DNA of 64,000 bases, from assembly GCF_056746865.1 (NCBI RefSeq), contig NZ_JBWKMP010000003.1. One strand, written 5' to 3'. The position numbers were made by a program, and so were the translations under genes. The number at the start of each line of letters is the position of its first letter. Position 1 is the first letter of the stretch. The DNA comes from a plasmid. Positions 1-64,000 of the stretch are shown here, one piece after another. The notes beneath the pieces are model-generated. The model saw only the letters and a program-made list of their open reading frames with translations. It ran no database searches and was not told where the DNA came from.

Positions 1-99
1 AAGATAGAAGCTCAATTACGAAAGGAGCAGCGTCAGTTGGTGGCGATGACTAACCAGCTATGGAACGCCGCTGTGAAAAAACGTGAGGCTTCCCTATGA
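1..99 (+). CDS. 3' end of an upstream gene (partial, hypothetical)
   Basis: Frame is open from the window edge (KIEAQLRKEQRQLVAMTNQLWNAAVKKREASL*). Its TGA (97-99) overlaps the ATG at 96 of the next gene (ATGA coupling). Confidence 0.4.
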   Translation, partial: KIEAQLRKEQRQLVAMTNQLWNAAVKKREASL

Positions 100-1460
100 C
101 GTTAATTAACTGGGAAGCGCATCGAGCTAAGTTCCTGGAGTTAAGAGAAGAAACCGGGATCACCATAAAAGAATATTGCGAGCAGCATGACCTCAGCTTT
201 AACACCGCCAGAAAGCATCTCAATATGAAAAAAAATGAGGTTAAGGCGAAAGCTAAGGCTACCGGGAAAAGTACAAAACAGCGCGCAAAAAGCAGCGCCA
301 CCGGCTCAAAAAAAGAGCAAAAAAAGGCTAATAAAAGCACAGAATTTACAAAAACTGACAAATCGTTGGCTGGTGGACGGTTCCGCGCCATGCCGCAAAA
401 ACAAAATGCGGATCACAAAGAAAAGCCAAGTAATAACAACAAGATACACAAGGATGTGAAGGGATCATTTTGTGATGAAATGGGAGAAATGATCCCTAAA
501 AGCAGCGATAAAGCCCAACGAAACAAGGGATCATTGCAAATGATCCCTGATTCATCAGCTCAAAGCACCACTTTGCCTGCCACCAACGTCGCCCGTGAGA
601 TGATGAAGAACGGCGCGACTGAACATTTACGACTTGCGATACAGATGGCGCAGGAACGAGCAATTCAGTATCAGGCTATCGTTGACCAGGAAGCGGAGCG
701 ACTACAGGAAGAGATTGACGCCCTCGGTGATACACAGCCAGAGGGGATGCACCCAGGGCAGCGTCTTCTCGGACTGATCAGCGATGCGGCCTACTACATG
801 AATGACTTTATCACCAGGCTGGCAGCCATCTATCAGAACGAGCAGAAGCTACGCCAGGGGGATGAAAAACTTGCGCAGGGCGCGCGTCAGCAGGCATTCA
901 GGGAGGCTGAGGCCAGAGAAAAACTGGCGATTGCCCGCCTACAAGCCGAGCAGCGTGGCAAGGAGATTGAGTATCGCATTGGCGCTGACGCACGCGCCGC
1001 CAGGGTTATCGCCGCCGCTATACGTATGCGTGAGCGCGAGGAGCTGGATGATATAGGTGTTGCTGAATATATCGAGCGGCAGGGCGTCAGTGTCCCGGCT
1101 ATCCTGGCGGCACGAGCGGCAAAAGCGATCTCACTTCTGGAGCCTCCGGTTTCTGACGTTAACGATGTTGATGATGAGCAACTGGATAAAGAGGCGAAGC
1201 AGTTTGCCGAGCAACAAGCTGGACTCCCACAATGGCTTGCACAACGCCGGGCTGAAGTAGCGAAAATCGTTGATAGGCTTGGGATGGGGGATTACGACCG
1301 GAACGGAGAACGTAAAGCCGGTGAATTTGAGGCCAATGATGAAGACCTGAATATAGACCCTTCCGCGACGGCTGATATCTACGGTGATTATGACGCGGGG
1401 GATACCGGTTTTGATGCTGTAGATGACGAGATTGCGATAGACCAGCCGGAGGATGACTAA
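96..1460 (+). CDS. pacA: terminase small subunit, P1 PacA-like
   Basis: 454 aa. N-terminal HTH-like segment (ITIKEYCEQHDLSFNTARKHL) as in P1 PacA. The stop overlaps the large-terminase start (TAATG at 1458-1462). Contains a GATC-repeat cluster. Confidence 0.6.
   Translation: MTLINWEAHRAKFLELREETGITIKEYCEQHDLSFNTARKHLNMKKNEVKAKAKATGKSTKQRAKSSATGSKKEQKKANKSTEFTKTDKSLAGGRFRAMPQKQNADHKEKPSNNNKIHKDVKGSFCDEMGEMIPKSSDKAQRNKGSLQMIPDSSAQSTTLPATNVAREMMKNGATEHLRLAIQMAQERAIQYQAIVDQEAERLQEEIDALGDTQPEGMHPGQRLLGLISDAAYYMNDFITRLAAIYQNEQKLRQGDEKLAQGARQQAFREAEAREKLAIARLQAEQRGKEIEYRIGADARAARVIAAAIRMREREELDDIGVAEYIERQGVSVPAILAARAAKAISLLEPPVSDVNDVDDEQLDKEAKQFAEQQAGLPQWLAQRRAEVAKIVDRLGMGDYDRNGERKAGEFEANDEDLNIDPSATADIYGDYDAGDTGFDAVDDEIAIDQPEDD
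459..548. repeat. four alternating-orientation copies of a GATC-containing motif inside pacA (candidate pac site)
   Basis: AAGGGATCATT at 459-469 and 525-535; its complement AAATGATCCCT at 488-498 and 538-548. Each copy carries a Dam site. P1 pac is a cluster of GATC-containing repeats inside pacA. Confidence 0.35.
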
Positions 1461-2968
1461 TGGCTGGTGGTCGTAAGATTAAGTGCGTCACCAGTGATCC
1501 ACGTTGGCGCGATATGGTTATCAGGTATCGATACAACTTTACCCAGGCGGTTGTCGATATTTTTGGGATGTTCCCCTCCCACCAGCAGCAGCAGATCATT
1601 CAGTCAGTGCAGGAGACGGGGAGCAGGACGACCGTTACGTCCGGACACGGAACGGGTAAGTCGTCCCTTACCGCGATGTTGCTACTAATTTTTATGATCC
1701 TGTTCCCCGACGCCCGCGTCATTATTGTTGCGAACAAAATAGGCCAGGTAAAAACAGGCGTATTCAAATACGTGAAACAGTTTTGGGCGAATGCTGTTAA
1801 GCGCCACGGCTGGTTACAGACCTATTTTGTCCTGTCTGACACCATGTTTTATGAGCGTTCCCGTAAAGGGATATGGGAAGTGCTCTGTAAAGGTTATCGA
1901 CTCGGTAACGAAGAGGCACTGGCGGGGGAGCACGCGGAGCATTTACTGCTAATCCTTGATGAAGCATCGGGCATATCCGATAAGGCGATTAACGTCATGA
2001 CGGGGGCGTTAACGCAGAAAGATAACCGTATGCTCATGCTTTCCCAGCCTACGCGTCCAAGCGGTTACTTTTATGAATCTCACCATTCAAGGGCAAAGGC
2101 AGAAGGCAATCCGGAAGGTGTCTGGACGGCAATAGTCCTTAACTCTGAAGAATCACCATTCGTTGAACCGAGCTTTATTCGTGAGAAATTGCTGGAGTAC
2201 GGCGGCAGGGATTCGCTGGAGTACATGGTTAAGGTGCTGGGCCAGTTCCCGCGTGCAATTAACGGGTATTTGCTTGGTCGTGATGAGTGCGACCGCGCCG
2301 CACGGCGTAAAGTGTTGCTGGAGAAAGATTGGGGCTGGGTAGCGACCGCTGACGTCGGTAATGGTCGCGATAAATCGGTGCTCAATATATGCAAAGTATC
2401 CGGTTATCGTGAGAAACGACGCGTTGTGAACTTTAAGATACTGGAGATGCCAGGCACTATGGACCCGTTGGCTTTTGCCGACTTTATCTATAACGAATGC
2501 ACTCCTGATAAATACCCGAACATCACCATTGCTGTGGATGCTGATGGCTTTGGTTCAGATACGTGTGCGCAGCTTGTCCGCCGTGGTGCTAATCCCGTTC
2601 GCATCCGTTGGGGTAAGCCTATGTTTGCGCTAAGAGACAGAGAACGCTTTGTCAATCAGCGTGCTTACGCCAATATTATGGCAGGGGATGCCATTAAATC
2701 CGGGCGTATGCGTATCGATAGTGACCCCAAAACCGCAGATCAGGCATCAAAAATCCCGTATATGCTTAACGAAGAAGGGAAGGTAGCGATGATGCGCAAG
2801 GAGCACATGCGGCAGAAGTTAAACATCAAGTCACCGGACAGATGGGATACCTACTGCTTCACTATGCTGGTGGATTACGTGCCTGCTAATGAAGACATTG
2901 GCGCAGAACTCGCAACATTCCGCGATCAGGTGTTGGCAGAAGTGGATATTCCTGATATTGACATTTAA
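1460..2968 (+). CDS. pacB: terminase large subunit, P1 PacB-like
   Basis: 502 aa. P-loop TSGHGTGKSS and Walker B LLLILDEASG. C-terminal nuclease-like half (WVATADVGNGRDKSV ... VDADGFG). Translationally coupled to pacA. Confidence 0.8.
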   Translation: MAGGRKIKCVTSDPRWRDMVIRYRYNFTQAVVDIFGMFPSHQQQQIIQSVQETGSRTTVTSGHGTGKSSLTAMLLLIFMILFPDARVIIVANKIGQVKTGVFKYVKQFWANAVKRHGWLQTYFVLSDTMFYERSRKGIWEVLCKGYRLGNEEALAGEHAEHLLLILDEASGISDKAINVMTGALTQKDNRMLMLSQPTRPSGYFYESHHSRAKAEGNPEGVWTAIVLNSEESPFVEPSFIREKLLEYGGRDSLEYMVKVLGQFPRAINGYLLGRDECDRAARRKVLLEKDWGWVATADVGNGRDKSVLNICKVSGYREKRRVVNFKILEMPGTMDPLAFADFIYNECTPDKYPNITIAVDADGFGSDTCAQLVRRGANPVRIRWGKPMFALRDRERFVNQRAYANIMAGDAIKSGRMRIDSDPKTADQASKIPYMLNEEGKVAMMRKEHMRQKLNIKSPDRWDTYCFTMLVDYVPANEDIGAELATFRDQVLAEVDIPDIDI

Positions 2969-2991
2969 AAGCCCCGGCGATTCGGGGCTTG
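2968..2991. terminator. bidirectional stem-loop between convergent pacB and 3006-4043
   Basis: GCCCCG (2971-2976) pairs with CGGGGC (2983-2988), flanked by A/T runs, between two convergent stops. Confidence 0.6.
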
Positions 2992-3005
2992 TGGGTGGCT
3001 TGCGA

Positions 3006-4043
3006 TTACCAGAGTTTTGCCGCGTACATCGTTTGTGTGAATGTGTACCCATAGCGTTCTTCAACGCTTTTACCGTATTTTTTCCTGGCTTCAGTAAGGC
3101 GGATGCCTGTCAGGTCATCGCCGGAGGCAATCATAACTTCCAGTAGTTCCAGGTCCATTTTATCCAGCCTTGCCATTGCATCTTTAGCCTCTTGAATTTT
3201 CCGGCTAACGATCTGGTGTATGGCTGGATCGGCTTCGGCCAGCATTTTATCTGATTTGTTTTTTAAACTCTGATTGCGGATATCAATGTTTCTCAGGATA
3301 TATGACTTCACGACGTAGCTTGGCTGCTGCTTTTCCAGATCACGAACCCGATAAAGGTCAAATTCGCCGAGAAGTCCGCACGGAAGCGGTTTAATGCCAG
3401 TGTAAATGGTAAGGGTGCGGCGCTCACCAACGTTGTTAACAACGGGAATCTCTGTGTTTGCTTTTTTTGCAAAGATCAGCGCACCGTGCGTACCCACTCT
3501 GAAGCGTGAAAGTCCATTGTTGCCCTCAATATTGGTGGTAATCACCACATCGGTATAACCTTCTTTTCTTGCGCGGTATACCTCGCCCTCACGTTCAGCG
3601 GCGAAGAATCTGCGTTCTTCTTCAAGCGCACCGACAACCTGTGAAAATATCCTGTTTTTCATGCTTTTCTTTATAGTTTTATCGTATTTTTTCAGCAGGT
3701 CTTCGCGCGTAAATGTTCTCGTTGTGGTTGCGCTTTGCATAACGATGTGCGTACTCTGATTAGTATCCTCAACAATGAATGGGATCGGTAAATAAACCGA
3801 CTCAACAATGTTTGAGGCTTTGTCATCATCCTTGCGACACAGATCAACAAAGGCTTTCCATTCGGCTATGCATTTTTCAGCTTCTTCTAATACAGCCGGA
3901 TCATGTGTTAATGCAACATGGCGAAATTCCTCGCCAACATAACTGGTATCATGGAAAACAGAGTTTGCGACCACCAGCTCTTTCCACCTTTCAGCGGTTT
4001 GCAGGAACCGTTTGTACTCATTCTCGATCGACTTCTTACTCAT
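3006..4043 (-). CDS. hypothetical protein; candidate C1-type immunity repressor by position only
   Basis: 345 aa from ATG 4043 (MSKKSIENEY...); the track ORF starts further upstream at 4106. It occupies the slot between pacB and the recombination site that c1 occupies in P1. An operator-like TTTTCTAACA lies 19 nt upstream of its ATG. I cannot assert sequence similarity to P1 C1. Confidence 0.4.
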   Translation of the reverse strand: MSKKSIENEYKRFLQTAERWKELVVANSVFHDTSYVGEEFRHVALTHDPAVLEEAEKCIAEWKAFVDLCRKDDDKASNIVESVYLPIPFIVEDTNQSTHIVMQSATTTRTFTREDLLKKYDKTIKKSMKNRIFSQVVGALEEERRFFAAEREGEVYRARKEGYTDVVITTNIEGNNGLSRFRVGTHGALIFAKKANTEIPVVNNVGERRTLTIYTGIKPLPCGLLGEFDLYRVRDLEKQQPSYVVKSYILRNIDIRNQSLKNKSDKMLAEADPAIHQIVSRKIQEAKDAMARLDKMDLELLEVMIASGDDLTGIRLTEARKKYGKSVEERYGYTFTQTMYAAKLW

Positions 4044-4061
4044 TATTCCTACTCGATTTAG

Positions 4062-4071
4062 TTTTCTAACA
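4062..4071. promoter_or_regulatory. operator-like site TTTTCTAACA
   Basis: Member of the dispersed motif family (see findings). Lies in the leader of the 3006-4043 gene. Confidence 0.45.
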
Positions 4072-4146
4072 TAAAAGTCCTGTGACAAATTTATGCTGAA
4101 TAACAAGGTGAGTAAAGGATAAAACCGCTTTTTTTTGATTGTTCCT

Positions 4147-4156
4147 ATTAGAAAAT
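4147..4156. promoter_or_regulatory. operator-like site, variant (ATTAGAAAAT = complement of ATTTTCTAAT)
   Basis: Variant of the TTCTAACA core (TTCTAAT), in the same intergenic region. Confidence 0.3.
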
Positions 4157-4239
4157 GTAACCAGGAGCGGCTACCGCATGGCTGACGGATTTGCGAAGTG
4201 ATCTGGTCGGTGTTTTTTTGGGAAAAAAGTTCCGATTTC

Positions 4240-4271
4240 TAACTTTAAATAATTGGCATTATTTAAAGTTA
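4240..4271. other. rox: rox site (Dre recombinase target)
   Basis: TAACTTTAAATAATTGGCATTATTTAAAGTTA is the exact reverse complement of the published rox sequence TAACTTTAAATAATGCCAATTATTTAAAGTTA (14-bp inverted arms, 4-bp spacer). Confidence 0.9.
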
Positions 4272-4280
4272 GGCTATAAT
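4253..4280 (+). promoter_or_regulatory. sigma70-like promoter overlapping rox, reading toward dre
   Basis: TTGGCA (4253-4258, spanning the rox spacer), a 16-nt spacer, then TATAAT (4275-4280). Lies 144 nt upstream of the dre ATG. Confidence 0.4.
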
Positions 4281-4423
4281 CTCCAGTAAACAGGCAGTAT
4301 TGACAAGGATGAAAAATCATGCCTCGAATCAAAGGCTTGAATTTTGAAAATTAACTTATAACTACCCTGTCAGTTTTCTATTTTTCACGTAGCGTTATCT
4401 GTATATAGAGGTTTAATAGTTTC

Positions 4424-5452
4424 ATGGGTGAACTAGTTATCTCCGGCGGTTCTGGTGGTTTTCTGCGCGATATTGGCACCGAATACCAGGAAGCTGCAAA
4501 AAACTTTATGCAGTTCATGAACGACCAGGGAGCTTATGCTCCAAATACGCTTCGAGATCTCCGTCTGGTGTTTCATTCCTGGGCGCGGTGGTGTAATTCG
4601 CGCCAGCGCCCCTGGTTCCCGATTACGCCGGAAATGGCCCGCGAGTATCTTCTCCAGTTGCATGAGGCCGATCTGGCCTCGACCACCATTGATAAGCACT
4701 ATGCCATGCTTAACATGCTGCTTTCGCAATGTGGCCTCCCGCCGCTGTCGGACGATAAAAGTGTGTCTCTGGCCATGCGGCGCATCCGGCGCGAAGCGGC
4801 AACGGAAAAAGGCGAGCGAACAGGCCAGGCTATACCGTTGCGGTGGGATGATCTGAAATTGCTCGACGTGTTGCTGTCCCGTTCCGAGCGGCTGGTGGAC
4901 CTGCGCAATCGGGCGTTTCTCTTCGTGGCATACAATACCCTGATGCGTATGTCAGAAATCTCGCGCATCCGCGTCGGAGATCTGGACCAAACAGGTGACA
5001 CTGTAACGCTGCATATTTCACACACGAAGACCATCACGACCGCCGCCGGACTTGATAAGGTGCTTTCTCGTTACACTACCGCCGTACTGAACGACTGGCT
5101 GGAGGTGTCCGGACTTCGAGAACATCCGGACGCGGTGCTATTCCCGCCAATACACCGCAGTAATAAGGCCAGAATCACGACAACGCCCCTTACTGCACCT
5201 GCAATGGAGAAAATATTCAGCGATGCCTGGGGGTTGCTGAACAAACGAGATGCCACGCCGAACAAAGGAAGATACCGGACGTGGACAGGCCATAGTGCGC
5301 GTGTTGGTGCGGCAATTGATATGGCTGAGAAACAGGTGTCAATGGTCGAGATCATGCAGGAAGGTACATGGAAAAAGCCCGAAACACTTATGCGATATTT
5401 GCGCCGTAGCGGGGCATCCGTTGGTGCAAATAGTCGCCTGATGGACTCATAA
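4424..5452 (+). CDS. dre: Dre-type (Cre-family) tyrosine recombinase
   Basis: 342 aa. Cre-like layout with the catalytic-region motifs HSARVGAA and TLMRYLR. Matches my recollection of phage D6 Dre over almost the whole length. Adjacent to an exact rox site. Confidence 0.93.
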   Translation: MGELVISGGSGGFLRDIGTEYQEAAKNFMQFMNDQGAYAPNTLRDLRLVFHSWARWCNSRQRPWFPITPEMAREYLLQLHEADLASTTIDKHYAMLNMLLSQCGLPPLSDDKSVSLAMRRIRREAATEKGERTGQAIPLRWDDLKLLDVLLSRSERLVDLRNRAFLFVAYNTLMRMSEISRIRVGDLDQTGDTVTLHISHTKTITTAAGLDKVLSRYTTAVLNDWLEVSGLREHPDAVLFPPIHRSNKARITTTPLTAPAMEKIFSDAWGLLNKRDATPNKGRYRTWTGHSARVGAAIDMAEKQVSMVEIMQEGTWKKPETLMRYLRRSGASVGANSRLMDS

Positions 5453-5457
5453 ATTAA

Positions 5458-5467
5458 TTTTCTAACA
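5458..5467. promoter_or_regulatory. operator-like site TTTTCTAACA
   Basis: The 19-nt string ATAAATTAATTTTCTAACA is identical to the one after ref (25208-25226). Sits at the head of the 5525-9410 operon. Confidence 0.45.
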
Positions 5468-5497
5468 ACCTTTTTAGACAGTGCATTTTAATGTAAA

Positions 5498-5527
5498 GTA
5501 CCCTCGCCTATTGCGGAGGGTACTTTG
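5498..5527 (+). terminator. rho-independent terminator after dre
   Basis: GTACCCTC (5498-5505) pairs with GAGGGTAC (5516-5523), followed by TTTG. Confidence 0.6.
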
Positions 5528-5869
5528 CACAATCGTATTACGGAATCAAAACGCTTCACTGTTGACGGTTACACCATAACCTTCACTGCGGGCGTTAAGC
5601 GCGACCAGGCGGTCGTGGTGTTCGGTGTTATGACCGGACTTGATGCCGTTCCCGTATTTACCCTCGAAAAAAACTGGCGAAATCTGGAGGAAGCTGAACG
5701 CTACGTCCGGAAAGTAACCGTCATTGCTGCTGAAAAACTCCTGGCCCACTATCAGGAAAATTATCGCGCTATGACCGAGAAAATTAACCATGTTTTCACT
5801 CGCCCCACCAGCGGCTTCATTGCCCCTGATGCGAATGCCGGGCGCTATCCGGCAAGGGGGCGCAAATGA
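5525..5869 (+). CDS. hypothetical protein
   Basis: 114-aa ORF with a TTG start just after a GGAGGG that is also the terminator stem. The stop overlaps the next start (ATGA at 5866). The start is uncertain. Confidence 0.4.
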   Translation: MHNRITESKRFTVDGYTITFTAGVKRDQAVVVFGVMTGLDAVPVFTLEKNWRNLEEAERYVRKVTVIAAEKLLAHYQENYRAMTEKINHVFTRPTSGFIAPDANAGRYPARGRK

Positions 5870-6354
5870 AAACTTACTACCCATCCCTGAACTGTTATCC
5901 AACCACTAATCCTGAGCTGTCAGGGAAACTTCTGTCCCTCCTGGCTGATAGTCCTGATGAATGGCATAAGCCTGGTGATATCAACACACAGTTCCCTGAG
6001 TACGGGTGTATCCGCACCCGAAATGAGCTGAAGAACCTCATTGCTCACGGTTTTGTCCGTCACCGTAGCGGGAAAGGCTATCAGTTGGCTATCCCACAAG
6101 GAGAGGCAAGAGAACTCTTTGGCTATCGAGAAAGCCAGACGCAAGCGCGGGTGATCGCAGAAATTATCCGTAATGGCAGCGTCTATGCCCGCAAATTCTG
6201 GCTGTCTGGCGGTGGTGATGCATCACAGTTCTTGCGTGCTGTGCGATCGCTGGAGGAACAAGGTGTTATCGAGAATACCTGCGTCTCCGTTCCGACCGCT
6301 CCGCATATCAAACGCCGGATTTATACATTTACCCGGAGAGCTAAAAAGCAATGA
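5866..6354 (+). CDS. hypothetical protein (possible winged-helix repeats)
   Basis: 162 aa; ATGA-coupled at both ends (5866 and 6351). Confidence 0.6.
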   Translation: MKTYYPSLNCYPTTNPELSGKLLSLLADSPDEWHKPGDINTQFPEYGCIRTRNELKNLIAHGFVRHRSGKGYQLAIPQGEARELFGYRESQTQARVIAEIIRNGSVYARKFWLSGGGDASQFLRAVRSLEEQGVIENTCVSVPTAPHIKRRIYTFTRRAKKQ

Positions 6355-6845
6355 TTAACGTGAAAGTGAAACGCCTTCATCCGGCGGCAAAACTCCCCGT
6401 TTACGCCACCGCCGGATCGGCGGCGATGGATTTTGTTGCTGTTGAAATAACGCCGGGTATCGATAGCAACGGCGCTATTTCCTCAAGCTGGTGGGTGCAT
6501 ACCGGCCTCGCTATGGCGATCCCTCCTGGCTGGTGTCTGAAACTTTATCCTCGTTCCGGATTGGGCTGCAAAAAGCATACGCGCCTGGCTAACTGCGTAG
6601 GAATTATCGACTCCGATTATCGCGGTGAAATCAAAGCAAAACTGATTACAGATCCCGGTGGTGAAGGCGTTTGCCTCAAGCCAGGAATGGCGGTCATGCA
6701 AGGCATTTTTGAGCGTGTTGAACCGGTATCGCTGGTAGAAGTTGATGAACTCGATGAAACAGAGCGAGGTGCTGGTGGCTTTGGTAGCACATCGGAAGAC
6801 CGCATTGAAATCAAGCGTACACCGCTTCAGTACGCAAAGTTTTAA
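6351..6845 (+). CDS. dut: dUTP pyrophosphatase (trimeric dUTPase)
   Basis: Motifs AGSAAMD, PRSGLG, GIIDSDYRGE and C-terminal RGAGGFGST. Confidence 0.9.
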   Translation: MINVKVKRLHPAAKLPVYATAGSAAMDFVAVEITPGIDSNGAISSSWWVHTGLAMAIPPGWCLKLYPRSGLGCKKHTRLANCVGIIDSDYRGEIKAKLITDPGGEGVCLKPGMAVMQGIFERVEPVSLVEVDELDETERGAGGFGSTSEDRIEIKRTPLQYAKF

Positions 6846-6859
6846 GTAGAGGAAAGGCT

Positions 6860-7510
6860 ATGAATAACATGCCAACGAAAGAGCTTTTTAAGTTCCTTCC
6901 CAAATACAAAGCTCACAAAAACGTTAGTGCATCGAAAATTAAAAATGTTGTTATTTTCGGAGTAACTGATGCCCCACTTTGGGGCTGCATCGAACTCGTT
7001 GAACCAAAAGGGGCAACAGTTTGTGTTGACGCAATGTTTTTACAAAAACACCGACCAAAAACTGGCGGGTATCTGATCGTTTATGAAAACGGTTATCTGT
7101 TCTATGCCCCGGAGAAACCATTTGAGGAATGCTATGGCCTGGTTAACGACGCCTCCAAAAATGGAACCACGGTCATCATTACGGATGACAACGGCGTGAT
7201 GATTAATCTTACTGGGAGCGTAACTATTTCTGCTGGTGGCATCACCACCCAGCAAGAAGAAATCGACCTTGAAGCAGCCGACTTCTCTGATGCGCTAATG
7301 TGGTTGAAGGAAGGCAAGAAAGTTGCCCGACGCGAGTGGAAAGGCGAAAAGCAATTCTGCTGGTTAGTTCTCGCTGGAAGCGTCAATTTACACGGCATTC
7401 ACGTTCCTTATGGTGACCATTTTGTATTGAAAGATGCACAAAATATGGACAGCGTTTGGTTGCCGTCTGTGGATGATTTACTGGCCTGTGACTGGTTTGT
7501 TGTGGAGTGA
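6860..7510 (+). CDS. protein with C-terminal DUF2829-like domain (the family that includes Thoeris anti-defence Tad2)
   Basis: 216 aa. The C-terminal 75 aa (DFSDALMWLKEGKKVARREWKGEKQF...VDDLLACDWFVVE) fit the DUF2829 pattern: aromatic-x-A-L-x-x-G-K-K-V-R-R-x-W near the start and D-L-L-A-x-D-W near the end. Confidence 0.55.
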   Translation: MNNMPTKELFKFLPKYKAHKNVSASKIKNVVIFGVTDAPLWGCIELVEPKGATVCVDAMFLQKHRPKTGGYLIVYENGYLFYAPEKPFEECYGLVNDASKNGTTVIITDDNGVMINLTGSVTISAGGITTQQEEIDLEAADFSDALMWLKEGKKVARREWKGEKQFCWLVLAGSVNLHGIHVPYGDHFVLKDAQNMDSVWLPSVDDLLACDWFVVE

Positions 7511-7516
7511 TTTAAC

Positions 7517-8323
7517 GTGGAAAATACCAAGAACATTCAATATCGCTTGCGTAACGGCCTGCTGGTGGATGTAAACGATGATATGTCCCTGCCCTTTGCC
7601 ACCATTGAGCGAACCATCCTTACATACCTGGGCTTAGACGAAGAGTTAGATAGTGAGAATGGCATTGCTATCTGGCGTGACGGAAAAACGGGAGTCAGAC
7701 GTTTTATTACGGCAAGAGGCATTCAGTGCACACAGGAAGAATTGTTTGAACTGGCGCAGTCTTATGGATGCATCGCGTTAGATCCCCTGTATGACCCAGC
7801 CATAGCACAACAACTCATTCGAGAGCTGTCGCTTTCGGTCACGCCAATAATCTTCCGCCAGGGAACCTTAACCGGCACATGGCGTGTAGAACGCATCTCT
7901 AAATATCAGCCATATAATATCCATTTGAACGGCACTATTACTGGTGTGGATCAACCAGTAGCAGGTGAAAACAAAGACCTGGAACTTGCAGTAATGATGG
8001 CAGCTTGTCGCGTGCTTGGCCTGGGCAAGCAGATGTTTATCCATTTCCCAAACGGCGCGGAAGGCGAAGTAGAGCTGATTTCCTGCGACTTTTCCTTAAC
8101 CTGGATGCTTGATGAATTCCTGGACAAAACAGTATTCCGTGCTGAAGAACTGGATATGTATGTCACCTCAAGTATTCCTAATGACGTGAAAGTTGAGGCC
8201 ATCGCTACAGCCAGGGCGAAATGCCGTGCGGCGATTGCAGAACAGGCCAAAGAAGAACAGTCCGATGAAGTCGCGGCAGATGTGGAGGCAGAGGTAGCGG
8301 AGGATGCTGATGCTGACGCCTAA
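7517..8323 (+). CDS. hypothetical protein with acidic C-terminal tail
   Basis: 268 aa, GTG start. Tail EEQSDEVAADVEAEVAEDADADA. Overlaps the next gene by 20 nt. Confidence 0.55.
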   Translation: MENTKNIQYRLRNGLLVDVNDDMSLPFATIERTILTYLGLDEELDSENGIAIWRDGKTGVRRFITARGIQCTQEELFELAQSYGCIALDPLYDPAIAQQLIRELSLSVTPIIFRQGTLTGTWRVERISKYQPYNIHLNGTITGVDQPVAGENKDLELAVMMAACRVLGLGKQMFIHFPNGAEGEVELISCDFSLTWMLDEFLDKTVFRAEELDMYVTSSIPNDVKVEAIATARAKCRAAIAEQAKEEQSDEVAADVEAEVAEDADADA

Positions 8324-9410
8324 AAACATCACCGAATTACCAGAGTGGAGAGAGCTGGTAAGCAAATATAGCCATGACTGGGCATTAGCAGCAGAAGAGT
8401 TGATGGGTGTTAAGTTAACCCACCAGCAAAAGCTAATTGTTGAGGCGATTCAACAAAAAGGTTCAGCAGTCAGCGTCACCACTCCTGAAGGGATAGGCCA
8501 AAAGACGGTTATCGCTATAATTAGTATTCTTTATACAATCCTGATGCCTGAGTCTAAAACGGTTATTGTTTCCCCAAAGTTCTATAATTGTCGCAGGCAA
8601 GTTATCCAATACATAAGTACGTATTGGGATAGAGTCAGTAACAGAATCCCATTGCTGGGAGAATATTTTAAAGTCGACGGAAACGGCATCAATCATCGTT
8701 ACCGGGAATATTGGGGCTGCGAAATTAAGCCATATCACCGAAATTATGAGGAAGGTTTCGGTGGATATTATGCTGAACATCTTTTAATCATTGTTACGGA
8801 GGCGGCTCTTGCTGGCGATCGGCTATTCAGCATGTTAAGAGCATCGTTAGTAAGTGACGATTCACGTATACTTTTAATGTCCGCTCCTTCAGAGGAGGAG
8901 CATGGACACTTTTACGATTCCCATCATGGTCGTGCAAAATCAGAAGAAAATCCATGTGGTATTTATACAGCCATCAAGCTGAACGCAGAAGATACCCCCA
9001 TTATTTCACAAGGTTATCTTGATAACATTGCAGAAATATATGGTGGTAAAAACAGCGATTACTACCGTCGCATGATTCTTGGTGAGTTTCCAGGTATTAG
9101 GGAGGCTGTTCTTGAATCAGATATGCCGAAAACAATGCGCTTTTCGATGCCTGATGGTAGTGAATGGATAATGCCATTACGAGTGATAGCCCGGCATCAT
9201 GCACAGCACCACGCCAAAAAACATGGCGTTACAACATTGGAGTGGTTGAAATCGCACACCATTCCACTCTTCACTGCAGATCACAATGCTATCGTTGAGT
9301 GGGCAAAAACAATTCCGTGGGAGAATGTCGCTGAATACGCCCACATGCTAAAACCGCCGAAAGACAGGCAAGAAATTAGCTGGCTGACAGCAGAAAAAAT
9401 CATTGAGTGA
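8304..9410 (+). CDS. paralog of the terminase large-subunit ATPase domain (degenerate Walker motifs, no nuclease domain)
   Basis: Residues 1-270 are colinear with PacB residues 20-280 (THQQKLIVEAIQ vs SHQQQQIIQSVQ; HFYDSHHGRAKSEENP vs [16 protein letters not shown]; GEFP vs GQFP). The P-loop is EGIGQKT and Walker B is LLIIVTEAA. The C-terminal 95 aa are unrelated to PacB. Confidence 0.6.
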   Translation: MLMLTPKNITELPEWRELVSKYSHDWALAAEELMGVKLTHQQKLIVEAIQQKGSAVSVTTPEGIGQKTVIAIISILYTILMPESKTVIVSPKFYNCRRQVIQYISTYWDRVSNRIPLLGEYFKVDGNGINHRYREYWGCEIKPYHRNYEEGFGGYYAEHLLIIVTEAALAGDRLFSMLRASLVSDDSRILLMSAPSEEEHGHFYDSHHGRAKSEENPCGIYTAIKLNAEDTPIISQGYLDNIAEIYGGKNSDYYRRMILGEFPGIREAVLESDMPKTMRFSMPDGSEWIMPLRVIARHHAQHHAKKHGVTTLEWLKSHTIPLFTADHNAIVEWAKTIPWENVAEYAHMLKPPKDRQEISWLTAEKIIE

Positions 9411-9417
9411 TAGTAGG

Positions 9418-9446
9418 AAGCCCGCCTGGTTGAGCGGGCTTCTTTT
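9418..9446. terminator. bidirectional terminator between 8304-9410 and doc
   Basis: GAAGCCCGC (9418-9426) pairs with GCGGGCTTC (9434-9442), followed by TTTTC. Confidence 0.7.
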
Positions 9447-9826
9447 CAAATATTGGAACCATATAGTTCACGTAGTTTATCCGCTACTGAAGATACGGGG
9501 ATTTCACCAGTTGCAGCCCCCACCGCAAGTTCCACCAGCACGGGAGAATCATATACCTGTATACCGTTACGGCGTAGAAATAGCAGCGCACTGTTTAGCG
9601 CGGTACGCTTATTGGCATCATTGAATATATGCCCTCTCGCTGTAGCCACCAGGTAGGTGGCGGAGACTTCGAAAAGGTCGGTGATCTCTTCGTAGGCAAC
9701 TCTGGCCTGAACTCTCCCGATAATGGCCTCTGCCCTGCCCGGATCTGACATGCCAGGCAGGCCGCCGTAGCGGCTTATATTCGCATCATGAAGCGCAATA
9801 AGTTCTTCCGGTGATATATGCCTCAT
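9446..9826 (-). CDS. doc: Doc toxin (Fic-fold kinase) of the phd-doc addiction module
   Basis: 126 aa. [22 protein letters not shown]... with the Doc-type Fic motif [12 protein letters not shown]. Matches P1 Doc as I recall it, apart from the C-terminal ~25 aa. Confidence 0.93.
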
Positions 9827-10047
9827 TATCGGTTAACCAGTTCCTTGTTGGTGGAGTCCAGGGTGTCAAACAGGGATGCAAATTCAGCATCCAGCGCCGC
9901 TTTTTTGTAGGCTTCGAAAGTAGCCTTGCTGACAATTACTGCTGGCTCACGGCCTCTGCGGGTGATTTCAACCTCTTCCCCGGCTTCAACATTGTTGAGC
10001 ACTTCAGAAAGGTTGCCACGCGCGGTACGGAAGTTAATGGATTGCAT
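9826..10047 (-). CDS. phd: Phd antitoxin
   Basis: 73 aa from [40 protein letters not shown]..., as in P1 Phd. The stop overlaps the doc start. Confidence 0.93.
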
Positions 10048-10119
10048 AAACACCTCGTGTACTCGTTATGTGTACACAATTATAAACTTCACAGGCATAA
10101 AGCACCAGCACTTTGCAGC

Positions 10120-10509
10120 TTAAATAACCGGACAATCATCAAATTCCCCACTTCGGGCATCATTGATGACATGAGTGATCACACCAAAAACAGCATTACT
10201 GCCCGTGTATCCATCGTCATCTACTGGTAACGCCTCTTTCTTCCCGGTGCTTAAGTCCTCCAGGTGCTGGCGCGGATACTTCCTGTATCTCTTTATGCGA
10301 TATTCACCCTCCATAGCGCACACAAGCAGAGAACCATCAACCGGAGTAAGCGAGGAATCAACCACCAGCAAAGCACCCTGCAATATTCCCTCACGGTGAT
10401 GGCTATCAGCTGCCCGCATGAAGTAGGTCGCTGAAGGATGTCTAATTATCTGCTGATCAAGAGAAATTCGGCTTTCAACATAATCCGCCGCAGGAGAAGG
10501 GAAGCCCAT
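10120..10509 (-). CDS. humD: UmuD'-like protein (P1 HumD homolog)
   Basis: 129 aa starting MGFPSPAADYVE, i.e. already at the position of cleaved UmuD'. S24 peptidase fold. A LexA box lies 19 nt upstream. Confidence 0.88.
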   Translation of the reverse strand: MGFPSPAADYVESRISLDQQIIRHPSATYFMRAADSHHREGILQGALLVVDSSLTPVDGSLLVCAMEGEYRIKRYRKYPRQHLEDLSTGKKEALPVDDDGYTGSNAVFGVITHVINDARSGEFDDCPVI

Positions 10510-10527
10510 AGCGTTTTACCTCAATGA

Positions 10528-10547
10528 TACTGTTTATTCATACAGTA
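10528..10547. promoter_or_regulatory. LexA (SOS) box
   Basis: TACTGTTTATTCATACAGTA fits the consensus TACTG-N10-CAGTA. Lies just upstream of humD. Confidence 0.8.
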
Positions 10548-10632
10548 TACATTGAAAAGGCATAGTTTGTGAAAGCGGGGTTTGTAGGCGCGCCACGCTG
10601 GGGGCTAATCACATTTCTCCCCCATCTTGCCG

Positions 10633-10884
10633 TTATTTTTTTGGTGCATCCTCGTTCTGATACACCGGATCGCTCCCTTTTGGCAACTGGAGGCTTAACT
10701 GCCGATAGTGCCGTAACCGTTCCATGAAATAGGTGCGCAGATTCTCTGGTTGCTCGCGGGCTACCTGTTCAGCTATGACAGGTATGTTCAATCGCTCTTT
10801 GTACGCCACACCGCTGGCAGCCAGATCAACGTTAACCTTATCCCGTTCTTCCTGACTTTTAGCTGCAATATTCCAGTCGCTCAT
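10633..10884 (-). CDS. hot: homolog of DNA polymerase III theta subunit (P1 Hot)
   Basis: 83 aa. [43 protein letters not shown] parallels E. coli HolE ([39 protein letters not shown]). Confidence 0.85.
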
Positions 10885-10886
10885 AT

Positions 10887-11159
10887 TTAAGGCTCACATT
10901 TCCAGATGGTATTCTGAACACCCGAACCGGGCGCAAGATTAGGGTTGGCGTTCGCGCTATGCTGATATACTGCTTTAGACTTCCCATATTGCTGACAGGC
11001 TTTATCTGCGGTTTTTTGCAGGCTATCCAGGCCATACCAACCATCTGACTGTATGCTTACCTTTTCACCGTCGTTGTATTGCACCATTGCACACCCAGAT
11101 ATAGCCAGTATCGCACCGACAATAACGCTTTTCCATAAAACTCTATGCAACATATACAA
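10887..11159 (-). CDS. putative lipoprotein
   Basis: 90 aa. Signal peptide plus lipobox ([12 protein letters not shown]). Confidence 0.6.
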
Positions 11160-11198
11160 AAATCCCCTCTGTGAATTGAGGGGATTTTAGCATGGTGA

Positions 11199-11834
11199 TC
11201 AGATATCGGCCTTATTCGGAATTTTATCAGCCACCAGCGGCAATAAAGCCTTCGCCATTTCATGAACCAACATGGCATCAATGACGCCTAGCGTATGGCC
11301 CGGTTTAATGTTTAATGCCGCCTCAAGATGACTCCTTTCCAGGCCGCTTTTCTCGGCTTGTTTATGACGATCTGGTGTAATAACTTCGCCCAAAACGCGG
11401 CTAATTTTTTCTCGTAATTGCTGGGTGCCAGCACACTTGATCGCTGTATCGTGGAGACGGTTAACCAGTTCGCGATAAACATGCGGCTTAATGCGGATAC
11501 GTTCACCGGTGACGCCCTTTCCTGGCGCTGGCACCGAACTATCCGGATAGTTGCCAGCCTCGTAAGCTACCCGCAGCCAGTGCATGAATGTTTCAGTGGA
11601 CACACAACCACAGTCCACATCGATTTTTCCGCGTTGCTGTTCCAGCCACTGCTCAAAATTCAATCTACACGTATTACTTTCATGTTGCTCTTTTTGTCTC
11701 AAGGCCAGCATCTGCTGGGCTATTTCCAATACTTCATCTGCCGTATATCCAGCACCGTGACCATACATTTCGATACGGGAAATAATCTCTGATATACGCT
11801 CTTCAGTGATTCTGGTCATTTCTTTTTGCGCCAT
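11199..11834 (-). CDS. hypothetical protein (shares a module with 23758-24369)
   Basis: 211 aa. KPHVYRELVNRLHDTAIKCAGTQQLREKI aligns with APHIYRELVNALRDIAAVYHGTEQLRERL of the DUF4406-like protein. Confidence 0.6.
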   Translation of the reverse strand: MAQKEMTRITEERISEIISRIEMYGHGAGYTADEVLEIAQQMLALRQKEQHESNTCRLNFEQWLEQQRGKIDVDCGCVSTETFMHWLRVAYEAGNYPDSSVPAPGKGVTGERIRIKPHVYRELVNRLHDTAIKCAGTQQLREKISRVLGEVITPDRHKQAEKSGLERSHLEAALNIKPGHTLGVIDAMLVHEMAKALLPLVADKIPNKADI

Positions 11835-12187
11835 TTCTTTTCACATTCCTTAGTCCATTTTTCAATGTTCATTTTGGCAATATCAGTCATTCCATCACCT
11901 AAGAAATACTTTTTCCGGTATGTCTTGCACTTAAACCACACTACAACAGCCACCAGCCAGAAAATAAAAGGCCATACAGCAATACCAACGACAGCCGCGA
12001 TAAAGCCCAATAGCCATAAATGAAGCTCTCCAACTTCTGTTTCCGGCAATATTCTTAAAGAATTAAACAGCAGGCTGAACGAATGGTCGTATGCATTGGC
12101 GGTATAAGACATGCAATCCATATAATTAAAGTCATAGCCTGCGGCTGCCGCCCATAATGGGCGGTCAAGAAAATGTTTTAGTGTCAT
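11816..12187 (-). CDS. membrane protein
   Basis: 123 aa. Hydrophobic core LWLLGFIAAVVGIAVWPFIFWLVAVVVWF. Confidence 0.55.
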   Translation of the reverse strand: MTLKHFLDRPLWAAAAGYDFNYMDCMSYTANAYDHSFSLLFNSLRILPETEVGELHLWLLGFIAAVVGIAVWPFIFWLVAVVVWFKCKTYRKKYFLGDGMTDIAKMNIEKWTKECEKKWRKKK

Positions 12188-12196
12188 TATATAAAT

Positions 12197-12490
12197 TTAA
12201 GGTTCAGACCAGTTATCTTCAATAGCAATGCTTAATCTTTGTAGCCATTCTGCTAATTTCAGCATTGCTTCTCTTTCGCTTAAACCACGAGGAAAATCAT
12301 CAAGCGAAATTGTTGGCTTGAATCCCCCGCAATTATCCATTTCAACTGTCAGATTTTGTTCCAGCACGGTATTTCTTACGCGGCTATTGTGCCGAAGCAA
12401 ATATACTGAGCGTGATTTATTGGTTTTGTGGTCTAGCTTATATTCGGTAAGTATCATCTGGCTTTTGCCATGATTATTACCTCTCCACAT
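12197..12490 (-). CDS. hypothetical protein
   Basis: 97 aa from ATG 12490 (GAGGT Shine-Dalgarno upstream). The longer track ORF (to 12586) runs through an upstream small gene in another frame. Confidence 0.5.
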   Translation of the reverse strand: MWRGNNHGKSQMILTEYKLDHKTNKSRSVYLLRHNSRVRNTVLEQNLTVEMDNCGGFKPTISLDDFPRGLSEREAMLKLAEWLQRLSIAIEDNWSEP

Positions 12491-12497
12491 ACTTACC

Positions 12498-12620
12498 TCA
12501 CTTAATAAAACAACTCCATGCGTAGTTGATGATTTTTTCCCACGTAATATAAATCTGCACTCCGGCAGTAAAACCAAAGCCAACAATTGCTGAAAAAATC
12601 AAAACATTTACTTTTGACAT
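12498..12620 (-). CDS. small membrane protein (40 aa, below the ORF-track cutoff)
   Basis: MSKVNVLIFSAIVGFGFTAGVQIYITWEKIINYAWSCFIK. The stop lies 7 nt before the next ATG. Confidence 0.35.
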   Translation of the reverse strand: MSKVNVLIFSAIVGFGFTAGVQIYITWEKIINYAWSCFIK

Positions 12621-12668
12621 TATAAATTTTCTCTCGGTGTCGTAGGTGATAGCACCATAATTGATAAT

Positions 12669-12902
12669 TTAGTGAGTTAGCAGTTCCATTTTTTTGATGA
12701 TTTCCGCATGAGCATCATCGTTATCAACACTTAGCTCGTTTAATGCTTCTCGCACTACATCAACTTCTTCAGGCTGAAAGAAGTCGTCGCGGTAATCACC
12801 AAATAGAACCGAAACCAGCCTGCCACCAGCAACATCAAGATTGGCGCTAACAGGTGGCTCTTTGCCATCCTCAAATTCGACTACAAAAGTTAATTTTCCC
12901 AT
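12669..12902 (-). CDS. hypothetical protein
   Basis: 77-aa acidic ORF with a GGGGT Shine-Dalgarno. Confidence 0.55.
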   Translation of the reverse strand: MGKLTFVVEFEDGKEPPVSANLDVAGGRLVSVLFGDYRDDFFQPEEVDVVREALNELSVDNDDAHAEIIKKMELLTH

Positions 12903-12978
12903 CGTTACCCCCAGAAGATAAAAATAGCGGCAATCGCCATAGCTACGCCTACAATCGCAAATGCTTCAGGCCAGCTTA

Positions 12979-13239
12979 TTACCTCACCTCCAGTCTCCAT
13001 ACCGCCTGACCAATCCGGCTGGCATGGGTATCTTTGGATACTGTTCCATCTTTAGCCAGCTCCATAAGAATTTTGCGCAAATCTGCCGAACGCCATTCTT
13101 CATCAGGAAATTCCTTCTCCATTGCCAACCGCAGATTCCAGGTTGCTATCGTGAATGGATATTCCCCGCCGAGAGCTTTCTCTTGCAGGGCAGCACGGGA
13201 ACGTATCACCTGCAAAACCTTCTCTTTTACATCCATCAT
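12979..13239 (-). CDS. hypothetical protein
   Basis: 86 aa from MMDVKEK. The ATG overlaps the upstream stop (ATGA). Confidence 0.55.
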   Translation of the reverse strand: MMDVKEKVLQVIRSRAALQEKALGGEYPFTIATWNLRLAMEKEFPDEEWRSADLRKILMELAKDGTVSKDTHASRIGQAVWRLEVR

Positions 13240-13934
13240 TTTGCCTCCTGCGGCGGTTCTGGTAGCGGCATCCAGTGTGATGGTATCCACGACGCACCAG
13301 GTATTACCCACCCATCATTAGCGTCAGGATGCCCCGGGATGTAAGTCGCCCATTTCATTCGCCAGTCACCTTTCCTGTCAAACTCCCTGGCAACAAGAAC
13401 GGCTGTTTTGGTATCCGGCATTCGCTCACTACAGCTTATCCAACTATCCGGAATTACCGGATAGTTGCCCGACAGCTTGTTCAACTTGTAAGTCTGGCTT
13501 ACAGGTTTGGCACCATGAAGCATGGCGTCGCTCCGCTCTATGCCATCCAGCGCGATTCGCAGTGCCTGAATTGTGGTAGAGCTATCGTTTGGGGCTATTC
13601 CATATCGCTCGAATACAGCTAAATGGTTGCGCATAATCTCAGGCGTAAGCTCTTTGTAAGCATAAGCAAGAGACTCTGATGCATTATCCGGCACAACCGA
13701 CGCAAGCGCGGCAGCATAAACAGGAATAACGTCCACTTGCTCTTTATTGCTTTCATCCGTTAAAGCCCAGAATAATTTCCCGGCCGGATGTTTGAAAATA
13801 TAAGCAATTGGTTCTGCTTCCAGCGATGCCAGAGCAATTTCATACGACCGTCGCTCAATATTGTCTCGCACGTCCAGGCTGCTGATACGCTCTTTGATTT
13901 CTTTAATCAGTTCTTTGTCGGTTAAAGTGGTCAT
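13236..13934 (-). CDS. DUF551-domain protein
   Basis: 232 aa. The C-terminus (WISCSERMPD...IPSHWMPLPEPPQE) fits the DUF551 signature. Confidence 0.65.
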   Translation of the reverse strand: MTTLTDKELIKEIKERISSLDVRDNIERRSYEIALASLEAEPIAYIFKHPAGKLFWALTDESNKEQVDVIPVYAAALASVVPDNASESLAYAYKELTPEIMRNHLAVFERYGIAPNDSSTTIQALRIALDGIERSDAMLHGAKPVSQTYKLNKLSGNYPVIPDSWISCSERMPDTKTAVLVAREFDRKGDWRMKWATYIPGHPDANDGWVIPGASWIPSHWMPLPEPPQEAK

Positions 13935-13944
13935 AAATTATGCC

Positions 13945-14181
13945 TCAGTTGTATCCGATTGGATTAACCGCAACAAGAACGCCATCCGCGAACAAATCTT
14001 TAATGAGGTGTTCGCTCGGCTCGCCTTTTTCGTACTCTTCAATAAGGTAAGTGTCTCCATCTTCATTGATATAAACAGGAAGGATGGAGCCGTTGATAAA
14101 GTAGGTTCCGTTGTTATCGAGGATTTTTGCCTCGGCGATTTGTTTTTTGGTAAAACGCTCTTCTTTTGTCAAAGTTGCCAT
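13945..14181 (-). CDS. hypothetical protein
   Basis: 78 aa from MATLTKEE, with an AAGGA Shine-Dalgarno. The start lies 1 nt after the upstream stop. Confidence 0.5.
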   Translation of the reverse strand: MATLTKEERFTKKQIAEAKILDNNGTYFINGSILPVYINEDGDTYLIEEYEKGEPSEHLIKDLFADGVLVAVNPIGYN

Positions 14182-14182
14182 A

Positions 14183-14401
14183 TCAGCTTTCCTTATATGG
14201 GTTGATTTTGTTGTGCAATGTGTTGAACGACGCCCATACCACGTCGTTATACAATTCAATAACTGGCTCAATTATTTTCCCGATTCCCCATACCAGAATT
14301 AACGGGGATATCGGTATCATCAACACGATAAACAGAATGAGAAACAGAAATTCTGTTATTCGGCTTCTTTGCGGATATTCTTTTCTGAATAATGTTGGCA
14401 C
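14183..14401 (-). CDS. small membrane protein
   Basis: 72 aa from a GTG preceded by AAGGAGAG. TM segment FLFLILFIVLMIPISPLILVWGIG. Confidence 0.45.
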   Translation of the reverse strand: MPTLFRKEYPQRSRITEFLFLILFIVLMIPISPLILVWGIGKIIEPVIELYNDVVWASFNTLHNKINPYKES

Positions 14402-14402
14402 A

Positions 14403-14624
14403 TCACTCTCCTTTGCCCGCAGCTTTCGCCTGCTCTTTAGCAAGTCGCTCCGCTTCTCTGAAATCCCAATCCACTCGATGTGCGATATCAATTGCAGAAC
14501 GCACGGTTCGTTCAATTAGCGTATCCAGGTTATCAATTGTCATTGCCATATCTGGATTTCGAGATAAAATCTCCGCCCTCTGAATCTGCCAGTTGTTACA
14601 GGTTTCAAGTAATGAGTTAGCCAT
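14403..14624 (-). CDS. hypothetical protein
   Basis: 73 aa from MANSLLETC, with an AAGGAGAG Shine-Dalgarno supplied by the upstream gene's 3' end. Confidence 0.55.
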   Translation of the reverse strand: MANSLLETCNNWQIQRAEILSRNPDMAMTIDNLDTLIERTVRSAIDIAHRVDWDFREAERLAKEQAKAAGKGE

Positions 14625-14625
14625 A

Positions 14626-14814
14626 TCACTCTCCTTTAGTGCGCAAGTGGTTTTTCCAGCGGTTTTGCGCCGCGCTGGGCTTTTTGCAAAAACCACAATC
14701 CATCATCCCGTAATATTTCATCAACCCCATCCGTCGGTTGCTGAGTCTCACCCACTGCCAGACGCCAGGAGCGTTTCTACGAACTAACAGAATCTTTGCT
14801 TTACGGTTTTTCAT
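14626..14814 (-). CDS. small basic protein (MKNRKAK family, copy 2)
   Basis: 62 aa. The start overlaps the stop of its paralog (ATGA). Confidence 0.5.
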   Translation of the reverse strand: MKNRKAKILLVRRNAPGVWQWVRLSNRRMGLMKYYGMMDCGFCKKPSAAQNRWKNHLRTKGE

Positions 14815-14987
14815 CTTACAGCGTACCCTTTCTTCCGCCTGTTCTGTGACGCAGTAGGCTTACGCTTTGCGGCAAAAGCCACCTGACCAAATGGATGGAG
14901 TACCGCTATCTTATGGTTGCTAATAACCAGCTCCACCACACGCACAGGTCGCTGTAAAAAAAGTCGTTTTGCCTTACGGTTTTTCAT
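14811..14987 (-). CDS. small basic protein (MKNRKAK family, copy 1; below the ORF-track cutoff)
   Basis: 58 aa: MKNRKAKRLFLQRPVRVVELVISNHKIAVLHPFGQVAFAAKRKPTASQNRRKKGYAVR. AGGAGAG Shine-Dalgarno. The 5' 25 nt are nearly identical to those of copy 2. Confidence 0.45.
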   Translation of the reverse strand: MKNRKAKRLFLQRPVRVVELVISNHKIAVLHPFGQVAFAAKRKPTASQNRRKKGYAVR

Positions 14988-15160
14988 CGCTTTGCTCTCC
15001 TGCGTCTCTTTGCTGCTCGTCGTGCCGCTGCAATACCGGTATGGCGGCGCTTTGGTGCCGGGATGATGTTGTCAGCCATCAGGACATACGGCTTTGCAAT
15101 TAGCGCAGAAGCCCAAAAACGAGTCGGGTACGGTAACAAGCCGATACATGCCACACGCAT
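14984..15160 (-). CDS. small arginine-rich protein (below the ORF-track cutoff)
   Basis: 58 aa, coupled at both ends (TAATG at 15160, ATGA at 14987). C-terminus AARRAAKRRRRAKR. Confidence 0.35.
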   Translation of the reverse strand: MRVACIGLLPYPTRFWASALIAKPYVLMADNIIPAPKRRHTGIAAARRAAKRRRRAKR

Positions 15161-15912
15161 TACTCACCTCCTTTGATGCGAATGCCTGCGGCGCGGATTG
15201 CAGCGATGACTTCAGAAACTTTGTATGCCATTACCGTTTGGTAATCATCGTGAAAATCTGTTCGATGAAGCATGCTGCTACGTTCCGGGAGCGATATTTC
15301 CCGAGCATCCAGTTCCTTAACGCGTTCCTCCAGTTCGTAGACCCTGCATTGTTCTCTATCATCAATCAGATATACCCCAAGACATTCGCTTTCTACCCAA
15401 CCGCCAAAATCATGATCGTAACGCTCACATGAAAACTCACCGTCACCGTCCTTTGTTGGAATGGTGTAACTATCTAATGGGCCACCATATGTCGGCACAT
15501 TTCCCAATGTTGGATGCTCAATCCACATGAAAAATGCACGTCCGGTTATTGGGCAAATATCTGGCCGCCATTGGTTACGAACAGCCTTGGTTTCGGATAA
15601 TTCTTCAGCGTGTTGTTTTACTTCCTCAAGCTCAACTCTCAGCTTCCCTACCGTTAGCGCAATATCCTCGTTCTCCTGATCGCGGCGTTTTATGTATTGC
15701 TGGTTTCTTTCCCGTTCATCCAGCAGCGCCAGCACGGTTTCTGGTCCGGTCAGAAATTTGAAGGCGTTGAGCGCATCAATATCCACACCGTAATCTTTAA
15801 GTTCCTGTTCACTTAACAAATCATCATCAGCTGGCAACATTAACAGGCGTTCCATTGCTGGAATTGCACGTTCCGCCGCCTCACGCAGTGCCTGGTAATT
15901 AATTTCGCTCAC
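15160..15912 (-). CDS. Ead/Ea22-like mosaic protein
   Basis: 250 aa. N-terminal INYQALREAAERA, coiled-coil module [36 protein letters not shown], tail [10 protein letters not shown]. Confidence 0.7.
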   Translation of the reverse strand: MSEINYQALREAAERAIPAMERLLMLPADDDLLSEQELKDYGVDIDALNAFKFLTGPETVLALLDERERNQQYIKRRDQENEDIALTVGKLRVELEEVKQHAEELSETKAVRNQWRPDICPITGRAFFMWIEHPTLGNVPTYGGPLDSYTIPTKDGDGEFSCERYDHDFGGWVESECLGVYLIDDREQCRVYELEERVKELDAREISLPERSSMLHRTDFHDDYQTVMAYKVSEVIAAIRAAGIRIKGGE

Positions 15913-16571
15913 TGGTTGCCTCCTTTGCGAAGCTGGGCAGCAAAGTCAACTAACCACTCAGTCATTTCAACCTTCCCTACCAGGTCGGAACCAGGGTGCA
16001 TACAGCAATCACTCTGCGCCGCTTTGAAATCCTTACACTCATATTCTTTGGCCACCAGATTTTTTGCAGCTTCTATAGCAGCATCCACCCCCTGCGCCCG
16101 CACTTCAGCCAGAAAAGCATCGGTAGCTGGAGTTTCGCTGTGGTGTAGGGCATCGTTGATAATCATTGCAGCAACACCAGCCTGCCCTGCATCCGTGACC
16201 GACACATGCTCAAGAGTTACGGCCATTGCGTGTTTCAGCCCAGCGTTCTCTGCCACCAGCGCAGCGATATTAGTCTCAAGCTCTGAAATTCGGCACGTGG
16301 CATCAATATTTGTGTCCTCCAAGCACTTAATTTCACCAAGCAGCTCCAGTGCAACCTTTGGGTTGAACGCGGCAACATGACGAGCGTTGTTCTCTGCATT
16401 TTTCTGTCCATCAAAGCCGGTCCATTTGATAACGTCTTCACATCGTTCATCACCGGGCGTGTGCACCGCATAAGTACCAGTATCCGTCGAAATAAATGCG
16501 ACCCATTCGTCTGGTGTTGCCTTTTCTGCCGCCTCACGCAGTACCTGATAGTCAATTGTCATTCTCGCCAT
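15909..16571 (-). CDS. Ead/Ea22-like mosaic protein
   Basis: 220 aa. [30 protein letters not shown], tail FAAQLRKGGNQ*. Confidence 0.7.
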   Translation of the reverse strand: MARMTIDYQVLREAAEKATPDEWVAFISTDTGTYAVHTPGDERCEDVIKWTGFDGQKNAENNARHVAAFNPKVALELLGEIKCLEDTNIDATCRISELETNIAALVAENAGLKHAMAVTLEHVSVTDAGQAGVAAMIINDALHHSETPATDAFLAEVRAQGVDAAIEAAKNLVAKEYECKDFKAAQSDCCMHPGSDLVGKVEMTEWLVDFAAQLRKGGNQ

Positions 16572-17203
16572 CCTTCACAGTTGTAATCACTACAGCCTTC
16601 AAAATCATATGGGCTGTACTGCCAGGTTATTTTTCCGCAATGCGGACAATTCCAACGCACCTTCCCGCTTCGCGACTTCTTTCTTCTGTTCTGCTCTTTC
16701 AACCAGTCAGGCATGATCAAACCTGCGCCCTGAACCATTGTTCTGCGGTTAAAGTTATTGATATTGAACGTCCGGCGCTTTGCTGCATCAGCAATGGAAA
16801 ATGGCAACCAAACTATTCCTGGTTCGTTTTTGTTGGCGACGCTAAAGATGGTCGCTTTACTGAAGTCATCTGTTGGCAATCCACCGTGTTGAAGCCAGTA
16901 AACATCGTTGCCGTTCCAGCTACCTTTTTTGTAGGCCACATACGCAGTGCAATCTGACTCAATCAGGCTTTCTGTAGGGATGTACTGGCAATCAACGTGC
17001 CACACAGCCATTGCATCCACGCTATCAGCGCAAACAGGCTGATCGATATCTCGCCCACAATTCCAGGCTTTTTGGGCTTCTTCCAGCGTGTAAACATGAG
17101 CGCGATCGATATCAGAGCTATAACCATTGCCGTTATGGCAATGGAATGAGGCGTTATTACCCACAGTTTCACGCAAGCACATCATGTAAAAACGGTTACT
17201 CAC
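16559..17203 (-). CDS. hypothetical protein with C-terminal zinc-ribbon-like motif
   Basis: 214 aa from a GTG in a GTGA overlap with the upstream stop. C-terminus WNCPHCGKITW...CSDYNC. Confidence 0.6.
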   Translation of the reverse strand: MSNRFYMMCLRETVGNNASFHCHNGNGYSSDIDRAHVYTLEEAQKAWNCGRDIDQPVCADSVDAMAVWHVDCQYIPTESLIESDCTAYVAYKKGSWNGNDVYWLQHGGLPTDDFSKATIFSVANKNEPGIVWLPFSIADAAKRRTFNINNFNRRTMVQGAGLIMPDWLKEQNRRKKSRSGKVRWNCPHCGKITWQYSPYDFEGCSDYNCEGWRE

Positions 17204-17439
17204 TGGTTGCCTCCTTGGCGGAGTTGCGCTGCGATGCATGAAAAAAAAGACTCCCGAGTGTGACAGTTAAGAGCTGGTGCGAACGCCGCGTTAAGAACGG
17301 CGGCATCACAGCCGTCATCAATATAGAGCGCAATTTTTTTCTCCAGGCGCGCTTTGGCTTCCTGCAACTGCATACCCCGGCACGCACGCGGGATATAATC
17401 AGCAATTTGAGCGATAGCTTTTTCGTTCTGTTTAAACAT
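17200..17439 (-). CDS. hypothetical protein
   Basis: 79 aa, ending with the conserved junction tail AAQLRQGGNQ*. Confidence 0.55.
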   Translation of the reverse strand: MFKQNEKAIAQIADYIPRACRGMQLQEAKARLEKKIALYIDDGCDAAVLNAAFAPALNCHTRESFFSCIAAQLRQGGNQ

Positions 17440-17635
17440 GCTTCACCTCGATAGGCTTGATGGTGTCTAACAGCAGTCGGCGGCGCGTATTTTCTGCAAA
17501 ATGGCGGCGTCCAGTTTCTTTGTGGTAAAACTCGTTTTTGCCGACGACCCACATCCGCTCTGTTTGGTGCAGTTTTTTTACCTTCGGGCCATCTTTGGTG
17601 ATCACGGTACCGGTATGGGTTTTTACGATTGTCAT
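17432..17635 (-). CDS. hypothetical protein
   Basis: 67-aa basic ORF overlapping the next gene by 8 nt. Confidence 0.5.
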   Translation of the reverse strand: MTIVKTHTGTVITKDGPKVKKLHQTERMWVVGKNEFYHKETGRRHFAENTRRRLLLDTIKPIEVKHV

Positions 17636-17718
17636 GCCACTACCTATTCGAACAGATGAACGAGACAGGCCGATGCTCGTCCACCTGAAAAACTGACGAT
17701 TTGATGCATACTCACGGT

Positions 17719-18447
17719 TTATTCCTGAATGCGCTTAAACTCGATTACCCACACCCAGGGATTAGCGTTCCAGCTTTCTTCACCATAGATGGATTCCCAC
17801 AGGCGCTGGAACGCAACCTTGGCCATTGCGAAATCCCCCTTGGGAGTAAGGAATGTTCCCGGGTGATCAGGAAGCAAACTTCCAGCAGGCGGAACGCCCT
17901 CAGCCCTTGCATCGCATTCGCTGATATCGTTCAACCGTTCAACGCGCACGTTGGTAATTTCCAACAGAATGCGTGATGCCCATCGCGGCATGTGAATTGA
18001 TGGACGCCACCCACCATCAAACTTTTCATTCACAGTGTGAGGTTTCCAGTCGGCATCATCGGGTATCGACCATAAGCCGTAATCACCAGGTTTTTGCTCG
18101 CAACTGGCCCGATAAATCCTTGCTGCGTTCTTCTCATCGCCACGACAAAGGTTGTCGTTCCAGTCCACACTGCAACCATCCTCATTGCCTAATATCGCCC
18201 ATGTTTCACGAACCCAAATTCGATCGCCGACGATACCAAATGGGCAATTGAAAACACTGCTTACACCATCAGCCCCGTACCACTGAAAACCTGCACCAAT
18301 TTTTCTAACCATCACTGGTGCTTCTGGACCAACTTCCGCAGGCTGATTTTTCATTATCCGCCGCGTCTGCGTTTTCCTTCCTTCGAGGATGGCCCGGACC
18401 ATCTCATCGTTAAAAATCATCCCGCGTTCTTTCATTTTTTGATCCAC
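17719..18447 (-). CDS. ASCH/PUA-like fold phage protein
   Basis: 242 aa. The N-terminal motif MVRAILEGRKTQTRR recurs in ASCH-like phage proteins. Confidence 0.55.
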   Translation of the reverse strand: MDQKMKERGMIFNDEMVRAILEGRKTQTRRIMKNQPAEVGPEAPVMVRKIGAGFQWYGADGVSSVFNCPFGIVGDRIWVRETWAILGNEDGCSVDWNDNLCRGDEKNAARIYRASCEQKPGDYGLWSIPDDADWKPHTVNEKFDGGWRPSIHMPRWASRILLEITNVRVERLNDISECDARAEGVPPAGSLLPDHPGTFLTPKGDFAMAKVAFQRLWESIYGEESWNANPWVWVIEFKRIQE

Positions 18448-18451
18448 TCCA

Positions 18452-19447
18452 TCAGTTATTGAACGTGATCACTCCGCGCTCGATGGCGAAGTCGAAAAGC
18501 TGGTTGGCGGCTACGTAAAGGCGTATGCCATGTGCTTTTTCCCATGCCCGGACATCGTTTTCTGCGCTTCTGGCGCATTCATCGCAAAGAGGAACGGCCC
18601 AGCGATCGTGTTCGTTTAACGAGCGGGCGCGGTACATGAACGGGTGATTAACTTTGCCTCCGCATCCGATGCACGGACGAGAAATCACAAACCGGAGATA
18701 AGCCGGGCTTTTACCGAGAACCGCTTTTGGTCGGCGCATATACAGCAGGCCGGAATCCTCATCTACAGACAGGTTGACGATCTGCTCTGCGGTTATGTCC
18801 ACCAGCTCACGGGTGCTGTGCTCCCAGGTGATATCCGATTCTTTCAGTGTGCCGGTAGGGATTTCCTGTTTTGGCTGACAAAATGCAATGCGACCGGCTT
18901 CATCTGGCAGCTCGTCTTTCAGATTCCGGCGAATGGCCCAAAAAGTGAGTTCAACCATGCTCAGATCGCGTTCTGGCGGTAGTTTTAACTCGCTCGCAGC
19001 CCAGTTCATAACCCAGTTGGCACGATTCAGGGATAACTGGTCATCCAGCTTGCCGTACCCCTTCATCATGTATTCCGCATCATGCTTCCAGCACAGGCGA
19101 ACGGCAGAGCCGTTATAGAAATGAGTGGTTAGCTGGTGGCTGCAATCGCGCTTATCGTGCGCCTGGCAATCGTGGATATTGGAACTTACCCAATGAACAA
19201 GCGAATCTTCACCGCCTAATGCGTTAAATACGCGCTCGCTTTGAAAAAATGCTTTCAGAGACTGGTTGGCAACCAGCGAATAGTTCAGATCCACTACGCC
19301 ATCTGGCGTGTTTTCAGCCTGTTCGCGCGGAAGTGGAGAGATAATGAAACGGCGACCTGCGCCAATGTAGTTGCTGGTGGGCTTGTCTACCGGAAAGACA
19401 GCCACACCAGCTCCGTTTACGAAATGAGGTGTGATTATTGCACTCAT
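18452..19447 (-). CDS. hypothetical protein with DUF968/HNH-like cysteine-rich C-terminus
   Basis: 331 aa. C-terminus RPCIGCGGKVNHPF...WAVPLCDECARSAEND. First gene after the operator pair at 19489-19522. Confidence 0.5.
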   Translation of the reverse strand: MSAIITPHFVNGAGVAVFPVDKPTSNYIGAGRRFIISPLPREQAENTPDGVVDLNYSLVANQSLKAFFQSERVFNALGGEDSLVHWVSSNIHDCQAHDKRDCSHQLTTHFYNGSAVRLCWKHDAEYMMKGYGKLDDQLSLNRANWVMNWAASELKLPPERDLSMVELTFWAIRRNLKDELPDEAGRIAFCQPKQEIPTGTLKESDITWEHSTRELVDITAEQIVNLSVDEDSGLLYMRRPKAVLGKSPAYLRFVISRPCIGCGGKVNHPFMYRARSLNEHDRWAVPLCDECARSAENDVRAWEKAHGIRLYVAANQLFDFAIERGVITFNN

Positions 19448-19488
19448 AATGTATACCGACTCTGTTTTGTTCCGAGCGGTAAAATAAT

Positions 19489-19522
19489 ATGTTAGAAAAT
19501 TAAAATCAATATTCTAACACGG
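19489..19522. promoter_or_regulatory. inverted pair of operator-like sites
   Basis: ATGTTAGAAAAT (19489-19500) and ATTCTAACAC (19511-19520) face each other, 42 nt upstream of the 19447 start. Confidence 0.5.
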
Positions 19523-19551
19523 TTTTGAGTGCATAAACGATGTGTTCAGGA

Positions 19552-20238
19552 TTACGGCTGGCCTCCCTTCACCTGCTTTAGCGTCAGATTTCCGCAAAAA
19601 ACCGCGCCAGTGTCTATGTAGTGCTGGTTCCAGAAAGATTTCGGGCTGTTTACTGGCGTATGCCCGAAAATAAAGCTATCTGCACCAGTGATCATTCCAC
19701 CAACACCATCAACCGCGTCATAAAATCGCTCACGCCGCCAGGTAACATTGAGATCGCTAACAGGTTTACCAAACTGGTATTCGTTATCAGGATAGTCGGC
19801 ATGGGCTATAACGATAGTTTCATGCCCGGTGTTCAACTCAATGATATAGGGTAAACGTCTTACCAGCTCCACCAGCGCCCTGGCTAATATTTCCCGATCA
19901 GCGTCCAGCATGAAGAACCATTGGCCGCCATTCATTAGCCAGTTATTCACGTTGCCTGCGGGGCTTAACGCATCGATCATTAATCGCTCGTGGTTTCCCA
20001 TAACCGACCGAAACCAGGGCATCTGCAATAGCTCCAAGCATTCAACATTTTCGGTGCCGCGATCGATAAGGTCGCCAACCGATATCAGTAAATCCTGTGT
20101 CGGGTCAAAGTCCACACGATGAAGTTCAGACATCAATCTGGTGTAGCAACCATGCAGATCACCAACAACCCATATGTTTCTGTAGCCTGAACCATCAATA
20201 CGGCCATATAAATTCACTTCATGCAGCGCCTGGGTCAT
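19552..20238 (-). CDS. ppp: Ser/Thr protein phosphatase (lambda PP / P1 Ppp type)
   Basis: Metallophosphoesterase motifs VVGDLHG, GDLIDRG, GNHE. The ATG at 20238 overlaps the upstream stop (ATGA). Confidence 0.9.
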
Positions 20239-20546
20239 GCGGCAACCTTCTCCCGCAGCCAGATACAAACCGGGCCATCTTCAGTGTCATGAATAGAGCC
20301 AACAAACCATCCTTCGCCCTCTGGTCGCTCTGGTTCCCAGGCGGCAATATCGGGACCATCTGCGTCCAGATTAAAATGATCTTCATCCATACTGCGAATA
20401 GTCCACTGAAGATTATTATCCTTCATCCAGGCGTCAAATTCCTCAGTGGATATATATTCACGACCTGCGCAAAACTTTTCATATTCCGGATGTGTCCAGC
20501 AGCCATATTCATCACGTTCTACCGGCATTTCTTTAATGATGCTCAC
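20235..20546 (-). CDS. hypothetical protein
   Basis: 103-aa acidic ORF, coupled at both ends. Confidence 0.6.
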
Positions 20547-20767
20547 TCTTCATCCTCCAAGTCGGCAACGGCCTCCATCACATCAGAACCGCGAATAACC
20601 TCAAAAGCACGGCAGGCCATTTCAAACACCTGTTGTTCTTGCGGATGCGGTGACTCCCAATACTTAAAACCAGGTCGATGCTCGTAACCCAACATGGAAT
20701 AAAAATCGCCAGCAAGTTCAATCGCTGCATCAACAAGTTCGCGATTTGTCATCGTCTGTTCTGTCAT
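20543..20767 (-). CDS. hypothetical protein
   Basis: 74 aa, coupled at both ends. Confidence 0.6.
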   Translation of the reverse strand: MTEQTMTNRELVDAAIELAGDFYSMLGYEHRPGFKYWESPHPQEQQVFEMACRAFEVIRGSDVMEAVADLEDEE

Positions 20768-21039
20768 TTTGTTTTCTCCTGTCTGAACATCACTATCATC
20801 AGGTCGCCTTTTGTCGCTATCCTGGCTGTTGTACCTGGTTCAATGCGGCTAAGCTCAAATGCGTCATAGAACGCTTCTAATGCCTTCTGGCGTAGTTCCT
20901 GTTTGCGCCGTTTTTTCCACTGTTTTAGGAAAATGGAACCCAGCCATCGCCATGTACGGGACATGATGTAAAGCCAACCGAGAAGTGCCAGACCGGTATT
21001 TAGGAGCGTATCGATCGTTATTGTCGTGTCGATATTCAC
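20764..21039 (-). CDS. small membrane protein
   Basis: 91 aa. GTG start in a GTGA overlap. TM segment LLNTGLALLGWLYIM. Confidence 0.55.
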   Translation of the reverse strand: MNIDTTITIDTLLNTGLALLGWLYIMSRTWRWLGSIFLKQWKKRRKQELRQKALEAFYDAFELSRIEPGTTARIATKGDLMIVMFRQEKTK

Positions 21040-21752
21040 TGGCTGCCTCCTTTGCGAAGCTGGTCGGCGAACAAACGTACACTAGACGCTTCACTGCGTA
21101 GAAACTTAACGGCATAATCAAAACCACCTCGTTCTGCGTCGTCTGCTCCGTTGTCGAGGTTATCTGCGTACATCTCTACCCCCTGCGCACGTACTTCAGC
21201 CAGGAAAGCATCGGTGGCTGGGGTATCAACACGGATACTGTCGCGCAAGATGAAAAATGCATTGAGCATTCCAGTCTCTGGCACTTCATCCTGATGCTTC
21301 TCATACGCATCAAGAGCCTTCATCATCTCAGCTCCGAATGGTTGAGGGTGCACAGACTTCAGCTCCGCATTCTCCGCCGCCAGCACCGCGCGTTCGCTCT
21401 CCAGTTCTGTAATGCGCCGTCTTGCAGCATCCAGTTCAATCGACAATTTTCCCAACTGCTCTTTATGCTTCTTGTATTCCTGATATGCGTGCCAAGACTG
21501 ACCTTTGCGCACACTATCCGTGATATCAGTAATCTGTTCTGGTGTTAGCGTGGTCAGTGGCTGTGCTGGGAAAATCAGCACTTTCCCAGCATCCCAATCA
21601 AAACCCACCTGAATTGACTGAACCTCAACTGATGGTGTTGAACCGATGCGACCAGGCGAATGAACAACGATCGTTACATCCATATCGCGACGATGGCTGT
21701 GGTTGTTGGACAAAATACGATTCACCAACTCCGAGAATTTGGAAAATTTCAT
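21036..21752 (-). CDS. mosaic protein with Ea22-like C-terminal modules
   Basis: 238 aa from MKFSKF. Contains [16 protein letters not shown] and the tail [11 protein letters not shown]. Confidence 0.6.
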
Positions 21753-22072
21753 GCTGATTCCCTTTGCTCTTCCTGGATAATGTTGTTGCAATCTTTCACG
21801 CACTCGTTGCAGATGAAAACGTTGTCCCCGGCAATTAACTTTTTAACGGTGTGCTGGGATTTGTTGCAGAAGCTGCAATAAAGCGTTGGACTGGCTGATA
21901 TGGATGGTGCGCCAGATGTCAGCCGCGCGATGTCGTTCTTGCGACGCAATATCACACGGCTGCACTCGACCAGCATCTCCGGGGATATATCCTCCTCCGT
22001 GGCGAGCGCCTCCAGACGTTCGAGCAAGCGAAATACTTTTTCCTGGGTGATTGCAGAATGCGATGTGGTCAT
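21749..22072 (-). CDS. small protein with a ClpX-type C4 zinc-finger domain
   Basis: 107 aa. [39 protein letters not shown] aligns with the E. coli ClpX N-domain [39 protein letters not shown]. Confidence 0.65.
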
Positions 22073-22073
22073 C

Positions 22074-22724
22074 TCACTCTCCTTTGATGCGAATGCCAGC
22101 GGCACGGGAGTCATTCCATCGCTTTACTTCTTCACGAATTACGTCAATGCATTCTTTCGAATCCATTAGGTAATCTTCATCAAAAAGCCTTTCCTGTTCG
22201 TTTTCTATCGCAACAATGATTGCTTCAACTAACTTTTGTGCCTGAGAACCACTTTCTAACTCTGCAATGCGCTTCTCTGCGGCTTCCAGCTTCTCGCGCA
22301 TATCGTCAACGTACTCGACCAGAGATCCGCCAGCAGGAATTTCGCACTCCTCGACCAGTTGGAAGTAGATATCAGCTGCGGCCCGTGTGTTGCTATGCCT
22401 AGCGTCGCCCATCTCACCTTCACGAAGAGCATCGCGTTCGGCGGTAAGATTGGCTATTTTGCTGTCTTTGCCTTCAAGCTCAACGCGCAGCTTCCCTACC
22501 GTTAGCGCAATATCCTCGTTCTCCTGGTCGCGGCGTTTTATGTATTGCTGGTTTCTTTCCCGTTCATCCAGCAGCGCCAGCACAATGTGTGGCGTTATCA
22601 AGGACTCAAATTCGGCAACAGCTTGCTCACCTCGCTTGTAATTCTTAATCCCACCTAAATCTTTCGCGTTCTGTGCCGCCTCACGCAGCGCCAGTGTGTC
22701 GATGTCGATGTCGATGTTGCTCAT
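22074..22724 (-). CDS. Ead/Ea22-like mosaic protein
   Basis: 216 aa from [21 protein letters not shown]. Carries the same [36 protein letters not shown] module as 15160-15912. Tail AAGIRIKGE*. Confidence 0.65.
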
Positions 22725-22954
22725 TGTGCCTCCTCGATTTCGTCCCATTCCACCCAGGCATTCTCTCCATCAGCATCGATTTCACCTTTGTGACCGCATT
22801 TGGAACAAACGGCCTCATCACCCGCCCACAAAGAATCTTTGGTTACCGACCATCCTGTTACCCTGGCTTTGCCGTGCTGGCACCTAGGGCAATCATCAAG
22901 CCATTCGACTTCGACCGTTGAAGGACCAAATCCATGTTCAGTTCGGATGCTCAT
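22721..22954 (-). CDS. small zinc-ribbon protein
   Basis: 77 aa. CPRC...CSKCGH. Confidence 0.55.
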   Translation of the reverse strand: MSIRTEHGFGPSTVEVEWLDDCPRCQHGKARVTGWSVTKDSLWAGDEAVCSKCGHKGEIDADGENAWVEWDEIEEAQ

Positions 22955-23454
22955 GACTGAACTCCTTTGCGAATCTGTTCCGCCCATTCTTCAAGGGATT
23001 TCTCCGCATATTCACCGGACAGGCCATCAATCGGATGCGGTTCATTAGCCAACTCTTCTTTCGCTGACAAAATCATGCGTGTAACGTCGAAAACTTCACG
23101 CAAAGACTTATTGATAAATCCGTGATTGAACGCAGCAGCAAGACGGCTTGCGGTGTAGTTAATCCCCTCGTTGCGTGCCTCCGCACGTATTTCAGCCAGG
23201 AAAGCGTCGGTGGCTGACATATTTCCTGTTGCCTTCATGGCCTTCAAAATAACCAGAACGCCATCTTGCCCAACCAACTCGGAGATAATCTCAGTGTTGT
23301 CGCCAACAACCTCACAGAATGCCTGAACAGCTTTACGAGCAAGTGCATTCTCCGCCGCCAGCGCCGCGCGCTCTTTCTCAAGTCGGGAAATTTCCGTTAC
23401 ATACTCAGCGTTACGCTCTGCCAGTTGTGCGGGCGTTAAACCTTCAGACTTCAT
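22951..23454 (-). CDS. Ead/Ea22-like mosaic protein
   Basis: 167 aa. [18 protein letters not shown], tail WAEQIRKGVQS*. Confidence 0.6.
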   Translation of the reverse strand: MKSEGLTPAQLAERNAEYVTEISRLEKERAALAAENALARKAVQAFCEVVGDNTEIISELVGQDGVLVILKAMKATGNMSATDAFLAEIRAEARNEGINYTASRLAAAFNHGFINKSLREVFDVTRMILSAKEELANEPHPIDGLSGEYAEKSLEEWAEQIRKGVQS

Positions 23455-23761
23455 GCACTCTCCTTTCGAAATAAACGTACTGATTAATCATGCCCAGGGG
23501 CATTTCGAACTTTTCTGCGATCTCACGGCGGGGAACGCCACACTGATGAAGCTGCCGCGCCAGCTCTATATCGCTCTGCCGGTATTTGGCTGACTGGTGA
23601 AAGTCACCTTTCAGAATCATGCTGATCCGCAATTGCCGCGCTTTAGTCCTGACAGCACCACCGGTACGCCCGATCAGTCTCCCAATACCCTCGACTGTCA
23701 TAGTCCCGGCGCACTGGCGGAGTATCATGATTTCTGCCCTTCCCCATCCCCGCCAGCTCAC
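23444..23761 (-). CDS. putative DNA-binding protein
   Basis: 105 aa. Two HTH-like segments (TVEGIGRLIGRTGGAVRTKARQL; PRREIAEKFEMPLGMINQYV). Confidence 0.5.
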   Translation of the reverse strand: MSWRGWGRAEIMILRQCAGTMTVEGIGRLIGRTGGAVRTKARQLRISMILKGDFHQSAKYRQSDIELARQLHQCGVPRREIAEKFEMPLGMINQYVYFERRVHEV

Positions 23762-24369
23762 GCAGAACTCCTTCTAACCAAAAGAACGCCATCTTCAGAA
23801 ACAACGTTGCAGGACTTCAGGTAATTCATTGCCTCTTTCGGTAATGGATTCTTTGGATCGGCGCTTGCCAGGGATTTCGATAACCTCATGATAAATTTGA
23901 TCATTACCTTCTGACGGAGCTTGTGCTCATGGGATGCAGACAGGTAATAGGAAATGGTATGGGCTAAACGCTCACGAAGCTGTTCTGTGCCGTGATATAC
24001 AGCAGCGATATCACGCAGTGCATTGACCAGTTCCCGGTAAATATGCGGAGCAACCTGGCATTCAATGTTGGTTGGTGACTCATAAATTACATTCAGCCCC
24101 AGCTTTTGAGCCAGCTCGTGCTCTGCACGAGCGCCAACTGATTCCTCCCACCCCTTGAGCAAATAGACCGCATTAGCCGAACGCACCATTGCAAGGCAAA
24201 TATCCATGTATTCGCTCTGGCAGAGGCCAGCAGGTAACAGCGCCGGATTCAGAACAATATGCCCTACCTCCATCAGCTCTTTTGCTTTCGAAAAAAACGC
24301 TGTGCGGTTGTAGTCGGGATAACCAGTCATCGGACCCGCGATGTAAATTTTCATAATGCGTTTTGACAT
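23758..24369 (-). CDS. DUF4406-like (nucleoside deoxyribosyltransferase-fold) protein with an extra C-terminal module
   Basis: 203 aa from MSKRIMKIYIAGPMTGYPDYNRTAF...LKGWEESVGARAEHELAQKLG. The C-terminal half is homologous to part of 11199-11834. Confidence 0.6.
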   Translation of the reverse strand: MSKRIMKIYIAGPMTGYPDYNRTAFFSKAKELMEVGHIVLNPALLPAGLCQSEYMDICLAMVRSANAVYLLKGWEESVGARAEHELAQKLGLNVIYESPTNIECQVAPHIYRELVNALRDIAAVYHGTEQLRERLAHTISYYLSASHEHKLRQKVMIKFIMRLSKSLASADPKNPLPKEAMNYLKSCNVVSEDGVLLVRRSSA

Positions 24370-24521
24370 CAAAGTTTCCCCAGGAACGTTACGCAAAAGT
24401 TAATGAGAGCAAAGAGTTCAATGCCCAGCTCAAACAACGCCAGGACAGTGAAAAACAGGGCATATAGCAACCCAATTTCTGTACCGGATTGCTGGTGGAT
24501 TGCACTTATTGCGACAAGCAT
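24369..24521 (-). CDS. small membrane protein (50 aa, below the ORF-track cutoff)
   Basis: AGGAGG Shine-Dalgarno 5 nt before the ATG at 24521. The stop overlaps the next ATG. First gene of the operon leaving the 24565-24596 operator. Confidence 0.4.
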   Translation of the reverse strand: MLVAISAIHQQSGTEIGLLYALFFTVLALFELGIELFALINFCVTFLGKL

Positions 24522-24564
24522 CATGACCTCCTGATATAGCGTCTGAAAAAAGTATCTTCATTTT

Positions 24565-24596
24565 GTGTTAGAAAATCAATTTTGATTTTCTAACAC
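24565..24596. promoter_or_regulatory. palindromic double operator between divergent operons
   Basis: GTGTTAGAAAATCAA-TT-TTGATTTTCTAACAC: perfect 15-bp inverted arms. Lies between the minus-strand early operon and ref. Confidence 0.6.
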
Positions 24597-24640
24597 TTTT
24601 GATCAACCATAGCGGCGATGTAGACAAACCGGGTATTTCT

Positions 24641-25216
24641 ATGAAGCAAAGCTATTGGGAGAAACAGACACAAAAAGCCCTGCAAAAACTGGCTGATCCG
24701 AAATGGCGGGAGGAACAAAGGGCAAAGCGTCTTCAGCAAGCTCAACGCCAGCAGCAGCGTGCGCGAGAAAAAGCCGCATCGCCTGAATATCGGCAAAAGA
24801 AAATTGAAAAAGCGAAGCAATATGAACAGCGAAGAAAAGAGAAGGCCGCTTCTGCTCCTGTCAAAAAAACTCGCGCGTCACGCGGCCTGAAAGGCAGAAC
24901 ACTCACAGCAGATGAGCGCCGGATACAAACTGCCATCGGTGCTCTCCCCTGCATTGCCTGCCATATGCACGGACAGCATAGCCCTGTGGTATCCCTGCAC
25001 CACATCTTCGGGAGAACAGCAGAAAACGCGCATAAATACGTCCTCCCTTTGTGTAAATGGCACCATCAACACGCAGCGCCAGCAGAGATCCGCGAGCAAT
25101 ACCCCTGGTTGGTTCCTGTTCATGCTGATGGAAAAATAGGCGGCAAAGCAGATTTCAGGCGGCACAATGCTGATGAAATGACGTTGTATCAGATGGTGAC
25201 TGAATTAATAAATTAA
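24641..25216 (+). CDS. ref: Ref-type HNH endonuclease (RecA-dependent nuclease of P1)
   Basis: 191 aa from MKQSYWEK. LKGRTLTADERRIQTAIGALPCIACHMHG...SLHHI.GRT...LPLCKWHHQHAAPAEIREQYPWLVPVHADG matches P1 Ref as I recall it. Confidence 0.85.
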   Translation: MKQSYWEKQTQKALQKLADPKWREEQRAKRLQQAQRQQQRAREKAASPEYRQKKIEKAKQYEQRRKEKAASAPVKKTRASRGLKGRTLTADERRIQTAIGALPCIACHMHGQHSPVVSLHHIFGRTAENAHKYVLPLCKWHHQHAAPAEIREQYPWLVPVHADGKIGGKADFRRHNADEMTLYQMVTELIN

Positions 25217-25226
25217 TTTTCTAACA
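25217..25226. promoter_or_regulatory. operator-like site TTTTCTAACA
   Basis: Immediately after the ref stop, at the head of the immI-like region. Confidence 0.45.
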
Positions 25227-25322
25227 TTTTAAGTTGAATTGTGAAATTCGCCGTTGTACATTCACAACCGATTGGTACACCGGTCAACTTTTTGAGACAA
25301 ACCGTTTGGTTTTTCGTATGAT

Positions 25323-25440
25323 TGCCGCCGCCATACCAATGGCGGTGCAATATAGGTGGCTGAAAAGCCCCCGTTGACTCACGGTGTTCCAACCTTTATT
25401 GCGCCGCCACCAGACCGTGGAACAGTCGATGGCGGCTCCG
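25323..25440 (+). ncRNA. candidate structured RNA element A (paralog of element B)
   Basis: Helices 25328-25334/25339-25345, 25385-25391/25418-25424 and 25403-25409/25430-25436. Colinear with element B, with compensatory changes. Followed by AAGGAG and an ATG. Confidence 0.3.
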
Positions 25441-25461
25441 AAAGCAAGGAGTCACTACACT

Positions 25462-25551
25462 ATGAACAGCTACTGTCTTTTCCCATCACTCGTTATCCGC
25501 CACTCACGCGATAATCTGCATTCTTTACTCGCGCTGGGGGTGTCAAAATGA
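25462..25551 (+). CDS. possible 29-aa leader ORF
   Basis: Its stop overlaps the ATG of the next small ORF (ATGA at 25548). AAGGAG lies 10 nt upstream. Confidence 0.25.
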   Translation: MNSYCLFPSLVIRHSRDNLHSLLALGVSK

Positions 25552-25715
25552 CCGTTCGCTATCTCAACTTTCAAATCCAGAACATCACTGGCGGTTGCTA
25601 TGACTGGTTTGTCACTCTCGGAAAAGAAGTGATCACCGGGAAGCTGGATGAAGTGAAAGCTAAAGCAATGGCCTACGCCTGCAAGCAAGCCCAAAAGAAG
25701 AAAAGAAAAGCATAA
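25548..25715 (+). CDS. small hypothetical protein (55 aa, below the ORF-track cutoff)
   Basis: MTVRYLNFQIQNITGGCYDWFVTLGKEVITGKLDEVKAKAMAYACKQAQKKKRKA. GGGGTG Shine-Dalgarno-like sequence upstream. Confidence 0.35.
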   Translation: MTVRYLNFQIQNITGGCYDWFVTLGKEVITGKLDEVKAKAMAYACKQAQKKKRKA

Positions 25716-25820
25716 GAAAACACACAGTTGCGCCCTGGCATTATCGTGGGGTATATTTCTACGGCACCTTAGAAAAACGGGTGCCGGGATTGGAACCCCG
25801 GATAATGTCAAAGGCGACAC

Positions 25821-25843
25821 AGACGCCGAACGCGTCTTTTTTT
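25821..25843 (+). terminator. rho-independent terminator
   Basis: AGACGC (25821-25826) pairs with GCGTCT (25832-25837), followed by a run of T. Confidence 0.65.
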
Positions 25844-25884
25844 GTGTCATGCCATCGCACAGCCATACTTAGCGTTTAGCTCAG

Positions 25885-26002
25885 AGATCAATGGTAGTGC
25901 TGGCTGGGCTGCCGAAAGGCAGGCCGGTTCCCTTTGACGCCGGTAGTTCCAACCCAGTCAGTGCTACCGCCATTGAGATTGGAACCTCACGCGGTAGCTC
26001 CT
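25885..26002 (+). ncRNA. candidate c4-like regulatory RNA (element B) directly upstream of icd
   Basis: GAAA-tetraloop hairpin at 25907-25925. Helices 25946-25952/25979-25985 and 25963-25970/25991-25998. Its position relative to icd and ant matches P1 c4. Confidence 0.4.
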
Positions 26003-26028
26003 TAACTTAGTCAAAGGAGGCTGCCAAT

Positions 26029-26244
26029 ATGGCTACTATCCCTACCCCAACTCATTCTGAATTTATCTGGCGTTTCTATTCCTGCCAAAAACACCTTTAT
26101 ATCTGCGTAATGGCTGCTACCGAAGCAGAGGCGCGCTCATACCTTCCCGAAGAACCCTGCATTTTTGCTGCTCGCTTCACTCTTGATGCGATGGAGATCC
26201 TCAATTACTGGAATCTGCCAATGAACTGCGTGGAGGTGCACTGA
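26029..26244 (+). CDS. icd: Icd-like cell-division inhibitor
   Basis: 71 aa. FIWRFYSC...ICVMAATEAEARSYLPEEPCIFAARF fits the Icd-family pattern (aromatic-rich start, A-x-x-E-A-E-A-R, FAAR). The stop overlaps the next ATG. Confidence 0.65.
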   Translation: MATIPTPTHSEFIWRFYSCQKHLYICVMAATEAEARSYLPEEPCIFAARFTLDAMEILNYWNLPMNCVEVH

Positions 26245-27185
26245 TGAATCTGTCCATCTCTCAAAAAGCGACAATGACCAGCATTGAGATCGCGGAACTG
26301 GTAGGAAGTCGCCCAGATAGTGTGAAGAGAACTATCGAAACACTGGCTAAAAAGAGTGTGATTCAATTTCCACAATCTGTGGAAATTGAAAATAAACAAT
26401 CAGTTGGCCCTCGTCGATTTTCCAAGGCTTACATCTTTGAAGGCGAACAAGGAAAACGAGACAGCATCATTGTCGTCGCGCAGCTCTCTCCGGAATTTAC
26501 CGCCCGGCTGGTGGACCGCTGGCGCGAACTGGAGAATGCCCGGGTACAGTTAAAATCCAAAGCCGAAATCCTGGCCGAAATGGCGCAAATGCATCTTGAG
26601 CATGAACGCCGGATCAACGCCGTTAATGCCCAGGTAGCCGAAGTATCGGCACAAGTGTCCAGGGTCACCGAAACACTTGAGCAGATCAAGAAAGGCAATA
26701 TTCCAGAAGGCTACATTGGCTATCGCCAGTTGGCGGCAAAATGCGGCCTGACTGAAGCCAAATGCCGCAACCTGGTCAACGCTTACCGGATACCCACTGA
26801 TACGCATGAGTTTTTAACTCCCGACGGTTTGCTTGCGCGACGCTCCATTGTGGCCCTGGCCCCCTTCCGGAAAGCCTTTAAGCAGGTTATGTCGGAGGCA
26901 GAACCACGTAACAAACGCTGGTATCATCCCAGGATGGGGCTATTTCAGGCCATTCACCATCCTGTGCCTGAAAGTCCAAAGGCAAACCTGTCGTTGCATA
27001 CCGCCAGAGAGAAGATTAAAACAGGGTATGCAACCGTATGCCGTCGAGCATCCTGGCCTGAAAGTGTCTGGGTATGGCCCGAAAGAGGCTCACGGAAAAA
27101 CTGGCGCACCATTCGCGACGGCAAGATCTGTGCGATTGATTTACAGCCAGAAGATGTAGCAGCGACCGACTGGATTGTTAGTTAA
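26244..27185 (+). CDS. Rha-family regulatory protein / putative antirepressor
   Basis: 313 aa. The N-terminus MTSIEIAELVGSRPDSVKRTIETL fits the Phage_pRha pattern. Occupies the ant slot after icd. The C-terminal 60 aa are weakly DUF2829-like. Confidence 0.6.
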   Translation: MNLSISQKATMTSIEIAELVGSRPDSVKRTIETLAKKSVIQFPQSVEIENKQSVGPRRFSKAYIFEGEQGKRDSIIVVAQLSPEFTARLVDRWRELENARVQLKSKAEILAEMAQMHLEHERRINAVNAQVAEVSAQVSRVTETLEQIKKGNIPEGYIGYRQLAAKCGLTEAKCRNLVNAYRIPTDTHEFLTPDGLLARRSIVALAPFRKAFKQVMSEAEPRNKRWYHPRMGLFQAIHHPVPESPKANLSLHTAREKIKTGYATVCRRASWPESVWVWPERGSRKNWRTIRDGKICAIDLQPEDVAATDWIVS

Positions 27186-27192
27186 TAGATTT

Positions 27193-27214
27193 GCCCCGGT
27201 CATGCCGGGGCTTT
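27193..27214 (+). terminator. rho-independent terminator
   Basis: GCCCCGG (27193-27199) pairs with CCGGGGC (27205-27211), followed by TTT. Confidence 0.6.
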
Positions 27215-27223
27215 AACTACTAA

Positions 27224-27562
27224 GTGACCGGACACAGCAAAATGTATGCCACGAAAAAAATTGATTTCACTTATTCTTCCGCCACAATTGAGCGGCGCTT
27301 CACCCTCATTAGAGAGTTGGAACTGTCAAAAGTCTGGTATCAAATTCTACTGGATGAAGAGTTCTCACTGATGATAATGGCTGAAAAAGAAGCAATGCCG
27401 AATGACCGGCATAAAGTCATTGCCAGCCTTGACCTGGTGACAAACAGATACTGGGAGACAGAGGAACTGCGTGAAGCGGGAGTAATTCGTGACCTGATGG
27501 AGAGTTCCGTTCCCCGCCGCTATCGTGCGGGAAACGAAATCTCCGTGATTAAAGGGGCTTAA
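27224..27562 (+). CDS. hypothetical protein
   Basis: 112-aa ORF (GTG start, or the ATG at 27242). Confidence 0.45.
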   Translation: MTGHSKMYATKKIDFTYSSATIERRFTLIRELELSKVWYQILLDEEFSLMIMAEKEAMPNDRHKVIASLDLVTNRYWETEELREAGVIRDLMESSVPRRYRAGNEISVIKGA

Positions 27563-27951
27563 AGCTCACCAGCACGCTGTTTTTCAAGCGTAGATTTAAC
27601 ATTGGGCGCTTTCCCTTTAAAAGAATGGAAAGTGCCACATTTTTCTGTTTTAACCTCGCGCAGAGCTTCGCCATCGGCGTTCTGCCATTGATGAGATAAC
27701 GTCATATCACCGCGAGAAGGAACATCCAGCGAGTACAACGTGTAAGTTCCCCCCATCTCGGCATACTCCTGGAACACATAGCTCATTACGTCAGATTCAG
27801 TTTTCCGGTGCGCGTTATCGACCTTATTCCCATTCAGAAATATGGCGTTCGGATAGATTTTTATATCAAACCTACCGCACTTCACTTGTAAATTCCCGGC
27901 GTGAGCGATCAAAGGGAAAGCTGCCAATAAAGCAATAGCTAATCTTTTCAA
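27559..27951 (-). CDS. secreted (periplasmic) protein of unknown function
   Basis: 130 aa. Signal peptide MKRLAIALLAAFPLIAHA. Confidence 0.6.
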   Translation of the reverse strand: MKRLAIALLAAFPLIAHAGNLQVKCGRFDIKIYPNAIFLNGNKVDNAHRKTESDVMSYVFQEYAEMGGTYTLYSLDVPSRGDMTLSHQWQNADGEALREVKTEKCGTFHSFKGKAPNVKSTLEKQRAGEL

Positions 27952-27971
27952 TTCTGCCTCCGCTGCGTAAC

Positions 27972-28592
27972 TTATTGCCCGTATTGTTTACACCATTGCT
28001 CTGCCATTTGTGGGGCTAAAGGCCCAGCCACTGCGCTGTATTCTGCTGTTTTGCTTTGCACGCATGAGGCAGATGGTTTTTTATTGCGCTGTTCCTTGAG
28101 TTGTTTTTCATAGGCAACGATGGCATCGAAACCAGCTACATCTTCCTCCCTCATGAACCCTTTCTTGATCAGAAACTGCTGACCTTCCGGCACCAATGCT
28201 AGAGCATACAACGGCTGCAACAGCTCCCCCAATCCTTCCCGGCTATAAACTTGAAACTGCATCCAGCTTTTACTTAACGCTGTCATAGTGTCTTTGGTGG
28301 AATAGCCAGCCTTGCGTATAGCCTTGTCTAATCGATCTGCTGAATACGCAAACAAACAGAAATCGCCCTTTCCTGTAAACCCCGGTTCAACCGGTTGCAA
28401 CGTGATATTTTCTTTTTCGCAAAAGTCTATAAATTCATCAGGTCTATCGGTTTTATAGTCCCGCAATACCTTCAGTCCAGCCTCATACTTTGCAGGTAAC
28501 GCGCCTGCATAGGCAGCATTAAGAGAAACTCCCCCCAATATAACCGCGAGCACTGCTCCCAAAACCCTTAACTTCACAAAACCATCCTTCAT
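27972..28592 (-). CDS. secreted (periplasmic) protein of unknown function
   Basis: 206 aa from MKDGFVKLRVLGAVLAVILGGVSLNAAYA (signal peptide). The track ORF extends to 28733, but that N-terminus is implausible. Confidence 0.6.
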   Translation of the reverse strand: MKDGFVKLRVLGAVLAVILGGVSLNAAYAGALPAKYEAGLKVLRDYKTDRPDEFIDFCEKENITLQPVEPGFTGKGDFCLFAYSADRLDKAIRKAGYSTKDTMTALSKSWMQFQVYSREGLGELLQPLYALALVPEGQQFLIKKGFMREEDVAGFDAIVAYEKQLKEQRNKKPSASCVQSKTAEYSAVAGPLAPQMAEQWCKQYGQ

Positions 28593-28807
28593 GTAAACAA
28601 ACTGAAGTTTTATGTTACAAAAGCAAACATCTACGCCAAAATGACTTAGGCCAAATTCAGCGCGAATAAAAAAATCAAAAAAATTGTTGACACTATTCTG
28701 GAAATCACAATCTGGACAAAATCCATTGCGCAAACGGCTCCCGTTGAAGGTTCTTTTGACGACTAACTTTCAGCCGATGCGCGGTAGGGAGTCATAACGC
28801 CAAAGCA

Positions 28808-28831
28808 GGCCGCCATGTGCGGCCTTTTTTT
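28808..28831 (+). terminator. terminator-like hairpin in the leader of 28858-29511
   Basis: GGCCGC (28808-28813) pairs with GCGGCC (28819-28824), followed by TTTTTTT. It is oddly placed between divergent genes, so it may be an attenuator. Confidence 0.35.
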
Positions 28832-28857
28832 GTGCCTGCTATCGTGGAGTAAAAGCC

Positions 28858-29511
28858 ATGCAAAAGATCGCAATATTCAGTCTTTCTACTAACAAGCCGC
28901 TGATGGCTACGGCAGTCCTGAAAGACGGCGCGCTTGTAATTGACAAAGTAAAGCCGCTCCCTGCATCTGCTATTGAACAAAAACGAAAAATTCCACCAGC
29001 AATTGCCGAGCTGCGTAAAAGTGAATTTAAGGTGCTGGTTGACGAAATCACGCCAACCATTTCAGCCGGTACAGGTGCCAGCCAGGTAACATTAAAAACA
29101 CGGCACGCCGACGGCAGAGCAGCGATCATTGTCGGCATGGAGAGATACCGGGAGCTGAAACTACAAAGGCTGCTATCCCTGCCTGACAAGAACAAAGGGG
29201 CATTTGAGATCCCCGACTCTATCGTCGATACCGAATACAACGGCAACGGTGAAGAGGTTTATCGAGTTAACTGGCAAGATATCCGACCAGAGCACATCCT
29301 GATGATTCTGTGCTGCTATGCAACGGTATACCACAATGTTGCCAGCGCGGATTACCTGAAACAAATGACAGGAGCGGTAGAGAAAGAAAACAAAGCAGGG
29401 ATAATGGCCTCGTTCCTGTCCATTATCAGCGATCAAAAAGCTAAAGCAGGAAATACCCAACCAAAATCGCTGGCCGGGCAAGTAATTGATGAAGATACGG
29501 TGATACTTTAA
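28858..29511 (+). CDS. hypothetical protein
   Basis: 217-aa ORF with a GGAG Shine-Dalgarno. Confidence 0.55.
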   Translation: MQKIAIFSLSTNKPLMATAVLKDGALVIDKVKPLPASAIEQKRKIPPAIAELRKSEFKVLVDEITPTISAGTGASQVTLKTRHADGRAAIIVGMERYRELKLQRLLSLPDKNKGAFEIPDSIVDTEYNGNGEEVYRVNWQDIRPEHILMILCCYATVYHNVASADYLKQMTGAVEKENKAGIMASFLSIISDQKAKAGNTQPKSLAGQVIDEDTVIL

Positions 29512-29747
29512 TCAACTCAGTAGCTTTGTTAACTCCCTTAATACCAGGTAGAAGAGTAACAAAAATACTAACGCCAGTATTTGCGTGGTCAACGAGGCGT
29601 TCATAAACAGAACAATTAGCTTTAACAATTCGAGAATAACGTCCATGTCATTCACACTATTTAATTTTTAATCTACAGCCAGCAAACAATGAAGCTGGCC
29701 CCCGCATAAAGATTAATGAAAGTCACTTGTCACCAGTGAGGGGATTT

Positions 29748-29846
29748 ATGAACCACATCCCCCTGAACTGGTGGACTGTCTGTTTCTCGCATTTCACACC
29801 CTGCATACAGTTCCCCCCAGGTTATGACTGTGAGGAACTGTTATGA
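29748..29846 (+). CDS. possible 32-aa coupled leader ORF
   Basis: GAGGGG Shine-Dalgarno 4 nt upstream. The stop overlaps the ATG at 29843 (ATGA). Confidence 0.3.
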   Translation: MNHIPLNWWTVCFSHFTPCIQFPPGYDCEELL

Positions 29847-30172
29847 GTTACAGCAGGCTCGACGATCGATGCATTGAAGACGATGTGCTGCGCGCACTAT
29901 TCCATCAGGAGATGATCAAGCGGGTATCGGAGTACCACTCCGATAATTTCCAGTACACGATAAAAATTGATGAGGTTTATCGCTCAGACCTGGCGGCCTA
30001 TCGCGCCTATGGCAACGCTGATTTGCGCTGGGTATTTCGCGTGCTGGTGGGCCATGAGTCAGAAATGGAAGAAATGCCGGTCGGGACAACGTTAACTCTT
30101 CCTGACGCAGCATGGCTAAGAAACAAGATTCGCGATTACGCTGGCTCGGCACCGGAGATAGAAAATGCCTGA
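29843..30172 (+). CDS. tail protein X-like (LysM-like) protein
   Basis: 109 aa. YRSDLAAYRAYGNADLRWVFRVLVGH...PVGTTLTLPD resembles the P2 gpX pattern. Confidence 0.45.
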   Translation: MSYSRLDDRCIEDDVLRALFHQEMIKRVSEYHSDNFQYTIKIDEVYRSDLAAYRAYGNADLRWVFRVLVGHESEMEEMPVGTTLTLPDAAWLRNKIRDYAGSAPEIENA

Positions 30173-31361
30173 CTTCCTGAAAAATCAGGACGGGCGATAT
30201 ATCACTGACGGCCTGTCCTCTAAGGATTTCACACGCGTATTTGAACTCATCAGGAAAGAGCAAAACCGCAAACGCCGCCAGGCGAACAGGACACTCACGC
30301 CGGGCAGGCTTAGGAATAAATCAGCCGAAGACATTCTTAAGCTGGGGAAAAAGAAAGGCGGCACGTTCTTTACGCGTGACGATCTGAAAGGCTTCGAAAA
30401 GCTGCGAAGCAAAGCACGCGAAAAATATGACAGCAAGACGGCTGGCATTACATACGCACAACTGGTAGCGTCCAGCCAGGCTATCGATATTAAGCGAGCA
30501 AATAACGCCGTAGACGACGGTTCTGGTATCAAAAGAGCTACGCCCGTATCTCTTCGTCACAATGTGATTAATATCCGCGTGGAAGCGTCCGATATATCCG
30601 TTCACCAGCACCACATTGTCCGGGTACGTTTTGAAGAATGGGATCAGATGGTCGATGACATCGCAGAAGACGATAAATCAGCCCTGAAAGTCACAAAATC
30701 ACTGTGTGCCGGGCGAGTGTCTTTCGACTGTGACTGCGGTCGCCATCAATACTGGTATCGCTACATCGCCACTGCGGGTAACTTTGCCCTGGCCCCGCCA
30801 AAAGAATACGCCTATCCAAAAGTTCGCAACCCTAAGCTGCAAGGCGTCGCCTGTAAACATGTGATCCACTCAATGACACGACTACAGTCTGCCAGTTGGC
30901 AGATGAGTATTGCTCGTGCGCTACAAAAGGCTGCAACGCAAATTGCATTTGGTGACGATCGCCGCCGTACAACCAAACACTTCTCAAAAGAAGACGAGAA
31001 GGAGTTTAATCGCAATCGTAGCAGTAAAACGAACGTTGAAGCCGCCAAACGCGAATGGAGGCTCTATCAGAAGCGCCAGGCAGCTTTAAGTACAAAACTG
31101 GCGAAGGACAACGGCAAGATCGACAAGCTACGTGACCAACTGACCAGGGCCAGAAAGTTGTCAGACGCACAGAAAAAACGAGCGGCAGCAAAAGAAGCGG
31201 CCTTGCAACGTGAGAAACAGAAAAACAAGGAGCTTCAGCAACGCCTTGCCGATCAGTTCGCACTGAAGAAGCAGGCGTTCATTGATGCGCTGGTCATGGC
31301 AGGAACGTCACCTGGGCAAGCTGAAAAAATGTTTATGGAGTACGTGAAGAAAGGTTCTTGA
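30165..31361 (+). CDS. SWIM zinc-finger protein with basic coiled-coil C-terminus
   Basis: 398 aa. CDCGRHQYW...GVACKHVIH fits the SWIM pattern CxC...CxH. The C-terminal 110 aa are K/R/Q/A-rich coiled coil. Confidence 0.55.
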   Translation: MPDFLKNQDGRYITDGLSSKDFTRVFELIRKEQNRKRRQANRTLTPGRLRNKSAEDILKLGKKKGGTFFTRDDLKGFEKLRSKAREKYDSKTAGITYAQLVASSQAIDIKRANNAVDDGSGIKRATPVSLRHNVINIRVEASDISVHQHHIVRVRFEEWDQMVDDIAEDDKSALKVTKSLCAGRVSFDCDCGRHQYWYRYIATAGNFALAPPKEYAYPKVRNPKLQGVACKHVIHSMTRLQSASWQMSIARALQKAATQIAFGDDRRRTTKHFSKEDEKEFNRNRSSKTNVEAAKREWRLYQKRQAALSTKLAKDNGKIDKLRDQLTRARKLSDAQKKRAAAKEAALQREKQKNKELQQRLADQFALKKQAFIDALVMAGTSPGQAEKMFMEYVKKGS

Positions 31362-31395
31362 TTGACAACAAAGGCGGTCATACAGACCGCCGAAC

Positions 31396-31755
31396 TCATA
31401 CACCAACCAGGCTTTCAAGAGGAATGCCAAACTGGGAATGTAAACGACGAATCATAGGTAACGTTAAATTTCGTGTTCCATTTAGCACTTCGTAAACACG
31501 ATTTGACTTACCAATCGCCGGTTCCAGATCCTTCACGGTCAGCCCTTGCTGTTCCATACGGAATTTAATGGCCTCAATAGGTGATGGTGGCTCAATTGGG
31601 TAATGTTTTTTCTCGTACTCCTCAATGAGAAGACACATGACCTCAAAGAAATCACCTTCCGGGGTGTTCATTTCCGGTTCGTTATCGAACATCGGTTCGA
31701 CCGCACGCAGTGCGGCCTCATAATCTTGTTCTGTACGGATAGGTTTAATGTTCAT
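31396..31755 (-). CDS. orphan HigA(YgjM)-type antitoxin-like HTH protein
   Basis: 119 aa from MNIKPIRTEQDYEAAL. N-terminal helical domain plus a C-terminal XRE HTH (GKSNRVYEVLNGTRNLTLPMIRRLHSQFGIP), as in E. coli K-12 HigA. No cognate toxin lies directly upstream. Confidence 0.65.
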   Translation of the reverse strand: MNIKPIRTEQDYEAALRAVEPMFDNEPEMNTPEGDFFEVMCLLIEEYEKKHYPIEPPSPIEAIKFRMEQQGLTVKDLEPAIGKSNRVYEVLNGTRNLTLPMIRRLHSQFGIPLESLVGV

Positions 31756-31772
31756 TAATTCCAAAGGAAAGC

Positions 31773-31797
31773 CCACTTGTTAAGTGGGCTTTTTGTA
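31773..31797 (-). terminator. stem-loop between higA and the orphan antitoxin gene
   Basis: AAAGCCCACTT / AAGTGGGCTTT inverted repeat with flanking T run. Confidence 0.45.
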
Positions 31798-31811
31798 TGT
31801 GTTTAACTATA

Positions 31812-32150
31812 TCAGGCTGCTTTTTTATTCAGGTTCCGCTGAGAAATAAATTTTTCAGCAGTATTGATACGACTTAACTCTTCCTGAACGCGCATATCAT
31901 TTTCGACTTCCCACAGGTCTACTGCGGTCTGAAGATTAATCCAAAAATCTACAGAAGTATCGAATGCTTTTGCCAGGCGATATGCCATATCCATCGTTAG
32001 CTTACGATTGTTATTAACAAGAGCACTTACGGTGTTACGATGAACATGAAGTATTTCTGCTAACTCGTTGATCTTAAGCTCTAACGGCTCCAGGTATTCG
32101 TACAGCAGGATATCACCTACAGTCGTCGGTTTTCTGGTTGCCTGTTTCAT
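31812..32150 (-). CDS. higA: HigA antitoxin (XRE HTH)
   Basis: 112 aa. TVGDILLYEYLEPLELKINELAEILHVHRNTVSALVNNNRKLTMDMAYRLAKAF. Confidence 0.85.
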   Translation of the reverse strand: MKQATRKPTTVGDILLYEYLEPLELKINELAEILHVHRNTVSALVNNNRKLTMDMAYRLAKAFDTSVDFWINLQTAVDLWEVENDMRVQEELSRINTAEKFISQRNLNKKAA

Positions 32151-32221
32151 TTTTTGCCCTTACTAGCGTGCGTATTAAGTGGACTCTGGTCAGTACCTGG
32201 CCCATCCGCCGGGTATTTGTT

Positions 32222-32524
32222 TTAGTATTTGTGAGGGTCGAGATACAAGTCCTCGGCCTTTCCGTTAACCCACTTAAAAATTAACCTGTATTGCTTATTC
32301 ACCCTTATTGATGAATAGCCGTTTAGCTTCCCTGACAATTCCTCATACCGATTACCTGGTGGTGATCTCAAGTCCTTCCAAGTAGTTGCAGCATTGATAA
32401 TATCCAGCTTCCGCAACAATGTAATCTGAATATCAGAAGGTATCTTTTTGTGTGGTATTGAAAATTCAAAAAAATCATCAAGCCACTCATCCCTGAAATT
32501 CTTTATGTTAATCTTTTTGCTCAT
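32222..32524 (-). CDS. higB: HigB toxin (RelE/ParE superfamily, plasmid maintenance system killer)
   Basis: 100 aa. ...DLRSPPGNRYEELSGKLNGYSSIRVNKQYRLIFKW... Toxin-first gene order, typical of higBA. Confidence 0.85.
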   Translation of the reverse strand: MSKKINIKNFRDEWLDDFFEFSIPHKKIPSDIQITLLRKLDIINAATTWKDLRSPPGNRYEELSGKLNGYSSIRVNKQYRLIFKWVNGKAEDLYLDPHKY

Positions 32525-32675
32525 CGATCATTTTATCCTCCATGATTATTAATGAATGTCATAATGATAGCGCACTGTTGCACCGTGCGCAAGTGCATAT
32601 TGTAACAATTCCCCTCCTCCATCCAAAATCACAATCTCCCGAAAATCTTCCTTTCGATACCTGATAAATCGACCT

Positions 32676-33482
32676 TTGAGGACGCTTATGGGCCGTTTTG
32701 ATGAATGGCTTGCTGATGATGCAAGCCTGATGAGAAAGGGAACAGAACATGACAGCACGCAGAGAGAAGAGACAACGACGGTTGAAGCGAATGAAGGAAG
32801 CACAACGGAAAATGGGAAGGTCAGTACAGGGCCATTCAGTATTCTGGAAGAACACGCTGCCACCGAAGCAGATAGCCGCCATGATAATTGGCCTGATAAT
32901 GCTGGTGACTCTGTTACGGAAGTGATTGAACCTGACATCGCCCCCCTACCGGCATCGCTCGCTAACAGAGAACCAAACCAGCAGCTTAAAACCCGATATA
33001 ACGGACACAAAGCGTTCAACGACCAGATCCGCGCCGATTGGATGCTCATTATTGAATCAAGCCCTGACGCATTCGAGGCGCTTTTATATCGCCCGGCTGA
33101 TGGCACCTATGGCGTCGTAAACGATGAAACAGGTGAAGAGTCATTCACGCAACTGGACAACAACCAGCGTGAGCTTACCTATCTGGAACCGGAAATCGTA
33201 TACGTCCTGGACAACCCGGACGGAAGGGATTCGTTTCATGCCATTGATGCCGATGGAGAACAGGATGGTCTTGCTGATGAAGTGCTAATCCTGCGTATTG
33301 CTGCAAACAACGTACCTGTTGGTTCAATCCTGGAATGGAACGAAGAAATGGCGAATGGCCTCGCCCGCCGCTGGTGGTACGTGCACCGAATCTTCAGCTA
33401 CGGAACACAACACGTCGGCTCCCTTTATTACTGCATCCCGGCCAGGAACTTTGATACCACTCAAAACGGAGTGATCGAATGA
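32676..33482 (+). CDS. acidic hypothetical protein (virion-module context)
   Basis: 268-aa ORF (TTG at 32676 or ATG at 32688). ATGA-coupled to the next gene. Confidence 0.5.
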   Translation: MRTLMGRFDEWLADDASLMRKGTEHDSTQREETTTVEANEGSTTENGKVSTGPFSILEEHAATEADSRHDNWPDNAGDSVTEVIEPDIAPLPASLANREPNQQLKTRYNGHKAFNDQIRADWMLIIESSPDAFEALLYRPADGTYGVVNDETGEESFTQLDNNQRELTYLEPEIVYVLDNPDGRDSFHAIDADGEQDGLADEVLILRIAANNVPVGSILEWNEEMANGLARRWWYVHRIFSYGTQHVGSLYYCIPARNFDTTQNGVIE

Positions 33483-34246
33483 CATCCAACAAAACTCTCC
33501 TGTCCCGCATTGGCGAGTGGCAGACAACGCGTACTGGAAAATTCCAGACAACTGGTCTGGAAAGAGTGGATAACGCTTTTGCTACGCTAATCAGTGACAT
33601 TTTTTCTGACGTAACGCTGGTGGAACCAGCAAAAGAAGAAAGGCGCTTTGCATCATTCCTGAGTCGCCCACCAGCGGAGCGTGTTTATGTTGCCCGTTTT
33701 GATAACGCGGTCGAGTTCCTTAAAGCGGTTCGCCGTGCTAATGCCGGGCAAGGGAGAAAGCCAGAGAATCCGAACATTAATCGCGATGCGCTCCCTCTGA
33801 TTAATATCTCGCGCTCAATGGATATCAGCTATATCAACAATGACCAGCAGATAGACCGCAAAAGCTGTGATCACTTCTGCGAACCTGGCAGCGGTATGCC
33901 TTTAGTAGCCCTGGAATACACCCAGGCAAATCTGACGTATGACGTTACATTAATGGCGACGGATAAGGCGACCATGAGTCTGATGTGTAATTCGCTAGGA
34001 GCACGTCTTCGCTTGATGGCAGGAACGCAGTTTGAAGCAACAACCCCGCTGGTACGAGTACCCGTCCCGCTAATTTGCGCGATTCAGGATGCTAAAGACA
34101 TCAGTTTTACTGATGTTTCAGCCCCAATTGGGGAAGAGCGTATTTATGCTGCACAAACGGCAATTAGTGTTATAGCAGACGTGATCACCGCCTGGGAGCT
34201 GGACGCGAAACGAATTATTACTGAAACCTCTCTGAGAATGGGGTAA
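33479..34246 (+). CDS. hypothetical tail/baseplate-module protein
   Basis: 255 aa, coupled to neighbours in the hub-spike operon. Confidence 0.45.
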   Translation: MTSNKTLLSRIGEWQTTRTGKFQTTGLERVDNAFATLISDIFSDVTLVEPAKEERRFASFLSRPPAERVYVARFDNAVEFLKAVRRANAGQGRKPENPNINRDALPLINISRSMDISYINNDQQIDRKSCDHFCEPGSGMPLVALEYTQANLTYDVTLMATDKATMSLMCNSLGARLRLMAGTQFEATTPLVRVPVPLICAIQDAKDISFTDVSAPIGEERIYAAQTAISVIADVITAWELDAKRIITETSLRMG

Positions 34247-34249
34247 GCC

Positions 34250-35230
34250 ATGTCCCAGGAGCTACAGCAATACTTTCTACAGTCCGTTACCATCAACGGA
34301 AACAAAGTACCCAGGGAGTGGATATTCACTGCCGTATATGTGGAAAAGGCAAACCTGCGTGCACCATTGCTGAAACTGGAAATTCACGACATTACCGGCA
34401 CCATAATTGATGACTGGAAAACAAAATACGGCGCAGCACTGGTTGCAGAGATGGGAGATCCACAAGGCAATTCAGGCACGTTTAAAACAACTTTTTTCGT
34501 AACATCTGCGGTGCTGGCTGGTGATGTCATCACGGTCATTGCAGTCAGTGAAGACGTTCGGATATTTAAGATCCCCGCCATACGGGCTAACCTGCATACA
34601 AATAAAACGCCTGATACCATTTTCAAGACGTATACCGGTACACTGAAAATCGCCTCCAGCGCATTGAAACGAAGCTGTACGTACCATCTTTCCGCCGGGG
34701 AAAAACCCTCCAAAATGCTATCTGAAATGGCCCGCGATAAAGGCGCTTTATGCTGGGCCTGCCGTGGTCAGTTTAACTTTTATACATTAGCTGACCTTAT
34801 GAAAGCCAAACCATCATTCACCTATGAAGGGAACAACCCCAGGGCGGAATACACGATTTCAAAAATGAGGCTTATACAGCAAGAGTATGCCGTTACGGCA
34901 AATACTCAGTATCGATTTACCGGCTATTCAATGACTGAAGGCTATGTCGAATATGGCGATAGCTCACTTCCAATACGCTATATATCCGATCCGGATATGG
35001 AAACTCTGCGCAATATGCAATTGTCGCTCGTACCCAAAATGGATATTGAGGTCGCGGGTAATCCCGACATCACGCCGGGAATGGTTATTGAGATCCTCGT
35101 GTATCGTTACGACCAGGAAAATAAGCTGGACGAATCGTTGCCTCGTAAGCTGTTGGTGAAAAACGTAGCCCATTTTGAGGACCGGATCGGCTATACAACA
35201 CGAATGATATTAGGAGTACCCAACCAGTGA
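34250..35230 (+). CDS. baseplate hub protein (P2 gpD / gp27-like)
   Basis: 326 aa. Lies immediately upstream of the spike. The segment SKMLSEMARDKGALCWACRGQFNFYTLADL resembles the hub-family motif. Confidence 0.5.
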   Translation: MSQELQQYFLQSVTINGNKVPREWIFTAVYVEKANLRAPLLKLEIHDITGTIIDDWKTKYGAALVAEMGDPQGNSGTFKTTFFVTSAVLAGDVITVIAVSEDVRIFKIPAIRANLHTNKTPDTIFKTYTGTLKIASSALKRSCTYHLSAGEKPSKMLSEMARDKGALCWACRGQFNFYTLADLMKAKPSFTYEGNNPRAEYTISKMRLIQQEYAVTANTQYRFTGYSMTEGYVEYGDSSLPIRYISDPDMETLRNMQLSLVPKMDIEVAGNPDITPGMVIEILVYRYDQENKLDESLPRKLLVKNVAHFEDRIGYTTRMILGVPNQ

Positions 35231-35904
35231 AACGCAGAGCGCAAATCGTAGGGACCAAACACCCTGCCGGACTTATGCGAGCGCAGGTCCGCATACTGCC
35301 TGACTGGAACGGTGTACCGGATGAAGACCTCCCATGGGCAGAGTATCAAATGCCTATCGGTAACGCCTTTACACCTACAGTCAGCGGCGATTTAGTCTGG
35401 GTCGAATTTCCTTATCTGGATGCTAAAGGCAGGATAGACACGCGCCGACCTTTAATCGTTGGCGCGGCGCAGGATGCCCCAGGAGGCGTACCAAATGTGC
35501 CTCCGGAAGCCTCCGGACAAGGAAACGGATGGTCGCCAGAAGAAGTTGATGGTGCTCCTGCCCGCCCCCAGTTTTCGGCGACTGAAGATTTTGTTATTCA
35601 CCGAAACAATATCCTTGAGGTCAGAACGGCTGGCGGTGGCTATGAAATAGCAAACACCGCCGCAGGATCAAGGATAGGGATGAACGAATCCGGCCAGATT
35701 TACATAATCGGCCCGGCGAATATAGTGCTTAATGCTGGAGGTGAGGTTAACGTCAAATCAAGCAGCAAAACCAATGTATCCTCAGATGGAGACGTTAATG
35801 TAAAAGGCAGCAATGTAACCGTCGCCGCTGATGGTGATATAGCCCTGAAAGCTGGTGGCGCGCTAAAAGCAACAGCGAGCAATTTCTCCTTTGTGAAGGG
35901 ATAG
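35227..35904 (+). CDS. baseplate central spike (gpV / VgrG-like: OB-fold plus beta-helix)
   Basis: 225 aa, GTGA-coupled. N-terminal GLMRAQVRILPDW...LPWAEY...GDLVWVEF. C-terminal repetitive G/N/V-rich beta-helix. Confidence 0.65.
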   Translation: MKRRAQIVGTKHPAGLMRAQVRILPDWNGVPDEDLPWAEYQMPIGNAFTPTVSGDLVWVEFPYLDAKGRIDTRRPLIVGAAQDAPGGVPNVPPEASGQGNGWSPEEVDGAPARPQFSATEDFVIHRNNILEVRTAGGGYEIANTAAGSRIGMNESGQIYIIGPANIVLNAGGEVNVKSSSKTNVSSDGDVNVKGSNVTVAADGDIALKAGGALKATASNFSFVKG

Positions 35905-35910
35905 CAAAAT

Positions 35911-35957
35911 GCAAAACTGTGTTAGATAATTGAGTTTTATTTTCTAACACAGTTTTG
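35911..35957. promoter_or_regulatory. inverted pair of operator-like sites within a 16-bp-arm palindrome
   Basis: GCAAAACTGTGTTAGA...TCTAACACAGTTTTGC. Lies just upstream of rdgC. Confidence 0.55.
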
Positions 35958-35963
35958 CGAAAC

Positions 35964-36869
35964 ATGAGATTAGTCGCCTTTAAAAACATATACGTCTATC
36001 GCCTTGCCCGCGAAATTAAACTGGACTCAACCACCGTTAGTGATGCCTTAAGCCAATTCACATTCACTCCATGCGCATCACAAGAAATGGCAAAAGTCGG
36101 ATGGGTGCCGGTTCTGGCTGACAACCTGATCCATGAATACCACGGTTTTCTACTTCTCCAGCAACAGCGAGAAATTAAGCTCCTGCCCTCTCATGTCATT
36201 AAGGAGGAAGTGCAGAAAAAAGTGGAAAAGCTCGAAAATGAGCAATCTCGTAAGCTGAAGAAGTCGGAAAAAAACACCCTGAAGGATGAAGTTCTCCACT
36301 CTTTGTTGCCTCGCGCATTCACTCGCAAATCATTGTCGCGAATCCTTATTGATCGCGACAACTATCTGGTCTTCGTAGAAGCTTCCAGCGCCAGAAAAGC
36401 AGAAGAAATGCTGGCGCTCTTACGTAAATCACTTGGCAGCCTGCCAGTGATTCCATTCACGCCGATAGAACCGCTCGAAATGACTATGACCGAATGGTTC
36501 AAGTCAACATTTCCTCAAGGCTTTAAAGCAGGCGAAGAAGCCATATTGAAATCTCTGTTCGATGACGGCGGCGCAGTTCGTTGCAAGAAAGTAGACCTAC
36601 AGTCAGAGGAAATAATGACTCATATTGAAGCCGGAAAAGTTGCAACAACAGTTGCAATCAACTGGCAGGACCGCGCGACCTTCAGGTTAAACGATGACAT
36701 GAGCATCAAAGCACTGACGTTTTGCGATGATCTCTATGACCAGAACGATGACATCGACCGTGAAGATGTTGCCCAGCGATTTGATGCTGACTTCATTCTG
36801 TTCACAAGCGAATTATCCGCGATGTTTAGCTCGCTGGTGGAGGCCATTGGCGGTGAAGCAGAGCATTAA
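35964..36869 (+). CDS. rdgC: RdgC-like recombination-associated protein
   Basis: Colinear with E. coli RdgC (FKNIYVYRL; FTPCASQEMAKVGWVP; LKDEVLHSLLPRAF; LRKSLGSLPV; DIDREDVAQRFDADFILFT). Confidence 0.85.
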   Translation: MRLVAFKNIYVYRLAREIKLDSTTVSDALSQFTFTPCASQEMAKVGWVPVLADNLIHEYHGFLLLQQQREIKLLPSHVIKEEVQKKVEKLENEQSRKLKKSEKNTLKDEVLHSLLPRAFTRKSLSRILIDRDNYLVFVEASSARKAEEMLALLRKSLGSLPVIPFTPIEPLEMTMTEWFKSTFPQGFKAGEEAILKSLFDDGGAVRCKKVDLQSEEIMTHIEAGKVATTVAINWQDRATFRLNDDMSIKALTFCDDLYDQNDDIDREDVAQRFDADFILFTSELSAMFSSLVEAIGGEAEH

Positions 36870-36885
36870 TAACCGACCGCTGGCG

Positions 36886-37533
36886 GTGAGTCTTTGTGAT
36901 TATACAGGGAATATGGTTTCCCCCTGGCTGGAACACGGCATTGATGCAGTCATTGTCGATCCGCAACACCAGGAGTCCGGCAGCCAATTGATGGAGTCAG
37001 GTGCTGTACTCACACGTATCAGCGCAATTATTGACAGTGATGAGGTCTACAATTTCCTTCGGAAAAATTTGCACAGAGTTGTATTTTTAGCCGGTTTCCC
37101 TCCATGTACTGACCTGGCTGTATCTGGCGCACGCTGGTTCGCAGATAAAGCAAAAAAAGATCCGGTTTTCCAGTTCAAAGCAATGCAGGTTGTCTGGCAG
37201 TGTTACGACATTGCAAAGATGATTGGTTGCCCGTACATGATTGAAAACCCGGTCAGCCAAATATCGACATTCTGGCGTAAACCTGATCACATATTCCATC
37301 CTTATCACTTCACTGCATATTGCAAGGAAGACAATTACACCAAAAAAACATGCCTGTGGAGCGGACAAGGATTCATCATGCCAACTCCGCGAATCGACAA
37401 GTCGTTAGGTGATCCAGATAACCGAATACACAAGGCACCGCCAGGGCCTGAAAGAGCGAATTTTCGTAGCGCGACACCTTACGGTTTTGCAAGAGCTGTA
37501 TTTGAAGCAAATAAGGAGGGAATCCGTGGCTGA
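36886..37533 (+). CDS. DNA (cytosine-5) methyltransferase-like protein
   Basis: About 215 aa from a GTG after the rdgC stop. Motifs LAGFPPCTDLAVSG (PC motif IV) and MIENPV (ENV motif VI). Confidence 0.5.
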   Translation: MSLCDYTGNMVSPWLEHGIDAVIVDPQHQESGSQLMESGAVLTRISAIIDSDEVYNFLRKNLHRVVFLAGFPPCTDLAVSGARWFADKAKKDPVFQFKAMQVVWQCYDIAKMIGCPYMIENPVSQISTFWRKPDHIFHPYHFTAYCKEDNYTKKTCLWSGQGFIMPTPRIDKSLGDPDNRIHKAPPGPERANFRSATPYGFARAVFEANKEGIRG

Positions 37534-38285
37534 TATTGGTGCTAAATTTATTTCTTATAGCGACAATCATCGTCCTGCGGCGGAAGCCACTATCAGCCAT
37601 ATGCGACGTATTCGCTCGGAGGACGAATTTGATCGCCCAGTCTTTAAGTGGGTCGGCGGCAAATTTTCTGCACTGCCCATTATCTTCGAACACCTGCCCC
37701 ACGGAAAACGGTTGATAGAACCTTTCGTTGGAGGTGGCGCTGTTTTCACTAATGCCGGATTTAAAAGCAACCTGCTGAACGATATCAATAATGACCTGAT
37801 TAACTTCTATCAGACATTGCAGCGTGAAGGGCATTCTCTTATCACACTGGCATATCGTTTTTTTCAGGATTACAACTCTGCTGATGCATTTTTGAATGTT
37901 CGCAATGCATTCAACAATGGTGCTTATGATTCCCTTCACCATGCAGCGGCGTTCCTGTATCTCAATCGTCATTGTTTTAATGGCGTCACTCGCTATAACC
38001 GTAAAGGAGAGTTCAACGTCGGATATGGAAAGCAGAAATCACCCCACTTCCCTCTCGCGGAAATGGAGGCGTTCCTGGCTGACGATATTTCAAAGTATTC
38101 GGAATTTGTGTCCGGCGATTTTGCTGGTGTAATTGAGGCTGCCGGGAATGATGATGTGATTTTCTGCGATCCCCCCTATGAACCATTGCCTGACACTACC
38201 GGATTTACAAATTACTCAGGGCATAGCTTTAGGTTTGAAGATCAACAACGGCTGGTGTCACTGCTGGTGGATGCTGGATTTGCCC

Positions 38286-39191
38286 CTATATTTCCAGACA
38301 CCTGTTATCACTTAACCCATTACTGGCCCGCTGCCGTAGATATTCCCGTGGCGAGCGATAACCCAGTGCACTATGCGGATGCCATTCGTTATAATGCTCG
38401 AACGCCTCTGCAAGGTTCTTTGCTGCCGTTAACCCGTCTGGTTTAGGCATGATACTGATGTAGTCACGCTTTATCGTTTTCACGAAGCTCTCTGCTATGC
38501 CGTTACTCTCCGGACTCCGCACCGCCGTGTTCTTCGGTTCAAGCCCCAACATCCGGGCAAACTGCCGTGTTTCATTAGCCCGGTAGCATGAACCATTATC
38601 CGTCAGCCACTCTACTGGAGACGCCGGAAGCTCGTTGCCGAAGCGGCGTTCCACCGCTCCCAGCATTACGTCCTGTACTGTTTCACTGTCGAAGCCGCCC
38701 GTAGTGACTGCCCAGTGCAGTGCCTCACGGTCACAGCAGTCCAGCGCGAACGTGACTCGCAGTTTTTCTCCGTTATCACAGCGGAACTCGAACCCGTCAG
38801 AGCACCATCGTTGATTGCTTTCTTTCACGGCCACTTTGCCAGTATGTGCCCGTTTCGATGGCGGTACAGCGGTTTTTCGCTCAAGCAACAGCGCATTCTG
38901 GCGCATGATCCGGTAAACACGTTTGGCATTGATCGCAGGCATACCATCAAGTTCGGCCTGTCTGCGAAGCAGCGCCCATACCCGACGATAACCATACGTG
39001 GGCAGCTCTCCGATAACATGGTGTATACGGAGAAGCACATCCGTATCATCTGAGTGACGGCTGCGGCGACCATCTTTCCAGTCATCGGTTCGTCTGAGAA
39101 TGACGTGCAACTGCGCACGCGACACCCGGAGACAACGGCTGACTAAGCTTACTCCCCATCCCCGGGCAATAAGGGCGCGTGCGCTATCCAC
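38286..39191 (-). CDS. insD: IS2 OrfB (InsD) transposase catalytic part, expressed by -1 frameshift from OrfA
   Basis: 301 aa with the DDE region. An A-run slippery site lies in the orfA/orfB overlap (around 39190-39200). Confidence 0.93.
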
Positions 39192-39514
39192 TTTTTTGCA
39201 CGCCCGTATTCAACGGCTTCTTTAAGGAGTTCATTTTCCATCGTTTTTTTGCCGAGCAGGCGCTGGAGTTCTTTAATCTGCTTCATGGCAGCAGCAAGTT
39301 CAGAGGCAGGAACGACCTGCTCTCCTGCGGCCACAGCAGTAAGACTTCCCTCCTGGTATTGCTTGCGCCAGAGAAATAACTGGCTGGCTGCCACACCGTG
39401 TTGCCGGGCAACAAGGGAGACCGTCATTCCCGGTTCAAAACTCTGCTGAACAATAGCGATCTTTTCCTGTGTAGTACGCCGTCTGCGTTTCTCCGGTCCT
39501 AAGACATCAATCAT
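39149..39514 (-). CDS. insC: IS2 OrfA (InsC)
   Basis: 121 aa: [41 protein letters not shown]... Confidence 0.93.
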
Positions 39515-39780
39515 CTGCTCTCCAATGACTAGTCTAAAAACTAGTATTAAGACTATCACTTATTTAAGTGATATTGGTTGTCTGGAGATTCAGGGGGCCA
39601 GTCTAGATGCCCACAGACGCGGAGCGAAAATTGTGATAACAAACAGTGGTGCGCCTAACATTCGCGAACTTTACGTTGGCAATGGCTTCAAGGTGTATCC
39701 TATGCCATCCCGTCGCTCTGTATCCTGTAAAGCATCAACGCGAATGATAGCTAACGACATTATAGCCACACTTAATTAAG

Positions 39781-39802
39781 AAAAGCCCCATATGGGGCTT
39801 TT
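39781..39802 (+). terminator. rho-independent terminator after dam
   Basis: AAAAGCCCCA-TA-TGGGGCTTTT. Confidence 0.7.
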
Positions 39803-39827
39803 ATAACATCAAACAAGCACCGTTACG

Positions 39828-39860
39828 GTACACTAACAACACCATTCTGGTACTAAAAAG
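39828..39860. repeat. two tandem copies of CACCnTTnnGGTAC(n)TAA (candidate centromere repeats, downstream flank of the parA operon)
   Basis: CACCGTTACGGTACACTAA and CACCATTCTGGTACTAAA. A related copy lies at 41034-41051. Confidence 0.35.
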
Positions 39861-39914
39861 GAATCAAAGTAGCCTCAAAATAACACATGGACCCAAAACG
39901 GTGTCATTCCGGCG

Positions 39915-40202
39915 TCATTTTGTATCCTCAGACTCTGCAAGCATGAGGATAGCATGGCGGATCATATTCAATTTGCTGCGATTATGCTTTTTGCTTAACG
40001 CATCAAGTACCTGGTACTCGTATTCATTGAAGCCAACACGAATGGATTTAAAATCACGTGGGGCGTCCTTATCGAGCACTTTGTTGTCTTCTGGTTGCTC
40101 ACCCGGCACCAAATCAGCTTTGCTGGCAAAAGCCTCAATTCGGCGTTCAAGATCGAGGTCTTTTACTTCGGGGGCTTTTACCGATTTACGAGGCTTAATC
40201 AC
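39915..40202 (-). CDS. ribbon-helix-helix centromere-binding protein (ParG/type Ib ParB-like)
   Basis: 95 aa. Disordered basic N-terminus plus an RHH C-terminus (FKSIRVGFNEYEYQVLDALSKKHNRSKLNMIRHAILML). Overlaps the parA stop. Confidence 0.65.
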   Translation of the reverse strand: MIKPRKSVKAPEVKDLDLERRIEAFASKADLVPGEQPEDNKVLDKDAPRDFKSIRVGFNEYEYQVLDALSKKHNRSKLNMIRHAILMLAESEDTK

Positions 40203-40836
40203 TTAATAACTCCTTAACCAACATCTGGATTTCACCTTTAGCTTTCCCGTTGTCCATCTCAACAACGCCCTTCCCTTCAGCCATACAATCGCGGTAAACC
40301 TTGCGATCGCGAATGATGGTTTTCAGCAACTTCAGTTGCGGATATTCAGCCAGGTACTCTTTGGCCTCATTGGCTTCATTCACAACCGGATTGGATGGGG
40401 CCATTGTTAAAACTGCGCACGCCTTAATGCTAGGATTAGGCATCAGATCCAAAGCCTCTTCAAAGACTTCAACAAAATGCGCCAGCGTGTCTAAATCTGG
40501 CTGAGATGGCCTGAATGGAACAAGCAAAACATCCGCCGCAGTAATACCGGTGCGCATCTCTTTGCTATCACGACCAGCGGTATCAACAACCACAAATTCA
40601 TAACGCTTGTCCAGATCAAGAAGTGTTTCACGAATATTCCCAAACTTCTGGACGCAATGAATTACTGGAGAAACCTCTGCCGCATTACGGTCCGATGCCC
40701 AACGGGCAGATGTTCCTTGCTTATCTGCATCAAGTAGAACTACGTCCTTATTTGCGCGGGCAAGCTCCGCACAAATGTTTACGCTGGTGGTTGATTTGCC
40801 ACAGCCACCTTTTTGGCTGGCTACCAATATAATCAT
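40195..40836 (-). CDS. parA: ParA-family partition ATPase (type Ib, short)
   Basis: 213 aa. Deviant Walker A SQKGGCGKST, followed by VLLDADKQGT. Confidence 0.9.
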   Translation of the reverse strand: MIILVASQKGGCGKSTTSVNICAELARANKDVVLLDADKQGTSARWASDRNAAEVSPVIHCVQKFGNIRETLLDLDKRYEFVVVDTAGRDSKEMRTGITAADVLLVPFRPSQPDLDTLAHFVEVFEEALDLMPNPSIKACAVLTMAPSNPVVNEANEAKEYLAEYPQLKLLKTIIRDRKVYRDCMAEGKGVVEMDNGKAKGEIQMLVKELLSD

Positions 40837-40853
40837 ATCCGTCCCTCGGTGTT

Positions 40854-40869
40854 ATTTTGGTATCAAAAT
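40854..40869. promoter_or_regulatory. palindrome upstream of parA (possible autoregulatory operator)
   Basis: ATTTTG-GTAT-CAAAAT, 18 nt upstream of the parA start. Confidence 0.3.
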
Positions 40870-41028
40870 GGCTCCAAACAGAAGCCTTATTGATGCGGTT
40901 TTGGCTCTATAGTGGAGTCACTATGCTTTGCAAAAGTATAACACTAAACACTCGAAATTTGCCCTCTGTTGCATCCTGTTTAACACGAAGTCAGCCTCAA
41001 AGTGGAACCAGACACAAAACAGCACCAC

Positions 41029-41053
41029 AACAACACCGTTTTGGTACTAAAAG
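41029..41053. repeat. copy of the AACAACACCnTTnTGGTACTAAAAG repeat (upstream flank of the parA operon)
   Basis: AACAACACCGTTTTGGTACTAAAAG here, versus AACAACACCATTCTGGTACTAAAAAG at 39835-39860. Confidence 0.35.
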
Positions 41054-41078
41054 AGCACCAAATTAGAACCATAACAGT

Positions 41079-41106
41079 ATAAAAAAGGCTGCAAATTGCA
41101 GCCTTT
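41079..41106 (-). terminator. rho-independent terminator after parR
   Basis: On the minus strand: AAAGGCTGCAATTTGCAGCCTTTTTTA. Confidence 0.7.
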
Positions 41107-41121
41107 GAAGATGTAGATTTG

Positions 41122-41487
41122 TTAATCAGGGAGTGAGTTTGCCAAATTCTGTGCAGAGCGGCTTTTCGAAACGCCAGGTTTTTTAACATCCGCTGAGGCT
41201 GAGGGGTTTCCTTCAGGGTTTTCCCGAACTTCAGGCGAAATTTCAAGAAATGAAACCAGCATTTTTCTGATCACTTCAGGGCTATTATCACCGGATAAAA
41301 GCGATGCCAACATGGGAGGTAATCTGCTATCAACCTCGCCAAGAGCGATACCTGCAAGCATCGCTGTGCGCGCCATATCATTGCGATCTCTTAATGGATG
41401 GCCCTCAAGTTTTGCATCAGCATATTGCTCACTGGCGTTAAGACCAGGACGAAGATAAAACAATACTTTTCGACGTTCCTGAGACAT
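41122..41487 (-). CDS. parR: ParR-like centromere-binding adaptor
   Basis: 121 aa. MSQERRKVLFYLRPGLNASEQ...RNDMARTAMLAGIAL parallels R1 ParR (RRTIAFKLNPDVNQTD...RLNRAALTAGLAL). Lies directly downstream of parM. Confidence 0.7.
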   Translation of the reverse strand: MSQERRKVLFYLRPGLNASEQYADAKLEGHPLRDRNDMARTAMLAGIALGEVDSRLPPMLASLLSGDNSPEVIRKMLVSFLEISPEVRENPEGNPSASADVKKPGVSKSRSAQNLANSLPD

Positions 41488-41497
41488 GGCAACCTCA

Positions 41498-42457
41498 TCA
41501 ACCGATAGATTTTAGACCATAGACAAGAGCAAGTTGTGGATCATCAGCAACGAAAAACCTATCGTCACGAATGTTTACCTGCTCACGGATAGCATCAGCA
41601 ACAAGCGGCGCGCCGCCACCAATGACCATAACATGCGTGTATCCTTTGAAATCACTGATCACATCCAGTACGCGTGTACGGAGTCGTTCTATGCTTGACG
41701 AAATGGCTTTCTTAACATCATCAATAGCAGACGGATCGTTAATATTGTCGGTCAAATAATCCTCATCATCACGATTAATGATTAATTGATCGACATTATA
41801 ATTAGAGGTTTCGGTATTCGCTTTTGCAAGTGCCTGTCTGACCTCTTTAGTTACCAGCGAAACGCCGAGATTAGAATCGCCAAATACGCGAGAAACGGCG
41901 GTCATTTGCCCGGCGACCATCGACACATCCAGAGTAGTCCCACCAAGATCAACAATAAGCACAGAATGCGCTGGCACAAGGCTGTCGCACAGACCGATCC
42001 CTGCGGGTATTGACTCCGGGCGCACAGTCACTTTTTTGATAGTAAAAACCTGACCTTTGTTAAGGGTGACTGGTCGCATCAGGCTGGCCTTTTTCCGCTC
42101 AATATTTTTCATGTTGTATTGTGCGTCGTCGTCATAAAACTCTGCCAGTGGCAACGTGACAACTATTTCCACTTCTTGAGGCTCAATGCCACTTGTAAGC
42201 AGGGCATGATGAACAGCAAGCACATTAAGCGGGCTGTATTGCCATTCAACGTTATTCGTCGGCAGCACATCCGGCGAGATCAAGTCATATGAATATTTTT
42301 CGTCATCAATGATGTAGTTAAACGGCTTTCCTGCGCCAAATGTGGCGGACCATCCACGTTTAAAACTGTTCGGACAGATATGGGTTCGAGTTTCCCCGTC
42401 TTGTTCCCACAGCATTTTGATATTGGTAGAACCATCGTCGATAAAAATGCGCATCAT
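41498..42457 (-). CDS. parM: ParM/StbA actin-like segregation ATPase
   Basis: Starts MMRIFIDDGSTNIKM. Internal IVDLGGTTLDV. The track ORF begins 57 nt further upstream. Confidence 0.9.
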   Translation of the reverse strand: MMRIFIDDGSTNIKMLWEQDGETRTHICPNSFKRGWSATFGAGKPFNYIIDDEKYSYDLISPDVLPTNNVEWQYSPLNVLAVHHALLTSGIEPQEVEIVVTLPLAEFYDDDAQYNMKNIERKKASLMRPVTLNKGQVFTIKKVTVRPESIPAGIGLCDSLVPAHSVLIVDLGGTTLDVSMVAGQMTAVSRVFGDSNLGVSLVTKEVRQALAKANTETSNYNVDQLIINRDDEDYLTDNINDPSAIDDVKKAISSSIERLRTRVLDVISDFKGYTHVMVIGGGAPLVADAIREQVNIRDDRFFVADDPQLALVYGLKSIG

Positions 42458-42470
42458 ATTGCTCCACTTC

Positions 42471-42660
42471 TGAGACACATTTGAGAAAGAATTGAATTTT
42501 ATATGAGAAAACAAAATAAGACCAGAAGTTAGATAGCGTAAAAAGCATCAAACAAGAGACGTAAGAGAGACGCAAAAGAGACTTAGATGATACATGATGT
42601 ACCCACGATACCCGTTTGAGACAAATCAGAGACAAATGTGAGAAGTAAGAAATCTGAAGA
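42471..42660. repeat. parC: parC-like centromere/promoter: (A/T)GAGAC hexamers phased at 11 bp
   Basis: AGAGAC at 42555, 42566 and 42577. TGAGAC/AGAGAC/TGAGAA at 42617, 42628 and 42639. One extra TGAGAC at 42471. The two triplets are separated by about 35 bp, upstream of parM. Confidence 0.55.
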
Positions 42661-42706
42661 GTGAAAATCACAAAGTGGAGAAGATTTAAGAAAAAGGAGG
42701 TGTTAG

Positions 42707-42991
42707 ATGAGTGCAATAGCGACCAGTGACACAGTTTGTTCTGGTCATGGAGGATTCCCTCCGCGACCTGTAGCAGAAACAGTTTCCTGGTTTACCGTAA
42801 ATGGAAAGCCAGTGGTTGTAGATGGGGGAGCGTTCCCCAGCCATACAGACGGAAATAGCGCGCACCCCGGATCAGCCGTATCGACGCGCTCATGGTTTGC
42901 AATAGGCGGGAAAGGAGTTGTTTGTGTGGGAGATCCCCTTTCTTGTGGCTCAGTCATCGCCAATGGTGAGGCAATTTTTCAGGTGTCATAA
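42707..42991 (+). CDS. PAAR-domain spike-tip protein
   Basis: 94 aa. Gly/His/Cys-rich PAAR-like repeats (CSGHGGFPP, FPSHTDGNSAHPG, VGDPLSCGS). Confidence 0.7.
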   Translation: MSAIATSDTVCSGHGGFPPRPVAETVSWFTVNGKPVVVDGGAFPSHTDGNSAHPGSAVSTRSWFAIGGKGVVCVGDPLSCGSVIANGEAIFQVS

Positions 42992-43785
42992 TGCTTGATT
43001 CAATCGCTGAAGTTAATGCATTCAAAATTCTAAATGCATCAGGCACAACTACGCCTGCATCTATCACGCTAAGTAAAACAGCGTCATCCAATGCCAGTTC
43101 TCTGGAAGAGAATATCCAGGCTCTTATCCTGAAGGATAAAGCATACCCGGCGTCGGTGGTTTCATGGGTCAATCAGCTTTCTGTCTTTTCAGAACAACTG
43201 AAAACTGTCAGTGCAGAAGCAACCAATTTAGCCGACTCGCTGTCTCCGTATACTTCGCCAACTGAATTACTTCAGATGAAAATTGGCTGGGAATGTTACG
43301 TCAAAGGTAATGAGTTATCTCCTGCGCCAGAATTTGCTCTCGTAACAGTTATGGGAGATACCCTGCATCCGCAATCGCTTATTGACGCGTTGGCAGCATT
43401 TGAACTGGTGCCAATCACTTCAGCCATGACCGCTATAAATGCAAAAGTTCAGGCGTCAAGCGGGGAGGCTTCAGGCAACGGAAGTTCCACCGGAACAACA
43501 CAGCAACCAGCACTAACAGAAGAAGAGATCAAAGCACTAAAAGACGCTGTGGAAGCAGCAACAGAACAAATAAATGCAATAAACAACACGAGCAGTAGTC
43601 TCTCAACACTTGTACAGCAAGTTAAGGACTCTACCGGAAAAGCCAAACAGGGACTGGAGAATGCTGTAGCTATTACGTTAACCGGTTCTCTACTGGGCGA
43701 TGAAGTAATGAGTCCGGCAATCAGTTTGATCATGCCACAAGGTGTGATCGATGCGCTCCAAAACAACACTAAAAAGGAACCATAA
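42991..43785 (+). CDS. hypothetical protein
   Basis: 264 aa; ATG overlaps the PAAR stop (TAATG). Confidence 0.55.
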   Translation: MLDSIAEVNAFKILNASGTTTPASITLSKTASSNASSLEENIQALILKDKAYPASVVSWVNQLSVFSEQLKTVSAEATNLADSLSPYTSPTELLQMKIGWECYVKGNELSPAPEFALVTVMGDTLHPQSLIDALAAFELVPITSAMTAINAKVQASSGEASGNGSSTGTTQQPALTEEEIKALKDAVEAATEQINAINNTSSSLSTLVQQVKDSTGKAKQGLENAVAITLTGSLLGDEVMSPAISLIMPQGVIDALQNNTKKEP

Positions 43786-43855
43786 CCACACCATTTAAGC
43801 CCATAAATGGTTACAAATTGGTACACATATCACACCAACAAAAAATCTGAAGAGG

Positions 43856-44314
43856 ATGGTTTTGAAAAAGATAATTTTGATAGTAGTTGCGCTTTTAGCC
43901 ATTTATGGAATTTACCGTACTACGGCGGCAGTTATCGATCACATCAGGTATATCCGTTCCCTGGAAGACTCAAAATCACAACTTGAAAGCGAGAACAACA
44001 CGCTTTCTACCGCATTGCAGTTAAGTGAAAAATCGCGATCTGCCATGATGGCTGAAAACGAAAGAATTAAAACACTGGAGAAGGAGTACCAGCGCAAAAC
44101 AGCAGAACTGAATACCAGCCTGATCAAACAACGGGAGGAAAGCCAGAATGAAATCAATCGTCTTGAAACTGCGTTACGCAATGCCGGGGTTAATGATGTG
44201 CGTGTGCCTGATGACGTTATCAGGATGCAGCGGGAACGGGCAAAAGAAATCAATCAGCGTGCCAATGCAAATTACCGTAGAAGCCACCAGCAAACCGCAG
44301 GGAAATCTGATTGA
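43856..44314 (+). CDS. i-spanin (Rz-like)
   Basis: 152 aa. N-terminal TM (IILIVVALLAIYGIY) followed by a long coiled coil. Confidence 0.6.
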   Translation: MVLKKIILIVVALLAIYGIYRTTAAVIDHIRYIRSLEDSKSQLESENNTLSTALQLSEKSRSAMMAENERIKTLEKEYQRKTAELNTSLIKQREESQNEINRLETALRNAGVNDVRVPDDVIRMQRERAKEINQRANANYRRSHQQTAGKSD

Positions 44315-44528
44315 TTATACCCCTTGCATAGTGCCAGAGGACACGCCTGTGCTGTTAAACAAGTATCCGGCATACACTGAACAGTTATTCAGCACTATCG
44401 ATGAATGCAACCAACGAAACGCACTGAATAACCAAAGGAATAGGGAGATTTGGGAAGGGAAGGGGGTTAAGGCTCCTGAAGCCAGATGTCCTGGCTGTCA
44501 GCTTCTTCGAAACCGTGACAGACGTTAA
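44148..44528 (+). CDS. o-spanin (Rz1-like lipoprotein), overlapped architecture
   Basis: +1-frame ORF starting inside the i-spanin gene. Lipobox LMTLSGCS. The true start may be an internal Met (44181-44196). Confidence 0.5.
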   Translation: MKSIVLKLRYAMPGLMMCVCLMTLSGCSGNGQKKSISVPMQITVEATSKPQGNLIDYTPCIVPEDTPVLLNKYPAYTEQLFSTIDECNQRNALNNQRNREIWEGKGVKAPEARCPGCQLLRNRDRR

Positions 44529-44949
44529 AGTCACTCAAGCGATACTGGCGCTGACGGCCTCTATTTCGCTCATGCCAATGCATATATCCACCAGCAAATG
44601 CCAGCGGACAATCGCTATAGTCGATGTAGCCAATACCATTACCCAAACGCGCTTCGCGCGCCCCGGCTTTCCAGGACAGCAGAAAAGAGTCACGATCTGC
44701 CAGCATGACTACAAAATCATCCAGATCGCCTATGCAGTGAAGAATGCCTGCCTTGCATAACTGTTTGAGTGCCTTGGACTGACTCAGGATGTCTTCACCG
44801 TAATACTGAAAACAATCATCAACAATAGCGGGATAGCCAGCGGGTGGATTCAGGCTGGTTGGTATAGCTGACGCGATAGCCAGCATTAAACGATATTGTG
44901 TTTTCGATGGGTTCGCGTGACTCATGTTTCCTCTACTCACTGTCTCCAT
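44467..44949 (-). CDS. hypothetical protein
   Basis: 160-aa ORF, overlapping the upstream gene by 13 nt. Confidence 0.5.
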   Translation of the reverse strand: METVSRGNMSHANPSKTQYRLMLAIASAIPTSLNPPAGYPAIVDDCFQYYGEDILSQSKALKQLCKAGILHCIGDLDDFVVMLADRDSFLLSWKAGAREARLGNGIGYIDYSDCPLAFAGGYMHWHERNRGRQRQYRLSDFNVCHGFEEADSQDIWLQEP

Positions 44950-45329
44950 GCATTTTTCAGCTCCGGAATATCAGCCATTTCAACCAGCTTCCGAAGCCCC
45001 GCGCTGACCTTCCCATTACCAACCGCAGCAAGCCAATCCCTTACTGACTTCGGCATATAAAGAGTGGTCGTTACAGGATCTTCCACTCTTACAGGCGTGC
45101 CAATTTGAGGCCACTTAACAGATGCCAAAACGTCAGAAGGCGGGGTAAGCGCGGGAACATTAAGAATAGCCTTTCCTGAATGGAGAATCACGATTCGTTC
45201 AGCCAGGGAAAGAATGTCTCTTTCAGTAAGGATTGATGACAGTTGAGCTTCTACAAGGCATCTGCTGCTTGTATTCAGAGAATGGCTTTTAGCACCATTT
45301 TTGTATGAAACGAAGATCTTGTACGCCAT
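44937..45329 (-). CDS. hypothetical protein, first gene leaving an operator cluster
   Basis: 130-aa ORF. The start abuts operator-like sites at 45331-45410. Confidence 0.55.
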   Translation of the reverse strand: MAYKIFVSYKNGAKSHSLNTSSRCLVEAQLSSILTERDILSLAERIVILHSGKAILNVPALTPPSDVLASVKWPQIGTPVRVEDPVTTTLYMPKSVRDWLAAVGNGKVSAGLRKLVEMADIPELKNAWRQ

Positions 45330-45330
45330 T

Positions 45331-45410
45331 TGTTCTAATGTTTTATGTTAGAAAATTAAGATTAAACCATACTAACACAAGATTGTTAACGAAAATTATT
45401 TTTCTAATGC
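45331..45410. promoter_or_regulatory. cluster of four operator-like sites in a divergent control region
   Basis: TGTTCTAATG (45331-45340), ATGTTAGAAAAT (45345-45356), TACTAACACA (45369-45378), TTTTTCTAAT (45399-45408). Confidence 0.5.
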
Positions 45411-45488
45411 TATTGACTAAATAACAAAGTGAGTATTGTCACCTCGTCAAAAGAATCTTCACGCCGCGCCCGAATTTAGGGTTTAACC

Positions 45489-47186
45489 GTGAACAAGAAC
45501 ATTGAGCCAGCTCGTAAGCGCGAGCGCGAGATTATGAATCGGGCGGCAAGCGTCATGGCTATGACCGTCGATCCAACCACTGATGCTGCCGGTAACATGA
45601 TTACCGACAACGAAGTGATGATGGCTAACCTGGAAAAAGCTATCCAGAAAGAGCCAATGTTTGAAGGCGTTGGACCAGAAGCAGCTCGCCAGATCATTGG
45701 TAGCTGGGCCATGTCTATTCATGAATACAAACGCCAGCATGGGCATTATCCGGCAAGCGATGTATTAGCCAACGCCCATGTAGCACTTGAGCGCCTGATG
45801 ATGGAGTCCGCTAAAGAGACGCATGAAGGCGCTGGCAAAGCCATGTTTGAATCAGTAGCCAAGGACATGCGCACCTCCGATGGTGTAATGAAGGTTGCAC
45901 AATATGCCGCACTGATCCTGCCTGCTTCTCTCGGCGCAGCCACCAGCGACGCATGTACGTTTATCCCTTGTGATCGTGATGAAACCAATATTTACGAGCT
46001 GACCAACGTTGCTGGTACAAAATTCGGTACATTCGAGCAGGGCGATGAACTGAACATGCAGTCTGCTGGCGTGTATTCGCAGATGAAACGCCTGTACATC
46101 CTGACCGAAAAAGGCGATGGCAGCAAAACCACCTTCCAGTTTGATATCCAGAACTTCGAAGGCCAGGCCTGCCCGCTGCGCCAGGGCTACAACAAACTGC
46201 TGATTAACCGCAAACCGTCCAAAGTAGATGATGGTGACGGCAACCTGTATTTCAACGACAAAGACGTCAACGGCAACTCTTTCTCTGCTACAGCAAAAGT
46301 TAAATACGATACCGGCGTTATCGATATCACCTTTAATGAAGCACCAGCAGAAGGCACAGAAATCGCTGTTCAGGTTGAAATCAACATTGAACGCAATCCG
46401 AGCCTGATACCAGTCATTAACCAGTCCATGCGCAATTACGCCCTGCGCCCGTCGCAGTACGTGATCGCATCCGAACATACGGTTATGACAGCATCTGACC
46501 TGAGCCGTGAACACGGACTCGAACTGGCAGCATTGCAATTCTCCGCAATGCGCAACTGGATTTCCCACGAAATCGATATGATGCGCCTGCGCACTCTGGT
46601 ATTCCACACAGTTTACGGTCGTGAATTTGATGTGGCACTGCCAGAAGCGCAGAACTACGAATCGTGGGTTGGTTTAATTCGCCATGTAGTGAACGCGCTG
46701 TCACAGGACATGGCTGACCGCACCCTGACTACCGGTATCCGTGGTGGCTTTGCTGGTGGCGATGCTGCTAACTTCCTGCGTTCCTTACCGCCGCAGCACT
46801 TCCAGTTGGCACCGGGCTATGTACAGTCGCCGTACATTCAATACATCGGCACCCTGTTTGGTTCCATTCGTATCTACGAAGTGCCGAAGCCTATCTGCAA
46901 ACAATTCCAGGAACATGGCTACGACTTTGGCCTGGACGACATCTACTTCTATGGTCGTGGCGAAGGCATTGGTAAAGCTGGCCTGGTCGCTGGTGATGCT
47001 GTGCCTGCTATTCCGTATGTCCACGAAACAAATCCAGCCCTGGTAAACCGCACCACTCTTTGGGGTACAGCAATCAACGATGTGCATCCGCGCAACGGTG
47101 AGAACTATTTCACTCGCCTTCGCCTGACACGTTCGAAAGAAGGTGCGATTGACATGTTGAGCGGGCAAATCAACGAAAAAAAGTAG
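45489..47186 (+). CDS. putative major capsid protein (P1 gp23-sized, with N-terminal delta-like region)
   Basis: 565 aa, GTG start. First gene of the capsid-sheath-tube block. Its size and helical N-terminal ~120 aa are consistent with a processed major head protein. This is a positional and compositional call. Confidence 0.5.
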   Translation: MNKNIEPARKREREIMNRAASVMAMTVDPTTDAAGNMITDNEVMMANLEKAIQKEPMFEGVGPEAARQIIGSWAMSIHEYKRQHGHYPASDVLANAHVALERLMMESAKETHEGAGKAMFESVAKDMRTSDGVMKVAQYAALILPASLGAATSDACTFIPCDRDETNIYELTNVAGTKFGTFEQGDELNMQSAGVYSQMKRLYILTEKGDGSKTTFQFDIQNFEGQACPLRQGYNKLLINRKPSKVDDGDGNLYFNDKDVNGNSFSATAKVKYDTGVIDITFNEAPAEGTEIAVQVEINIERNPSLIPVINQSMRNYALRPSQYVIASEHTVMTASDLSREHGLELAALQFSAMRNWISHEIDMMRLRTLVFHTVYGREFDVALPEAQNYESWVGLIRHVVNALSQDMADRTLTTGIRGGFAGGDAANFLRSLPPQHFQLAPGYVQSPYIQYIGTLFGSIRIYEVPKPICKQFQEHGYDFGLDDIYFYGRGEGIGKAGLVAGDAVPAIPYVHETNPALVNRTTLWGTAINDVHPRNGENYFTRLRLTRSKEGAIDMLSGQINEKK

Positions 47187-47315
47187 CAGTGGCGAACGTG
47201 TCAGTTTCACCAACGGCAATTGAAGTAAACGAAGGTGAAACTATCGCCGCAAGCACTTCAAAGACACGAAAAACACCCAAAAAGAAGTAAGACAAGCCCC
47301 TGAATAGGGGGCTAT

Positions 47316-47606
47316 ATGGAGGAAAAAATGGCTGATATTCAGGTAACTATTACCCCACCAAATGCGACAGATAAAACTTTCACTGTCGAATCCGATCATC
47401 CGGAAATTGTGAGTGTTGATGGAACCACATGCACCGCAGTATCTGCTGGTACTGCGGTACTAACCATCAAAACTACAGATGGAAATAAAACCGCAACATG
47501 CACTGTAACGGTTAATGAAGCCGCAGTAAGTGTCAACTCTGTCAGCGTTGATCCGTCAACCAAAGAAGTGACGGTAGGTGACAGCTTCACGGTCGGCGAA
47601 GCCTGA
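47316..47606 (+). CDS. Ig-like (Big_2) domain protein
   Basis: 96 aa (probable start at 47328, after GGAGG). ITPPNATDKTFTVESDHPEIVSVDGTTCTAVSAGTAVLTIKTTDGNKTATCTVTV is a Big_2 domain. The ORF ends after only the first strands of a second Big_2 repeat. Confidence 0.65.
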   Translation: MEEKMADIQVTITPPNATDKTFTVESDHPEIVSVDGTTCTAVSAGTAVLTIKTTDGNKTATCTVTVNEAAVSVNSVSVDPSTKEVTVGDSFTVGEA

Positions 47607-47609
47607 TAA

Positions 47610-47637
47610 AAGCCTCCCCATGCAAATGGGGAGGCTT
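47610..47637 (+). terminator. strong stem-loop after the Ig-like gene
   Basis: AAGCCTCCCCA (47610-47620) pairs with TGGGGAGGCTT (47627-47637). The downstream T-run is weak. Confidence 0.5.
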
Positions 47638-47671
47638 CTCTCATCCGCTCGATAAAGAGGAAAAGAGCAGC

Positions 47672-49327
47672 ATGAATAAAATTGGTTTTTCTGTTGGTCA
47701 GGCGGCGGGCGTTGCGGTAGCGGACGTAAATGCCGATGCTATTCTGTCCAACACATCTGGCGGTGCTTCCGTCTTTGCCGGGCTGGTGATTTCCCGCAGA
47801 GGAGCACCAGGCAAGGTTTTGCAGGTTACAGCAGCCAACTATCAGAGCGTGTTAGGTTCACCTCTTCACCCGCGCACCGGGGCCGCATTTGAACCATATC
47901 GCCACGTTGAACGCGCAGTAAAAGGCGGCACCGGTTATGTGGTTCGCGTATGCGCAAAAGACATGAAAGTACCGGGCATTGCCGTTTCTGTTCAGGCCAG
48001 GTCGAAAAGCACCAAGTCAGCAAAAACTCTGCAAATTGCTCCGACCGAAGCAACGGTAAATATCGGCGATACACTGACCGTTCGTGCCGTTTCTGGAGCC
48101 ACTTCTCCGGTAACTTTCGCTGCAAGCGAAACACCTGAAATTTCCGGCAGTGAACTGGCTATTTTCTACATAAAGGACGGTGATGCTTCGACAAACCGCA
48201 CGTTATCACTGACCCGTGAGGACGAAGAAAATGACCTGTTCACTCTGGAACTGAAAGAGACACAGACCGATGGTTCTGTAGAAACTTTGGAAAGCTACCA
48301 GGTTTCTTTCGATCCGGATGCAACGAACGATATGGGCCAGCCAGCATGGATTCCTGCGTTGTTAGAAAGTCAGTCCTCCAGGCTTGGAGCTGTACTGGCT
48401 GATGGTGCCGAAGACTCCGCTCACTTGCTGACTTTCGAAGATGTAGCGTTTGAAGGCGGTACAGATGGCGATCTGTCCTCAATTGACGCTGATGATTATC
48501 TGAAAGCGTTAGAGGTTCTCGAAGCGTCAGAAGTTAATTATACCGCACTGCTTTCTATGGGCTGCTACGACGCATCCGTGCTGGCAAAAATTAATTCGCT
48601 GGCAGAAGACGTTCGCGTGGATATGTTCTACGACCTGAAATGTGCTCAGACTGGTGATAACGCTATCGCGGAAGCTAAATCACATGGTTTCGGCAAATCC
48701 CACCAGGCTGCACGTTATCACTTCCCGTACTCATGCCGTGACACTTTCAGCGGTATGAATGTGGTTTACGGAATCAGTTGTGATGCGTTCGTGGCAAAAG
48801 CGAAAGGCGTTGCGCTTGTGTCTGATGTAGGCGGCTGGCATTACGCCCCGGCTGGTCTGTCTCGCGCAATCATTGATCGCCAGAACATCACCAGACTCTC
48901 CGGAATTGGCACAATCGATCGTGAAGCGTATGTGACCGCTCGTATTAACCCTGTAAGCGTTGCAGCGGATGGTTCTGTCTACATCGACGACTCCCTGACG
49001 ACATACAGCAAAAATAACTATCTGCGATTCCAGCACGTTTCATCACTGATGAATGCAATTGCCCGCAATTTCTATGAAGTTGCTCAGGCAATCAAGCATG
49101 AACCTGATGGCGTTACGCAGGAAAGTCTGACTAACGCACTGACAGATCTTCTGGACCGTTTTTATGCGGCTGGTGCGCTGGTTACACCACGCGATGAATC
49201 TCAAGGTTCTGACCCTTATGTGGTCAAGGTAACTCAAAAAGACATCGACTTGTGGGAAGTGGAATGGTCCGTGTGCCCAACAGGCACTGCCCGTCGAATC
49301 CTCGGCAAACCAATCCTGATGCGTTGA
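47672..49327 (+). CDS. tail sheath protein
   Basis: 551 aa. C-terminal region (ARINPVSVAADGSVYIDDSLTT...) fits the sheath-family pattern. Followed by tube-like genes. Contains a Big_2-like insertion (LQIAPTEATVNIGDTLTVRAV). Confidence 0.6.
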   Translation: MNKIGFSVGQAAGVAVADVNADAILSNTSGGASVFAGLVISRRGAPGKVLQVTAANYQSVLGSPLHPRTGAAFEPYRHVERAVKGGTGYVVRVCAKDMKVPGIAVSVQARSKSTKSAKTLQIAPTEATVNIGDTLTVRAVSGATSPVTFAASETPEISGSELAIFYIKDGDASTNRTLSLTREDEENDLFTLELKETQTDGSVETLESYQVSFDPDATNDMGQPAWIPALLESQSSRLGAVLADGAEDSAHLLTFEDVAFEGGTDGDLSSIDADDYLKALEVLEASEVNYTALLSMGCYDASVLAKINSLAEDVRVDMFYDLKCAQTGDNAIAEAKSHGFGKSHQAARYHFPYSCRDTFSGMNVVYGISCDAFVAKAKGVALVSDVGGWHYAPAGLSRAIIDRQNITRLSGIGTIDREAYVTARINPVSVAADGSVYIDDSLTTYSKNNYLRFQHVSSLMNAIARNFYEVAQAIKHEPDGVTQESLTNALTDLLDRFYAAGALVTPRDESQGSDPYVVKVTQKDIDLWEVEWSVCPTGTARRILGKPILMR

Positions 49328-49370
49328 TTTATCTTCCCCGCTGAAACGCGGGGATGAATGAGGTTTCCTA

Positions 49371-50117
49371 ATGAAAAACTATTCTGTTGTTGATCCATTC
49401 ATGCGCGCGCTATTTGCAGGCAAAACAGCCGATAACGCAGATACAGCCATACTGGAAAGCGCCAAAGATTCTGGTTGTTTTGAAAGTGGCGATAACGCCA
49501 TCCTGGAAAGTGCCAAGAATGGAACCGATGGCGCGGATATCGAAGCCGCAATGATGGAAGCGGTGGAATCCCGTGCACAAAGTGACATCCGCAGTCTGGC
49601 AGCTTCAATGCTGGCGAGCTGGGTAGAAGATGGCGACCCTGAAGCGGATTCATTTGATGCGCTGGCAATCACAATGGCTGGCCTGGCCGACATTGACGAA
49701 GACACAGAACTGACCGACGAACAGGTTGACGCATATAACGACGCACTCGCGGCGTTGGCTAACGCGGCTGTGGCCCTGGGCGCTGATCAGGACGACGTCA
49801 CCGAGATGATCGATGACGAAGATGACGCGGCAGCAGAACGCGTATTTGACGCACTGTCAGAAAGCGATAGCGAAATGATGGAAGAAGCCATTGCGATTTA
49901 CACCGTTGCTGGTGGCAATGCCGCAATGCTCGAAGCTGTCAGCAAAAAAGTCGTTCGTGATGGCAAGGTTACTATCATCCGCAAACGCCCGCGCCCGCGT
50001 CGCATGACGTCCTTACAAAAGCAGGCGCTGAAAAAAGCTCGCCTTAAGGCGCATACGTCGATAGCTAACACTCGCCGCCGCAAGTCTATCCGCATTCGCA
50101 AAAAACGCGGTCTGTAA
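49371..50117 (+). CDS. bipartite acidic/basic hypothetical virion-module protein
   Basis: 248 aa. The first ~190 aa are strongly acidic with A/D/E repeats. The last ~55 aa are strongly basic (RKRPRPRRM...RRRKSIRIRKKRGL). Confidence 0.5.
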   Translation: MKNYSVVDPFMRALFAGKTADNADTAILESAKDSGCFESGDNAILESAKNGTDGADIEAAMMEAVESRAQSDIRSLAASMLASWVEDGDPEADSFDALAITMAGLADIDEDTELTDEQVDAYNDALAALANAAVALGADQDDVTEMIDDEDDAAAERVFDALSESDSEMMEEAIAIYTVAGGNAAMLEAVSKKVVRDGKVTIIRKRPRPRRMTSLQKQALKKARLKAHTSIANTRRRKSIRIRKKRGL

Positions 50118-50135
50118 TGATGTAAGCCACCTGTA

Positions 50136-50753
50136 ATGGTGGCCTGTTTGGGAGAAATAGCAGTGATTTGCGGCGCTAACGTTGCGGACGGAATCAGTCC
50201 GCTAATGAAAGCATACATCATATCAAGCGAGGATATGGTCATCGGATATATCGGCGAAGGTTCCTCTGCCGAATTAACGTCTCTGTGGCAGTCGCCATTT
50301 GAAGATAAAGCGATGGGCAGCATGTTAGGCGCTATTAGCGAGGCGGCATCATCTCTTGCAGGCATCGTGCAGACATCATCAGGGTACACGAGTAAAAGCC
50401 GGTTCAACTCCACCCTCGTGTGGGAAGGGCAACAACCGCCGGAATTTACCCTTGTACTGGATTTTTTAGCGATGTCCAACGCCAAAACGGAAGTGAATGA
50501 CGCCATCACGACGTTGCTGAAAATGGCATCGCCAGAACTAAACGACATTACGCCTTTTGGTCGAGTCCCGGAGGCCGTAACGATAAATATCGGCAGGAAC
50601 GTGATGTTAACGAACGTTGTGATCAAAAGCGTCAGCTATCAGCTTGACGCCCCGCGCACATCGGAAGGCTATTTCACCCACAACACGGTCACTCTGCAAT
50701 GCAGTGGTAACACATCTATTAACCGCAGCAATATCTCATCTGTTTTTGTTTAG
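50136..50753 (+). CDS. tail-tube-family-like protein (start uncertain; a GTG at 50163 has a better Shine-Dalgarno)
   Basis: About 200 aa. Position and beta-rich composition support the call. GGGAGA lies 6 nt before the GTG at 50163. Confidence 0.4.
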   Translation: MVACLGEIAVICGANVADGISPLMKAYIISSEDMVIGYIGEGSSAELTSLWQSPFEDKAMGSMLGAISEAASSLAGIVQTSSGYTSKSRFNSTLVWEGQQPPEFTLVLDFLAMSNAKTEVNDAITTLLKMASPELNDITPFGRVPEAVTINIGRNVMLTNVVIKSVSYQLDAPRTSEGYFTHNTVTLQCSGNTSINRSNISSVFV

Positions 50754-50761
50754 GAGTAATT

Positions 50762-51253
50762 ATGGCCGGTTTTTCAAACACAAAAGCCGATCTCGCCTTC
50801 CTGAAAGCCAGATTCAACAAGAACCTGGCAGCAGGCGAAAAATTAATTGGCACTGAATATTGGATGACCATTAAGGGATACGAAAATCTGTCAGTGCTGA
50901 TCCGCACCGCGCAGTTACCGGAAATGACGCGTGAAGACGTAGAAGATTACGCTCCAGGCGGTATGAAGTTCAACCAACACGGCCCGCTGCGTAACTCAGG
51001 TGAATTTCAGGTTACCTGTGCGGAGACGATTGAAGGTGTTGTACTCGCTGCCGTCAAAGAGATGGTTTATCAGAAGAAATATCTGGATATCTCTTTCCAG
51101 GCTGCCGCTGAATCTAACAGCGGTGACAGCAAAGGTCTGTCACGTACTTACTCACACTGCAAAGTGTATTCCGATGCCGTTGATTTCTCATCAGAAGATG
51201 TAACGGCGGTTGTCAGACCGACCCTGCGTATTGTGTACAACTGGGTTGAGTAA
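50762..51253 (+). CDS. tail tube protein
   Basis: 163 aa. TAQLPEMTREDVEDYAPGGMKFNQHGPLRNSGEFQVTCAE fits the contractile-tail tube pattern (site-E-x-x-E-x-x-x-x-GG...G-x-F-x-V-T). Confidence 0.55.
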   Translation: MAGFSNTKADLAFLKARFNKNLAAGEKLIGTEYWMTIKGYENLSVLIRTAQLPEMTREDVEDYAPGGMKFNQHGPLRNSGEFQVTCAETIEGVVLAAVKEMVYQKKYLDISFQAAAESNSGDSKGLSRTYSHCKVYSDAVDFSSEDVTAVVRPTLRIVYNWVE

Positions 51254-51304
51254 TACCGATCCCGCTCAAAAGAGCGGGATTATCCCCCTCCGTCCGGAGT
51301 ATTT

Positions 51305-51856
51305 ATGACACCTTCTGAACTATTAGAAAGCGTTAAAGCGCGATTCAATCCTCTTCTTGTACGGGAAGAGGAAACACTGAAAGCATTCCTGCTCAAAGCG
51401 TTGACTACTTACCAGGACAGGGCAGGCGTAGTTAAGGCGTTAAAGCTGGAGAAATCAGACGGCACGGCGATCCCTGTTCCGGATGATTATCTGTCTCTGG
51501 TCCACGTCACTGACCACAACGGGCTTCTGGTTTACGCCGACGAGATTGCCGGTTTTGTCGAACTTGAGCTTACCGGTTCTGAACGCTGGCCTTTCAAGAT
51601 GCAATACCTTGTAAATCTCCGCGATCGCAACCTGGATGAGTGGCAAGTGCCACCTGCGATTATCGGAATGCTTGAGGAATATCTTGAAGCACTTATCAAT
51701 GTCCGCAACGTTGCCCGCCAGCGAAGGGCGTCAATTGATGGCAAGTTTGATTACTCCGATCTTCCTGATGAGGCGACGCTCTACGCGCGTGTTCAGGAGA
51801 TAGAAGAAAAAATGGCAGCCAACCGGGCCATTATCCCTGGTGCTACCATTTTTTAA
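51305..51856 (+). CDS. hypothetical virion-module protein
   Basis: 183-aa ORF, preceded by an intercistronic hairpin at 51259-51280. Confidence 0.5.
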   Translation: MTPSELLESVKARFNPLLVREEETLKAFLLKALTTYQDRAGVVKALKLEKSDGTAIPVPDDYLSLVHVTDHNGLLVYADEIAGFVELELTGSERWPFKMQYLVNLRDRNLDEWQVPPAIIGMLEEYLEALINVRNVARQRRASIDGKFDYSDLPDEATLYARVQEIEEKMAANRAIIPGATIF

Positions 51857-51869
51857 CACGGAGGGCTAC

Positions 51870-52577
51870 GTGAGTATTTTTAGTGCTACAACGCAAACGC
51901 TAGCCAGTGCGGTATCGTTTAGCGCGAAATCGTTCACCAGCAACCTTATCAGCGACATTCTGGATAGAGCGGTGTCTGGCAGTGGCGTTAGTGGGAGCTA
52001 CGGCAATGACATCGCTTACGGAAAGAACGTAGTTGCTACGGCTATGCGTATCCGCTATGCCCAGGGCTGGCAGTGGACGGTAGACGTAGACGGATTAAGC
52101 GGCTTTGATATGTTCGTTAAGGACATCACTTACAGTAGCGGGAATATTGAAACAGAAAGCAAAATCATTGGTAGCGTCGAGTTCAATAAGCCAACGCACG
52201 TAACCGCCGGGCCGGTAACAATGACGGTCAGAGACACAGAAGACGGCAAAATAATGAATTGGTTCAAAGAGCGCCGCGCTCGTGTAACCAATAGCGATGG
52301 TACGCTAAACCTGCCGCCAGATTATCTCATGAATATCAGGCTATACCGCGTTACACAGGAAGGCGGGAAAGAGCTGGAAGAGGAAATGCGTGTATTTCCG
52401 ACTCAGATAGGAGAGATCAGCCGCTCACGTGATCAGGTGTCCGAATTCTTGTCCTATCCGATCACGTTCCAGCGATACACATCTGCCGGTTCCGGCCTGT
52501 CCGCATTAGTCAATGGAGCTGCTGGTTTAGCAACAAGCGCACTTAAAAGCGCCGCCAGCAACGTGATCAAGTTTTGA
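51870..52577 (+). CDS. tube/baseplate-junction-like protein
   Basis: 235 aa from a GTG at 51870 (GGAGGG Shine-Dalgarno). Tube-family-like core (WQWTVDVDGLSGFDMFVKDITYSSGNIETE...GPVTMTVRDTEDGKI). Confidence 0.45.
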   Translation: MSIFSATTQTLASAVSFSAKSFTSNLISDILDRAVSGSGVSGSYGNDIAYGKNVVATAMRIRYAQGWQWTVDVDGLSGFDMFVKDITYSSGNIETESKIIGSVEFNKPTHVTAGPVTMTVRDTEDGKIMNWFKERRARVTNSDGTLNLPPDYLMNIRLYRVTQEGGKELEEEMRVFPTQIGEISRSRDQVSEFLSYPITFQRYTSAGSGLSALVNGAAGLATSALKSAASNVIKF

Positions 52578-52618
52578 AATGCAATATTAAAGTGCGAGAA
52601 GGTGGGGAAGGGGCAAAC

Positions 52619-52912
52619 TTGAGGGCAATATCTACACCTGCTGTTTACGTCAATGATGGCATTTTTTACACATCACAACAAAATCAACGCGTTACAACCA
52701 TAAAACATTCAACAGTAGTGCGATAAAAATAGCTATAGCATACGATGCCATCTGAGGGTGATTTTTACACATTCCTTATTAATCAATAAATTACAAATAA
52801 TGTTAGCCGTTAAAGATCCAACCAACTAACTAATGATGTAAGAATTGCCCTCAATCTCCCATCTTTAAGGGCAAATCCTACACCTACAGAGAGGTGTAGA
52901 AATTGCCCTTAA
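52619..52912. repeat. downstream iteron array (incA-like)
   Basis: Iteron consensus TGAGGGCAAatCTTACACCT. Plus-orientation copies at 52619-52640, 52752-52773 and 52865-52885, with a degenerate copy at 52654-52674. Minus-orientation copies at 52835-52854 and 52892-52912. Confidence 0.7.
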
Positions 52913-53664
52913 GACTGCTGATAGGTGAATTTTATTTTTGTAACTCTGCCACCTTCTGTAACCTCTGAGAAAACTATTTTCATTTTTGTGTTTTTTTCGA
53001 TTTCAGCTACAGCTTTTGCCAGAAAGCTTCTCTTAAATTCGGCGTACCGTTGATAGCTTTTGGGAAGACCATAACGCTCCCGCATCCATTCAACGCCAAG
53101 TATAGCGAAGCCGCTCCCATCATCCTTTCTATACTGGCATAAGGACTCATAAAGCCGCATAGAATAAGGGTTTGTCAGGCGAGACACTTCAGTAAAATTC
53201 AGCCTCGTGAACCTCTTATCAAGCAGAGTAAAAAACGGCATGAGATATGGATTCAGATGAATAATGTAAGTCCCCCGGCGTGGTGAGTAAGCCTCCTTAA
53301 TCATCCAGGGATAAGACTCATAACTGTCTTCTGATTCGGTTGATTCATCAGGGTTATATATCGTGACTTTCTTCTCACTAAGTCCGGAGATAGCTTTACG
53401 AATATCCTTGCTGGCTTCAGCAGAGGGCAAATTATACATCTCTGCATATTCGTTGACCGTCAACTCACAGGCACCTGAACCAAGAACGCCATCCTTAGAA
53501 GCATAGCGAAGTCTTCCCACCACAATAAACAACAGTCGCTTTTGGTCGCGTGTCAGGTGATAAGCCGCCTCTGTGATCTCATTGGCCTGCGCCAAGCTAC
53601 GGCTAATTGGTGTCGCTGATTCAATCAGACTGACGGCTTTTGCCGTTAATTCCGCTCTGTTCAT
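52909..53664 (-). CDS. repA: iteron-binding replication initiator RepA (Rep_3 family)
   Basis: 251 aa from MNRAELTAK. Flanked on both sides by roughly 20-bp iterons. Winged-helix Rep pattern (LTRDQKRLLFIVV..., NPYSMRLYESLCQY...). Confidence 0.85.
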   Translation of the reverse strand: MNRAELTAKAVSLIESATPISRSLAQANEITEAAYHLTRDQKRLLFIVVGRLRYASKDGVLGSGACELTVNEYAEMYNLPSAEASKDIRKAISGLSEKKVTIYNPDESTESEDSYESYPWMIKEAYSPRRGTYIIHLNPYLMPFFTLLDKRFTRLNFTEVSRLTNPYSMRLYESLCQYRKDDGSGFAILGVEWMRERYGLPKSYQRYAEFKRSFLAKAVAEIEKNTKMKIVFSEVTEGGRVTKIKFTYQQS

Positions 53665-53687
53665 AACCCTGTGTGATCCTTCAAATG

Positions 53688-53807
53688 GTGAGGGCAATTT
53701 TTACATCACTTTGAGGGCAATTACTACACCTTTTGAGGGCAAATCTTACACCTGCTGAGGGCAAATCTTACACCTCAATAGCTTAATTGAGGGCAAATCT
53801 TACACCT
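53688..53807. repeat. five direct iterons over the repA promoter (incC/origin-like)
   Basis: Copies at 53688-53708, 53711-53731, 53733-53753, 53755-53775 and 53787-53807. The three central copies are spaced exactly 22 bp apart. Confidence 0.8.
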
Positions 53808-53839
53808 TGGTCCTCTACAAGCCCCGCCACCCCTGGCCT

Positions 53840-53990
53840 CCGCGATGCCTAAAAAGGATCTAAAAAGGATTAAAAAGAGAAAAAGGTTTATAAAAATACT
53901 CTGTGGATATGTGAATTGCGTCACTTAAGGTGTAAAAATCACCCTCAATAGTTGCTGTTCGATCGACAAAGATCCTTATTCAATACTCCC
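53840..53990. other. oriR: probable replication origin core
   Basis: AT-rich with an AAAAAGGAT(C) triple repeat (53851-53885). DnaA-box-like TGTGGATAT (53902-53910). Inverted iteron at 53927-53948. GATC sites at 53857, 53961 and 53972. Confidence 0.5.
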
Positions 53991-54050
53991 ACAAATCACA
54001 CACTCCCTATCCTCTGAAAAACTAACTGAACCTAGCTTTCGGAGGAATCC

Positions 54051-54875
54051 TTGAACATTCCCAAATTCCCATTGCCTTCACAGCCTGAAATAGAAATTCA
54101 GTTTCATGCACCTACTGTGAAAGATGCCCTGAAATATTCAGACATCAATCCGGCAGAAGACGAGGCAACCACAACAGAATACCTCAATGCTATGCAAGAC
54201 GGCGAAATTAACGACAGCTCAAACTGGACAGTTCAGGATCGCAGAACCGCGCTTTGGTGGATCTTTGTTAATTCCAGGCCTGATGCCGTCATGACTTACT
54301 CATACGAGTGTGGTCACTGTGGAAACGTTCATCACGCAGATATTAACCTTTCAGACCTTGCCGAAACGGTAGAAATCCTGACTGTCCCGCCGTTTATTAA
54401 AACTATGGTCCCTATAAACGGAGTACCAACCGAGTGGACGCTTAAACCACTAACAGGGAAAGGAGCTGAATTGCTTGAGCGTATGCGCGCCACTTTGCCT
54501 GATATGAAAACTCCAGAGTACAGTGCTGAGGTTGCTCGTCTCCGCATAGCTGAGTTGGCCTTGTGTACATCTCTGAACGACGATCCAGAAGACTTCACAC
54601 AAGCTGCAAACAGACGATTCGATATCATTGAAAACATGGCTCTGGAAACCGAGTTTACCCCTCTGGTAGCTCGCATTCAGCTCATGCAGAAAGACCTTCG
54701 CCACGGCTTAAAAATGGCTATTGAACGAGGCACAAGCCGCCTGATCCTACCGCCACAACGCTGCAAAAACGCTAAGGAGGGTGCAGACGTGACTACCACG
54801 CTGTACGCCCCATTTCTCAATAGAGAGTTTATCCCATCAATTAGATCTGAATGGATGGCTAACCATTATCAATAA
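54051..54875 (+). CDS. putative tail assembly chaperone (gene immediately upstream of the tape measure)
   Basis: 274 aa. TTG start with a GGAGGA Shine-Dalgarno. CGHCG zinc-like motif. The +1 frame stays open across its stop (see findings). Confidence 0.4.
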   Translation: MNIPKFPLPSQPEIEIQFHAPTVKDALKYSDINPAEDEATTTEYLNAMQDGEINDSSNWTVQDRRTALWWIFVNSRPDAVMTYSYECGHCGNVHHADINLSDLAETVEILTVPPFIKTMVPINGVPTEWTLKPLTGKGAELLERMRATLPDMKTPEYSAEVARLRIAELALCTSLNDDPEDFTQAANRRFDIIENMALETEFTPLVARIQLMQKDLRHGLKMAIERGTSRLILPPQRCKNAKEGADVTTTLYAPFLNREFIPSIRSEWMANHYQ

Positions 54876-54926
54876 CCTGACGTTATACGGCTACCAGCCA
54901 GTTAGTGACGTTGAACAATTACCGCA

Positions 54927-57900
54927 GTGGCGGGCACTCCATATGGAAAAAGCACTGGAAGAGAAATACAAAGCCCACGCCAAAAAAACAGGGTGATCAC
55001 CGCCGATGTAAGTGAGGTTATTTTGAACGATAAAAAAGACCGAATAGCGATAATCGACGCAATACAAACGGCAAACGCGAAAGAGCTAGCTGCGCTTTCA
55101 GAAATAAAAAAAGCACTTGAGTCTTACGGACGCAATCCTGATACCAGCGACGCACCACAAGGACGCGTAAGTCGTCGCCTGGCCCGAACAGGGAAAGCAG
55201 GGGCGCAACGCAACAGTTTCACACAGGGGCCGTATAAAGACCGGCTCCCTACCAGGAAACAGAGATTACGTATAAACAACACTAGCGAGATAGATAATCC
55301 GCAAAAAGCAGCAGCAGATCACCGCACCGCTCATTCGGAATCAAAAACAGCACCGCTGGCTGAAGGCAAAGCCACGAAGTCATCACCTGAGCGCATTCAA
55401 TCGCTCACTCCTGACATTCAGCCTGCAAGGCAAGAACAACCAGTTAGAGAAAACCAGAGCATCGCTGGTGCACCGTTACGGGATAGCAACGGACGATTTG
55501 CCTCTCAGAAAAAAAACGAGGATCTCGCACGCCAGAATGAGCTACGCGCACAGGCAAAACTACAGGTTGGGTTCCTGCGAAAACTCGGTTCCATTATGGG
55601 GGTTGATGGTTCAGGGAAAGCCGACGATGGAGCTGTAACCGATGCTGCCGGGGTAGGGGCTGGTGGTCCACTATGGATGGCAGCACGGGGCGTATTTGAT
55701 ATCAGCCGCGAGATTACTGGTAAGGCTAAATCATTGAAAGAATGGATAGATAATGGCAACGACAAGGCGGCTGGCGCACCGGTGGTCGCAAAAGCCCCCG
55801 CCATTACTTACCCGGCACCTGACAATGAAAGGAAGACTCCAGATAACGCGCCCGGTTCAGCAAAGGCATTTACTGAAGCCGTTAAAGAAAAATCTGTGCG
55901 TGCGATCGAAGAACAAACGAAAGTTCTTCAACGCAACGACAGCCAGATAATTGATGAGCTGGAAACTGTATCCGAAGAGATCCGGAAGCTAAGAAAGTCC
56001 CAGGAGAGTGGGCTAAAACTGAGCGACCTCCTCGGCGGTGGCAGATTACGCACCAAAATATCCCCTACACGCGGTCGTAGCAGTGCACGTGGTGGCAACA
56101 CGGGCCGCACTGGAGACAGTAAAGAAAACAAGGGCAAGAAGGGAAAAAACACCAGCAAACCTACTGAGACGGGCAGGAGTCAGGAAGGCAAAGAGGGGAA
56201 AAAAAATCAGCCAGGCAAAAACAACAGTGCGGGCGAGGAAAAAAATCGGACAAAAAATGCTGGTGGGAACGAGGGTAGTACCTCACCAAAATCATCGGGT
56301 GATAAATCTTCAGTTAAAACCAGAGCAGGTAAGGTCACTGAAGAAAGTGTAGCCAAAACGGCGACTGGTGGAGCGGCAGGGAAAGACGCTGGTAAAGCGG
56401 CAACTTCCGCTGGGGAAAGCCTTACCAGGAAAGAGGCGGGTAAGGTTGCCGTTGCCACTGGTGAAAACATCGCGAAAAAAGAAGCTGGAAAAGTGGCTCT
56501 CAAAGCTGCCGGAGGTGTTGCCGCAAGGGCCGGATTCAGGGCGATTCCAGTCATCGGCCAGGTGGCTATGGTTGGTTATGATGCCGTAGACGGCTACAGC
56601 GACACAGAAGCGCAGAGGGCGACTTATAACCTGAAGGAAGGGCAGGACGTTACAACACAGCAAAAGAGCGCCTACGCCGCTGCTAACGTCCTGGATATGG
56701 GCGGTCTGGTGACGGGAGCGGCTAACCTCATTGGCGAGGGGATGTCCGCGCTAGGCTTTGAAGGTGTCGGACAAAAACTTCAGAGTCTTGATACCAGCAA
56801 TATCGCTCGCGGCATAAATAGTTCTATCGACGCGTCGAAGAACGCATTCAGCAGCCTAAAAGAATCGTTCTCATCAAGCAGCGAAGGCACTGCGCAGGTT
56901 AAGAAAGCCGTTGAAGATGGCACCAAGCAAACGGTAGCCGCAATTAATGATCTGGCCCGACAGCTACAGGGCGGGCGCAGAGGTGAGGATGGCGTGGGTG
57001 AACACGGCTACAAATCGCCAGACGAATTTAAAGCGCCTGAAAAAAATACAATAACGGCTGATCTGAATATAGGCGGAAGCAACGCCAAGAACAGGAATTA
57101 CCGGAATAACAACCTGGGGAACCTGGTTTTTGCAAATCAGGAGGGGGCGGTACTGGAAGCGCCGAACGCGAAAGGCGAACAGCGTTTTGCGCGGTTTAAT
57201 ACGCCCGAAGAAGGGATTCGGGCATTGGCAAACCAGGTATCGAGTTATTACAACGGTACAAGTGCTGCCGCCGGGTATCAGAAGCTGCAAACAGTATCCA
57301 GCATCATTTCAAAATGGGCACCACCAACAGAGAACAACACCAATCAGTACATTGAAAACGTCAGCAAATATCTCGGGGTATCCCCCAACGATAAAATAGA
57401 CGTTAGCAACCCTGAAGTTATGACGCACCTTGTTCGCGCCATTGCGACGAAGGAGGGGGGTAACCCGGCGGTTAACAACAATTTCATCAAAACAGCTCTT
57501 GGTTCATTCAACGCTAAAACTGGGCGTTGGGAAGGGCAATTCAATGATGAAACGCTGGAACACATTAATAAAATCCAGAAGGAAAAGGGCGGTCCTCTAA
57601 TCGCTCGCAACTCCCAATATAGTGTCGGTAGCAAAGTCAAATACGCCAACGGCTCATCTTCTGCTATTCCTGCGTCAAGCGTAGCCCAGGCTGTAATGCC
57701 TAGCCCTACTGACGTGGTTCAACACGCACAGGCAGCTAAAAAACCGAAGGCAGCTCAACAGGAAAATGCCCAAGCGATCAGCCACGCGAAAGCTAGTGGC
57801 AATTCTTCCGCCGCAGCCGGATTGACGGAGCGGTTAATGAGTGCAGACGGTGTTGGGGGCGTCATCGCCGGGATAGTTGGGGGAGATCCCAATATGGGGC

Positions 57901-58790
57901 TAAATCTCGGCCCTGTCAGTTCTCCGGAAGAGATGTCCTCGTTAGCAGCAAAAGCCAAGCAATTGGATAAGTTTCTTGTTGAAAAAATATCCAGAGCAAC
58001 GGGCAAAAACTTTAGTTTCCAGAAGGCGGAACAGATCGCCGATATCACTACGGCTATACAGCAAAAGCGCAACGTTAACCGCGATACAGAAACCATTGGC
58101 CTGCTTCCGGAGAGTCCGGCAACCATCAGCGAGAAGCGTGCCACATCGACACCGGCGGGTGTGCAGATGTACGACAACGGCTACAAGGTGGTTGAAGGTG
58201 AGGACAGGGGCTTCTTTGGCTCGCTATTTGATTCAACTGTGTCAGGGCTTAACCAGGTAGGCTCCGCCGTCCTCCCCGCCGTTGGAGATAACCTCTCGCG
58301 ACTTGTGGGCGGTATTGATAGCACCGGAATGTTAAATGACTTTGTATTGCAGTCCTCTGGACAGAATACCGATGTTGCTCGCGCTATTAGTCCGTTAACA
58401 AGGAGTGTTGGCGGTTGGCTGAATGGTGGCATACAGAAAACGGCGGATACGATCAGGGACACAACTGGCGCAATCAATCAAAGCCTGTTTGCTTCGGGCG
58501 TGGCTGCTAAAGAACCGTTCCTTGCAATGCCTCCGCAGCTACCAATCGTCACGGACCTCGCACGAAGCGGAATAAGGCAGATGCTAACAACAGATACCGC
58601 AAATAACGATCCGGCTATGTTGAAAGCACTGGAGAACGTTTATTCCGTTCTTAAAGAGATTCTTGGCGTAAGCAAAGACAACCGCAAAGGCGATCAGGAC
58701 AAAGTTGTGAACACATCACAACCACAACCTCGTCAGCGTGCCAGCACGACTATCAATGACCCATCTCTTGACAAATTACTGGAGGATTAA
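54927..58790 (+). CDS. tail tape measure protein (start uncertain: GTG 54927, GTG 54993 or TTG 55023)
   Basis: About 1260-1287 aa, the largest ORF, lying between the chaperone-like gene and the baseplate genes. Contains long helical/low-complexity regions and hydrophobic Gly-rich segments. Confidence 0.75.
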   Translation: MAGTPYGKSTGREIQSPRQKNRVITADVSEVILNDKKDRIAIIDAIQTANAKELAALSEIKKALESYGRNPDTSDAPQGRVSRRLARTGKAGAQRNSFTQGPYKDRLPTRKQRLRINNTSEIDNPQKAAADHRTAHSESKTAPLAEGKATKSSPERIQSLTPDIQPARQEQPVRENQSIAGAPLRDSNGRFASQKKNEDLARQNELRAQAKLQVGFLRKLGSIMGVDGSGKADDGAVTDAAGVGAGGPLWMAARGVFDISREITGKAKSLKEWIDNGNDKAAGAPVVAKAPAITYPAPDNERKTPDNAPGSAKAFTEAVKEKSVRAIEEQTKVLQRNDSQIIDELETVSEEIRKLRKSQESGLKLSDLLGGGRLRTKISPTRGRSSARGGNTGRTGDSKENKGKKGKNTSKPTETGRSQEGKEGKKNQPGKNNSAGEEKNRTKNAGGNEGSTSPKSSGDKSSVKTRAGKVTEESVAKTATGGAAGKDAGKAATSAGESLTRKEAGKVAVATGENIAKKEAGKVALKAAGGVAARAGFRAIPVIGQVAMVGYDAVDGYSDTEAQRATYNLKEGQDVTTQQKSAYAAANVLDMGGLVTGAANLIGEGMSALGFEGVGQKLQSLDTSNIARGINSSIDASKNAFSSLKESFSSSSEGTAQVKKAVEDGTKQTVAAINDLARQLQGGRRGEDGVGEHGYKSPDEFKAPEKNTITADLNIGGSNAKNRNYRNNNLGNLVFANQEGAVLEAPNAKGEQRFARFNTPEEGIRALANQVSSYYNGTSAAAGYQKLQTVSSIISKWAPPTENNTNQYIENVSKYLGVSPNDKIDVSNPEVMTHLVRAIATKEGGNPAVNNNFIKTALGSFNAKTGRWEGQFNDETLEHINKIQKEKGGPLIARNSQYSVGSKVKYANGSSSAIPASSVAQAVMPSPTDVVQHAQAAKKPKAAQQENAQAISHAKASGNSSAAAGLTERLMSADGVGGVIAGIVGGDPNMGLNLGPVSSPEEMSSLAAKAKQLDKFLVEKISRATGKNFSFQKAEQIADITTAIQQKRNVNRDTETIGLLPESPATISEKRATSTPAGVQMYDNGYKVVEGEDRGFFGSLFDSTVSGLNQVGSAVLPAVGDNLSRLVGGIDSTGMLNDFVLQSSGQNTDVARAISPLTRSVGGWLNGGIQKTADTIRDTTGAINQSLFASGVAAKEPFLAMPPQLPIVTDLARSGIRQMLTTDTANNDPAMLKALENVYSVLKEILGVSKDNRKGDQDKVVNTSQPQPRQRASTTINDPSLDKLLED

Positions 58791-58795
58791 GACCG

Positions 58796-59170
58796 ATGCT
58801 TTATGAGATTGATGCCCGCCTTCAGACAAACGAGAGCGGGGTGGTGATCGCTGAAGGCGACACAAACGCCTGGATAGCCCGACTCGATGAATGGCTACGG
58901 ACACCAAATGGCAGCGTTTACGGATTTCCGTCATGGGGGAATCCGATGGAGGAGTTCAAACACGAACCCTTCGGTTCTGATACGTCACACATTGTTGAAG
59001 TGGCGATTGAAGCGCGAATGATGACGAAGCTACAGCAGGACTTACCAGGGCTTGGACTCCAGGCGATCCGCTGCGCGACTGTCTCTGAAGACCAGTTACT
59101 AATTAGCTTCCAGGCAAAAGGAGGCACCGTGAATGTTGTTATGCAGAAAGATAGCGGAGATACAGCGTGA
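58796..59170 (+). CDS. baseplate wedge protein (gp25 / GPW family)
   Basis: 124 aa. GSVYGFPSWGNPMEEFKHEPF...IVEVAIEARMMTKLQQDLPGL...LLISF fits the GPW/gp25 pattern. Confidence 0.7.
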   Translation: MLYEIDARLQTNESGVVIAEGDTNAWIARLDEWLRTPNGSVYGFPSWGNPMEEFKHEPFGSDTSHIVEVAIEARMMTKLQQDLPGLGLQAIRCATVSEDQLLISFQAKGGTVNVVMQKDSGDTA

Positions 59171-60597
59171 GTATTACCGAATTACTGGACAAGTTTAATG
59201 CCAAGCTGAACGAAAACCCCTGGTGGGCGCGATTTGTAAACAGCCAGTTTATTCAAATGCAGTCCGTTTTGGGCGCGCAGATTGTTTATATTGCGCGTAC
59301 ATTTGCAAGCCGTGCACTTACAGAAGGATTCATTTCCACCGCGACGCGTAGAGCAAGTATTCTCGCGGCAGCGGAAGACCGTGGCTATGTCGGTCGTTTG
59401 GTCGATGCGTCATACGGCACTGTTTCCATCACCAACAAAACCGACAGGGATATTACTCTACCCGGAGGGGCTGAATTACTGACAAGTGACCAGACACCAA
59501 TTGCAACCAGCAGTAGTGTTGTTATCCCTGCTGGTGAAACAGTACCCGGCATAGAAGTAAAACAGCATGAAGCAGTCAGCGTAACGTTCGACGTGGTGCA
59601 AGAAACACCATTCTTGACGCTGTTACTTTCCCGTGAGTTAACAGCAGAAGTCGCCAGCCTGGAAGTTGTCGTGATAACTAATGGTGTCGAGGAAAAATGG
59701 ACACATAACCCCCTGTTCCGCATGTCCAGGGATAACAGTAAACATTATGTGTTGGTTTATAAGCCGACAGAACAGATCGGCGTGCGCTTCGGTGATGGAT
59801 CAATGGGGATGATGCCAGCGGCAGGGAGTCAGGTACGCATTGATATTATGGCAAGCCTCGGTGATTACACGCTGGCTGAAGGCCAGAAACTTGAACCAGC
59901 AGGGAACATCTCCGGGTATGTCGAATCACTGGAAGTAAAAACCGATTCGATCATTTCTGGCGGTGGTGGCATGGAAACTACCGAGGAAACCCGAAACAGG
60001 GCGCAGTATTATGTGGCCTACGATGAGCAGGTTGTTTGGGGCGGTGATTACCGCCAGTTCATTCAGAACGTGGTCAGTGGCACGTCATGGCTTAACGTGT
60101 GGGGGGAGGCGCTACAGGAGAAAATCACGGGCTTTGATGTGCGTAATATCAACAAAATTTTCTTTTGTGGGCACAAGCCCGGCGTAACACAGGAAGCTCT
60201 GAAAACAGAGATATTATCAGCCCTTGAGAGTATCCCTAATGAGCTGAATAAGAAGTTCGAATACGTCGCCACCAATGAACAGCCGTTCAACATCAAATTT
60301 ACCGGTATCGTAAAAAAGAGTGTGCTGGTGGATGACGCGCTAACTGCAATTAAAGCGGCACTGGAGGAGAACTTCGGTAAAGACTCCATGTCATTTAGCC
60401 AGCTATTGCAGAGTGATGACGATTCACAGCAATGTTATGCACAGGTCAAAGTAAAAGATATCTGGCGAGTAATCGAATCGCTGGATATGTTCCTGTCTTA
60501 TGACGTGGCTACGCAGAACATGAAAGAAGCTGTGTACTTTAATGATTTTGTTTATCTGGACGTGGAATCATCAACGTTCAGCATAACCTATCCGTAA
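59167..60597 (+). CDS. baseplate J-like protein
   Basis: 476 aa, GTG start overlapping the upstream stop. RRASILAAAEDRGYVGRLVDASYGTVSITN...ITLPGGAELLT fits the Baseplate_J pattern. Confidence 0.65.
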   Translation: MSITELLDKFNAKLNENPWWARFVNSQFIQMQSVLGAQIVYIARTFASRALTEGFISTATRRASILAAAEDRGYVGRLVDASYGTVSITNKTDRDITLPGGAELLTSDQTPIATSSSVVIPAGETVPGIEVKQHEAVSVTFDVVQETPFLTLLLSRELTAEVASLEVVVITNGVEEKWTHNPLFRMSRDNSKHYVLVYKPTEQIGVRFGDGSMGMMPAAGSQVRIDIMASLGDYTLAEGQKLEPAGNISGYVESLEVKTDSIISGGGGMETTEETRNRAQYYVAYDEQVVWGGDYRQFIQNVVSGTSWLNVWGEALQEKITGFDVRNINKIFFCGHKPGVTQEALKTEILSALESIPNELNKKFEYVATNEQPFNIKFTGIVKKSVLVDDALTAIKAALEENFGKDSMSFSQLLQSDDDSQQCYAQVKVKDIWRVIESLDMFLSYDVATQNMKEAVYFNDFVYLDVESSTFSITYP

Positions 60598-60606
60598 GAG
60601 GTCACA

Positions 60607-61449
60607 ATGCAGAATAACTGGCTAAAAGAGCGTCTGACGCAATTTAAACAGGATTCTAAATTGTGGGCCGCCTTTGTTGATACGATTCAGGACGTGTGGA
60701 ATGAATCGGTTGAACCTATTCTCACGCGAATAAGCAACCGTAAATCGTTTTTCACAATGGCAAGGGAGGATATGGACACTCGCATTGCTGAATATGGTCG
60801 TTTCTTTGTTATCACAGAAACGGACAAAACACGCAGGCCAATGCTATTAGCTCAACGACTGGATGAGGTGCACTTCAAAGGAACAGTAAGGCCGATAGAG
60901 CAAACGTTCTGGCGTGAATTTGGCACAATCCCCGTCTCATGGGAACCTTTGTATGCGCCTGTCGATACAGAAAAACATCCCTATGGTTCATTCTTCGCGA
61001 CCGCAAATGAAATACCGACCGCTCAGGCACAATATGGTGAGTTTTTCCTGACATCCAGAGGGCTGGTTGTCGTCAACCAAAATAAGCTGTATCGAGCTTA
61101 TGATAGCGATGACCGAGACGTTGCTGTACAGAAGCTACTTGCTGATTTTGATACGGTTATAGCGCCGCTATTGCCATTGCATATCGTGTTTGATGGTGTT
61201 TCTTTCCAGTTAAGCGCAACATTGCCGGAAATGGCGGAGATCCTGAATTGCTTATCTGCGGAAGTGTCCTTTATTGAGGGGGTGTACACGACGCAAGAGA
61301 TGGTCGATGAGCTATCTATTAGCGATACGATCATTCAAATAGGCGGCATCCAGTTCGCAGGAAGGCCAGACCGGACGACGGAAAGAGTGCTTCATCTCGA
61401 TGAACTCCCGCTCGACGCCTGGGCGCTGGATTATAATTTTGCACCTTAG
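60607..61449 (+). CDS. baseplate-associated hypothetical protein
   Basis: 280 aa. Lies between the baseplate J gene and the tail-fibre genes. Confidence 0.4.
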   Translation: MQNNWLKERLTQFKQDSKLWAAFVDTIQDVWNESVEPILTRISNRKSFFTMAREDMDTRIAEYGRFFVITETDKTRRPMLLAQRLDEVHFKGTVRPIEQTFWREFGTIPVSWEPLYAPVDTEKHPYGSFFATANEIPTAQAQYGEFFLTSRGLVVVNQNKLYRAYDSDDRDVAVQKLLADFDTVIAPLLPLHIVFDGVSFQLSATLPEMAEILNCLSAEVSFIEGVYTTQEMVDELSISDTIIQIGGIQFAGRPDRTTERVLHLDELPLDAWALDYNFAP

Positions 61450-61565
61450 CAAACCAGGCCCCGCCAACCTGGGTGGGGCCATTTCTCAAAACAAAAGACC
61501 ACTGGAAATCACAAACTGAACATACTGCCCTTCGATTTATTGCTTGTTAAAGGGGCTATGTTCGT

Positions 61566-62012
61566 ATGGCTGAAACTTTAAAATCCCAAAGCGATTCCAG
61601 TATTTACAAGGCGCAACTCCTTTCTTACTACTACTCTCGCCGTGCAGAGTCTGCAATCGGCAGAGGTGAGCGTTTTGTTATGACAAAGGCTTATTGGTGC
61701 AAGTCCGATCTTGTGACGGTAAATAGTGCTGGTGGCTGGACTATTTCTGATATTCCGCTCGACTTCAAGTTAAGTGATGCACAGCATTTTGCTGAATCCA
61801 ATCTCATTCTTTCCAGCCTCGATGGTGTCATTACGATTAATGCCGCTTTTCCACAAGAAACGATGCCGGACGATACACCTTACGATTTCAATACGCTGGT
61901 TCTCGTAGATGCAGAGGATCAGGCTTTTGGGGTTGTTTGTACTCAACAGGACACCTTATTCAAAGGTAAGCGATACAGCTTGCTCATGACCATTGAACAG
62001 GTCGAGGGATAA
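61566..62012 (+). CDS. tail-collar fibre-like protein
   Basis: 148 aa. YDFNTLVLVDAEDQAFGVVCTQQDTLFKGK resembles the tail-collar fibre (DUF3751) motif. Confidence 0.45.
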   Translation: MAETLKSQSDSSIYKAQLLSYYYSRRAESAIGRGERFVMTKAYWCKSDLVTVNSAGGWTISDIPLDFKLSDAQHFAESNLILSSLDGVITINAAFPQETMPDDTPYDFNTLVLVDAEDQAFGVVCTQQDTLFKGKRYSLLMTIEQVEG

Positions 62013-62014
62013 TT

Positions 62015-64000
62015 ATGTGCGCAGATAAAGTAAAGAACATTGTCACCTTATCTTCGGACATTTCCGCTCCACTAATTGCAGACATGCAATACTTTGAGCT
62101 GTATAGCACCGAAGCTCTAAACAGGAAGATGAAAAATATCGTTCTGCCCGGTGTGTACTGTGGGTTTGAACCGGTGCCAGGGGATGGCCTGTTTGTGCGG
62201 ATTACATCCGAGAAAACAGAGGGAAGAGGGGCGGCTTCAGTTGACGTGGGTAAATGTCAGATATCCGTGCAGCAAGTCAGTGATGTTGTTGTTCCTGTAG
62301 AAGCAGGTGTAACGACAATCATCGTTCTTGAAGCTAATTACGAACATGGAGTGAAAACCAGCCAGGTAGATAGTTCATCGGATATTAGCGCAGCGAGAAT
62401 TATAGCTCTCGTTGATGAGGGCATAGCATCTAACCAGATTGAGCTATGCCGAGTGATCGTGCCTGACAATGCTCAAGCCGTTACCGCAGATATGATTAGC
62501 ACTAAATATCGCGCTAATCGTGCTGTAGGTGTTGAGTTCTCCAGTGCTTTGGATAGTGACGAAGAATATAAAGCTGCAACCCCCCTTGCTATCAGCACGT
62601 TAAATAAACTTAAAGCTCCGGTTGATAGCCCGGAATTTATAGGTATCCCTACATCTCCAACTCCGGAACAAGGTACAAACAGTACACAAATCGCAAACGC
62701 TGCCTTTGTTCAGGCCGCTATAACCGCACTTATTGATGGTTCTCCTTCAGCGTTGGATACGCTGAAAAAAATTGCAGATGCAATAAACAATGATCCCCAG
62801 TTTAGCCAGACGATTAATGATGCTTTAGCTCTTAAAGCGCCGTTATTAAGCCCGGCATTTACGGGGGTTCCAACAGCTCCTACGGCGTCACAAGGTACGA
62901 ACAACACTCAGATTGCAACAACCGCTTATGTTCGTGCCGCTATTTCTGCATTGGTCGGCTCATCACCAGAAGCTCTTGATACTCTTAATGAGCTTGCTGC
63001 GGCGCTGGGCAATGACCCGAACTTTGCGACTACAATGACAAATGCCCTGGCAGGTAAGCAGCCTCTCGACGCAACCTTAACCGCGCTCGCTGGCCTGGCG
63101 ACGGGGGCAAATAAATTACCGTACTTTACCGGAACAGACACTGTAGCCCAGACTGATTTAACGTCAGTCGGTCGCGATATTCTTGCTAAAACAAGCACAC
63201 TGGCTGTTATCCAATACCTTGGTTTAAGAGAACTCGGAACCAGCGGAGAAAAGCTCCCCCTGTTGAGCACAGCTAATACCTGGAGTGCACGCCAGACTTT
63301 CAGCGCGGGGATCACTGGTACGCTGACCGGGAACGCCGATACTGCGACGAAATTAAAAACAGCCAGAAAGATTAACGGTGTGGCATTTGATGGGTCGGCA
63401 GATATTACTCTGACCCCTGAAGATCTTGGCTTAACGGATATTGCTTCTCAAGCTGGTAACGCAGTTCAGCGTTCTGGCGACACAATGGGGGGGCAGCTAA
63501 AAATTGGCACAATAAATGCCCTTCGAATATTTAACCAGGACTTTGGCCTTATCTTCAGGAGATCCGAGGAATATCTTCATCTTATCCCGACAAATGAAGG
63601 GGAGGGTGAAAATGGTGACATCGGGCCATTAAGACCATTTTCTATAAACTTAAGAACTGGGTTGGTGTCCATCGGTAACGGCGTAAAAGTTGGCGGTGGT
63701 ATTACTGGTAATTTGACGGGAAACGCAGATACTGCCACAAAGCTCAAGACAGCTCGAACGATCGGCGGAGTGTCATTTGATGGCAGCGCCAATATCGACC
63801 TGCCTGGCGTGAATAAAACAGGTAATCAGAGCACTACCGGCAATGCTGCAACCGCAACGAAACTTCAGACGGCACGCACAATCGGCGGAGTGTCATTTGA
63901 TGGCAGCGCCAATATCGACCTGCCTGGCGTGAATAAAACAGGTAATCAGAGCACTACCGGCAATGCTGCAACCGCAACGAAACTTCAGACGGCACGCACA
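62015..64000 (+). CDS. tail fibre protein (5' part; runs off the window)
   Basis: Open for all 662 codons to the window edge and absent from the ORF track because it has no stop. Contains phage tail-fibre repeats (SPxFxGxPTxPTxxxGTNxTQIA; GNADTATKLxTARxIxGVxFDGSAxI). Confidence 0.85.
   Translation, partial: MCADKVKNIVTLSSDISAPLIADMQYFELYSTEALNRKMKNIVLPGVYCGFEPVPGDGLFVRITSEKTEGRGAASVDVGKCQISVQQVSDVVVPVEAGVTTIIVLEANYEHGVKTSQVDSSSDISAARIIALVDEGIASNQIELCRVIVPDNAQAVTADMISTKYRANRAVGVEFSSALDSDEEYKAATPLAISTLNKLKAPVDSPEFIGIPTSPTPEQGTNSTQIANAAFVQAAITALIDGSPSALDTLKKIADAINNDPQFSQTINDALALKAPLLSPAFTGVPTAPTASQGTNNTQIATTAYVRAAISALVGSSPEALDTLNELAAALGNDPNFATTMTNALAGKQPLDATLTALAGLATGANKLPYFTGTDTVAQTDLTSVGRDILAKTSTLAVIQYLGLRELGTSGEKLPLLSTANTWSARQTFSAGITGTLTGNADTATKLKTARKINGVAFDGSADITLTPEDLGLTDIASQAGNAVQRSGDTMGGQLKIGTINALRIFNQDFGLIFRRSEEYLHLIPTNEGEGENGDIGPLRPFSINLRTGLVSIGNGVKVGGGITGNLTGNADTATKLKTARTIGGVSFDGSANIDLPGVNKTGNQSTTGNAATATKLQTARTIGGVSFDGSANIDLPGVNKTGNQSTTGNAATATKLQTART
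63761..64000 (+). repeat. perfect 120-bp tandem duplication inside the tail-fibre gene
   Basis: 63761-63880 and 63881-64000 are identical at every base (40-aa unit IGGVSFDGSANIDLPGVNKTGNQSTTGNAATATKLQTART). The array may continue beyond the window. Confidence 0.9.

What the first reader, a model, noticed from the sequence alone, without database searches (positions are those of the whole stretch)
459..548. Four GATC-bearing inverted decamers inside pacA: candidate methylation-sensing pac site
AAGGGATCATT (459-469, 525-535) and its complement AAATGATCCCT (488-498, 538-548) alternate within 90 bp of the small terminase gene. They impose the peptide repeats KGS(F/L) and (E/Q)MIP on the protein, which suggests that selection acts on the DNA. 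P1 pac also lies inside pacA, consists of clustered GATC-containing repeats, and is cut only when Dam-methylated. Here the element's own dam is inactivated by IS2 (see 36886-39779), so pac methylation would depend on the host Dam.
Basis: partly seen in the sequence, partly recalled or inferred. Interest (0 to 1): 0.5.

Follow-up and report, generated by a model that had tools for sequence, protein, structure and literature searches.

The report
Candidate D6-type phage packaging (pac) site
The four GATC-bearing repeats, plus a fifth nearby, inside the small-terminase gene pacA of this D6-like phage-plasmid are very probably the site where DNA packaging starts, a compact variant of the well-known methylation-controlled pac site of phage P1.

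Summary
AAGGGATCATT lies at 459-469 and 525-535. This is the only 10-mer present four times within 100 bp in the 64-kb window, and none of 200 simulated sequences had such a cluster. It is also the densest GATC cluster in the window.

The element is a D6-like P1-family phage-plasmid with gene order lpa-pacA-pacB-c1-dre. Across 30 distinct relatives the surrounding pacA linker varies at 61% of columns, with no insertions or deletions. The five GATC hexamers (410-415 plus the four) vary at only 5 of 30 positions (P=3e-7). Constraint follows the DNA motif rather than the codons.

Every PacA clade sampled (about 12, down to 22% identity, including P1) has a GATC-repeat cluster in the same linker. 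These are read in different frames. Seven or more clades use TGATCA/G, as P1 does. The five D6-side clades use AAATGATCC(C).

Differences from P1: an asymmetric motif in inverted pairs, a compact 1+4 layout, and no recognisable IHF site. The dam::IS2 claim is confirmed (IS2 at 38275-39605) and is private to this copy.

No cleavage or methylation data exist. The pac-site reading is strongly supported but inferred.

The parts
96..1460 (+). pacA (454 aa), the small-terminase / pacase A subunit. It has an N-terminal HTH (about residues 1-45), a K/N/S-rich variable linker (about residues 47-165) that holds the repeats, and a conserved C-terminal part.
   Evidence: ORF; 80% nucleotide identity to D6 pacA, annotated 'DNA pacase A subunit'; 20% identity to P1 PacA, E=5e-8; alignment.
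1460..2968 (+). pacB (502 aa), the large-terminase / pacase B subunit.
   Evidence: (D6 pacB); weak Terminase_6N match, E=0.0026.
410..548 (.). The whole candidate pac recognition region: five GATC hexamers. GATC starts are at 411, 463, 491, 529 and 542, with spacings of 52, 28, 38 and 13 bp.
410..415 (-). Site S0: GGATCA (TGATCC on the minus strand). It matches only the hexamer, not the full 10-mer. It is read as Asp-His.
   Evidence: Invariant in all 30 distinct D6-type sequences while the preceding codon varies (EDH/ADH/SDH). Absent from the Enterobacter clade.
459..470 (-). Site SA: AAGGGATCATTT (AAATGATCCCTT on the minus strand). It is read as Gly-Ser.
   Evidence: D6 clade has AGA TCA (Arg-Ser), keeping GATCA. 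Lost in 1 of 30 sequences (L038).
487..497 (+). Site SB: AAATGATCCCT. It is read as Met-Ile-Pro.
   Evidence: AAATGATCC is intact in 29 of 30 distinct sequences, including the Enterobacter clade. All four Pro third-position bases occur. Lost in 1 of 30 (L043).
525..535 (-). Site SC: AAGGGATCATT (AATGATCCCTT on the minus strand). It is read as Gly-Ser.
   Evidence: GATC is invariant and the flanks vary (GGGATCTTC, AGAGATCAT).
538..548 (+). Site SD: AAATGATCCCT. It is read as Met-Ile-Pro. Together with SC it forms a 23-bp near-palindrome.
   Evidence: AATGATCCC is the longest invariant run in the linker.
37526..38274 (+). The 5' part of the element's dam gene (D12-class N6-adenine methyltransferase). 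It retains FxGxG and DPPY.
   Evidence: PF02086, E=7.5e-49; the intact 305-aa homologue in NZ_LR890273.
38275..39605 (-). IS2 (1331 bp, two transposase ORFs) inserted in dam. The 5-bp target duplication lies at 38270-38274 and 39606-39610.
   Evidence: The junction is absent from PLSDB and from 5,426 complete E. coli genomes.
39606..39779 (+). The displaced 3' part of dam (the last 56 or so codons).
4424..5452 (+). Context: a Cre/Dre-like tyrosine recombinase (342 aa) downstream of pacB and c1 (3006-4106, minus strand). This is the same pac-c1-recombinase layout as in D6 and P1.
   Evidence: the D6 immC record with pacA, pacB, c1, rox and dre. Not verified by a family search.

Best explanation
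Region 410-548 is the recognition part of the pac site of this D6-like phage-plasmid. This is the place on concatemeric DNA where the PacA/PacB pacase assembles and makes the first cut of a headful packaging series. The recognition unit is an asymmetric motif, AAATGATCC(C/Y). Its core is TGATCC, where P1 has TGATCA/G. It is present four times as two inverted pairs (459-470 with 487-497, and 525-535 with 538-548), plus a fifth hexamer-only copy at 410-415. Every unit contains a Dam site (GATC), as in P1. Cutting is therefore most likely licensed by adenine methylation. In P1 hemimethylated sites are proposed to be bound and further methylation to promote cleavage (PMC10028697); that this spares most pac copies in a concatemer from cutting is my recollection of Sternberg and Coulby 1990, a paper not held in the library. 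The site is embedded in the poorly constrained linker of its own pacA gene, so the protein there simply carries whatever peptides the DNA motif imposes (DH, GS, MIP). The element's own dam is broken by IS2, so methylation of the site in this copy would have to come from the host Dam. Shown here: the repeats, their DNA-level conservation, their family-wide occurrence, and dam::IS2. Inferred: PacA binding, cleavage at or near the cluster, and methylation dependence.
For: (a) Non-random repeats. (b) DNA-level purifying selection. In 30 distinct collinear pacA sequences (71-99% identity) the linker (gene nt 139-500) varies at 61% of columns, but the five hexamers vary at 5 of 30 positions against 215 of 332 elsewhere (Fisher P=3e-7). 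Third-codon-position diversity is 0.043 in the cores against 0.285 outside (P=2e-4). Gene-wide, only 31% of codons with an invariant degenerate amino acid have an invariant codon. Yet Asp106 GAT and Ile150 ATC are invariant, while the neighbouring His107, Pro134 and Pro151 codons vary synonymously. GGA<->AGA (Gly<->Arg) changes keep the GATC. (c) The same motif is read in three frames: DH, GS and MIP here, and DP, IP and DQ in clade L047. (d) There are no insertions or deletions between the sites across these 30 sequences, despite 61% variable columns. (e) Family-wide pattern. Each of about 12 PacA clades (98% down to 22% identity) has 5-9 GATC in pacA nt 131-491, against 0.9-1.8 expected (P from 2e-2 to 1e-5 per clade). 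This includes P1, where these hexamers are the experimentally defined pac with annotated cleavage sites (PMC10028697). (f) The consensus of 26 oriented sites from five clades is a-A-A-T-G-A-T-C-C-C-(C/T). (g) pacA and pacB are adjacent, with the same pac-c1-recombinase layout as D6 and P1. (h) Intact relatives carry a Dam gene. P1 needs Dam methylation at pac (PMC12707154).
Against: There are no experimental data for any D6-type element: no mapped termini, no cleavage assay and no methylation test. The layout differs from P1. There is no pair of clusters flanking a roughly 90-bp cleavage zone; the largest gap here is 52 bp, against 96 bp in P1 and 81-199 bp in the other clades. No IHF consensus was found: no hit with at most 1 mismatch in the region, and 4 hits with at most 2 mismatches against 2.2 expected. 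The MIP and DH peptides are themselves conserved, so some protein-level constraint cannot be excluded. Two relatives have each lost one site (L038, L043), so no single site is indispensable, or those copies are defective. The cleavage point itself cannot be placed.
Confidence: 0.72

Rival explanations
1. A Dam/SeqA-responsive regulatory element that is not the pac site. In this reading the clustered GATCs are bound by SeqA when hemimethylated, or they modulate an internal promoter. They would time pacA/pacB expression or plasmid behaviour after replication. Packaging would start elsewhere.
For: Clustered GATCs are classic SeqA/Dam targets (established knowledge for oriC and P1 oriR). The cluster is conserved as DNA. 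The non-P1 layout and the lack of an IHF site leave room for another role.
Against: No sigma-70-like promoter overlaps the cluster on either strand. The conserved unit is a 10-nt asymmetric motif, AAATGATCCC, not bare GATC, which points to a sequence-specific binding protein. The cluster always sits in pacA across about 12 clades, including P1, where the function is known to be pac.
Confidence: 0.12
2. A protein-level repeat. In this reading KGS(F/L) and (E/Q/K)MIP are functional peptide motifs of PacA, for example contact points for PacB or the portal. The DNA repeats would be a by-product.
For: MIP (twice) and DH are conserved as peptides across the D6, window, HX138 and Enterobacter clades.
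Against: Synonymous sites inside the cores are frozen, while flanking synonymous sites vary. Gly<->Arg replacements are tolerated provided GATC is kept. The same DNA motif is translated in other frames in other clades, and both orientations occur. A peptide repeat does not explain why KGS and MIP are encoded by reverse-complementary DNA.
Confidence: 0.07
3. Nucleic-acid hairpins. In this reading the two inverted pairs fold in the mRNA or in single-stranded DNA. They would control pacA translation or stability, or terminate antisense transcription.
For: The RNA fold of 445-560 gives -34.2 kcal/mol, z=-3.7. The scan flags a terminator-like hairpin on the minus strand at 548-526.
Against: There is no covariation. 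On 12 sequences, 13 of 21 pairs never vary, 7 depart only by unpaired cells, and there is only 1 pair with changes on both sides. Cells forming a standard pair are 86.5%, against 85.9% in shuffles. In D6 the stems shrink to the GATC cores without compensation. The fifth site has no partner.
Confidence: 0.05

Closest known systems
Bacteriophage P1 pac site (about 161-162 bp inside pacA, with hexamer sets HEX4 and HEX3, an IHF site and central cleavage; Sternberg & Coulby 1987/1988/1990; Skorupski et al. 1992/1994, as summarised in PMC10028697 and in the P1 GenBank annotation)
   Same: It lies inside pacA just after the N-terminal HTH. It has multiple short repeats, each containing GATC. The pacase genes pacA and pacB are homologous (PacA 20% identity, E=5e-8). 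The phage carries a Dam methyltransferase. It is a headful phage-plasmid with the pac-c1-recombinase layout.
   Different: The repeat is the asymmetric TGATCC(C), with a conserved AAA 5' flank, instead of TGATCA/G. Copies are in alternating orientation, forming two inverted pairs. There are five copies in 139 bp (1+4) instead of 4+3 separated by about 96 bp. No IHF consensus was found. The position in the gene is nt 315-453, against 194-353 in P1, because the linker is about 57 aa longer. Nothing has been tested experimentally.
Phage D6 (MF356679, AY753669) and D6-like plasmid prophages of E. coli, Salmonella and Shigella
   Same: All five GATC sites are at identical gene positions (316, 368, 396, 434, 447), with the same gene order. 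Identity is 80% over pacA-pacB.
   Different: The window belongs to a distinct sub-clade (74% PacA identity to D6; 7 plasmids in PLSDB at 96% or more). In it the flanks of the four sites are more uniform, giving perfect 10-11-mers. D6 has AGGAGATCATT and GGGATCTTC at two sites. No pac feature is annotated in either D6 record. Whether the D6 papers (Sauer & McDermott 2004; Gilcrease & Casjens 2018) discuss these repeats could not be checked, because neither is held.
pac sites of other headful phages located inside the small-terminase gene (P22 gene 3, SPP1 gene 1, Sf6)
   Same: The general logic is shared: the recognition site is embedded in the gene of the protein that recognises it (established knowledge).
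   Different: Those sites are not built from GATC repeats and are not known to be methylation-gated. Their small terminases are unrelated to PacA.

Membership tests
P1-type pac site | Lies within the 5' part of pacA, downstream of the region encoding the N-terminal HTH | tested here: met
   Gene nt 315-453 of 1365. P1 hexamers are at nt 194-353 of 1194, with cleavage annotated at nt 276-285.
P1-type pac site | Several clustered short repeats, each containing the Dam target GATC | tested here: met
   Five GATC in 135 bp, the densest cluster in 64 kb. There are 4 exact 10-mers.
P1-type pac site | The repeat unit is the hexamer TGATCA/G | tested here: not met
   All five units are TGATCC/GGATCA. 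The consensus of 26 sites in five clades is AAATGATCC(C).
P1-type pac site | Bipartite layout: two hexamer sets (4 and 3) flanking a central cleavage region of about 90 bp | tested here: not met
   Spacings are 52, 28, 38 and 13 bp. No gap is comparable to the 96 bp of P1 or the 81-199 bp of the other clades.
P1-type pac site | IHF binding site next to the cleavage region | tested here: inconclusive
   No WATCAANNNNTTR match with at most 1 mismatch between 300 and 700. There were four matches with at most 2 mismatches against 2.2 expected. IHF sites are degenerate, so absence is not shown.
P1-type pac site | Adjacent pacA and pacB genes homologous to those of P1 | tested here: met
   PacA against P1 PacA gives E=5e-8 over the full length. 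The D6 homologues are annotated pacA and pacB. PacB gives a weak Terminase_6N match.
P1-type pac site | The repeats are conserved as DNA among relatives, independently of the protein sequence | tested here: met
   (within the D6 group). (across about 12 clades).
P1-type pac site | Cut by PacA/PacB, generating the first end of a headful series | not testable with these tools
   This needs virion-DNA end mapping or an in-vitro cleavage assay.
P1-type pac site | Cleavage requires Dam methylation of the GATCs | not testable with these tools
   Only indirect evidence is available: GATC is the one element common to all clades' repeats, and relatives encode Dam.
D6-like phage-plasmid (P1 supercluster) | Nucleotide similarity and gene order lpa-pacA-pacB-c1-recombinase; a plasmid of about 90 kb | tested here: met
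   80% identity to D6 over 1-3000. ORFs agree. All 85 E. coli genome matches are on plasmids of about 76-97 kb among those listed, and none on chromosomes. PLSDB relatives are mostly 87-98 kb (a few are 74-80 kb or a 216-kb cointegrate) and 119 of 121 are non-mobilizable.

The most novel reading that the evidence does not exclude
The PacA family may have split into two packaging-specificity classes. One class recognises the near-palindromic TGATCA/G (P1 and at least 6 other clades). The other recognises the asymmetric 10-mer AAATGATCCC (the D6, window, HX138, Enterobacter and L047 clades). The switch coincides with an Arg->Lys change in the HTH recognition helix: NTAR-R-xL becomes N/S-T-A/G-R-K-xL (13 of 13 clade representatives, plus 2 further clades). 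If so, D6-type and P1-type pac/pacase pairs would be mutually orthogonal, methylation-gated packaging systems. The D6/window type would be a minimal, compact version of about 140 bp.
Probability: 0.4. Interest if true: 0.5.

Novelty: new variant of a known kind. Interest (0 to 1): 0.36.

Why it matters
P1 pac is the standard example of a packaging site gated by DNA methylation, and it is the basis of P1 phagemid and PAC-vector technology. A second, sequence-distinct and more compact version has several uses.

- It gives a natural specificity variant for studying how PacA reads its hexamers. The candidate determinant is a Lys/Arg position in the HTH.
- It offers a potentially orthogonal pac/pacase pair for phagemid delivery into Enterobacteriaceae.
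- It allows pac sites to be annotated, and packaging starts predicted, in the roughly 120 D6-like plasmids in PLSDB. Some of these are from clinical isolates.

The family-wide rule found here is a simple annotation heuristic. Each PacA clade examined carries its own GATC-repeat cluster in the pacA linker, visible as DH, GS or MIP peptide repeats.

The dam::IS2 copy is a natural test case for dependence on host Dam.

Tried and rejected
- **Literature.** The D6 genome paper (PMC5800970, PMID 29304472), the D6 immC paper (Sauer & McDermott 2004), the P1 genome paper (PMC523184) and Sternberg & Coulby 1990 are not held. Full-text searches for D6 or D6-like with pac, pacA, PhageTerm or GATC found no description of a D6 pac site. 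Prior description therefore cannot be excluded.
- **IHF site.** None was convincing.
- **Internal promoter.** None was found in 1-1600 near the cluster.
- **Hairpin or cruciform under selection.** No covariation was found. Changes break pairs without compensation.
- **Extra degenerate motif copies.** A search of 1-1600 with at most 2 mismatches, which might have revealed a hidden second cluster, found only the four known copies.
- **Genome-contig scan.** It gave only three distant P1-like loci. A single-protein scan with the L047 PacA returned only itself.
- **Contig ends as a proxy for physical ends.** The only break inside pacA (L049/L042) has a 10-nt overlap. It looks like an IS insertion or an assembly break, not a terminus.
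- **Pfam on PacA.** No family matched.
- **Structure prediction of the linker.** This was not attempted. It would only have addressed disorder, and tool rules restrict the alignment inputs.

Full report
**1. What is in the sequence**

The window starts inside an lpa-like gene. It then runs through pacA (96-1460, 454 aa) and pacB (1460-2968, 502 aa), followed by a c1-like repressor on the minus strand (3006-4106) and a 342-aa Cre/Dre-like recombinase (4424-5452). The first 3 kb are 80% identical to phage D6, where the genes are annotated lpa, pacA and pacB.

PLSDB holds 121 plasmids with this pacA. Seven are at 96% identity or more, and about 114 are at 72-76%. Nearly all are non-mobilizable replicons of about 90 kb from Escherichia, Salmonella, Shigella and Enterobacter. 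In 5,426 complete E. coli genomes the region occurs 85 times, always on a plasmid. The element is therefore a D6-like member of the P1 group of phage-plasmids.

**2. The observation**

- AAGGGATCATT occurs at 459-469 and 525-535.
- AAATGATCCCT occurs at 487-497 and 538-548.
- The exact inverted 10-mers are AGGGATCATT and AATGATCCCT.
- They encode KGSF, EMIP, KGSL and QMIP.

Chance can be excluded.
- It is the only 10-mer with four copies in 100 bp in the 64-kb window, and none of 200 Markov simulations produced one.
- Four of the five AATGATCCC copies in the window are here.
- It is the densest GATC cluster in the window, although GATC overall is not enriched (218 against 244 expected).
- A fifth GATC hexamer, GGATCA at 410-415, belongs to the same set (see section 3).

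**3. Conservation shows selection on the DNA**

I collected pacA from D6, 9 PLSDB plasmids and 75 IMG/VR contigs. Thirty distinct sequences of the D6, window and HX138 sub-clades (71-99% nucleotide identity to the window) are collinear with no insertions or deletions.

- In the linker (gene nt 139-500), 61% of columns vary. This compares with 30% in the HTH part and 35% in the rest of the gene.
- Only 5 of the 30 positions in the five hexamers vary, against 215 of 332 elsewhere in the linker (Fisher P=3e-7).
- Mean pairwise diversity is 0.040 in the hexamers and 0.227 outside them.
- For third codon positions alone, diversity is 0.043 against 0.285 (P=2e-4).

The constraint follows the motif, not the codons.
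- Gene-wide, only 31% of codons with an invariant degenerate amino acid are themselves invariant.
- Asp106 (GAT) and Ile150 (ATC) never vary.
- The adjacent His107, Pro134 and Pro151 codons use 2-4 synonymous forms.
- Gly is replaced by Arg at two sites through GGA->AGA, which keeps GATC.
- The codon before site S0 encodes E, A or S, while GGATCA stays fixed.
- AATGATCCC at site SD is the longest invariant run in the linker.

Two sequences have each lost one site through a T->C change (L038 at SA, L043 at SB). Single sites are therefore dispensable, or those copies are decaying.

**4. The same feature occurs across the whole PacA family**

In every clade recovered there are 5-9 GATCs in pacA nt 131-491, against 0.9-1.8 expected from the flanking DNA (per-clade Poisson P from 2e-2 to 1e-5). 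About 12 clades were recovered, down to 22% PacA identity.

| Clade | GATC positions in pacA (nt) | Note |
|---|---|---|
| P1 | 195, 202, 214, 229 and 325, 337, 348, (376) | These bracket the annotated IHF site and the cleavage positions at nt 276-285. They are the HEX4 and HEX3 elements of the experimentally defined pac (PMC10028697). |
| L050 group, L063 group, L069/70, Pantoea L015, L143, L150-152 | Left and right sets separated by 81-146 bp | TGATCA/G type |
| Enterobacter L011/44/45 | 157, 169, 181 and 380, 397, 408, 435, 471 | GGATCA = TGATCC type |
| L047/48 | 142-226 and 327 | TGATCC type |
| D6, HX138, window | 316, 368, 396, 434, 447 | TGATCC type |

Twenty-six oriented sites from the five TGATCC clades give the consensus a-A-A-T-G-A-T-C-C-C-(C/T).

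The motif is read in all three frames and on both strands. It gives DH, GS and MIP here. It gives DP, IP and DQ in L047. It gives strings such as GDHNHDHSSDH in the L050 group. The linkers of different clades are not alignable as protein. What persists is therefore a DNA element, whose only universal component is GATC.

**5. What it most likely is**

By position, composition, conservation and homology of the flanking pacase genes, this is the D6-type counterpart of P1 pac.

The likely mechanism is as follows. Steps 1 to 3 and step 5 are inferred, and nothing in this mechanism was tested here.
1. PacA, through its N-terminal HTH, binds the repeats together with PacB.
2. The two inverted pairs suggest dimeric or head-to-head binding.
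3. The pacase cuts nearby and packaging proceeds by headfuls.
4. In P1, cleavage needs Dam methylation, and the phage dmt is essential only in Dam- hosts (PMC10028697; PMC12707154).
5. Retention of GATC in every clade's repeat, and of a Dam gene in intact relatives, argues that methylation gating is ancestral and applies here too.

**6. Differences from P1**

- The unit is asymmetric (TGATCC with an AAA flank) and occurs in alternating orientation.
- The layout is compact, 1+4 in 139 bp, with a largest gap of 52 bp. There is no obvious central cleavage zone.
- No IHF consensus is present.
- I cannot say where the cut falls. The candidates are the 416-458 spacer, which contains a conserved AATAACAA stretch, and the variable 498-524 spacer.

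**7. Rival explanations**

- Hairpin under selection: the RNA folds well (z=-3.7), but there is no covariation, and D6-clade changes break the pairs without compensation.
- Internal promoter: none was found.
- Purely protein-level repeat: contradicted by the synonymous-site pattern, the Gly/Arg swaps and the frame changes.
- Dam/SeqA regulatory role without packaging: cannot be excluded. It does not explain the conserved 10-nt motif or the invariable location in pacA.

**8. The dam::IS2 statement**

- ORF 37409-38446 matches the D12 N6-adenine methyltransferase family (E=7.5e-49).
- Relatives carry an intact 305-aa Dam.
- Alignment places a 1331-bp IS2, with a 5-bp duplication, at 38275-39605. 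It lies after about codon 249, and the gene tail ends at 39779.
- The junction is absent from PLSDB and from all complete E. coli genomes searched. The insertion is therefore a recent, private event, not part of the system's design.
- FxGxG and DPPY are retained, but the last 56 or so residues are removed. Loss of activity is likely but untested.

**9. Novelty**

The kind of element is textbook (P1 pac). The TGATCC-type, compact, inverted-pair version is not annotated in either D6 record. I found no description of it in the searchable literature. However, the two papers most likely to mention it are not held, so earlier description cannot be excluded.

I rate it a new variant of a known kind, of moderate interest. 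The by-product may be more useful than the single site. This is the family-wide rule, together with a Lys/Arg difference in the HTH recognition helix that tracks the TGATCC/TGATCA split. That correlation rests on what is probably one evolutionary switch, so it is only a lead.

Noticed in passing
window 410-415: There is a fifth GATC hexamer (GGATCA), 52 bp upstream of the four decamers. It is invariant in all 30 distinct D6-type sequences while the codon before it varies. It is absent from the Enterobacter clade, which instead has three sites about 200 bp further upstream.
   Followed up: yes
PacA residues 37-42 (window 204-221) and homologues in L001-L152: The HTH recognition helix reads NTAR-K-HL (or STGR-K-KL) in all five clades with TGATCC repeats. 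It reads NTAR-R-(Y/E)L in all seven or more clades with TGATCA/G repeats. This is a candidate specificity determinant, but probably reflects a single phylogenetic switch.
   Followed up: partly
window 38275-39605: An IS2 (1331 bp, 5-bp target duplication) lies inside the element's dam gene. The junction was not found in PLSDB (72,556 plasmids) or in 5,426 complete E. coli genomes, so the insertion is private to this copy.
   Followed up: yes
window 53689-53800: There is a dense array of direct and inverted repeats of 9-19 nt (TGAGGGCAAATCTTACACC-like) beside ORF 52909-53697 (minus strand). These are probably plasmid-replication iterons.
   Followed up: no
window 52415-52568: This is the second densest GATC cluster of the window (GAGATCAG, GTGATCAG, CGATCACG, GTGATCAA). 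It lies inside ORF 51840-52577 and has the P1-type TGATCA flavour. Its significance is unknown.
   Followed up: no
L049 (end) and L042 (start), IMG genome 2537562191: In one D6-like relative, pacA is split between two contigs at gene nt 320-329. The ends share a 10-nt overlap (ATGAAAATAA), directly 3' of site S0. This looks like an IS insertion with a 10-bp target duplication, or an assembly break, inside the candidate pac.
   Followed up: partly
L038 and L043 (IMG/VR D6-like contigs), pacA nt 368 and 396: Each has lost one site through GATC->GACC (Ser->Pro at SA, Ile->Thr at SB). This shows that individual sites can be lost.
   Followed up: partly
L003 (NZ_AP027414) 301-1665: RefSeq annotates pacA from an internal start (locus 694), omitting the 5' third that carries the HTH and the repeats. 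The full 454-aa frame is nevertheless open. Several other plasmids label pacA 'hypothetical protein'.
   Followed up: partly
L050-L062, L111-L142 (IMG/VR), pacA nt 145-240: This clade has six or seven TGATCA hexamers at a strict 12-nt spacing, translated as a (G/S/N)DH tripeptide repeat (GDHNHDHSSDHASDHQNDH). It is a vivid case of a DNA site imposing a peptide repeat.
   Followed up: partly
window 62789-62797: This is the only other copy of AATGATCCC in the 64-kb window. A single copy is about what chance predicts (0.5 expected).
   Followed up: no

Follow-up and report, generated by a model that had tools for sequence, protein, structure and literature searches.

Gene content and the c1 homologue

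We analyzed a window of 64,000 nucleotides, the whole stretch of plasmid DNA considered here, and identified it as a D6-like P1-family phage-plasmid, a relative of phage P1. The window order is pacB (1460-2968, plus strand), c1 (3006-4043, minus strand), rox (approximately 4233-4264), and dre (4424-5452, plus strand), with c1 lying between pacB and rox/dre and transcribed away from the recombinase gene; the same order is found in P1. Phage D6 immC (c1, rox, dre; AY753669, MF356679) has the same gene order and the same recurrent word in the same places, but the window c1 is a distinct allele, its product being 80% identical to D6 C1. Copies at least 99% identical to the window allele were present in only 6 of 153 matching PLSDB records, and the D6 allele class accounted for 96 records.

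The candidate repressor gene of the original prediction proved to be a true, distant homologue of P1 C1. BLASTP aligned its product with P1 C1 at 21% identity over 241 aa (E = 1e-7), and PHROG 1678 includes the window protein (E = 5.9e-159), P1 C1 (2.6e-140), and the Citrobacter homologue (7.2e-72). Residues 9-244 match NCBIfam NF041318 (phage_rep_C1, E = 1.8e-5) at 24.4 bits against a cutoff of 500, which does not qualify the protein as a P1 C1 equivalog, and 12 of 12 aligned family members match the same model at a permissive E ≤ 10. A tblastn search of phage records with the c1 product returned D6 only and not P1, and no Pfam-A domain was identified in the local library.

A recurrent asymmetric word

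The exact word TTTTCTAACA was present in 8 copies in the window against 0.16 expected, a count reached by none of 100 dinucleotide-preserving shuffles, and allowing one mismatch gave 19 copies (4.7 expected). The information content of the site spans 17 positions and is asymmetric, with a 5' half low in information. The 17-bp position weight matrix (PWM) had 11 matches of at least 15 bits in the window, compared with a mean of 0.31 (maximum 3) in 100 order-2 Markov simulations, and 10 matches of at least 20 bits, compared with 0.00 in the simulations. When k-mers of the window were ranked by over-representation without prior bias, the top 11-mer was ATTTTCTAACA (7 copies vs 0.038 expected), and at shorter k only Chi sites outranked the word. 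As a positive control, the same method returned the experimentally known P1 operator ATTGCTCTAAT as the top P1 word; it yielded TTTCTAACA in the window, D6, NZ_CP104667, the Shigella plasmid, and the Enterobacter plasmid.

The dispersed word on which the original prediction was built is thus real, and its frequency lies far above that of both the shuffles and the simulations. All of the positions then listed carry the word or one of its variants, with small shifts in some coordinates: 4147-4156 is really 4146-4155, and the two inverted pairs lie exactly at 19490-19499/19510-19519 and 35920-35929/35940-35949. The 15-bp-arm palindrome at 24565-24596, the 16-bp-arm palindrome near 35913-35956, and the identity of the 19-nt string ATAAATTAATTTTCTAACA at 5449-5467 and 25208-25226 were all correct, and the intragenic near-match at 18301-18310 is present with a PWM score below 9 bits. 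Four sites had been proposed in 45331-45408, where we found one strong and one moderate site along with two weak core variants, so that only 1-2 are convincing.

Placement of the sites in the window

The 11 strong sites fall at 7 loci, with 3 loci formed by 30-bp inverted pairs and 5 sites being single and non-palindromic (Table 1). Each of these bivalent pairs consists of two inverted 17-mers overlapping by 4 bp at their A/T-rich ends, and the orientation of single sites is mixed (5 vs 3). As had been predicted, the strong sites are intergenic without exception (11 of 11), and coding sequence makes up 87% of the window; the only overlaps are with gene ends, where one site covers the last 2 bases of dre and another the last 7 of ref. 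Promoter scans gave weak matches at these loci (8-9 of 12 consensus positions), so that overlap between site and promoter is putative.

Table 1. Putative operators and associated features of the window (., inverted pair; bits, PWM score)
Feature	Position	Strand	Details
c1 homologue	3006-4043	-	345 aa, putative D6-type master prophage repressor
Putative c1-proximal operator GATTTAGTTTTCTAACA	4055-4071	+	23.0 bits; 12 bp upstream of c1 start codon
Putative c1 promoter TTTACT-N17-TAAATT	4088-4116	-	Between the two putative c1 operators
Putative c1-distal operator variant GGTTACATTTTCTAATA	4146-4162	-	16.3 bits
Putative operator at dre end	5451-5467	+	27.6 bits; 58 bp before orf117-orf116-dut operon
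Putative bivalent operator, gap between ppp and DUF968-pdcB-like gene	19490-19519	.	26.9 + 22.8 bits
Putative bivalent operator, divergent region between ref and first minus-strand early operon	24566-24595	.	26.0 + 25.3 bits
Putative operator over last 7 bases of ref	25210-25226	+	27.6 bits; head of immI-like operon
immI-like module	25764-27185	+	isrK-like RNA 25764-25842; C4 antisense RNA 25887-25974; icd 26029-26244; antirepressor 26244-27185
Weak candidate AAATCTATTAACTAACA	27176-27192	-	14.8 bits; end of antirepressor gene; not counted as operator
Putative bivalent operator before rdgC (hrdC)	35920-35949	.	21.9 + 24.0 bits; 15 bp upstream of rdgC; heads methylase operon
Putative operator, divergent region between minus-strand ORF (44937-45329) and capsid gene	45346-45362	-	25.8 bits
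Weaker operator-like site AAATTATTTTTCTAATG	45393-45409	+	13.7 bits

Next to c1, the core TTTATGTTAGAAAAC of the proximal site does not vary among the window, D6, and the Shigella plasmid and differs by one change in the Enterobacter element, and TTTTCTAA of the distal site is conserved in 3 of 4 aligned elements. The putative c1 promoter between them is a weak consensus match (8 of 12), with both hexamers lying in blocks conserved across four elements. The position at the end of dre is also filled in D6 (89948) and the Shigella plasmid (75794), and in the Citrobacter element (31259) it holds the word TTCTAAGG. The pair at 19490-19519, overlapped on the minus strand by a weak promoter-like TTGATT-N17-TATTTT, has syntenic counterparts in D6 (80709-80738), the Shigella plasmid (6940-6969), and the Enterobacter plasmid (27553).

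Several of the loci, that of c1 included, have counterparts among the annotated protein_bind features of P1 (Oc1a-e, Oref, Omat, Oc4, and Odmt), with which the sites of the window and its complete relative were compared. The pair at 24566-24595, a conserved island in the four-element alignment, is the counterpart of Oref. The site at 25210-25226 corresponds in position both to Omat, which also overlaps the end of ref, and to Oc4, which heads the c4-icd-ant operon; downstream of it lie the C4 RNA, icd, and the antirepressor gene, as in P1 immI, with Rfam scores of 77.1 bits for C4 and 61.3 bits for isrK and 63% identity between the window Icd and P1 Icd. The weak candidate at 27176-27192 recurs in NZ_CP104667 and scores only 9.1 bits in D6. 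The pair at 35920-35949 is the counterpart of Odmt, located before uhr-hrdC-dmt, and is syntenic in the D6, Shigella, Enterobacter, and Citrobacter elements, the last with TTCTAAGG. For the strong site in front of the capsid gene, no counterpart is annotated in P1; D6 (54201), the Shigella plasmid (25698), and the Enterobacter plasmid (10852) each have a site at the syntenic position. At the place matching the weaker neighboring site at 45393-45409, the Shigella plasmid has a 19.6-bit site (25743).

Conservation and change of the word among relatives

In the complete relative, the PWM identified 19 sites at about 13 loci. This element and D6 have extra sites before lpa, before repL, just after repL, and around pmgS, positions outside the window that were foretold from the P1 model and match P1 Olpa, OrepL, Orlf, and OpmgRa/b. 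Sites of at least 15 bits were absent before lpa in the Shigella plasmid and before c1 in the Enterobacter plasmid. Phylogenetic footprints show the operator words as invariant islands amid diverging intergenic DNA; the D6 GenBank records (AY753669, MF356679) have no operators annotated.

The word differs by repressor clade. P1 uses GCTCTAAT, D6-clade elements, with repressors 40-100% identical, use TTTCTAACA, and the Citrobacter element, with a repressor approximately 30% identical, uses TTCTAAGG at the same positions; its 8 intergenic copies of AATTCTAAGG are syntenic with the sites at c1, after the recombinase gene, and at ref, rdgC, and repL. The Pantoea element has only two intergenic copies of TTCTAAGG, so the third word class is thinly supported. 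No matches to the D6-type PWM were found in the P1, Citrobacter, or Pantoea elements. This co-variation of word and repressor is based on seven elements and three words and is confounded by overall phylogeny.

Comparison with P1 and other systems

The system resembles that of P1 (and P7), in which a homologous repressor is encoded at the same map position and recognizes a 17-bp asymmetric operator (PMC8546580). Like P1, the D6-type elements have monovalent sites plus inverted overlapping bivalent sites, and the totals are close: the complete relative has approximately 19 sites, and P1 has 20 that are annotated and 22 that have been reported. The placement is P1-like, as originally proposed, with sites coinciding with annotated P1 operator positions; controlled units common to the two comprise c1, ref, the end of ref, immI, repL, the region after repL, hrdC/dmt, pmgR/S, and lpa, and the D6-type elements have extra sites before the capsid gene and after the recombinase gene.

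In contrast, the D6-type operator word appears unrelated or barely related to that of P1. The P1 word GCTCTAAT has 0 copies in the window, and even when up to 3 mismatches are allowed the P1 consensus ATTGCTCTAATAAATTT has 0 window matches. The original prediction suggested that the TCTAA(T/C)A core is homologous to the P1 operator, which is plausible because a third clade uses TTCTAAGG but falls short of being established. Aligning the TCTAA cores gives opposite bivalent geometries (TCTAA-N8-TTAGA in P1 vs TTAGA-N16-TCTAA in the D6 type). The alternative alignment that preserves geometry, TGTTAGAAAATTAATTT with ATTGCTCTAATAAATTT, has 9 of 17 positions in common, most of them within the A/T tail. 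Bivalent sites are 30 bp with a 4-bp overlap in the D6 type and 28 bp with a 6-bp overlap in P1 (Obanab, Oc1ab), and the D6-type repressor has a C-terminal helical extension, its overall length exceeding that of P1 C1 by approximately 62 residues (345 vs 283 aa).

Many short asymmetric repressor sites dispersed in short intergenic gaps are also a feature of mycobacteriophage L5, where the gp71 "stoperators" of approximately 13 bp are strongly biased in orientation relative to transcription and act on elongation. Unlike these, the D6-type sites are mixed in orientation and located at operon heads, and the repressor family is unrelated.

In tblastn searches, neither the window nor the complete relative had a match at E < 0.01 to the antirepressor Coi or the corepressor Lxc, of which very small or divergent analogues are possible, and homologues of ImcA/B, KilA, Ban, or Ssb were not found. 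Lxc was likewise not detected in a D6-like plasmid (PMC6799933).

An unexpected possible likeness came from structure prediction, in which the modeled repressor appears to resemble only E. coli Tus, a monomeric replication terminator protein that binds asymmetric Ter DNA, with TM-scores of only 0.34-0.40. The sequence does not place the repressor in the Tus family (PF05472, TIGR02648): there was no Pfam match, TIGR02648 matched weakly in only 1 of 12 family members (E = 0.013), and the hhalign probability against Tus was approximately 1%, with no detectable sequence relationship. Tus-Ter arrests replication forks, whereas the role proposed for D6-type C1 is transcriptional repression.

Interpretation and alternatives

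The observed sites are enriched, characteristically placed, conserved, and syntenic with P1 operators, and their word changes from one repressor clade to another. On this evidence, the 17-bp word very probably represents the operator set of the prophage master repressor, by which the virus would be kept silent. We consider it highly likely that the D6-type C1 encoded at 3006-4043 has the asymmetric site A-w-w-T-T-r-A-TTTTCTAACA as its operator, within a circuit of P1 immC/immI design. The regulon reading of the original prediction is supported to this extent, each part of it that the sequence could test having proved right, and we infer from the sequence both the identity of C1 as the binder and the repression of adjacent promoters.

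A real regulatory site bound by a different protein, whether encoded by the element or a nucleoid or regulatory protein of the host, appears unlikely. The repressor has no recognizable DNA-binding motif in Pfam, several further genes of relatives are annotated as HTH or "transcriptional regulator" genes, and phylogeny confounds the match of word to C1 clade, all of which would leave room for another binder. However, the sites reproduce the experimentally defined C1 operator positions of P1, including the idiosyncratic ones at the end of ref and just after repL, and flank c1 itself as autoregulation needs; further, the elements share E. coli and close enterobacterial hosts, so that a word recognized by a host factor should not differ from one element to the next.

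We give still less credence to the palindromic copies acting mainly as RNA hairpins, such as bidirectional terminators or processing sites, or as recombination or module-boundary sequences. A terminator scan does flag 24565-24596, with a 14-pair stem followed by T-rich sequence, and several sites lie exactly at gene ends and module junctions beside mosaic P1-similar segments. Yet five strong sites with the same 17-bp word are single and non-palindromic, the stems are A/T-rich (4 of 14 pairs G-C), and sites precede the leading genes of operons, among them c1, lpa, and repL. In D6 and the Enterobacter element, conservation is limited to one half of the ref pair, as would suit a protein half-site but not a hairpin. 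As for a chance effect of composition, intergenic DNA is A/T-rich and half of the site carries little information, but the shuffle and PWM controls given above, together with the exact word being kept at orthologous positions despite diverged flanking DNA, have already refuted this reading, and its probability is close to nil.

Proposed C1 circuit

With C1 as the preferred binder and AAATTAATTTTCTAACA taken as its predicted target, C1 in the plasmid prophage would bind on or beside the promoters of several units, both at single sites and at the 30-bp bivalent operators formed by inverted overlapping pairs. The units within the window would be c1 itself, the dut operon distal to dre, two of the early operons, both long, ref, the immI-like c4-icd-ant antirepressor operon, and the rdgC-methylase operon, and beyond it lpa, repL, a second icd-ant operon, and pmgS. 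Such occupancy would hold lytic replication, the late-gene activator, and the antirepressors off and would autoregulate c1, in a D6-type circuit that apparently works without the P1 accessory proteins Coi and Lxc. Since this predicted circuit combines the immC/immI design of P1 with a different DNA specificity, the element would be heteroimmune to P1, and the putative regulon would be an expected, heteroimmune version of the well-known P1 circuit.

Identity of the window and its repressor gene

The first 20 kb of the window matched Escherichia phage D6 at 87% identity with 38% query coverage, D6-like E. coli plasmids far better (up to 98% identity with 69% coverage), and P1, P7, SJ46, and RCS47 at ~95% identity in patches only. 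Gene order in the window is that of the deposited D6 immC record, with lpa-pacA-pacB, c1 on the opposite strand, rox, and dre. Given this similarity and gene order, the window is, as judged from sequence, ~64 kb out of a roughly 92-kb D6-like phage-plasmid of the P1 family, with NZ_CP104667.1 as its nearest complete record. P1-like mosaic segments are embedded in the otherwise D6-like backbone.

The original prediction proposed a repressor at 3006-4043, and its product was confirmed as a C1 homologue, included with P1 C1 and the Citrobacter homologue in PHROG 1678 with very strong scores and aligning with P1 C1 at 21% identity over 241 residues (pairwise E=1e-7). The NCBIfam model phage_rep_C1 was matched by 12 of 12 aligned family members, the window protein scoring 24 bits where the equivalog cutoff is 500. 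These matches, with the sub-cutoff score, mark the ORF as a genuine but distant C1-family member that maps where c1 does without being an equivalog. The local library yielded no Pfam-A domain, sequence comparison found no relative with a solved structure, and tblastn against phage records returned nothing beyond D6. Beyond ~residue 243, the protein has predicted helices without counterpart in P1 C1, and it is ~62 residues longer overall. The repressor family was identified in 153 PLSDB records, with 6 records at ≥99% identity to the window protein, 96 at 80-90%, 26 at 60-80%, and 24 at <60%.

Dispersed sites at regulatory positions

We identified a dispersed 17-bp site in the window, carrying the D6-type word AAATTAATTTTCTAACA, placed at regulatory positions and conserved among relatives. 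The exact string TTTTCTAACA occurs in 8 copies vs 0.16 expected, and in 19 vs 4.7 expected with one mismatch. Aligned copies hold information across 17 positions (A-w-w-T-T-r-A-T-T-T-T-C-T-A-A-C-A), with no conservation past the final A. The matrix of this site (PWM) recovered 11 window sites at ≥15 bits and 10 at ≥20 bits, whereas 100 order-2 Markov simulations gave a mean of 0.31 (maximum 3) and none, respectively. All 11 are intergenic although the window is 87% coding, with two overlapping gene ends (the last 2 bases of dre and the last 7 of ref). In a prior-free scan of all k-mers, ATTTTCTAACA was the top over-represented 11-mer (7 vs 0.038), and at shorter k the word was outranked by Chi sites only. 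Chance origin of the repeated word, under which its frequency would not exceed expectation, is excluded by these controls. The originally predicted coordinates were correct to within 1 base, and both palindromes, as well as the 19-mer shared by the regions after dre and ref, were found as described; the four sites proposed at 45331-45408 comprise a strong one, a moderate one, and two weak ones.

Each inverted pair is a 30-bp unit in which the A/T-rich ends of two 17-mers share 4 bp and the conserved TGTTAGAAAA arms point outward. Single sites face the downstream genes in mixed orientation (5 vs 3), and we claim no stoperator-like polarity. The sites lie next to c1, in the ref divergent region, at the ref end, before rdgC (hrdC) and the methylases, and beside ppp. 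The post-ref site heads an immI-like operon, followed 3' by an isrK-like RNA, a C4 antisense RNA, icd, and an antirepressor gene, the same layout as in P1 immI; the window Icd is 63% identical to that of P1. The isrK-like Hfq-binding RNA is directly 5' of the C4 RNA, inside the immI-like leader.

Promoter scans around the sites gave weak matches, and no specific -35/-10 overlaps are claimed because these reached only 8-9/12 of consensus. The sequence TTTACT-N17-TAAATT between the two c1 sites is conserved in orthologous intergenic alignments and is plausibly, if tentatively, the c1 promoter. No LexA box was found near c1 or the antirepressor genes in the window. A perfect LexA-box pattern is present in the humD-like regulatory region, within a segment 94.5% identical to P1, where a LexA site is annotated in the equivalent P1 region. 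Further, ATTTCTAAC immediately precedes rox, so that an operator-like core overlaps the rox left arm, at a score below the PWM threshold.

Coordinates of features in the window and of the Citrobacter word
Feature	Coordinates	Strand	Detail
c1 homologue	3006-4043	-	345 aa
Single sites	4055-4071, 4146-4162, 5451-5467, 25210-25226, 45346-45362		PWM
Inverted pairs	19490-19519, 24566-24595, 35920-35949		two 17-mers each
P1-like mosaic segments	9456-10562, 10630-10886, 17753-18437		94-99% identical to P1; doc/phd/humD, hot, pmgT
GATC short inverted-repeat cluster	~405-545		inside pacA; GGGATCATT...AATGATCCC, twice
Chi examples, GCTGGTGG	369, 1463, 2866	+	
Chi examples, GCTGGTGG	1579, 3971	-	
rox, TAACTTTAAATAATTGGCATTATTTAAAGTTA	4228-4264		
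LexA-box pattern, CTGTTTATTCATACAG	10530-10545		
AAAGGAGAGT	14405, 14628, 22076, 23457	-	plus-strand coordinates
isrK-like RNA	25764-25842		Rfam 61 bits
C4 antisense RNA	25887-25974		Rfam 77 bits
RepB-family gene	52909-53697		
(A/C)AGGTGTA(A/G)(A/T)(A/T)TTGCCCTCAA	52619-52628, 52845-52854, 53711-53720, 53733-53742, 53787-53796		
Citrobacter AATTCTAAGG copies	9838, 23422, 23602, 29750, 31259, 34477, 36018, 44269		NZ_CP114569.1

Other repeated sequences

Chi sites number 42 in the window vs 3.4 expected (25 plus, 17 minus), and an excess was present in all relatives examined, with 81 in the Citrobacter and 93 in the Pantoea plasmid. Repeats flanking the RepB-family gene are presumably plasmid replicon iterons. 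The top repeated word of the Pantoea plasmid was rejected as an operator, being a RepB iteron. GATC repeats inside pacA resemble the clustered Dam-methylated hexamers at the pac site of P1. The motif AAAGGAGAGT, with 5 copies vs 0.07 expected, recurs just 5' of several early-gene start codons on the minus strand; it is a ribosome-binding-site context that these genes share and that is typical of gene cassettes of lambdoid origin.

Correspondence with P1 operators

Operators annotated in P1 number 20, the RefSeq record naming Oc1a-e, Oref, Omat, Ossb, Oc4, OrepL, Orlf, Odmt, Obanab, O26, Oppp, OpmgRa/b, OpmgT, and Olpa, and 22 have been reported (PMC8546580). The original prediction likened the window to P1, with scattered operators including one before ref, and the site positions do match annotated, experimentally defined P1 operators; in P1, Omat lies over the ref end, Orlf just after repL, and Odmt before uhr-hrdC-dmt. 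Under the P1 model, lpa and the lytic replicon, which lie beyond the window, should also have operators, and the complete relative and D6 were scanned with the PWM. The original prediction had proposed such a scan of the complete element and its relatives, and sites were found at the predicted lpa, repL, and pmgS positions and at syntenic loci: lpa is immediately preceded by an inverted pair, repL has a 25-bit site on its upstream side and a 28-bit one just past its end, the latter at the head of a second icd-antirepressor operon, and pmgS has sites on either side. The complete relative had 19 sites at ~13 loci.

P1 differs in having another operator word and a shorter repressor than the D6-type element. 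Its bivalent operators, in which two inverted sites overlap (Obanab, Oc1ab), follow the same design but with a 6-bp overlap and a span of 28 bp vs 30 bp here. Two D6-type site positions, one before the capsid divergent region and the other following the recombinase gene, are without annotated P1 counterpart, and no homologues of Coi, Lxc, ImcA/B, KilA, Ban, or Ssb were detected in the D6-type element. Lxc was likewise undetected in a D6-like plasmid, and a second c4/icd-like region was reported (PMC6799933). The pmgT-like gene is 98.7% identical to P1, with homology ending at P1 84498, ~190 bp short of OpmgT (84293-84309), and there is therefore no like-for-like intergenic operator comparison.

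Operator words across repressor clades

Different words were identified at syntenic sites, and thus each of three repressor clades has its own word at shared regulatory positions. No D6-type site of ≥15 bits was found in P1 or the Citrobacter or Pantoea plasmids, and no P1-type site within three mismatches in the window. The Citrobacter word lies upstream of c1, ref, rdgC, and a repL-like gene and just after the recombinase gene, at positions syntenic with D6-type and P1 operators, and is a probable third operator specificity. In orthologous intergenic alignments, the words are invariant islands, and TTTATGTTAGAAAAC upstream of c1 has one change even in the element with 40% repressor identity.

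Repressor identity and repeated words in the elements compared
Element	Repressor identity to window	Word
P1 (positive control)	21%	ATTGCTCTAAT, 11 copies vs 0.029
D6	80%	TTTCTAACA core
NZ_CP104667 (nearest relative)		TTTCTAACA core
Shigella plasmid	68%	TTTCTAACA core; 14 PWM matches, syntenic
Enterobacter plasmid	40%	TTTCTAACA core; 9 PWM matches, syntenic
Citrobacter plasmid (NZ_CP114569.1)	~30%	AATTCTAAGG, 8 of 8 copies intergenic
Pantoea plasmid	~30%	2 intergenic TTCTAAGG copies, before c1 and lpa

A TCTAA(T/C)A core had been proposed as common to P1 and the window. This reading is favoured by the third word TTCTAAGG, which also contains TCTAA, giving the alignment GC-TCTAA-TA, TT-TCTAA-CA, and AT-TCTAA-GG, but under it the bivalent sites have opposite geometry, TCTAA-N8-TTAGA in P1 vs TTAGA-N16-TCTAA in the window. 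An alignment preserving the geometry (specific arm out, A/T tail in) pairs TGTTAGAAAATTAATTT with ATTGCTCTAATAAATTT at 9/17 positions, mainly in the tail. On this evidence, neither alignment of the two words is preferred.

Proposed mechanism and alternatives

The sites, their placement, and their conservation are observed; by analogy with P1 (PMC8546580), we infer that C1 binds them and that binding represses, with prophage-made C1 occupying the dispersed sites. Bound C1 would block promoters serving the early and antirepressor operons, ref, the lytic replication gene repL, and the late-activator gene lpa. The two sites bracketing the c1 promoter would autoregulate c1, possibly via looping, which is involved in C1 autoregulation in P1. 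The element would be heteroimmune to P1 because its operator word differs.

Binding by a protein other than C1 is formally conceivable but fits poorly with the P1-like site map and with the sites at c1 itself. Function as a hairpin or terminator would suit the palindromic copies alone and is contradicted both by the single sites and by conservation of only a half-site in D6 and the Enterobacter element. The P1/D6 C1 family has long been noted as without recognisable DNA-binding motif.

A possible Tus-like fold

The repressor was modelled with AlphaFold2 (pLDDT 81.6, pTM 0.50) and compared with solved structures using Foldseek, and E. coli Tus was the only significant match. The best four matches were Tus-Ter complexes (E=3.4e-8 to 1.1e-6, probability 1.00, ~304 aligned columns), and the next match after Tus had E=0.38; a search of a viral structure library with the model matched nothing. 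Alignment of the C1 family to Tus by hhalign had a statistically insignificant probability of ~1%, Tus was absent from a profile search of PDB sequences, and TIGR02648 matched 1 of 12 family members, weakly. No papers linking C1 and Tus were found in the literature searched. Two alternating basic residues, R157 and R159, are unchanged across all 12 aligned family members and fall within a long predicted strand; in the insignificant hhalign match they align with Tus K229/K231, in the region of the DNA-contacting interdomain strands of Tus.

The idea is attractive because Tus and P1 C1 are both described as monomers on asymmetric DNA sites. We tentatively propose that the P1/D6 C1 family may have a Tus-like fold, a reading of the model that we hold at a little below even confidence, in which a monomer would read the asymmetric 17-bp operator by a Tus-style cleft and specificity (GCTCTAAT / TTTCTAACA / TTCTAAGG) would be reprogrammed on the scaffold, giving heteroimmune lineages.

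Significance

The type of system is textbook P1 biology, D6 c1 being already annotated as a repressor, and a P1 specialist would expect such a regulon in a heteroimmune relative. Less expected is the possible Tus-like fold. The operator word, site map, and clade-specific words are unannotated in the D6 and plasmid records, and the full-text literature searched contained nothing relevant on the motif string or D6 operators, although a prior description is possible. Phage-plasmids of the D6 type occur commonly in E. coli, Salmonella, and Shigella, and the operator word offers a sequence-only readout of immunity groups and the early regulon and a forecast of mutually excluding elements. It is also a reagent for induction and titration experiments; in P1, multicopy operator DNA reduced lysogeny frequency at low MOI (PMC8546580). 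The P1, D6-type, and Citrobacter-type words provide three natural specificity variants on one repressor scaffold in which specificity change can be studied.

Follow-up and report, generated by a model that had tools for sequence, protein, structure and literature searches.

A predicted pseudoenzyme paralog of the PacB terminase ATPase domain, fused to a conserved phage-protein domain and encoded apart from the packaging genes

Results

The paralog gene and its operon

The window, by which we mean the whole 64,000-nucleotide stretch of plasmid DNA analyzed here, comes from a D6/P1-type phage-plasmid and carries the gene of a resident PacB (1460..2968, + strand), a large terminase of 502 aa in which Walker A, Walker B and the nuclease half are intact and which serves as our reference. 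A second gene (8310..9410, + strand), found 5.3 kb from pacA-pacB, past c1 and a recombinase gene and after dut, a Tad2-like gene and an isaA-like gene, encodes a catalytically degenerate paralog of the PacB ATPase domain; as originally predicted, it does not belong to the late packaging operon. The product had been given as 368 aa, and the open reading frame at 8304-9410 (+ strand) does open with an ATG at 8304 that yields this length. The likely start is nevertheless the ATG at 8310, giving 366 aa, because a GGAGG (8299-8303) lies 6 nt 5' of it and database homologues begin MLTPKN, as does P0001, which is 100% identical to the paralog. The protein consists of a terminase-large-subunit ATPase-fold domain (8310..9092, + strand) homologous to PacB residues 8-264, an inter-domain linker (9084..9113, + strand) with the AlphaFold2 (AF2) pLDDT down to 63-79 near residues 261-280, and a C-terminal domain of ~98 aa (9114..9407, + strand) in place of the nuclease domain. 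Genes of this type are currently annotated as "hypothetical protein" or, wrongly, as "terminase large subunit", and a literature search turned up no description, for P1-like elements, of a paralog of PacB or of any terminase paralog that is inactive.

The gene order foreseen for the operon is correct: two hypothetical genes, dUTPase, a DUF2829 gene, an acidic protein and, last, the paralog. The DUF2829 gene (6860..7510, + strand; Pfam PF11195, E 2.8e-18) is Tad2-like and hypervariable, even where the backbones are identical in other respects. The Tad2 family is known to act against Thoeris, and we take this neighbor as background to the operon's accessory, anti-defence character. The acidic protein, 268 aa long with an acidic C-terminus (7517..8323, + strand; PHROG 2326), is a homologue of P1 IsaA, to which it is 47% identical (E 2e-85). 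Its stop overlaps the start of the paralog by 14-20 nt, and the same overlap recurs in L002, L007, L008, L018 and L019. IsaA was also considered as a paralog of the small subunit PacA, which would make the operon a "shadow terminase"; BLASTP and hhalign both returned nothing for this pair. Directly 3' of the paralog stop lies a stable, GC-rich hairpin followed by UCUUUUC (9415..9444; dG -19.8 kcal/mol, z -3.6), a terminator-like element with which the operon closes; D6 has this hairpin as well, directly 3' of isaA.

The claim that the operon is headed by an operator holds in part. An operator-like motif, AAATTAATTTTCTAACA (5451..5467, + strand), does precede it, in the gap that separates the recombinase gene from the first ORF, and the 9-nt core of this motif, TTTTCTAAC, has nine copies in the 64-kb window, with the full 17-mer at 5451-5467. 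A hairpin at 5492-5529 is a candidate attenuator. The P1 C1 operator consensus, on the other hand, is absent from the window even when up to 3 mismatches are allowed, and a search for a sigma-70 consensus promoter next to the motif was negative. Binding of C1 at AAATTAATTTTCTAACA is therefore only putative and, since no consensus promoter accompanies the motif, the early timing of paralog expression is likewise something that we infer.

Among relatives, the paralog occurs in three genomic configurations: behind cre/dre, two ORFs, dut, the Tad2-like gene and isaA, as in the window; behind ssb and isaA in P1-type relatives; and directly after a ban-like DnaB gene. In two of these, isaA is conserved immediately 5' of it. 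The P1 record annotates a C1 operator at ssb (Ossb, formerly Op21), and the module of the second configuration lies downstream. In P1 itself the homologous site is filled by IS1 and an unrelated isaB; both isaB and an extended P1 isaA were considered as remnants of the paralog and ruled out, as they share no similarity with it.

Homology to PacB and loss of the catalytic residues

The original prediction described the product as colinear with the ATPase half of PacB, and this is fully borne out. BLASTP aligns paralog residues 7-263 with residues 8-264 of the resident PacB at 86/258 identities (33%), 59% positives and 2 gaps (E 1e-51), and the blocks singled out earlier, THQQKLIVEAIQ, AEHLLIIVTEAA, RILLMS...EDTP and GEFP, all fall inside the alignment. 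The paralog matches PHROG 5902, the PacB-type terminase family, with an E of 1.7e-133. A structure model agrees: the AF2 model (pLDDT 92.6) has a terminase-ATPase fold (ASCE/RecA-like), and the best PDB matches in Foldseek are the TerL ATPase domains of P74-26, Sf6, T4, D6E and HK97, at a probability of 1.00 and E of 8e-9 to 1e-6. The nuclease half is missing, as had been noted: PacB residues 265-502, with the C-terminal RNase H-like nuclease, find no counterpart in the paralog in this alignment.

Pairwise alignment with PacB also supports the loss of the catalytic residues. In the degenerate Walker A motif, PEGIGQKT (8484..8507, + strand; SGHGTGKS in PacB), the in-register pairing is with GHGTGKSS, so that the canonical lysine has become Q and a lysine stands one position later. 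One could imagine that GQKT rescues the motif in a shifted register, but this is excluded at the level of the family, in which the lysine position holds Q, E, H, R or T, and other members have P-loops (GIGRPQ, GIGETS, GVGTTT) without any lysine nearby. The Walker B motif is similarly degenerate, with LLIIVTEAA (8781..8807, + strand) where PacB has LLLILDEAS; ILDEAS aligns with IVTEAA, and the aspartate has been replaced by T. Across paralogs its position is occupied by T, I, A, M, V or L, and that of the glutamate by E, D or N. While SGHGTGKS, DEAS and SQPT are retained in all 46 of 46 PacB-family terminases, none of nine paralogs keeps the Walker A lysine, and none the Walker B aspartate.

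Other parts of the domain are well preserved. THQQ (8418..8429, + strand), 5' of the P-loop, aligns with SHQQ of PacB and is kept in most paralogs; its codons include, in minus-strand orientation, a Chi octamer (8420-8427). Opposite the invariant SQPT block of PacB, which we take to be the TerL coupling or C motif, the paralog has MSAPS (8877..8891, + strand), with S and P retained and Q gone. Paralogs and PacB agree strongly in a non-catalytic block, GHFYDSHHGRAKSEENPCGIYTAIKLNAEDTPI (8904..9002, + strand), with invariant columns G201, F203, Y204, S206, H207, H208, A211, N216, P217, G219, A223, I224, L226, E229 and P232, and the N-terminal ~35 residues are invariant with respect to PacB as well; judged from this conservation, the GHFYDSHHGRAKSEENPCGIYTAIKLNAEDTPI block is a candidate for a shared binding surface or structural core. 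The two proteins share a homologous ATPase domain throughout, of the same predicted fold, including the N-terminal helices, HQQ, the GxG of the P-loop, S-x-P and the GxFYxSHH...NPxG block, whereas the paralog has neither the Walker A lysine nor the Walker B aspartate, is devoid of the nuclease and has an acidic rather than a basic net charge. The pI of its N-domain is 5.8-6.8 in seven of eight fused members, against a median of 9.1 for PacB, and the paralogs no longer carry the basic charge seen in the ATPase domain of PacB. From its sequence we regard the paralog as a pseudoenzyme, a PacB-type ATPase fold without nuclease that is predicted to be unable to hydrolyze ATP.

The C-terminal domain

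The part that follows the ATPase fold had been described as an unrelated, histidine-rich tail. It is an independent, conserved domain of ~98 aa belonging to an unnamed family of small phage proteins, in which histidine is not a conserved residue (its frequency per position ranges from 0.01 to 0.34). At least 840 phage or prophage proteins, encoded in early regions, consist of this domain alone. In alignments, the copy in the window carries the signature of the family (D20, W24, P27, I31, A32, F59, W69, W75 and W96, in tail numbering), and these D, W, P, I, A, F, W, W and W are likewise invariant in the stand-alone early phage proteins, a family that corresponds to the C-terminus of PHROG 17928 and includes gene_35 of Cronobacter phage JK004; the window's copy differs from them in being joined to a dead terminase domain. 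The family as a whole is strongly acidic, with a median pI of 4.3, whereas the window's copy is near-neutral and histidine-rich. Its modelled topology is beta-beta-alpha3; no known fold relative was found, nor any link in fold or sequence to a replication or recombination protein, and Pfam, NCBIfam and PADLOC hold no family for the paralog, its tail or IsaA.

The domain is fused to the dead ATPase on either side or is missing from it (N-only, reversed order, other C-terminus). The tail of paralog P0007 shares 71-79% identity with the stand-alone proteins found in JK004-type elements, where the tail-domain gene sits after ban; JK004 gene_34 was considered as a leftover of the N-domain and ruled out, there being no similarity. 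In lambdoid prophages the domain adjoins DnaB or O/P genes, and in Xanthomonas phages it is fused to a DUF1351 protein just 5' of Erf, exonuclease and SSB.

Distribution, selection and allele exchange

A survey of D6- and P1-type elements reveals a patchy rather than a conserved distribution. Of 790 matching plasmids, 163 have a full-length paralog, so that roughly one P1-like plasmid in five carries the gene. Plasmid CP057047.1 has a copy identical to that of the window; in phage 813R1 the C-terminus is altered. Because both D6 and P1 lack the gene and many E. coli plasmids retain only a microhomology deletion scar at its site, we conclude that it is a dispensable accessory gene. In a neighbor-joining tree the paralogs form one monophyletic, long-branched clade nested inside the PacB family, with 34-88% identity among members and 33-38% to all PacBs. 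The clade is old and fast-evolving, and the paralog is not a recent duplicate of the resident pacB.

All eight DNA sequences compared are open, and dN/dS amounts to 0.24-0.41 for the N-domain and 0.06-0.24 for the tail, against 0.03-0.04 for PacB. These ratios indicate that the paralog is kept by purifying selection, more relaxed than that on PacB: a late gene beside pacA on the one side, and on the other a presumably early, dispensable accessory with an N-domain dN/dS 7-10 times higher. Its alleles are shuffled independently of PacA, PacB, C1, Cre and IsaA. In one pair of elements PacA and PacB are 100% identical and the paralog N-domain just 75%, and in another, where PacA is 95-98% and PacB 99% identical, the N-domain reaches just 55%. 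From this decoupling, seen in a small sample of four allele types, we reject co-evolution of the paralog with PacA/PacB.

Discussion

Because a pseudoenzyme fold is here encoded by a selected, freely exchanged and probably early accessory gene, the product would act stoichiometrically, as a terminase look-alike, and we consider it very probable that selection keeps the paralog as a terminase mimic that has no catalytic activity and functions through binding. As to what it binds, we rank a decoy function towards host terminase sensors first and regulation of packaging second. Large terminases are regarded as near-immutable core enzymes, and for this reason several bacterial immune receptors use them as signatures of infection. 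If the operon is early, the mimic would be made before the real terminase and, acting stoichiometrically by binding, could engage a host factor that recognizes the terminase ATPase fold, the likeliest being Avs1-3 and Upx of enterobacteria. It would do so without the bound ATP or the active-site features required for activation, with the result that sensing of PacB late in infection is blunted, while the appended ~98-aa domain, joined by a flexible linker, would contribute binding of a second kind. For EcAvs2 the ATPase domain of a terminase is sufficient as activator, and the sensor touches ATP at the interface; SeAvs3 recognizes residues of the active site together with bound ATP, and Upx likewise senses the ATPase domain (bioRxiv 10.64898/2026.04.30.721860).

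This specific mechanism against Avs1-3 and Upx is a tentative proposal that may well prove wrong. A mimic devoid of ATP and active-site residues may fail to bind the sensors; the loss of the motifs could reflect escape from sensing instead of a decoy function; the helices and the block at 201-232 conserved with PacB would fit binding to PacA, PacB or the portal equally well; and the empty PADLOC search on paralog, tail and IsaA counts against it. The nearest precedent is also a counter-example: T4 vs.8, an uncharacterised, extra phage terminase-ATPase-like domain that, like the paralog, has no nuclease and lies outside the packaging operon, retains Walker A and B and triggers EcAvs2 instead of blocking it (bioRxiv 10.64898/2026.04.30.721860). 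It has no appended domain and was ruled out as a relative (BLASTP E 2.3); since no sequence similarity is detectable, its origin would be independent.

Regulation, or dominant-negative inhibition, of the element's own packaging seems to us rather unlikely. An early dead ATPase might bind PacA, cap PacB rings or sit on the portal, and thereby prevent premature pac cleavage or tune headful processivity; the fold matches that of a ring-motor subunit, the first ~35 residues and the 201-232 block remain invariant with respect to PacB despite lost catalysis, and the gene is located in early, not late, operons. The earlier suggestion that the protein holds its own PacA or pac is, however, weakened by the decoupled alleles, since an identical PacA/PacB pair goes with paralogs that differ by a quarter of their N-domain. 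Packaging proceeds in P1, D6 and many relatives that lack the gene, neither isaA nor isaB is essential at the homologous site of P1 (PMC10695390), and the dN/dS ratio far exceeds that of PacB. Less probable still is an accessory role in early DNA metabolism, be it replication, recombination or end protection, in which the tail would dock onto a replication or recombination protein and the terminase-like domain provide a scaffold. The genes next to the tail domain in other phages and prophages point this way, as does the placement of the paralog itself after ssb-isaA or ban, but such neighborhoods are also the usual sites of unrelated accessory or moron genes, and the tail shows no link to replication or recombination proteins. 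Moreover, both domains are acidic to neutral, which makes DNA binding unlikely and also weakens the earlier idea of a repurposed DNA-binding module.

One could also speculate that the protein is a weapon against competitors, forming mixed inactive complexes that poison the terminase of a co-infecting P1-like phage or of a satellite hijacking PacA/PacB. P1-like elements are frequently found together and are incompatible, and genes of conflict typically diverge fast, shuffle their alleles and are distributed patchily, as this one is. We nonetheless think this quite improbable: the resident PacB would be threatened too, no discrimination between self and non-self is evident, since it is no closer to the paralog than any other PacB, and a gene under C1 control would be silent in the lysogen, where exclusion matters most. 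A decaying, functionless remnant of a duplicated pacB, finally, is largely refuted and highly improbable. The absence from D6 and P1, the deletions in many plasmids, the altered C-terminus in 813R1 and the relaxed constraint relative to PacB might be read in its favor, but ORFs are intact in many elements across members of 34-88% identity, dN/dS lies well below 1 in both domains, the non-catalytic motifs are conserved, the model is confident, a tail was gained and independent architectures exist.

The decoy reading has a functional analogy in Tad2 and other sponge or decoy anti-defence proteins, which are likewise early accessory genes of patchy distribution with shuffled alleles; they share no homology with the paralog, for which an anti-defence role is putative. 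A stronger version, which we regard as doubtful, would make it the first phage-encoded "PAMP mimic", in which an ATP-blind copy of the ATPase, made early, occupies or mis-assembles Avs1-3 or Upx ahead of the real terminase and the acidic domain inhibits or tethers them; if true, the fast turnover of its alleles would be the trace of an arms race with the Avs/Upx sensors.

The family as a whole has kept the shape of the terminase and dropped its chemistry, is encoded apart from the packaging genes and evolves fast, and it provides a handle on how phages cope with terminase-sensing immunity and on whether packaging motors are regulated by non-catalytic subunits. The analysis also defines the previously unannotated ~98-aa domain, which the Rosetta-stone fusion with a dead ATPase, in both orders, provides with its first functional association.

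A non-catalytic relative of the terminase ATPase domain

The open reading frame at 8304-9410 (+) is present with the 368 codons originally predicted, and its most plausible start is the ATG at 8310 (366 aa), since it follows a GGAGG by 6 nt and is where an identical database protein begins. By BLASTP, residues 7-263 of the product align with residues 8-264 of the resident large terminase, PacB, at 33% identity over 258 residues with 2 gaps (E 1e-51), which bears out the proposed colinearity with the ATPase half and includes every peptide block quoted in its support. The claimed loss of catalytic motifs is equally visible in this alignment, where the target reads PEGIGQKT opposite the Walker A segment GHGTGKSS of PacB and IVTEAA, without the Walker B aspartate, opposite ILDEAS, while the nuclease half is absent, the last 238 residues of PacB having no counterpart. 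A ColabFold model built from a 78-sequence input has a mean pLDDT of 92.6, and its closest PDB matches are the large-terminase ATPase domains of P74-26, Sf6, T4, D6E and HK97. The original observation is confirmed.

Homologues of the target are known at 88, 81, 65, 49 and 38% identity. In the catalytic-motif table, SGHGTGKS, (I/V)DEAS and SQPT are kept in 46 of the 46 PacB-family terminases retrieved; the motifs deviate in all nine paralogs, with Q, E, H, R or T at the position of the Walker A lysine, T, I, A, M, V or L at that of the Walker B aspartate, and E, D or N at that of the catalytic glutamate. A P-loop in a shifted register, using the GQKT lysine one position downstream, is not a property of the family, since paralogs reading GIGRPQ, GIGETS and GVGTTT do not have that lysine. 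Neighbour-joining analysis of the ATPase domain places the paralogs in a single long-branched clade that attaches deep within the PacB family, and any paralog shares 33-42% identity with any enterobacterial PacB, its own included; the lineage is old, and the gene no recent duplicate of the resident pacB.

The reading frame is intact in eight of eight paralog DNA sequences compared. Nei-Gojobori dN/dS, taken only where synonymous sites were unsaturated, is 0.24-0.41 in the ATPase-like domain and 0.06-0.24 in the C-terminal tail, against 0.03-0.04 for the PacB ATPase domain in the same element pairs; purifying selection therefore acts on the gene, under a constraint much weaker, or more heterogeneous, than that on the true terminase. 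The P1-type copy in phage vB_EcoM-813R1 (L006 3224-4294; 357 aa) has an altered C-terminus, ...ICTSTVG, and its tail is found as two separate tblastn pieces, probably reflecting a frameshift in the tail domain or a sequencing error.

Pfam, NCBIfam and PADLOC hold no model for the protein, PHROG 5902 groups it with PacB as 'unknown function', and public records name it 'hypothetical protein' or 'terminase large subunit'. Our literature searches found no description of the family, a pseudoenzyme of terminase origin joined to a new domain partner.

A conserved tail domain in several architectures

The tail had been described as unrelated and histidine-rich. It belongs instead to a conserved domain family, in which the histidines of the window copy are not conserved: target residues ~271-368 match the C-terminus of PHROG 17928, and a profile of six tails retrieved 840 proteins (E <= 1e-3), of which the best 120 listed are nearly all stand-alone proteins of ~98-104 aa without a Pfam domain. 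Nine positions are invariant across 119 sequences. Lambdoid prophages carry small tail-domain genes in early regions, after DnaB or O/P and before ninB, and others in the exo/bet-side operon; one lies after a ban-like helicase gene in the P1-like Cronobacter phage JK004. In Xanthomonas phages (SAC gene 35, L005 2882-4294; relatives CP2, Tenjo, Tabio and Sopo) the domain forms the C-terminus of a DUF1351 fusion protein whose gene immediately precedes those for Erf recombinase, exonuclease and SSB.

With a median pI of 4.3 and net charge of -12, the tail family is strongly acidic, and the near-neutral, histidine-rich copy in the window is atypical. In PacB proteins the ATPase domain is basic, with a median pI of 9.1 and net charge of +6. 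Seven of the eight fused paralogs have a pI of 5.8-6.8 and an N-domain net charge of -1 to -7, although some paralogs consisting of the N-domain only are basic, so that the charge trend is not absolute. The suggestion of a repurposed DNA-binding module is thus unlikely to hold, given the charge of the fused N-domains and the acidity of the tail family.

Further arrangements emerged when 1.84 billion cluster representatives were searched exhaustively with a profile. The dead ATPase domain occurs alone (~260 aa) in P0153, P0174, P0175, P0176, P0179, P0207 and P0267, one such member having a verified stop codon and one lying at the same D6-type locus. In P0177 (L027 6001-7335; Walker A GDGTGISH, Walker B IIPDAT) it carries a different C-terminal extension of ~180 aa, among DUF551, Ead/Ea22, pol III theta and UmuC-like genes. 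The order is reversed, tail domain first, in P0181 (L026 6001-6741, a contig of GCA_024867085.4), whose frame is interrupted by insertion of a Tn3-family transposase gene and adjoins a gene for a Ref-like RecA-dependent nuclease. The tail of P0007, the 38%-identical paralog, shares 71-79% identity with the stand-alone proteins that JK004-type elements encode at the same genomic position, but only 35-40% with other paralogs' tails. That the fusion exists in either order speaks for a joint function of the two modules, and the N-only forms show that the dead ATPase domain can exist by itself as well.

Genomic context and putative regulation

Over window region 1-12000, pacA (96-1460) and pacB (1460-2968) are followed by c1 on the minus strand, a rox site (4240-4271), a Cre/Dre-type tyrosine recombinase gene (4424-5452), two small ORFs, dut, a Tad2-like (DUF2829) gene, an isaA-like gene and the target, with doc/phd and humD beyond on the minus strand. 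This gene order, together with ~85% DNA identity to phage D6 across the region and a gene 100% identical to the target in E. coli plasmid CP057047.1, identifies a D6-type member of the P1-like phage-plasmids. Upstream of the recombinase gene, the rox site is a perfect inverted repeat, TAACTTTAAATAAT-TGGC-ATTATTTAAAGTTA; repeat and recombinase mark a D6-type (Dre/rox) element, not a P1-type (Cre/lox) one. The repeat is overlapped at 4253-4280 by a strong sigma-70-like promoter, TTGGCA-16-TATAAT (11/12).

The paralog occurs in three configurations: the D6-type order of the window (recombinase, two ORFs, dut, Tad2-like, isaA, paralog); a P1-type order of ssb, isaA and paralog, hxr being encoded on the other strand; and directly after a ban-like DnaB gene, without isaA. 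In the first two the isaA stop overlaps the paralog start. P1 itself has IS1 and an unrelated isaB at the site of the second, where P1-like plasmids are known to differ (PMC6906374). The P1 ssb-isaA operon is headed by a C1 operator, annotated Ossb (formerly Op21) in the P1 record. The P1 C1 operator consensus was not found in the 64-kb window; an operator-like motif, AAATTAATTTTCTAACA, lies ahead of the operon at 5451-5467, and the 64 kb contain nine occurrences of the motif (A/T)TTAATTTTCTAACA, against fewer than one expected by chance (9-nt core TTTTCTAAC at 4062, 5458, 18301, 24586, 25217 and 35940 (+) and 19491, 24567 and 45347 (-)), making the motif a candidate D6-type C1 operator. Since no consensus promoter was found beside the motif at 5451-5467, early expression is inferred. 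Between this motif and the operon's first ORF lies a very stable hairpin (5492-5529; dG -23.5 kcal/mol, z -6.4) whose 3' arm covers that ORF's GGAGG and TTG start (5525); it could be a terminator of the recombinase gene, an attenuator or an element of translational occlusion. A stable terminator-like hairpin also lies 3' of the paralog, and in D6 the same hairpin directly follows isaA.

Allele exchange and loss

The window and the P0003 element are identical in PacA, PacB, C1 and Cre (100% each) and 99% identical in IsaA, and share 63% in the Tad2-like protein and 75% in the paralog N-domain. Similarly, pS143-4 and the P0002 elements share 95-98% in PacA, 99% in PacB and 94% in IsaA against 55% in the N-domain, while the window and the P0002 elements share 74-75%, 92% and 76%, respectively, against 89%. 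Paralog alleles are thus swapped independently of PacA, PacB and IsaA, a pattern also seen in the neighbouring Tad2-like gene. Synonymous divergence between the paralogs of the window and the P0003 element amounts to 0.29 for the N-domain and 0.015 for the tail, showing that recombination brought in a divergent segment.

A full-length paralog is present in 163 of the 790 plasmids with any match, most of which match via PacB. In complete E. coli genomes, 93 of 93 matches are on plasmids, and in about half the gene is reduced to its first ~30 nt and last 37 nt, joined at an AATTA microhomology. This deletion scar, seen in NZ_CP021537.1 (L030 3489-3540; mini-ORF MLTPKNITELAG) and ~50 other complete E. 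coli plasmids, implies that the paralog is ancestral at the site and was lost in many D6-like plasmids. With P1 isaA and isaB non-essential by CRISPRi (PMC10695390), the paralog is dispensable and often lost, yet conserved where present.

Possible roles of the paralog

Our comparisons show a protein that resembles the terminase ATPase domain but is non-catalytic, is under selection and evolves fast, and that is joined to a small protein-like domain. Its gene lies among early accessory genes, can be dispensed with and varies independently of the resident terminase. A protein of this kind would act by binding alone. According to a recent preprint (10.64898/2026.04.30.721860), the terminase ATPase domain alone activates the defence protein EcAvs2, with ATP contacted at the interface; SeAvs3 reads bound ATP and active-site residues, and Upx too senses this domain. 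Of the five explanations we ranked, the one placed first, tentatively, is that the paralog, made early, would act as a decoy engaging such sensors non-productively. T4 vs.8, which is terminase-ATPase-like and triggers EcAvs2 (same preprint), differs in having intact Walker motifs, and we found no sequence similarity between it and the paralog. The lost motifs could alternatively have been shed to escape detection, whatever the protein's real job, as any extra terminase-like protein would be a liability under Avs surveillance.

Ranked second, a regulator or dominant-negative partner of PacA/PacB is a doubtful proposition; independent exchange of paralog alleles weakens any model in which the protein must fit the resident terminase closely. 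We regard an accessory role in early DNA metabolism, exerted via the tail domain, as unlikely, and a weapon against competing P1-like phages or satellites as more improbable still. A functionless relic is scarcely credible in view of the eight open reading frames and the purifying selection on them.

Other features of the locus

The Tad2-like gene (6860-7510), compared with L022 8515-9201 and L001 2594-3034, is the operon's other hypervariable gene; its product is 146 aa in D6 and 216-228 aa elsewhere, and related elements have a second Tad2-like gene upstream of lpa (L022 299-874). In IsaA (7517-8323) and its homologues (alignment A6) a 240-aa core is highly conserved, followed by an acidic C-terminus that varies and spans 5-25 residues; the 58-aa N-terminal extension annotated in P1 is absent from every other homologue. 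We detected no family, fold or PDB relative of IsaA, and it is unrelated to PacA. Chi octamers (GCTGGTGG) number 42 in 64 kb against ~2 expected (for example 8420-8427 (-) and 1579-1586 (-)). In PacB and in the paralog alike, the codons for the conserved HQQ motif read CCACCAGCA, which on the complementary strand is a Chi site, so part of the nucleotide conservation at these codons may reflect Chi.
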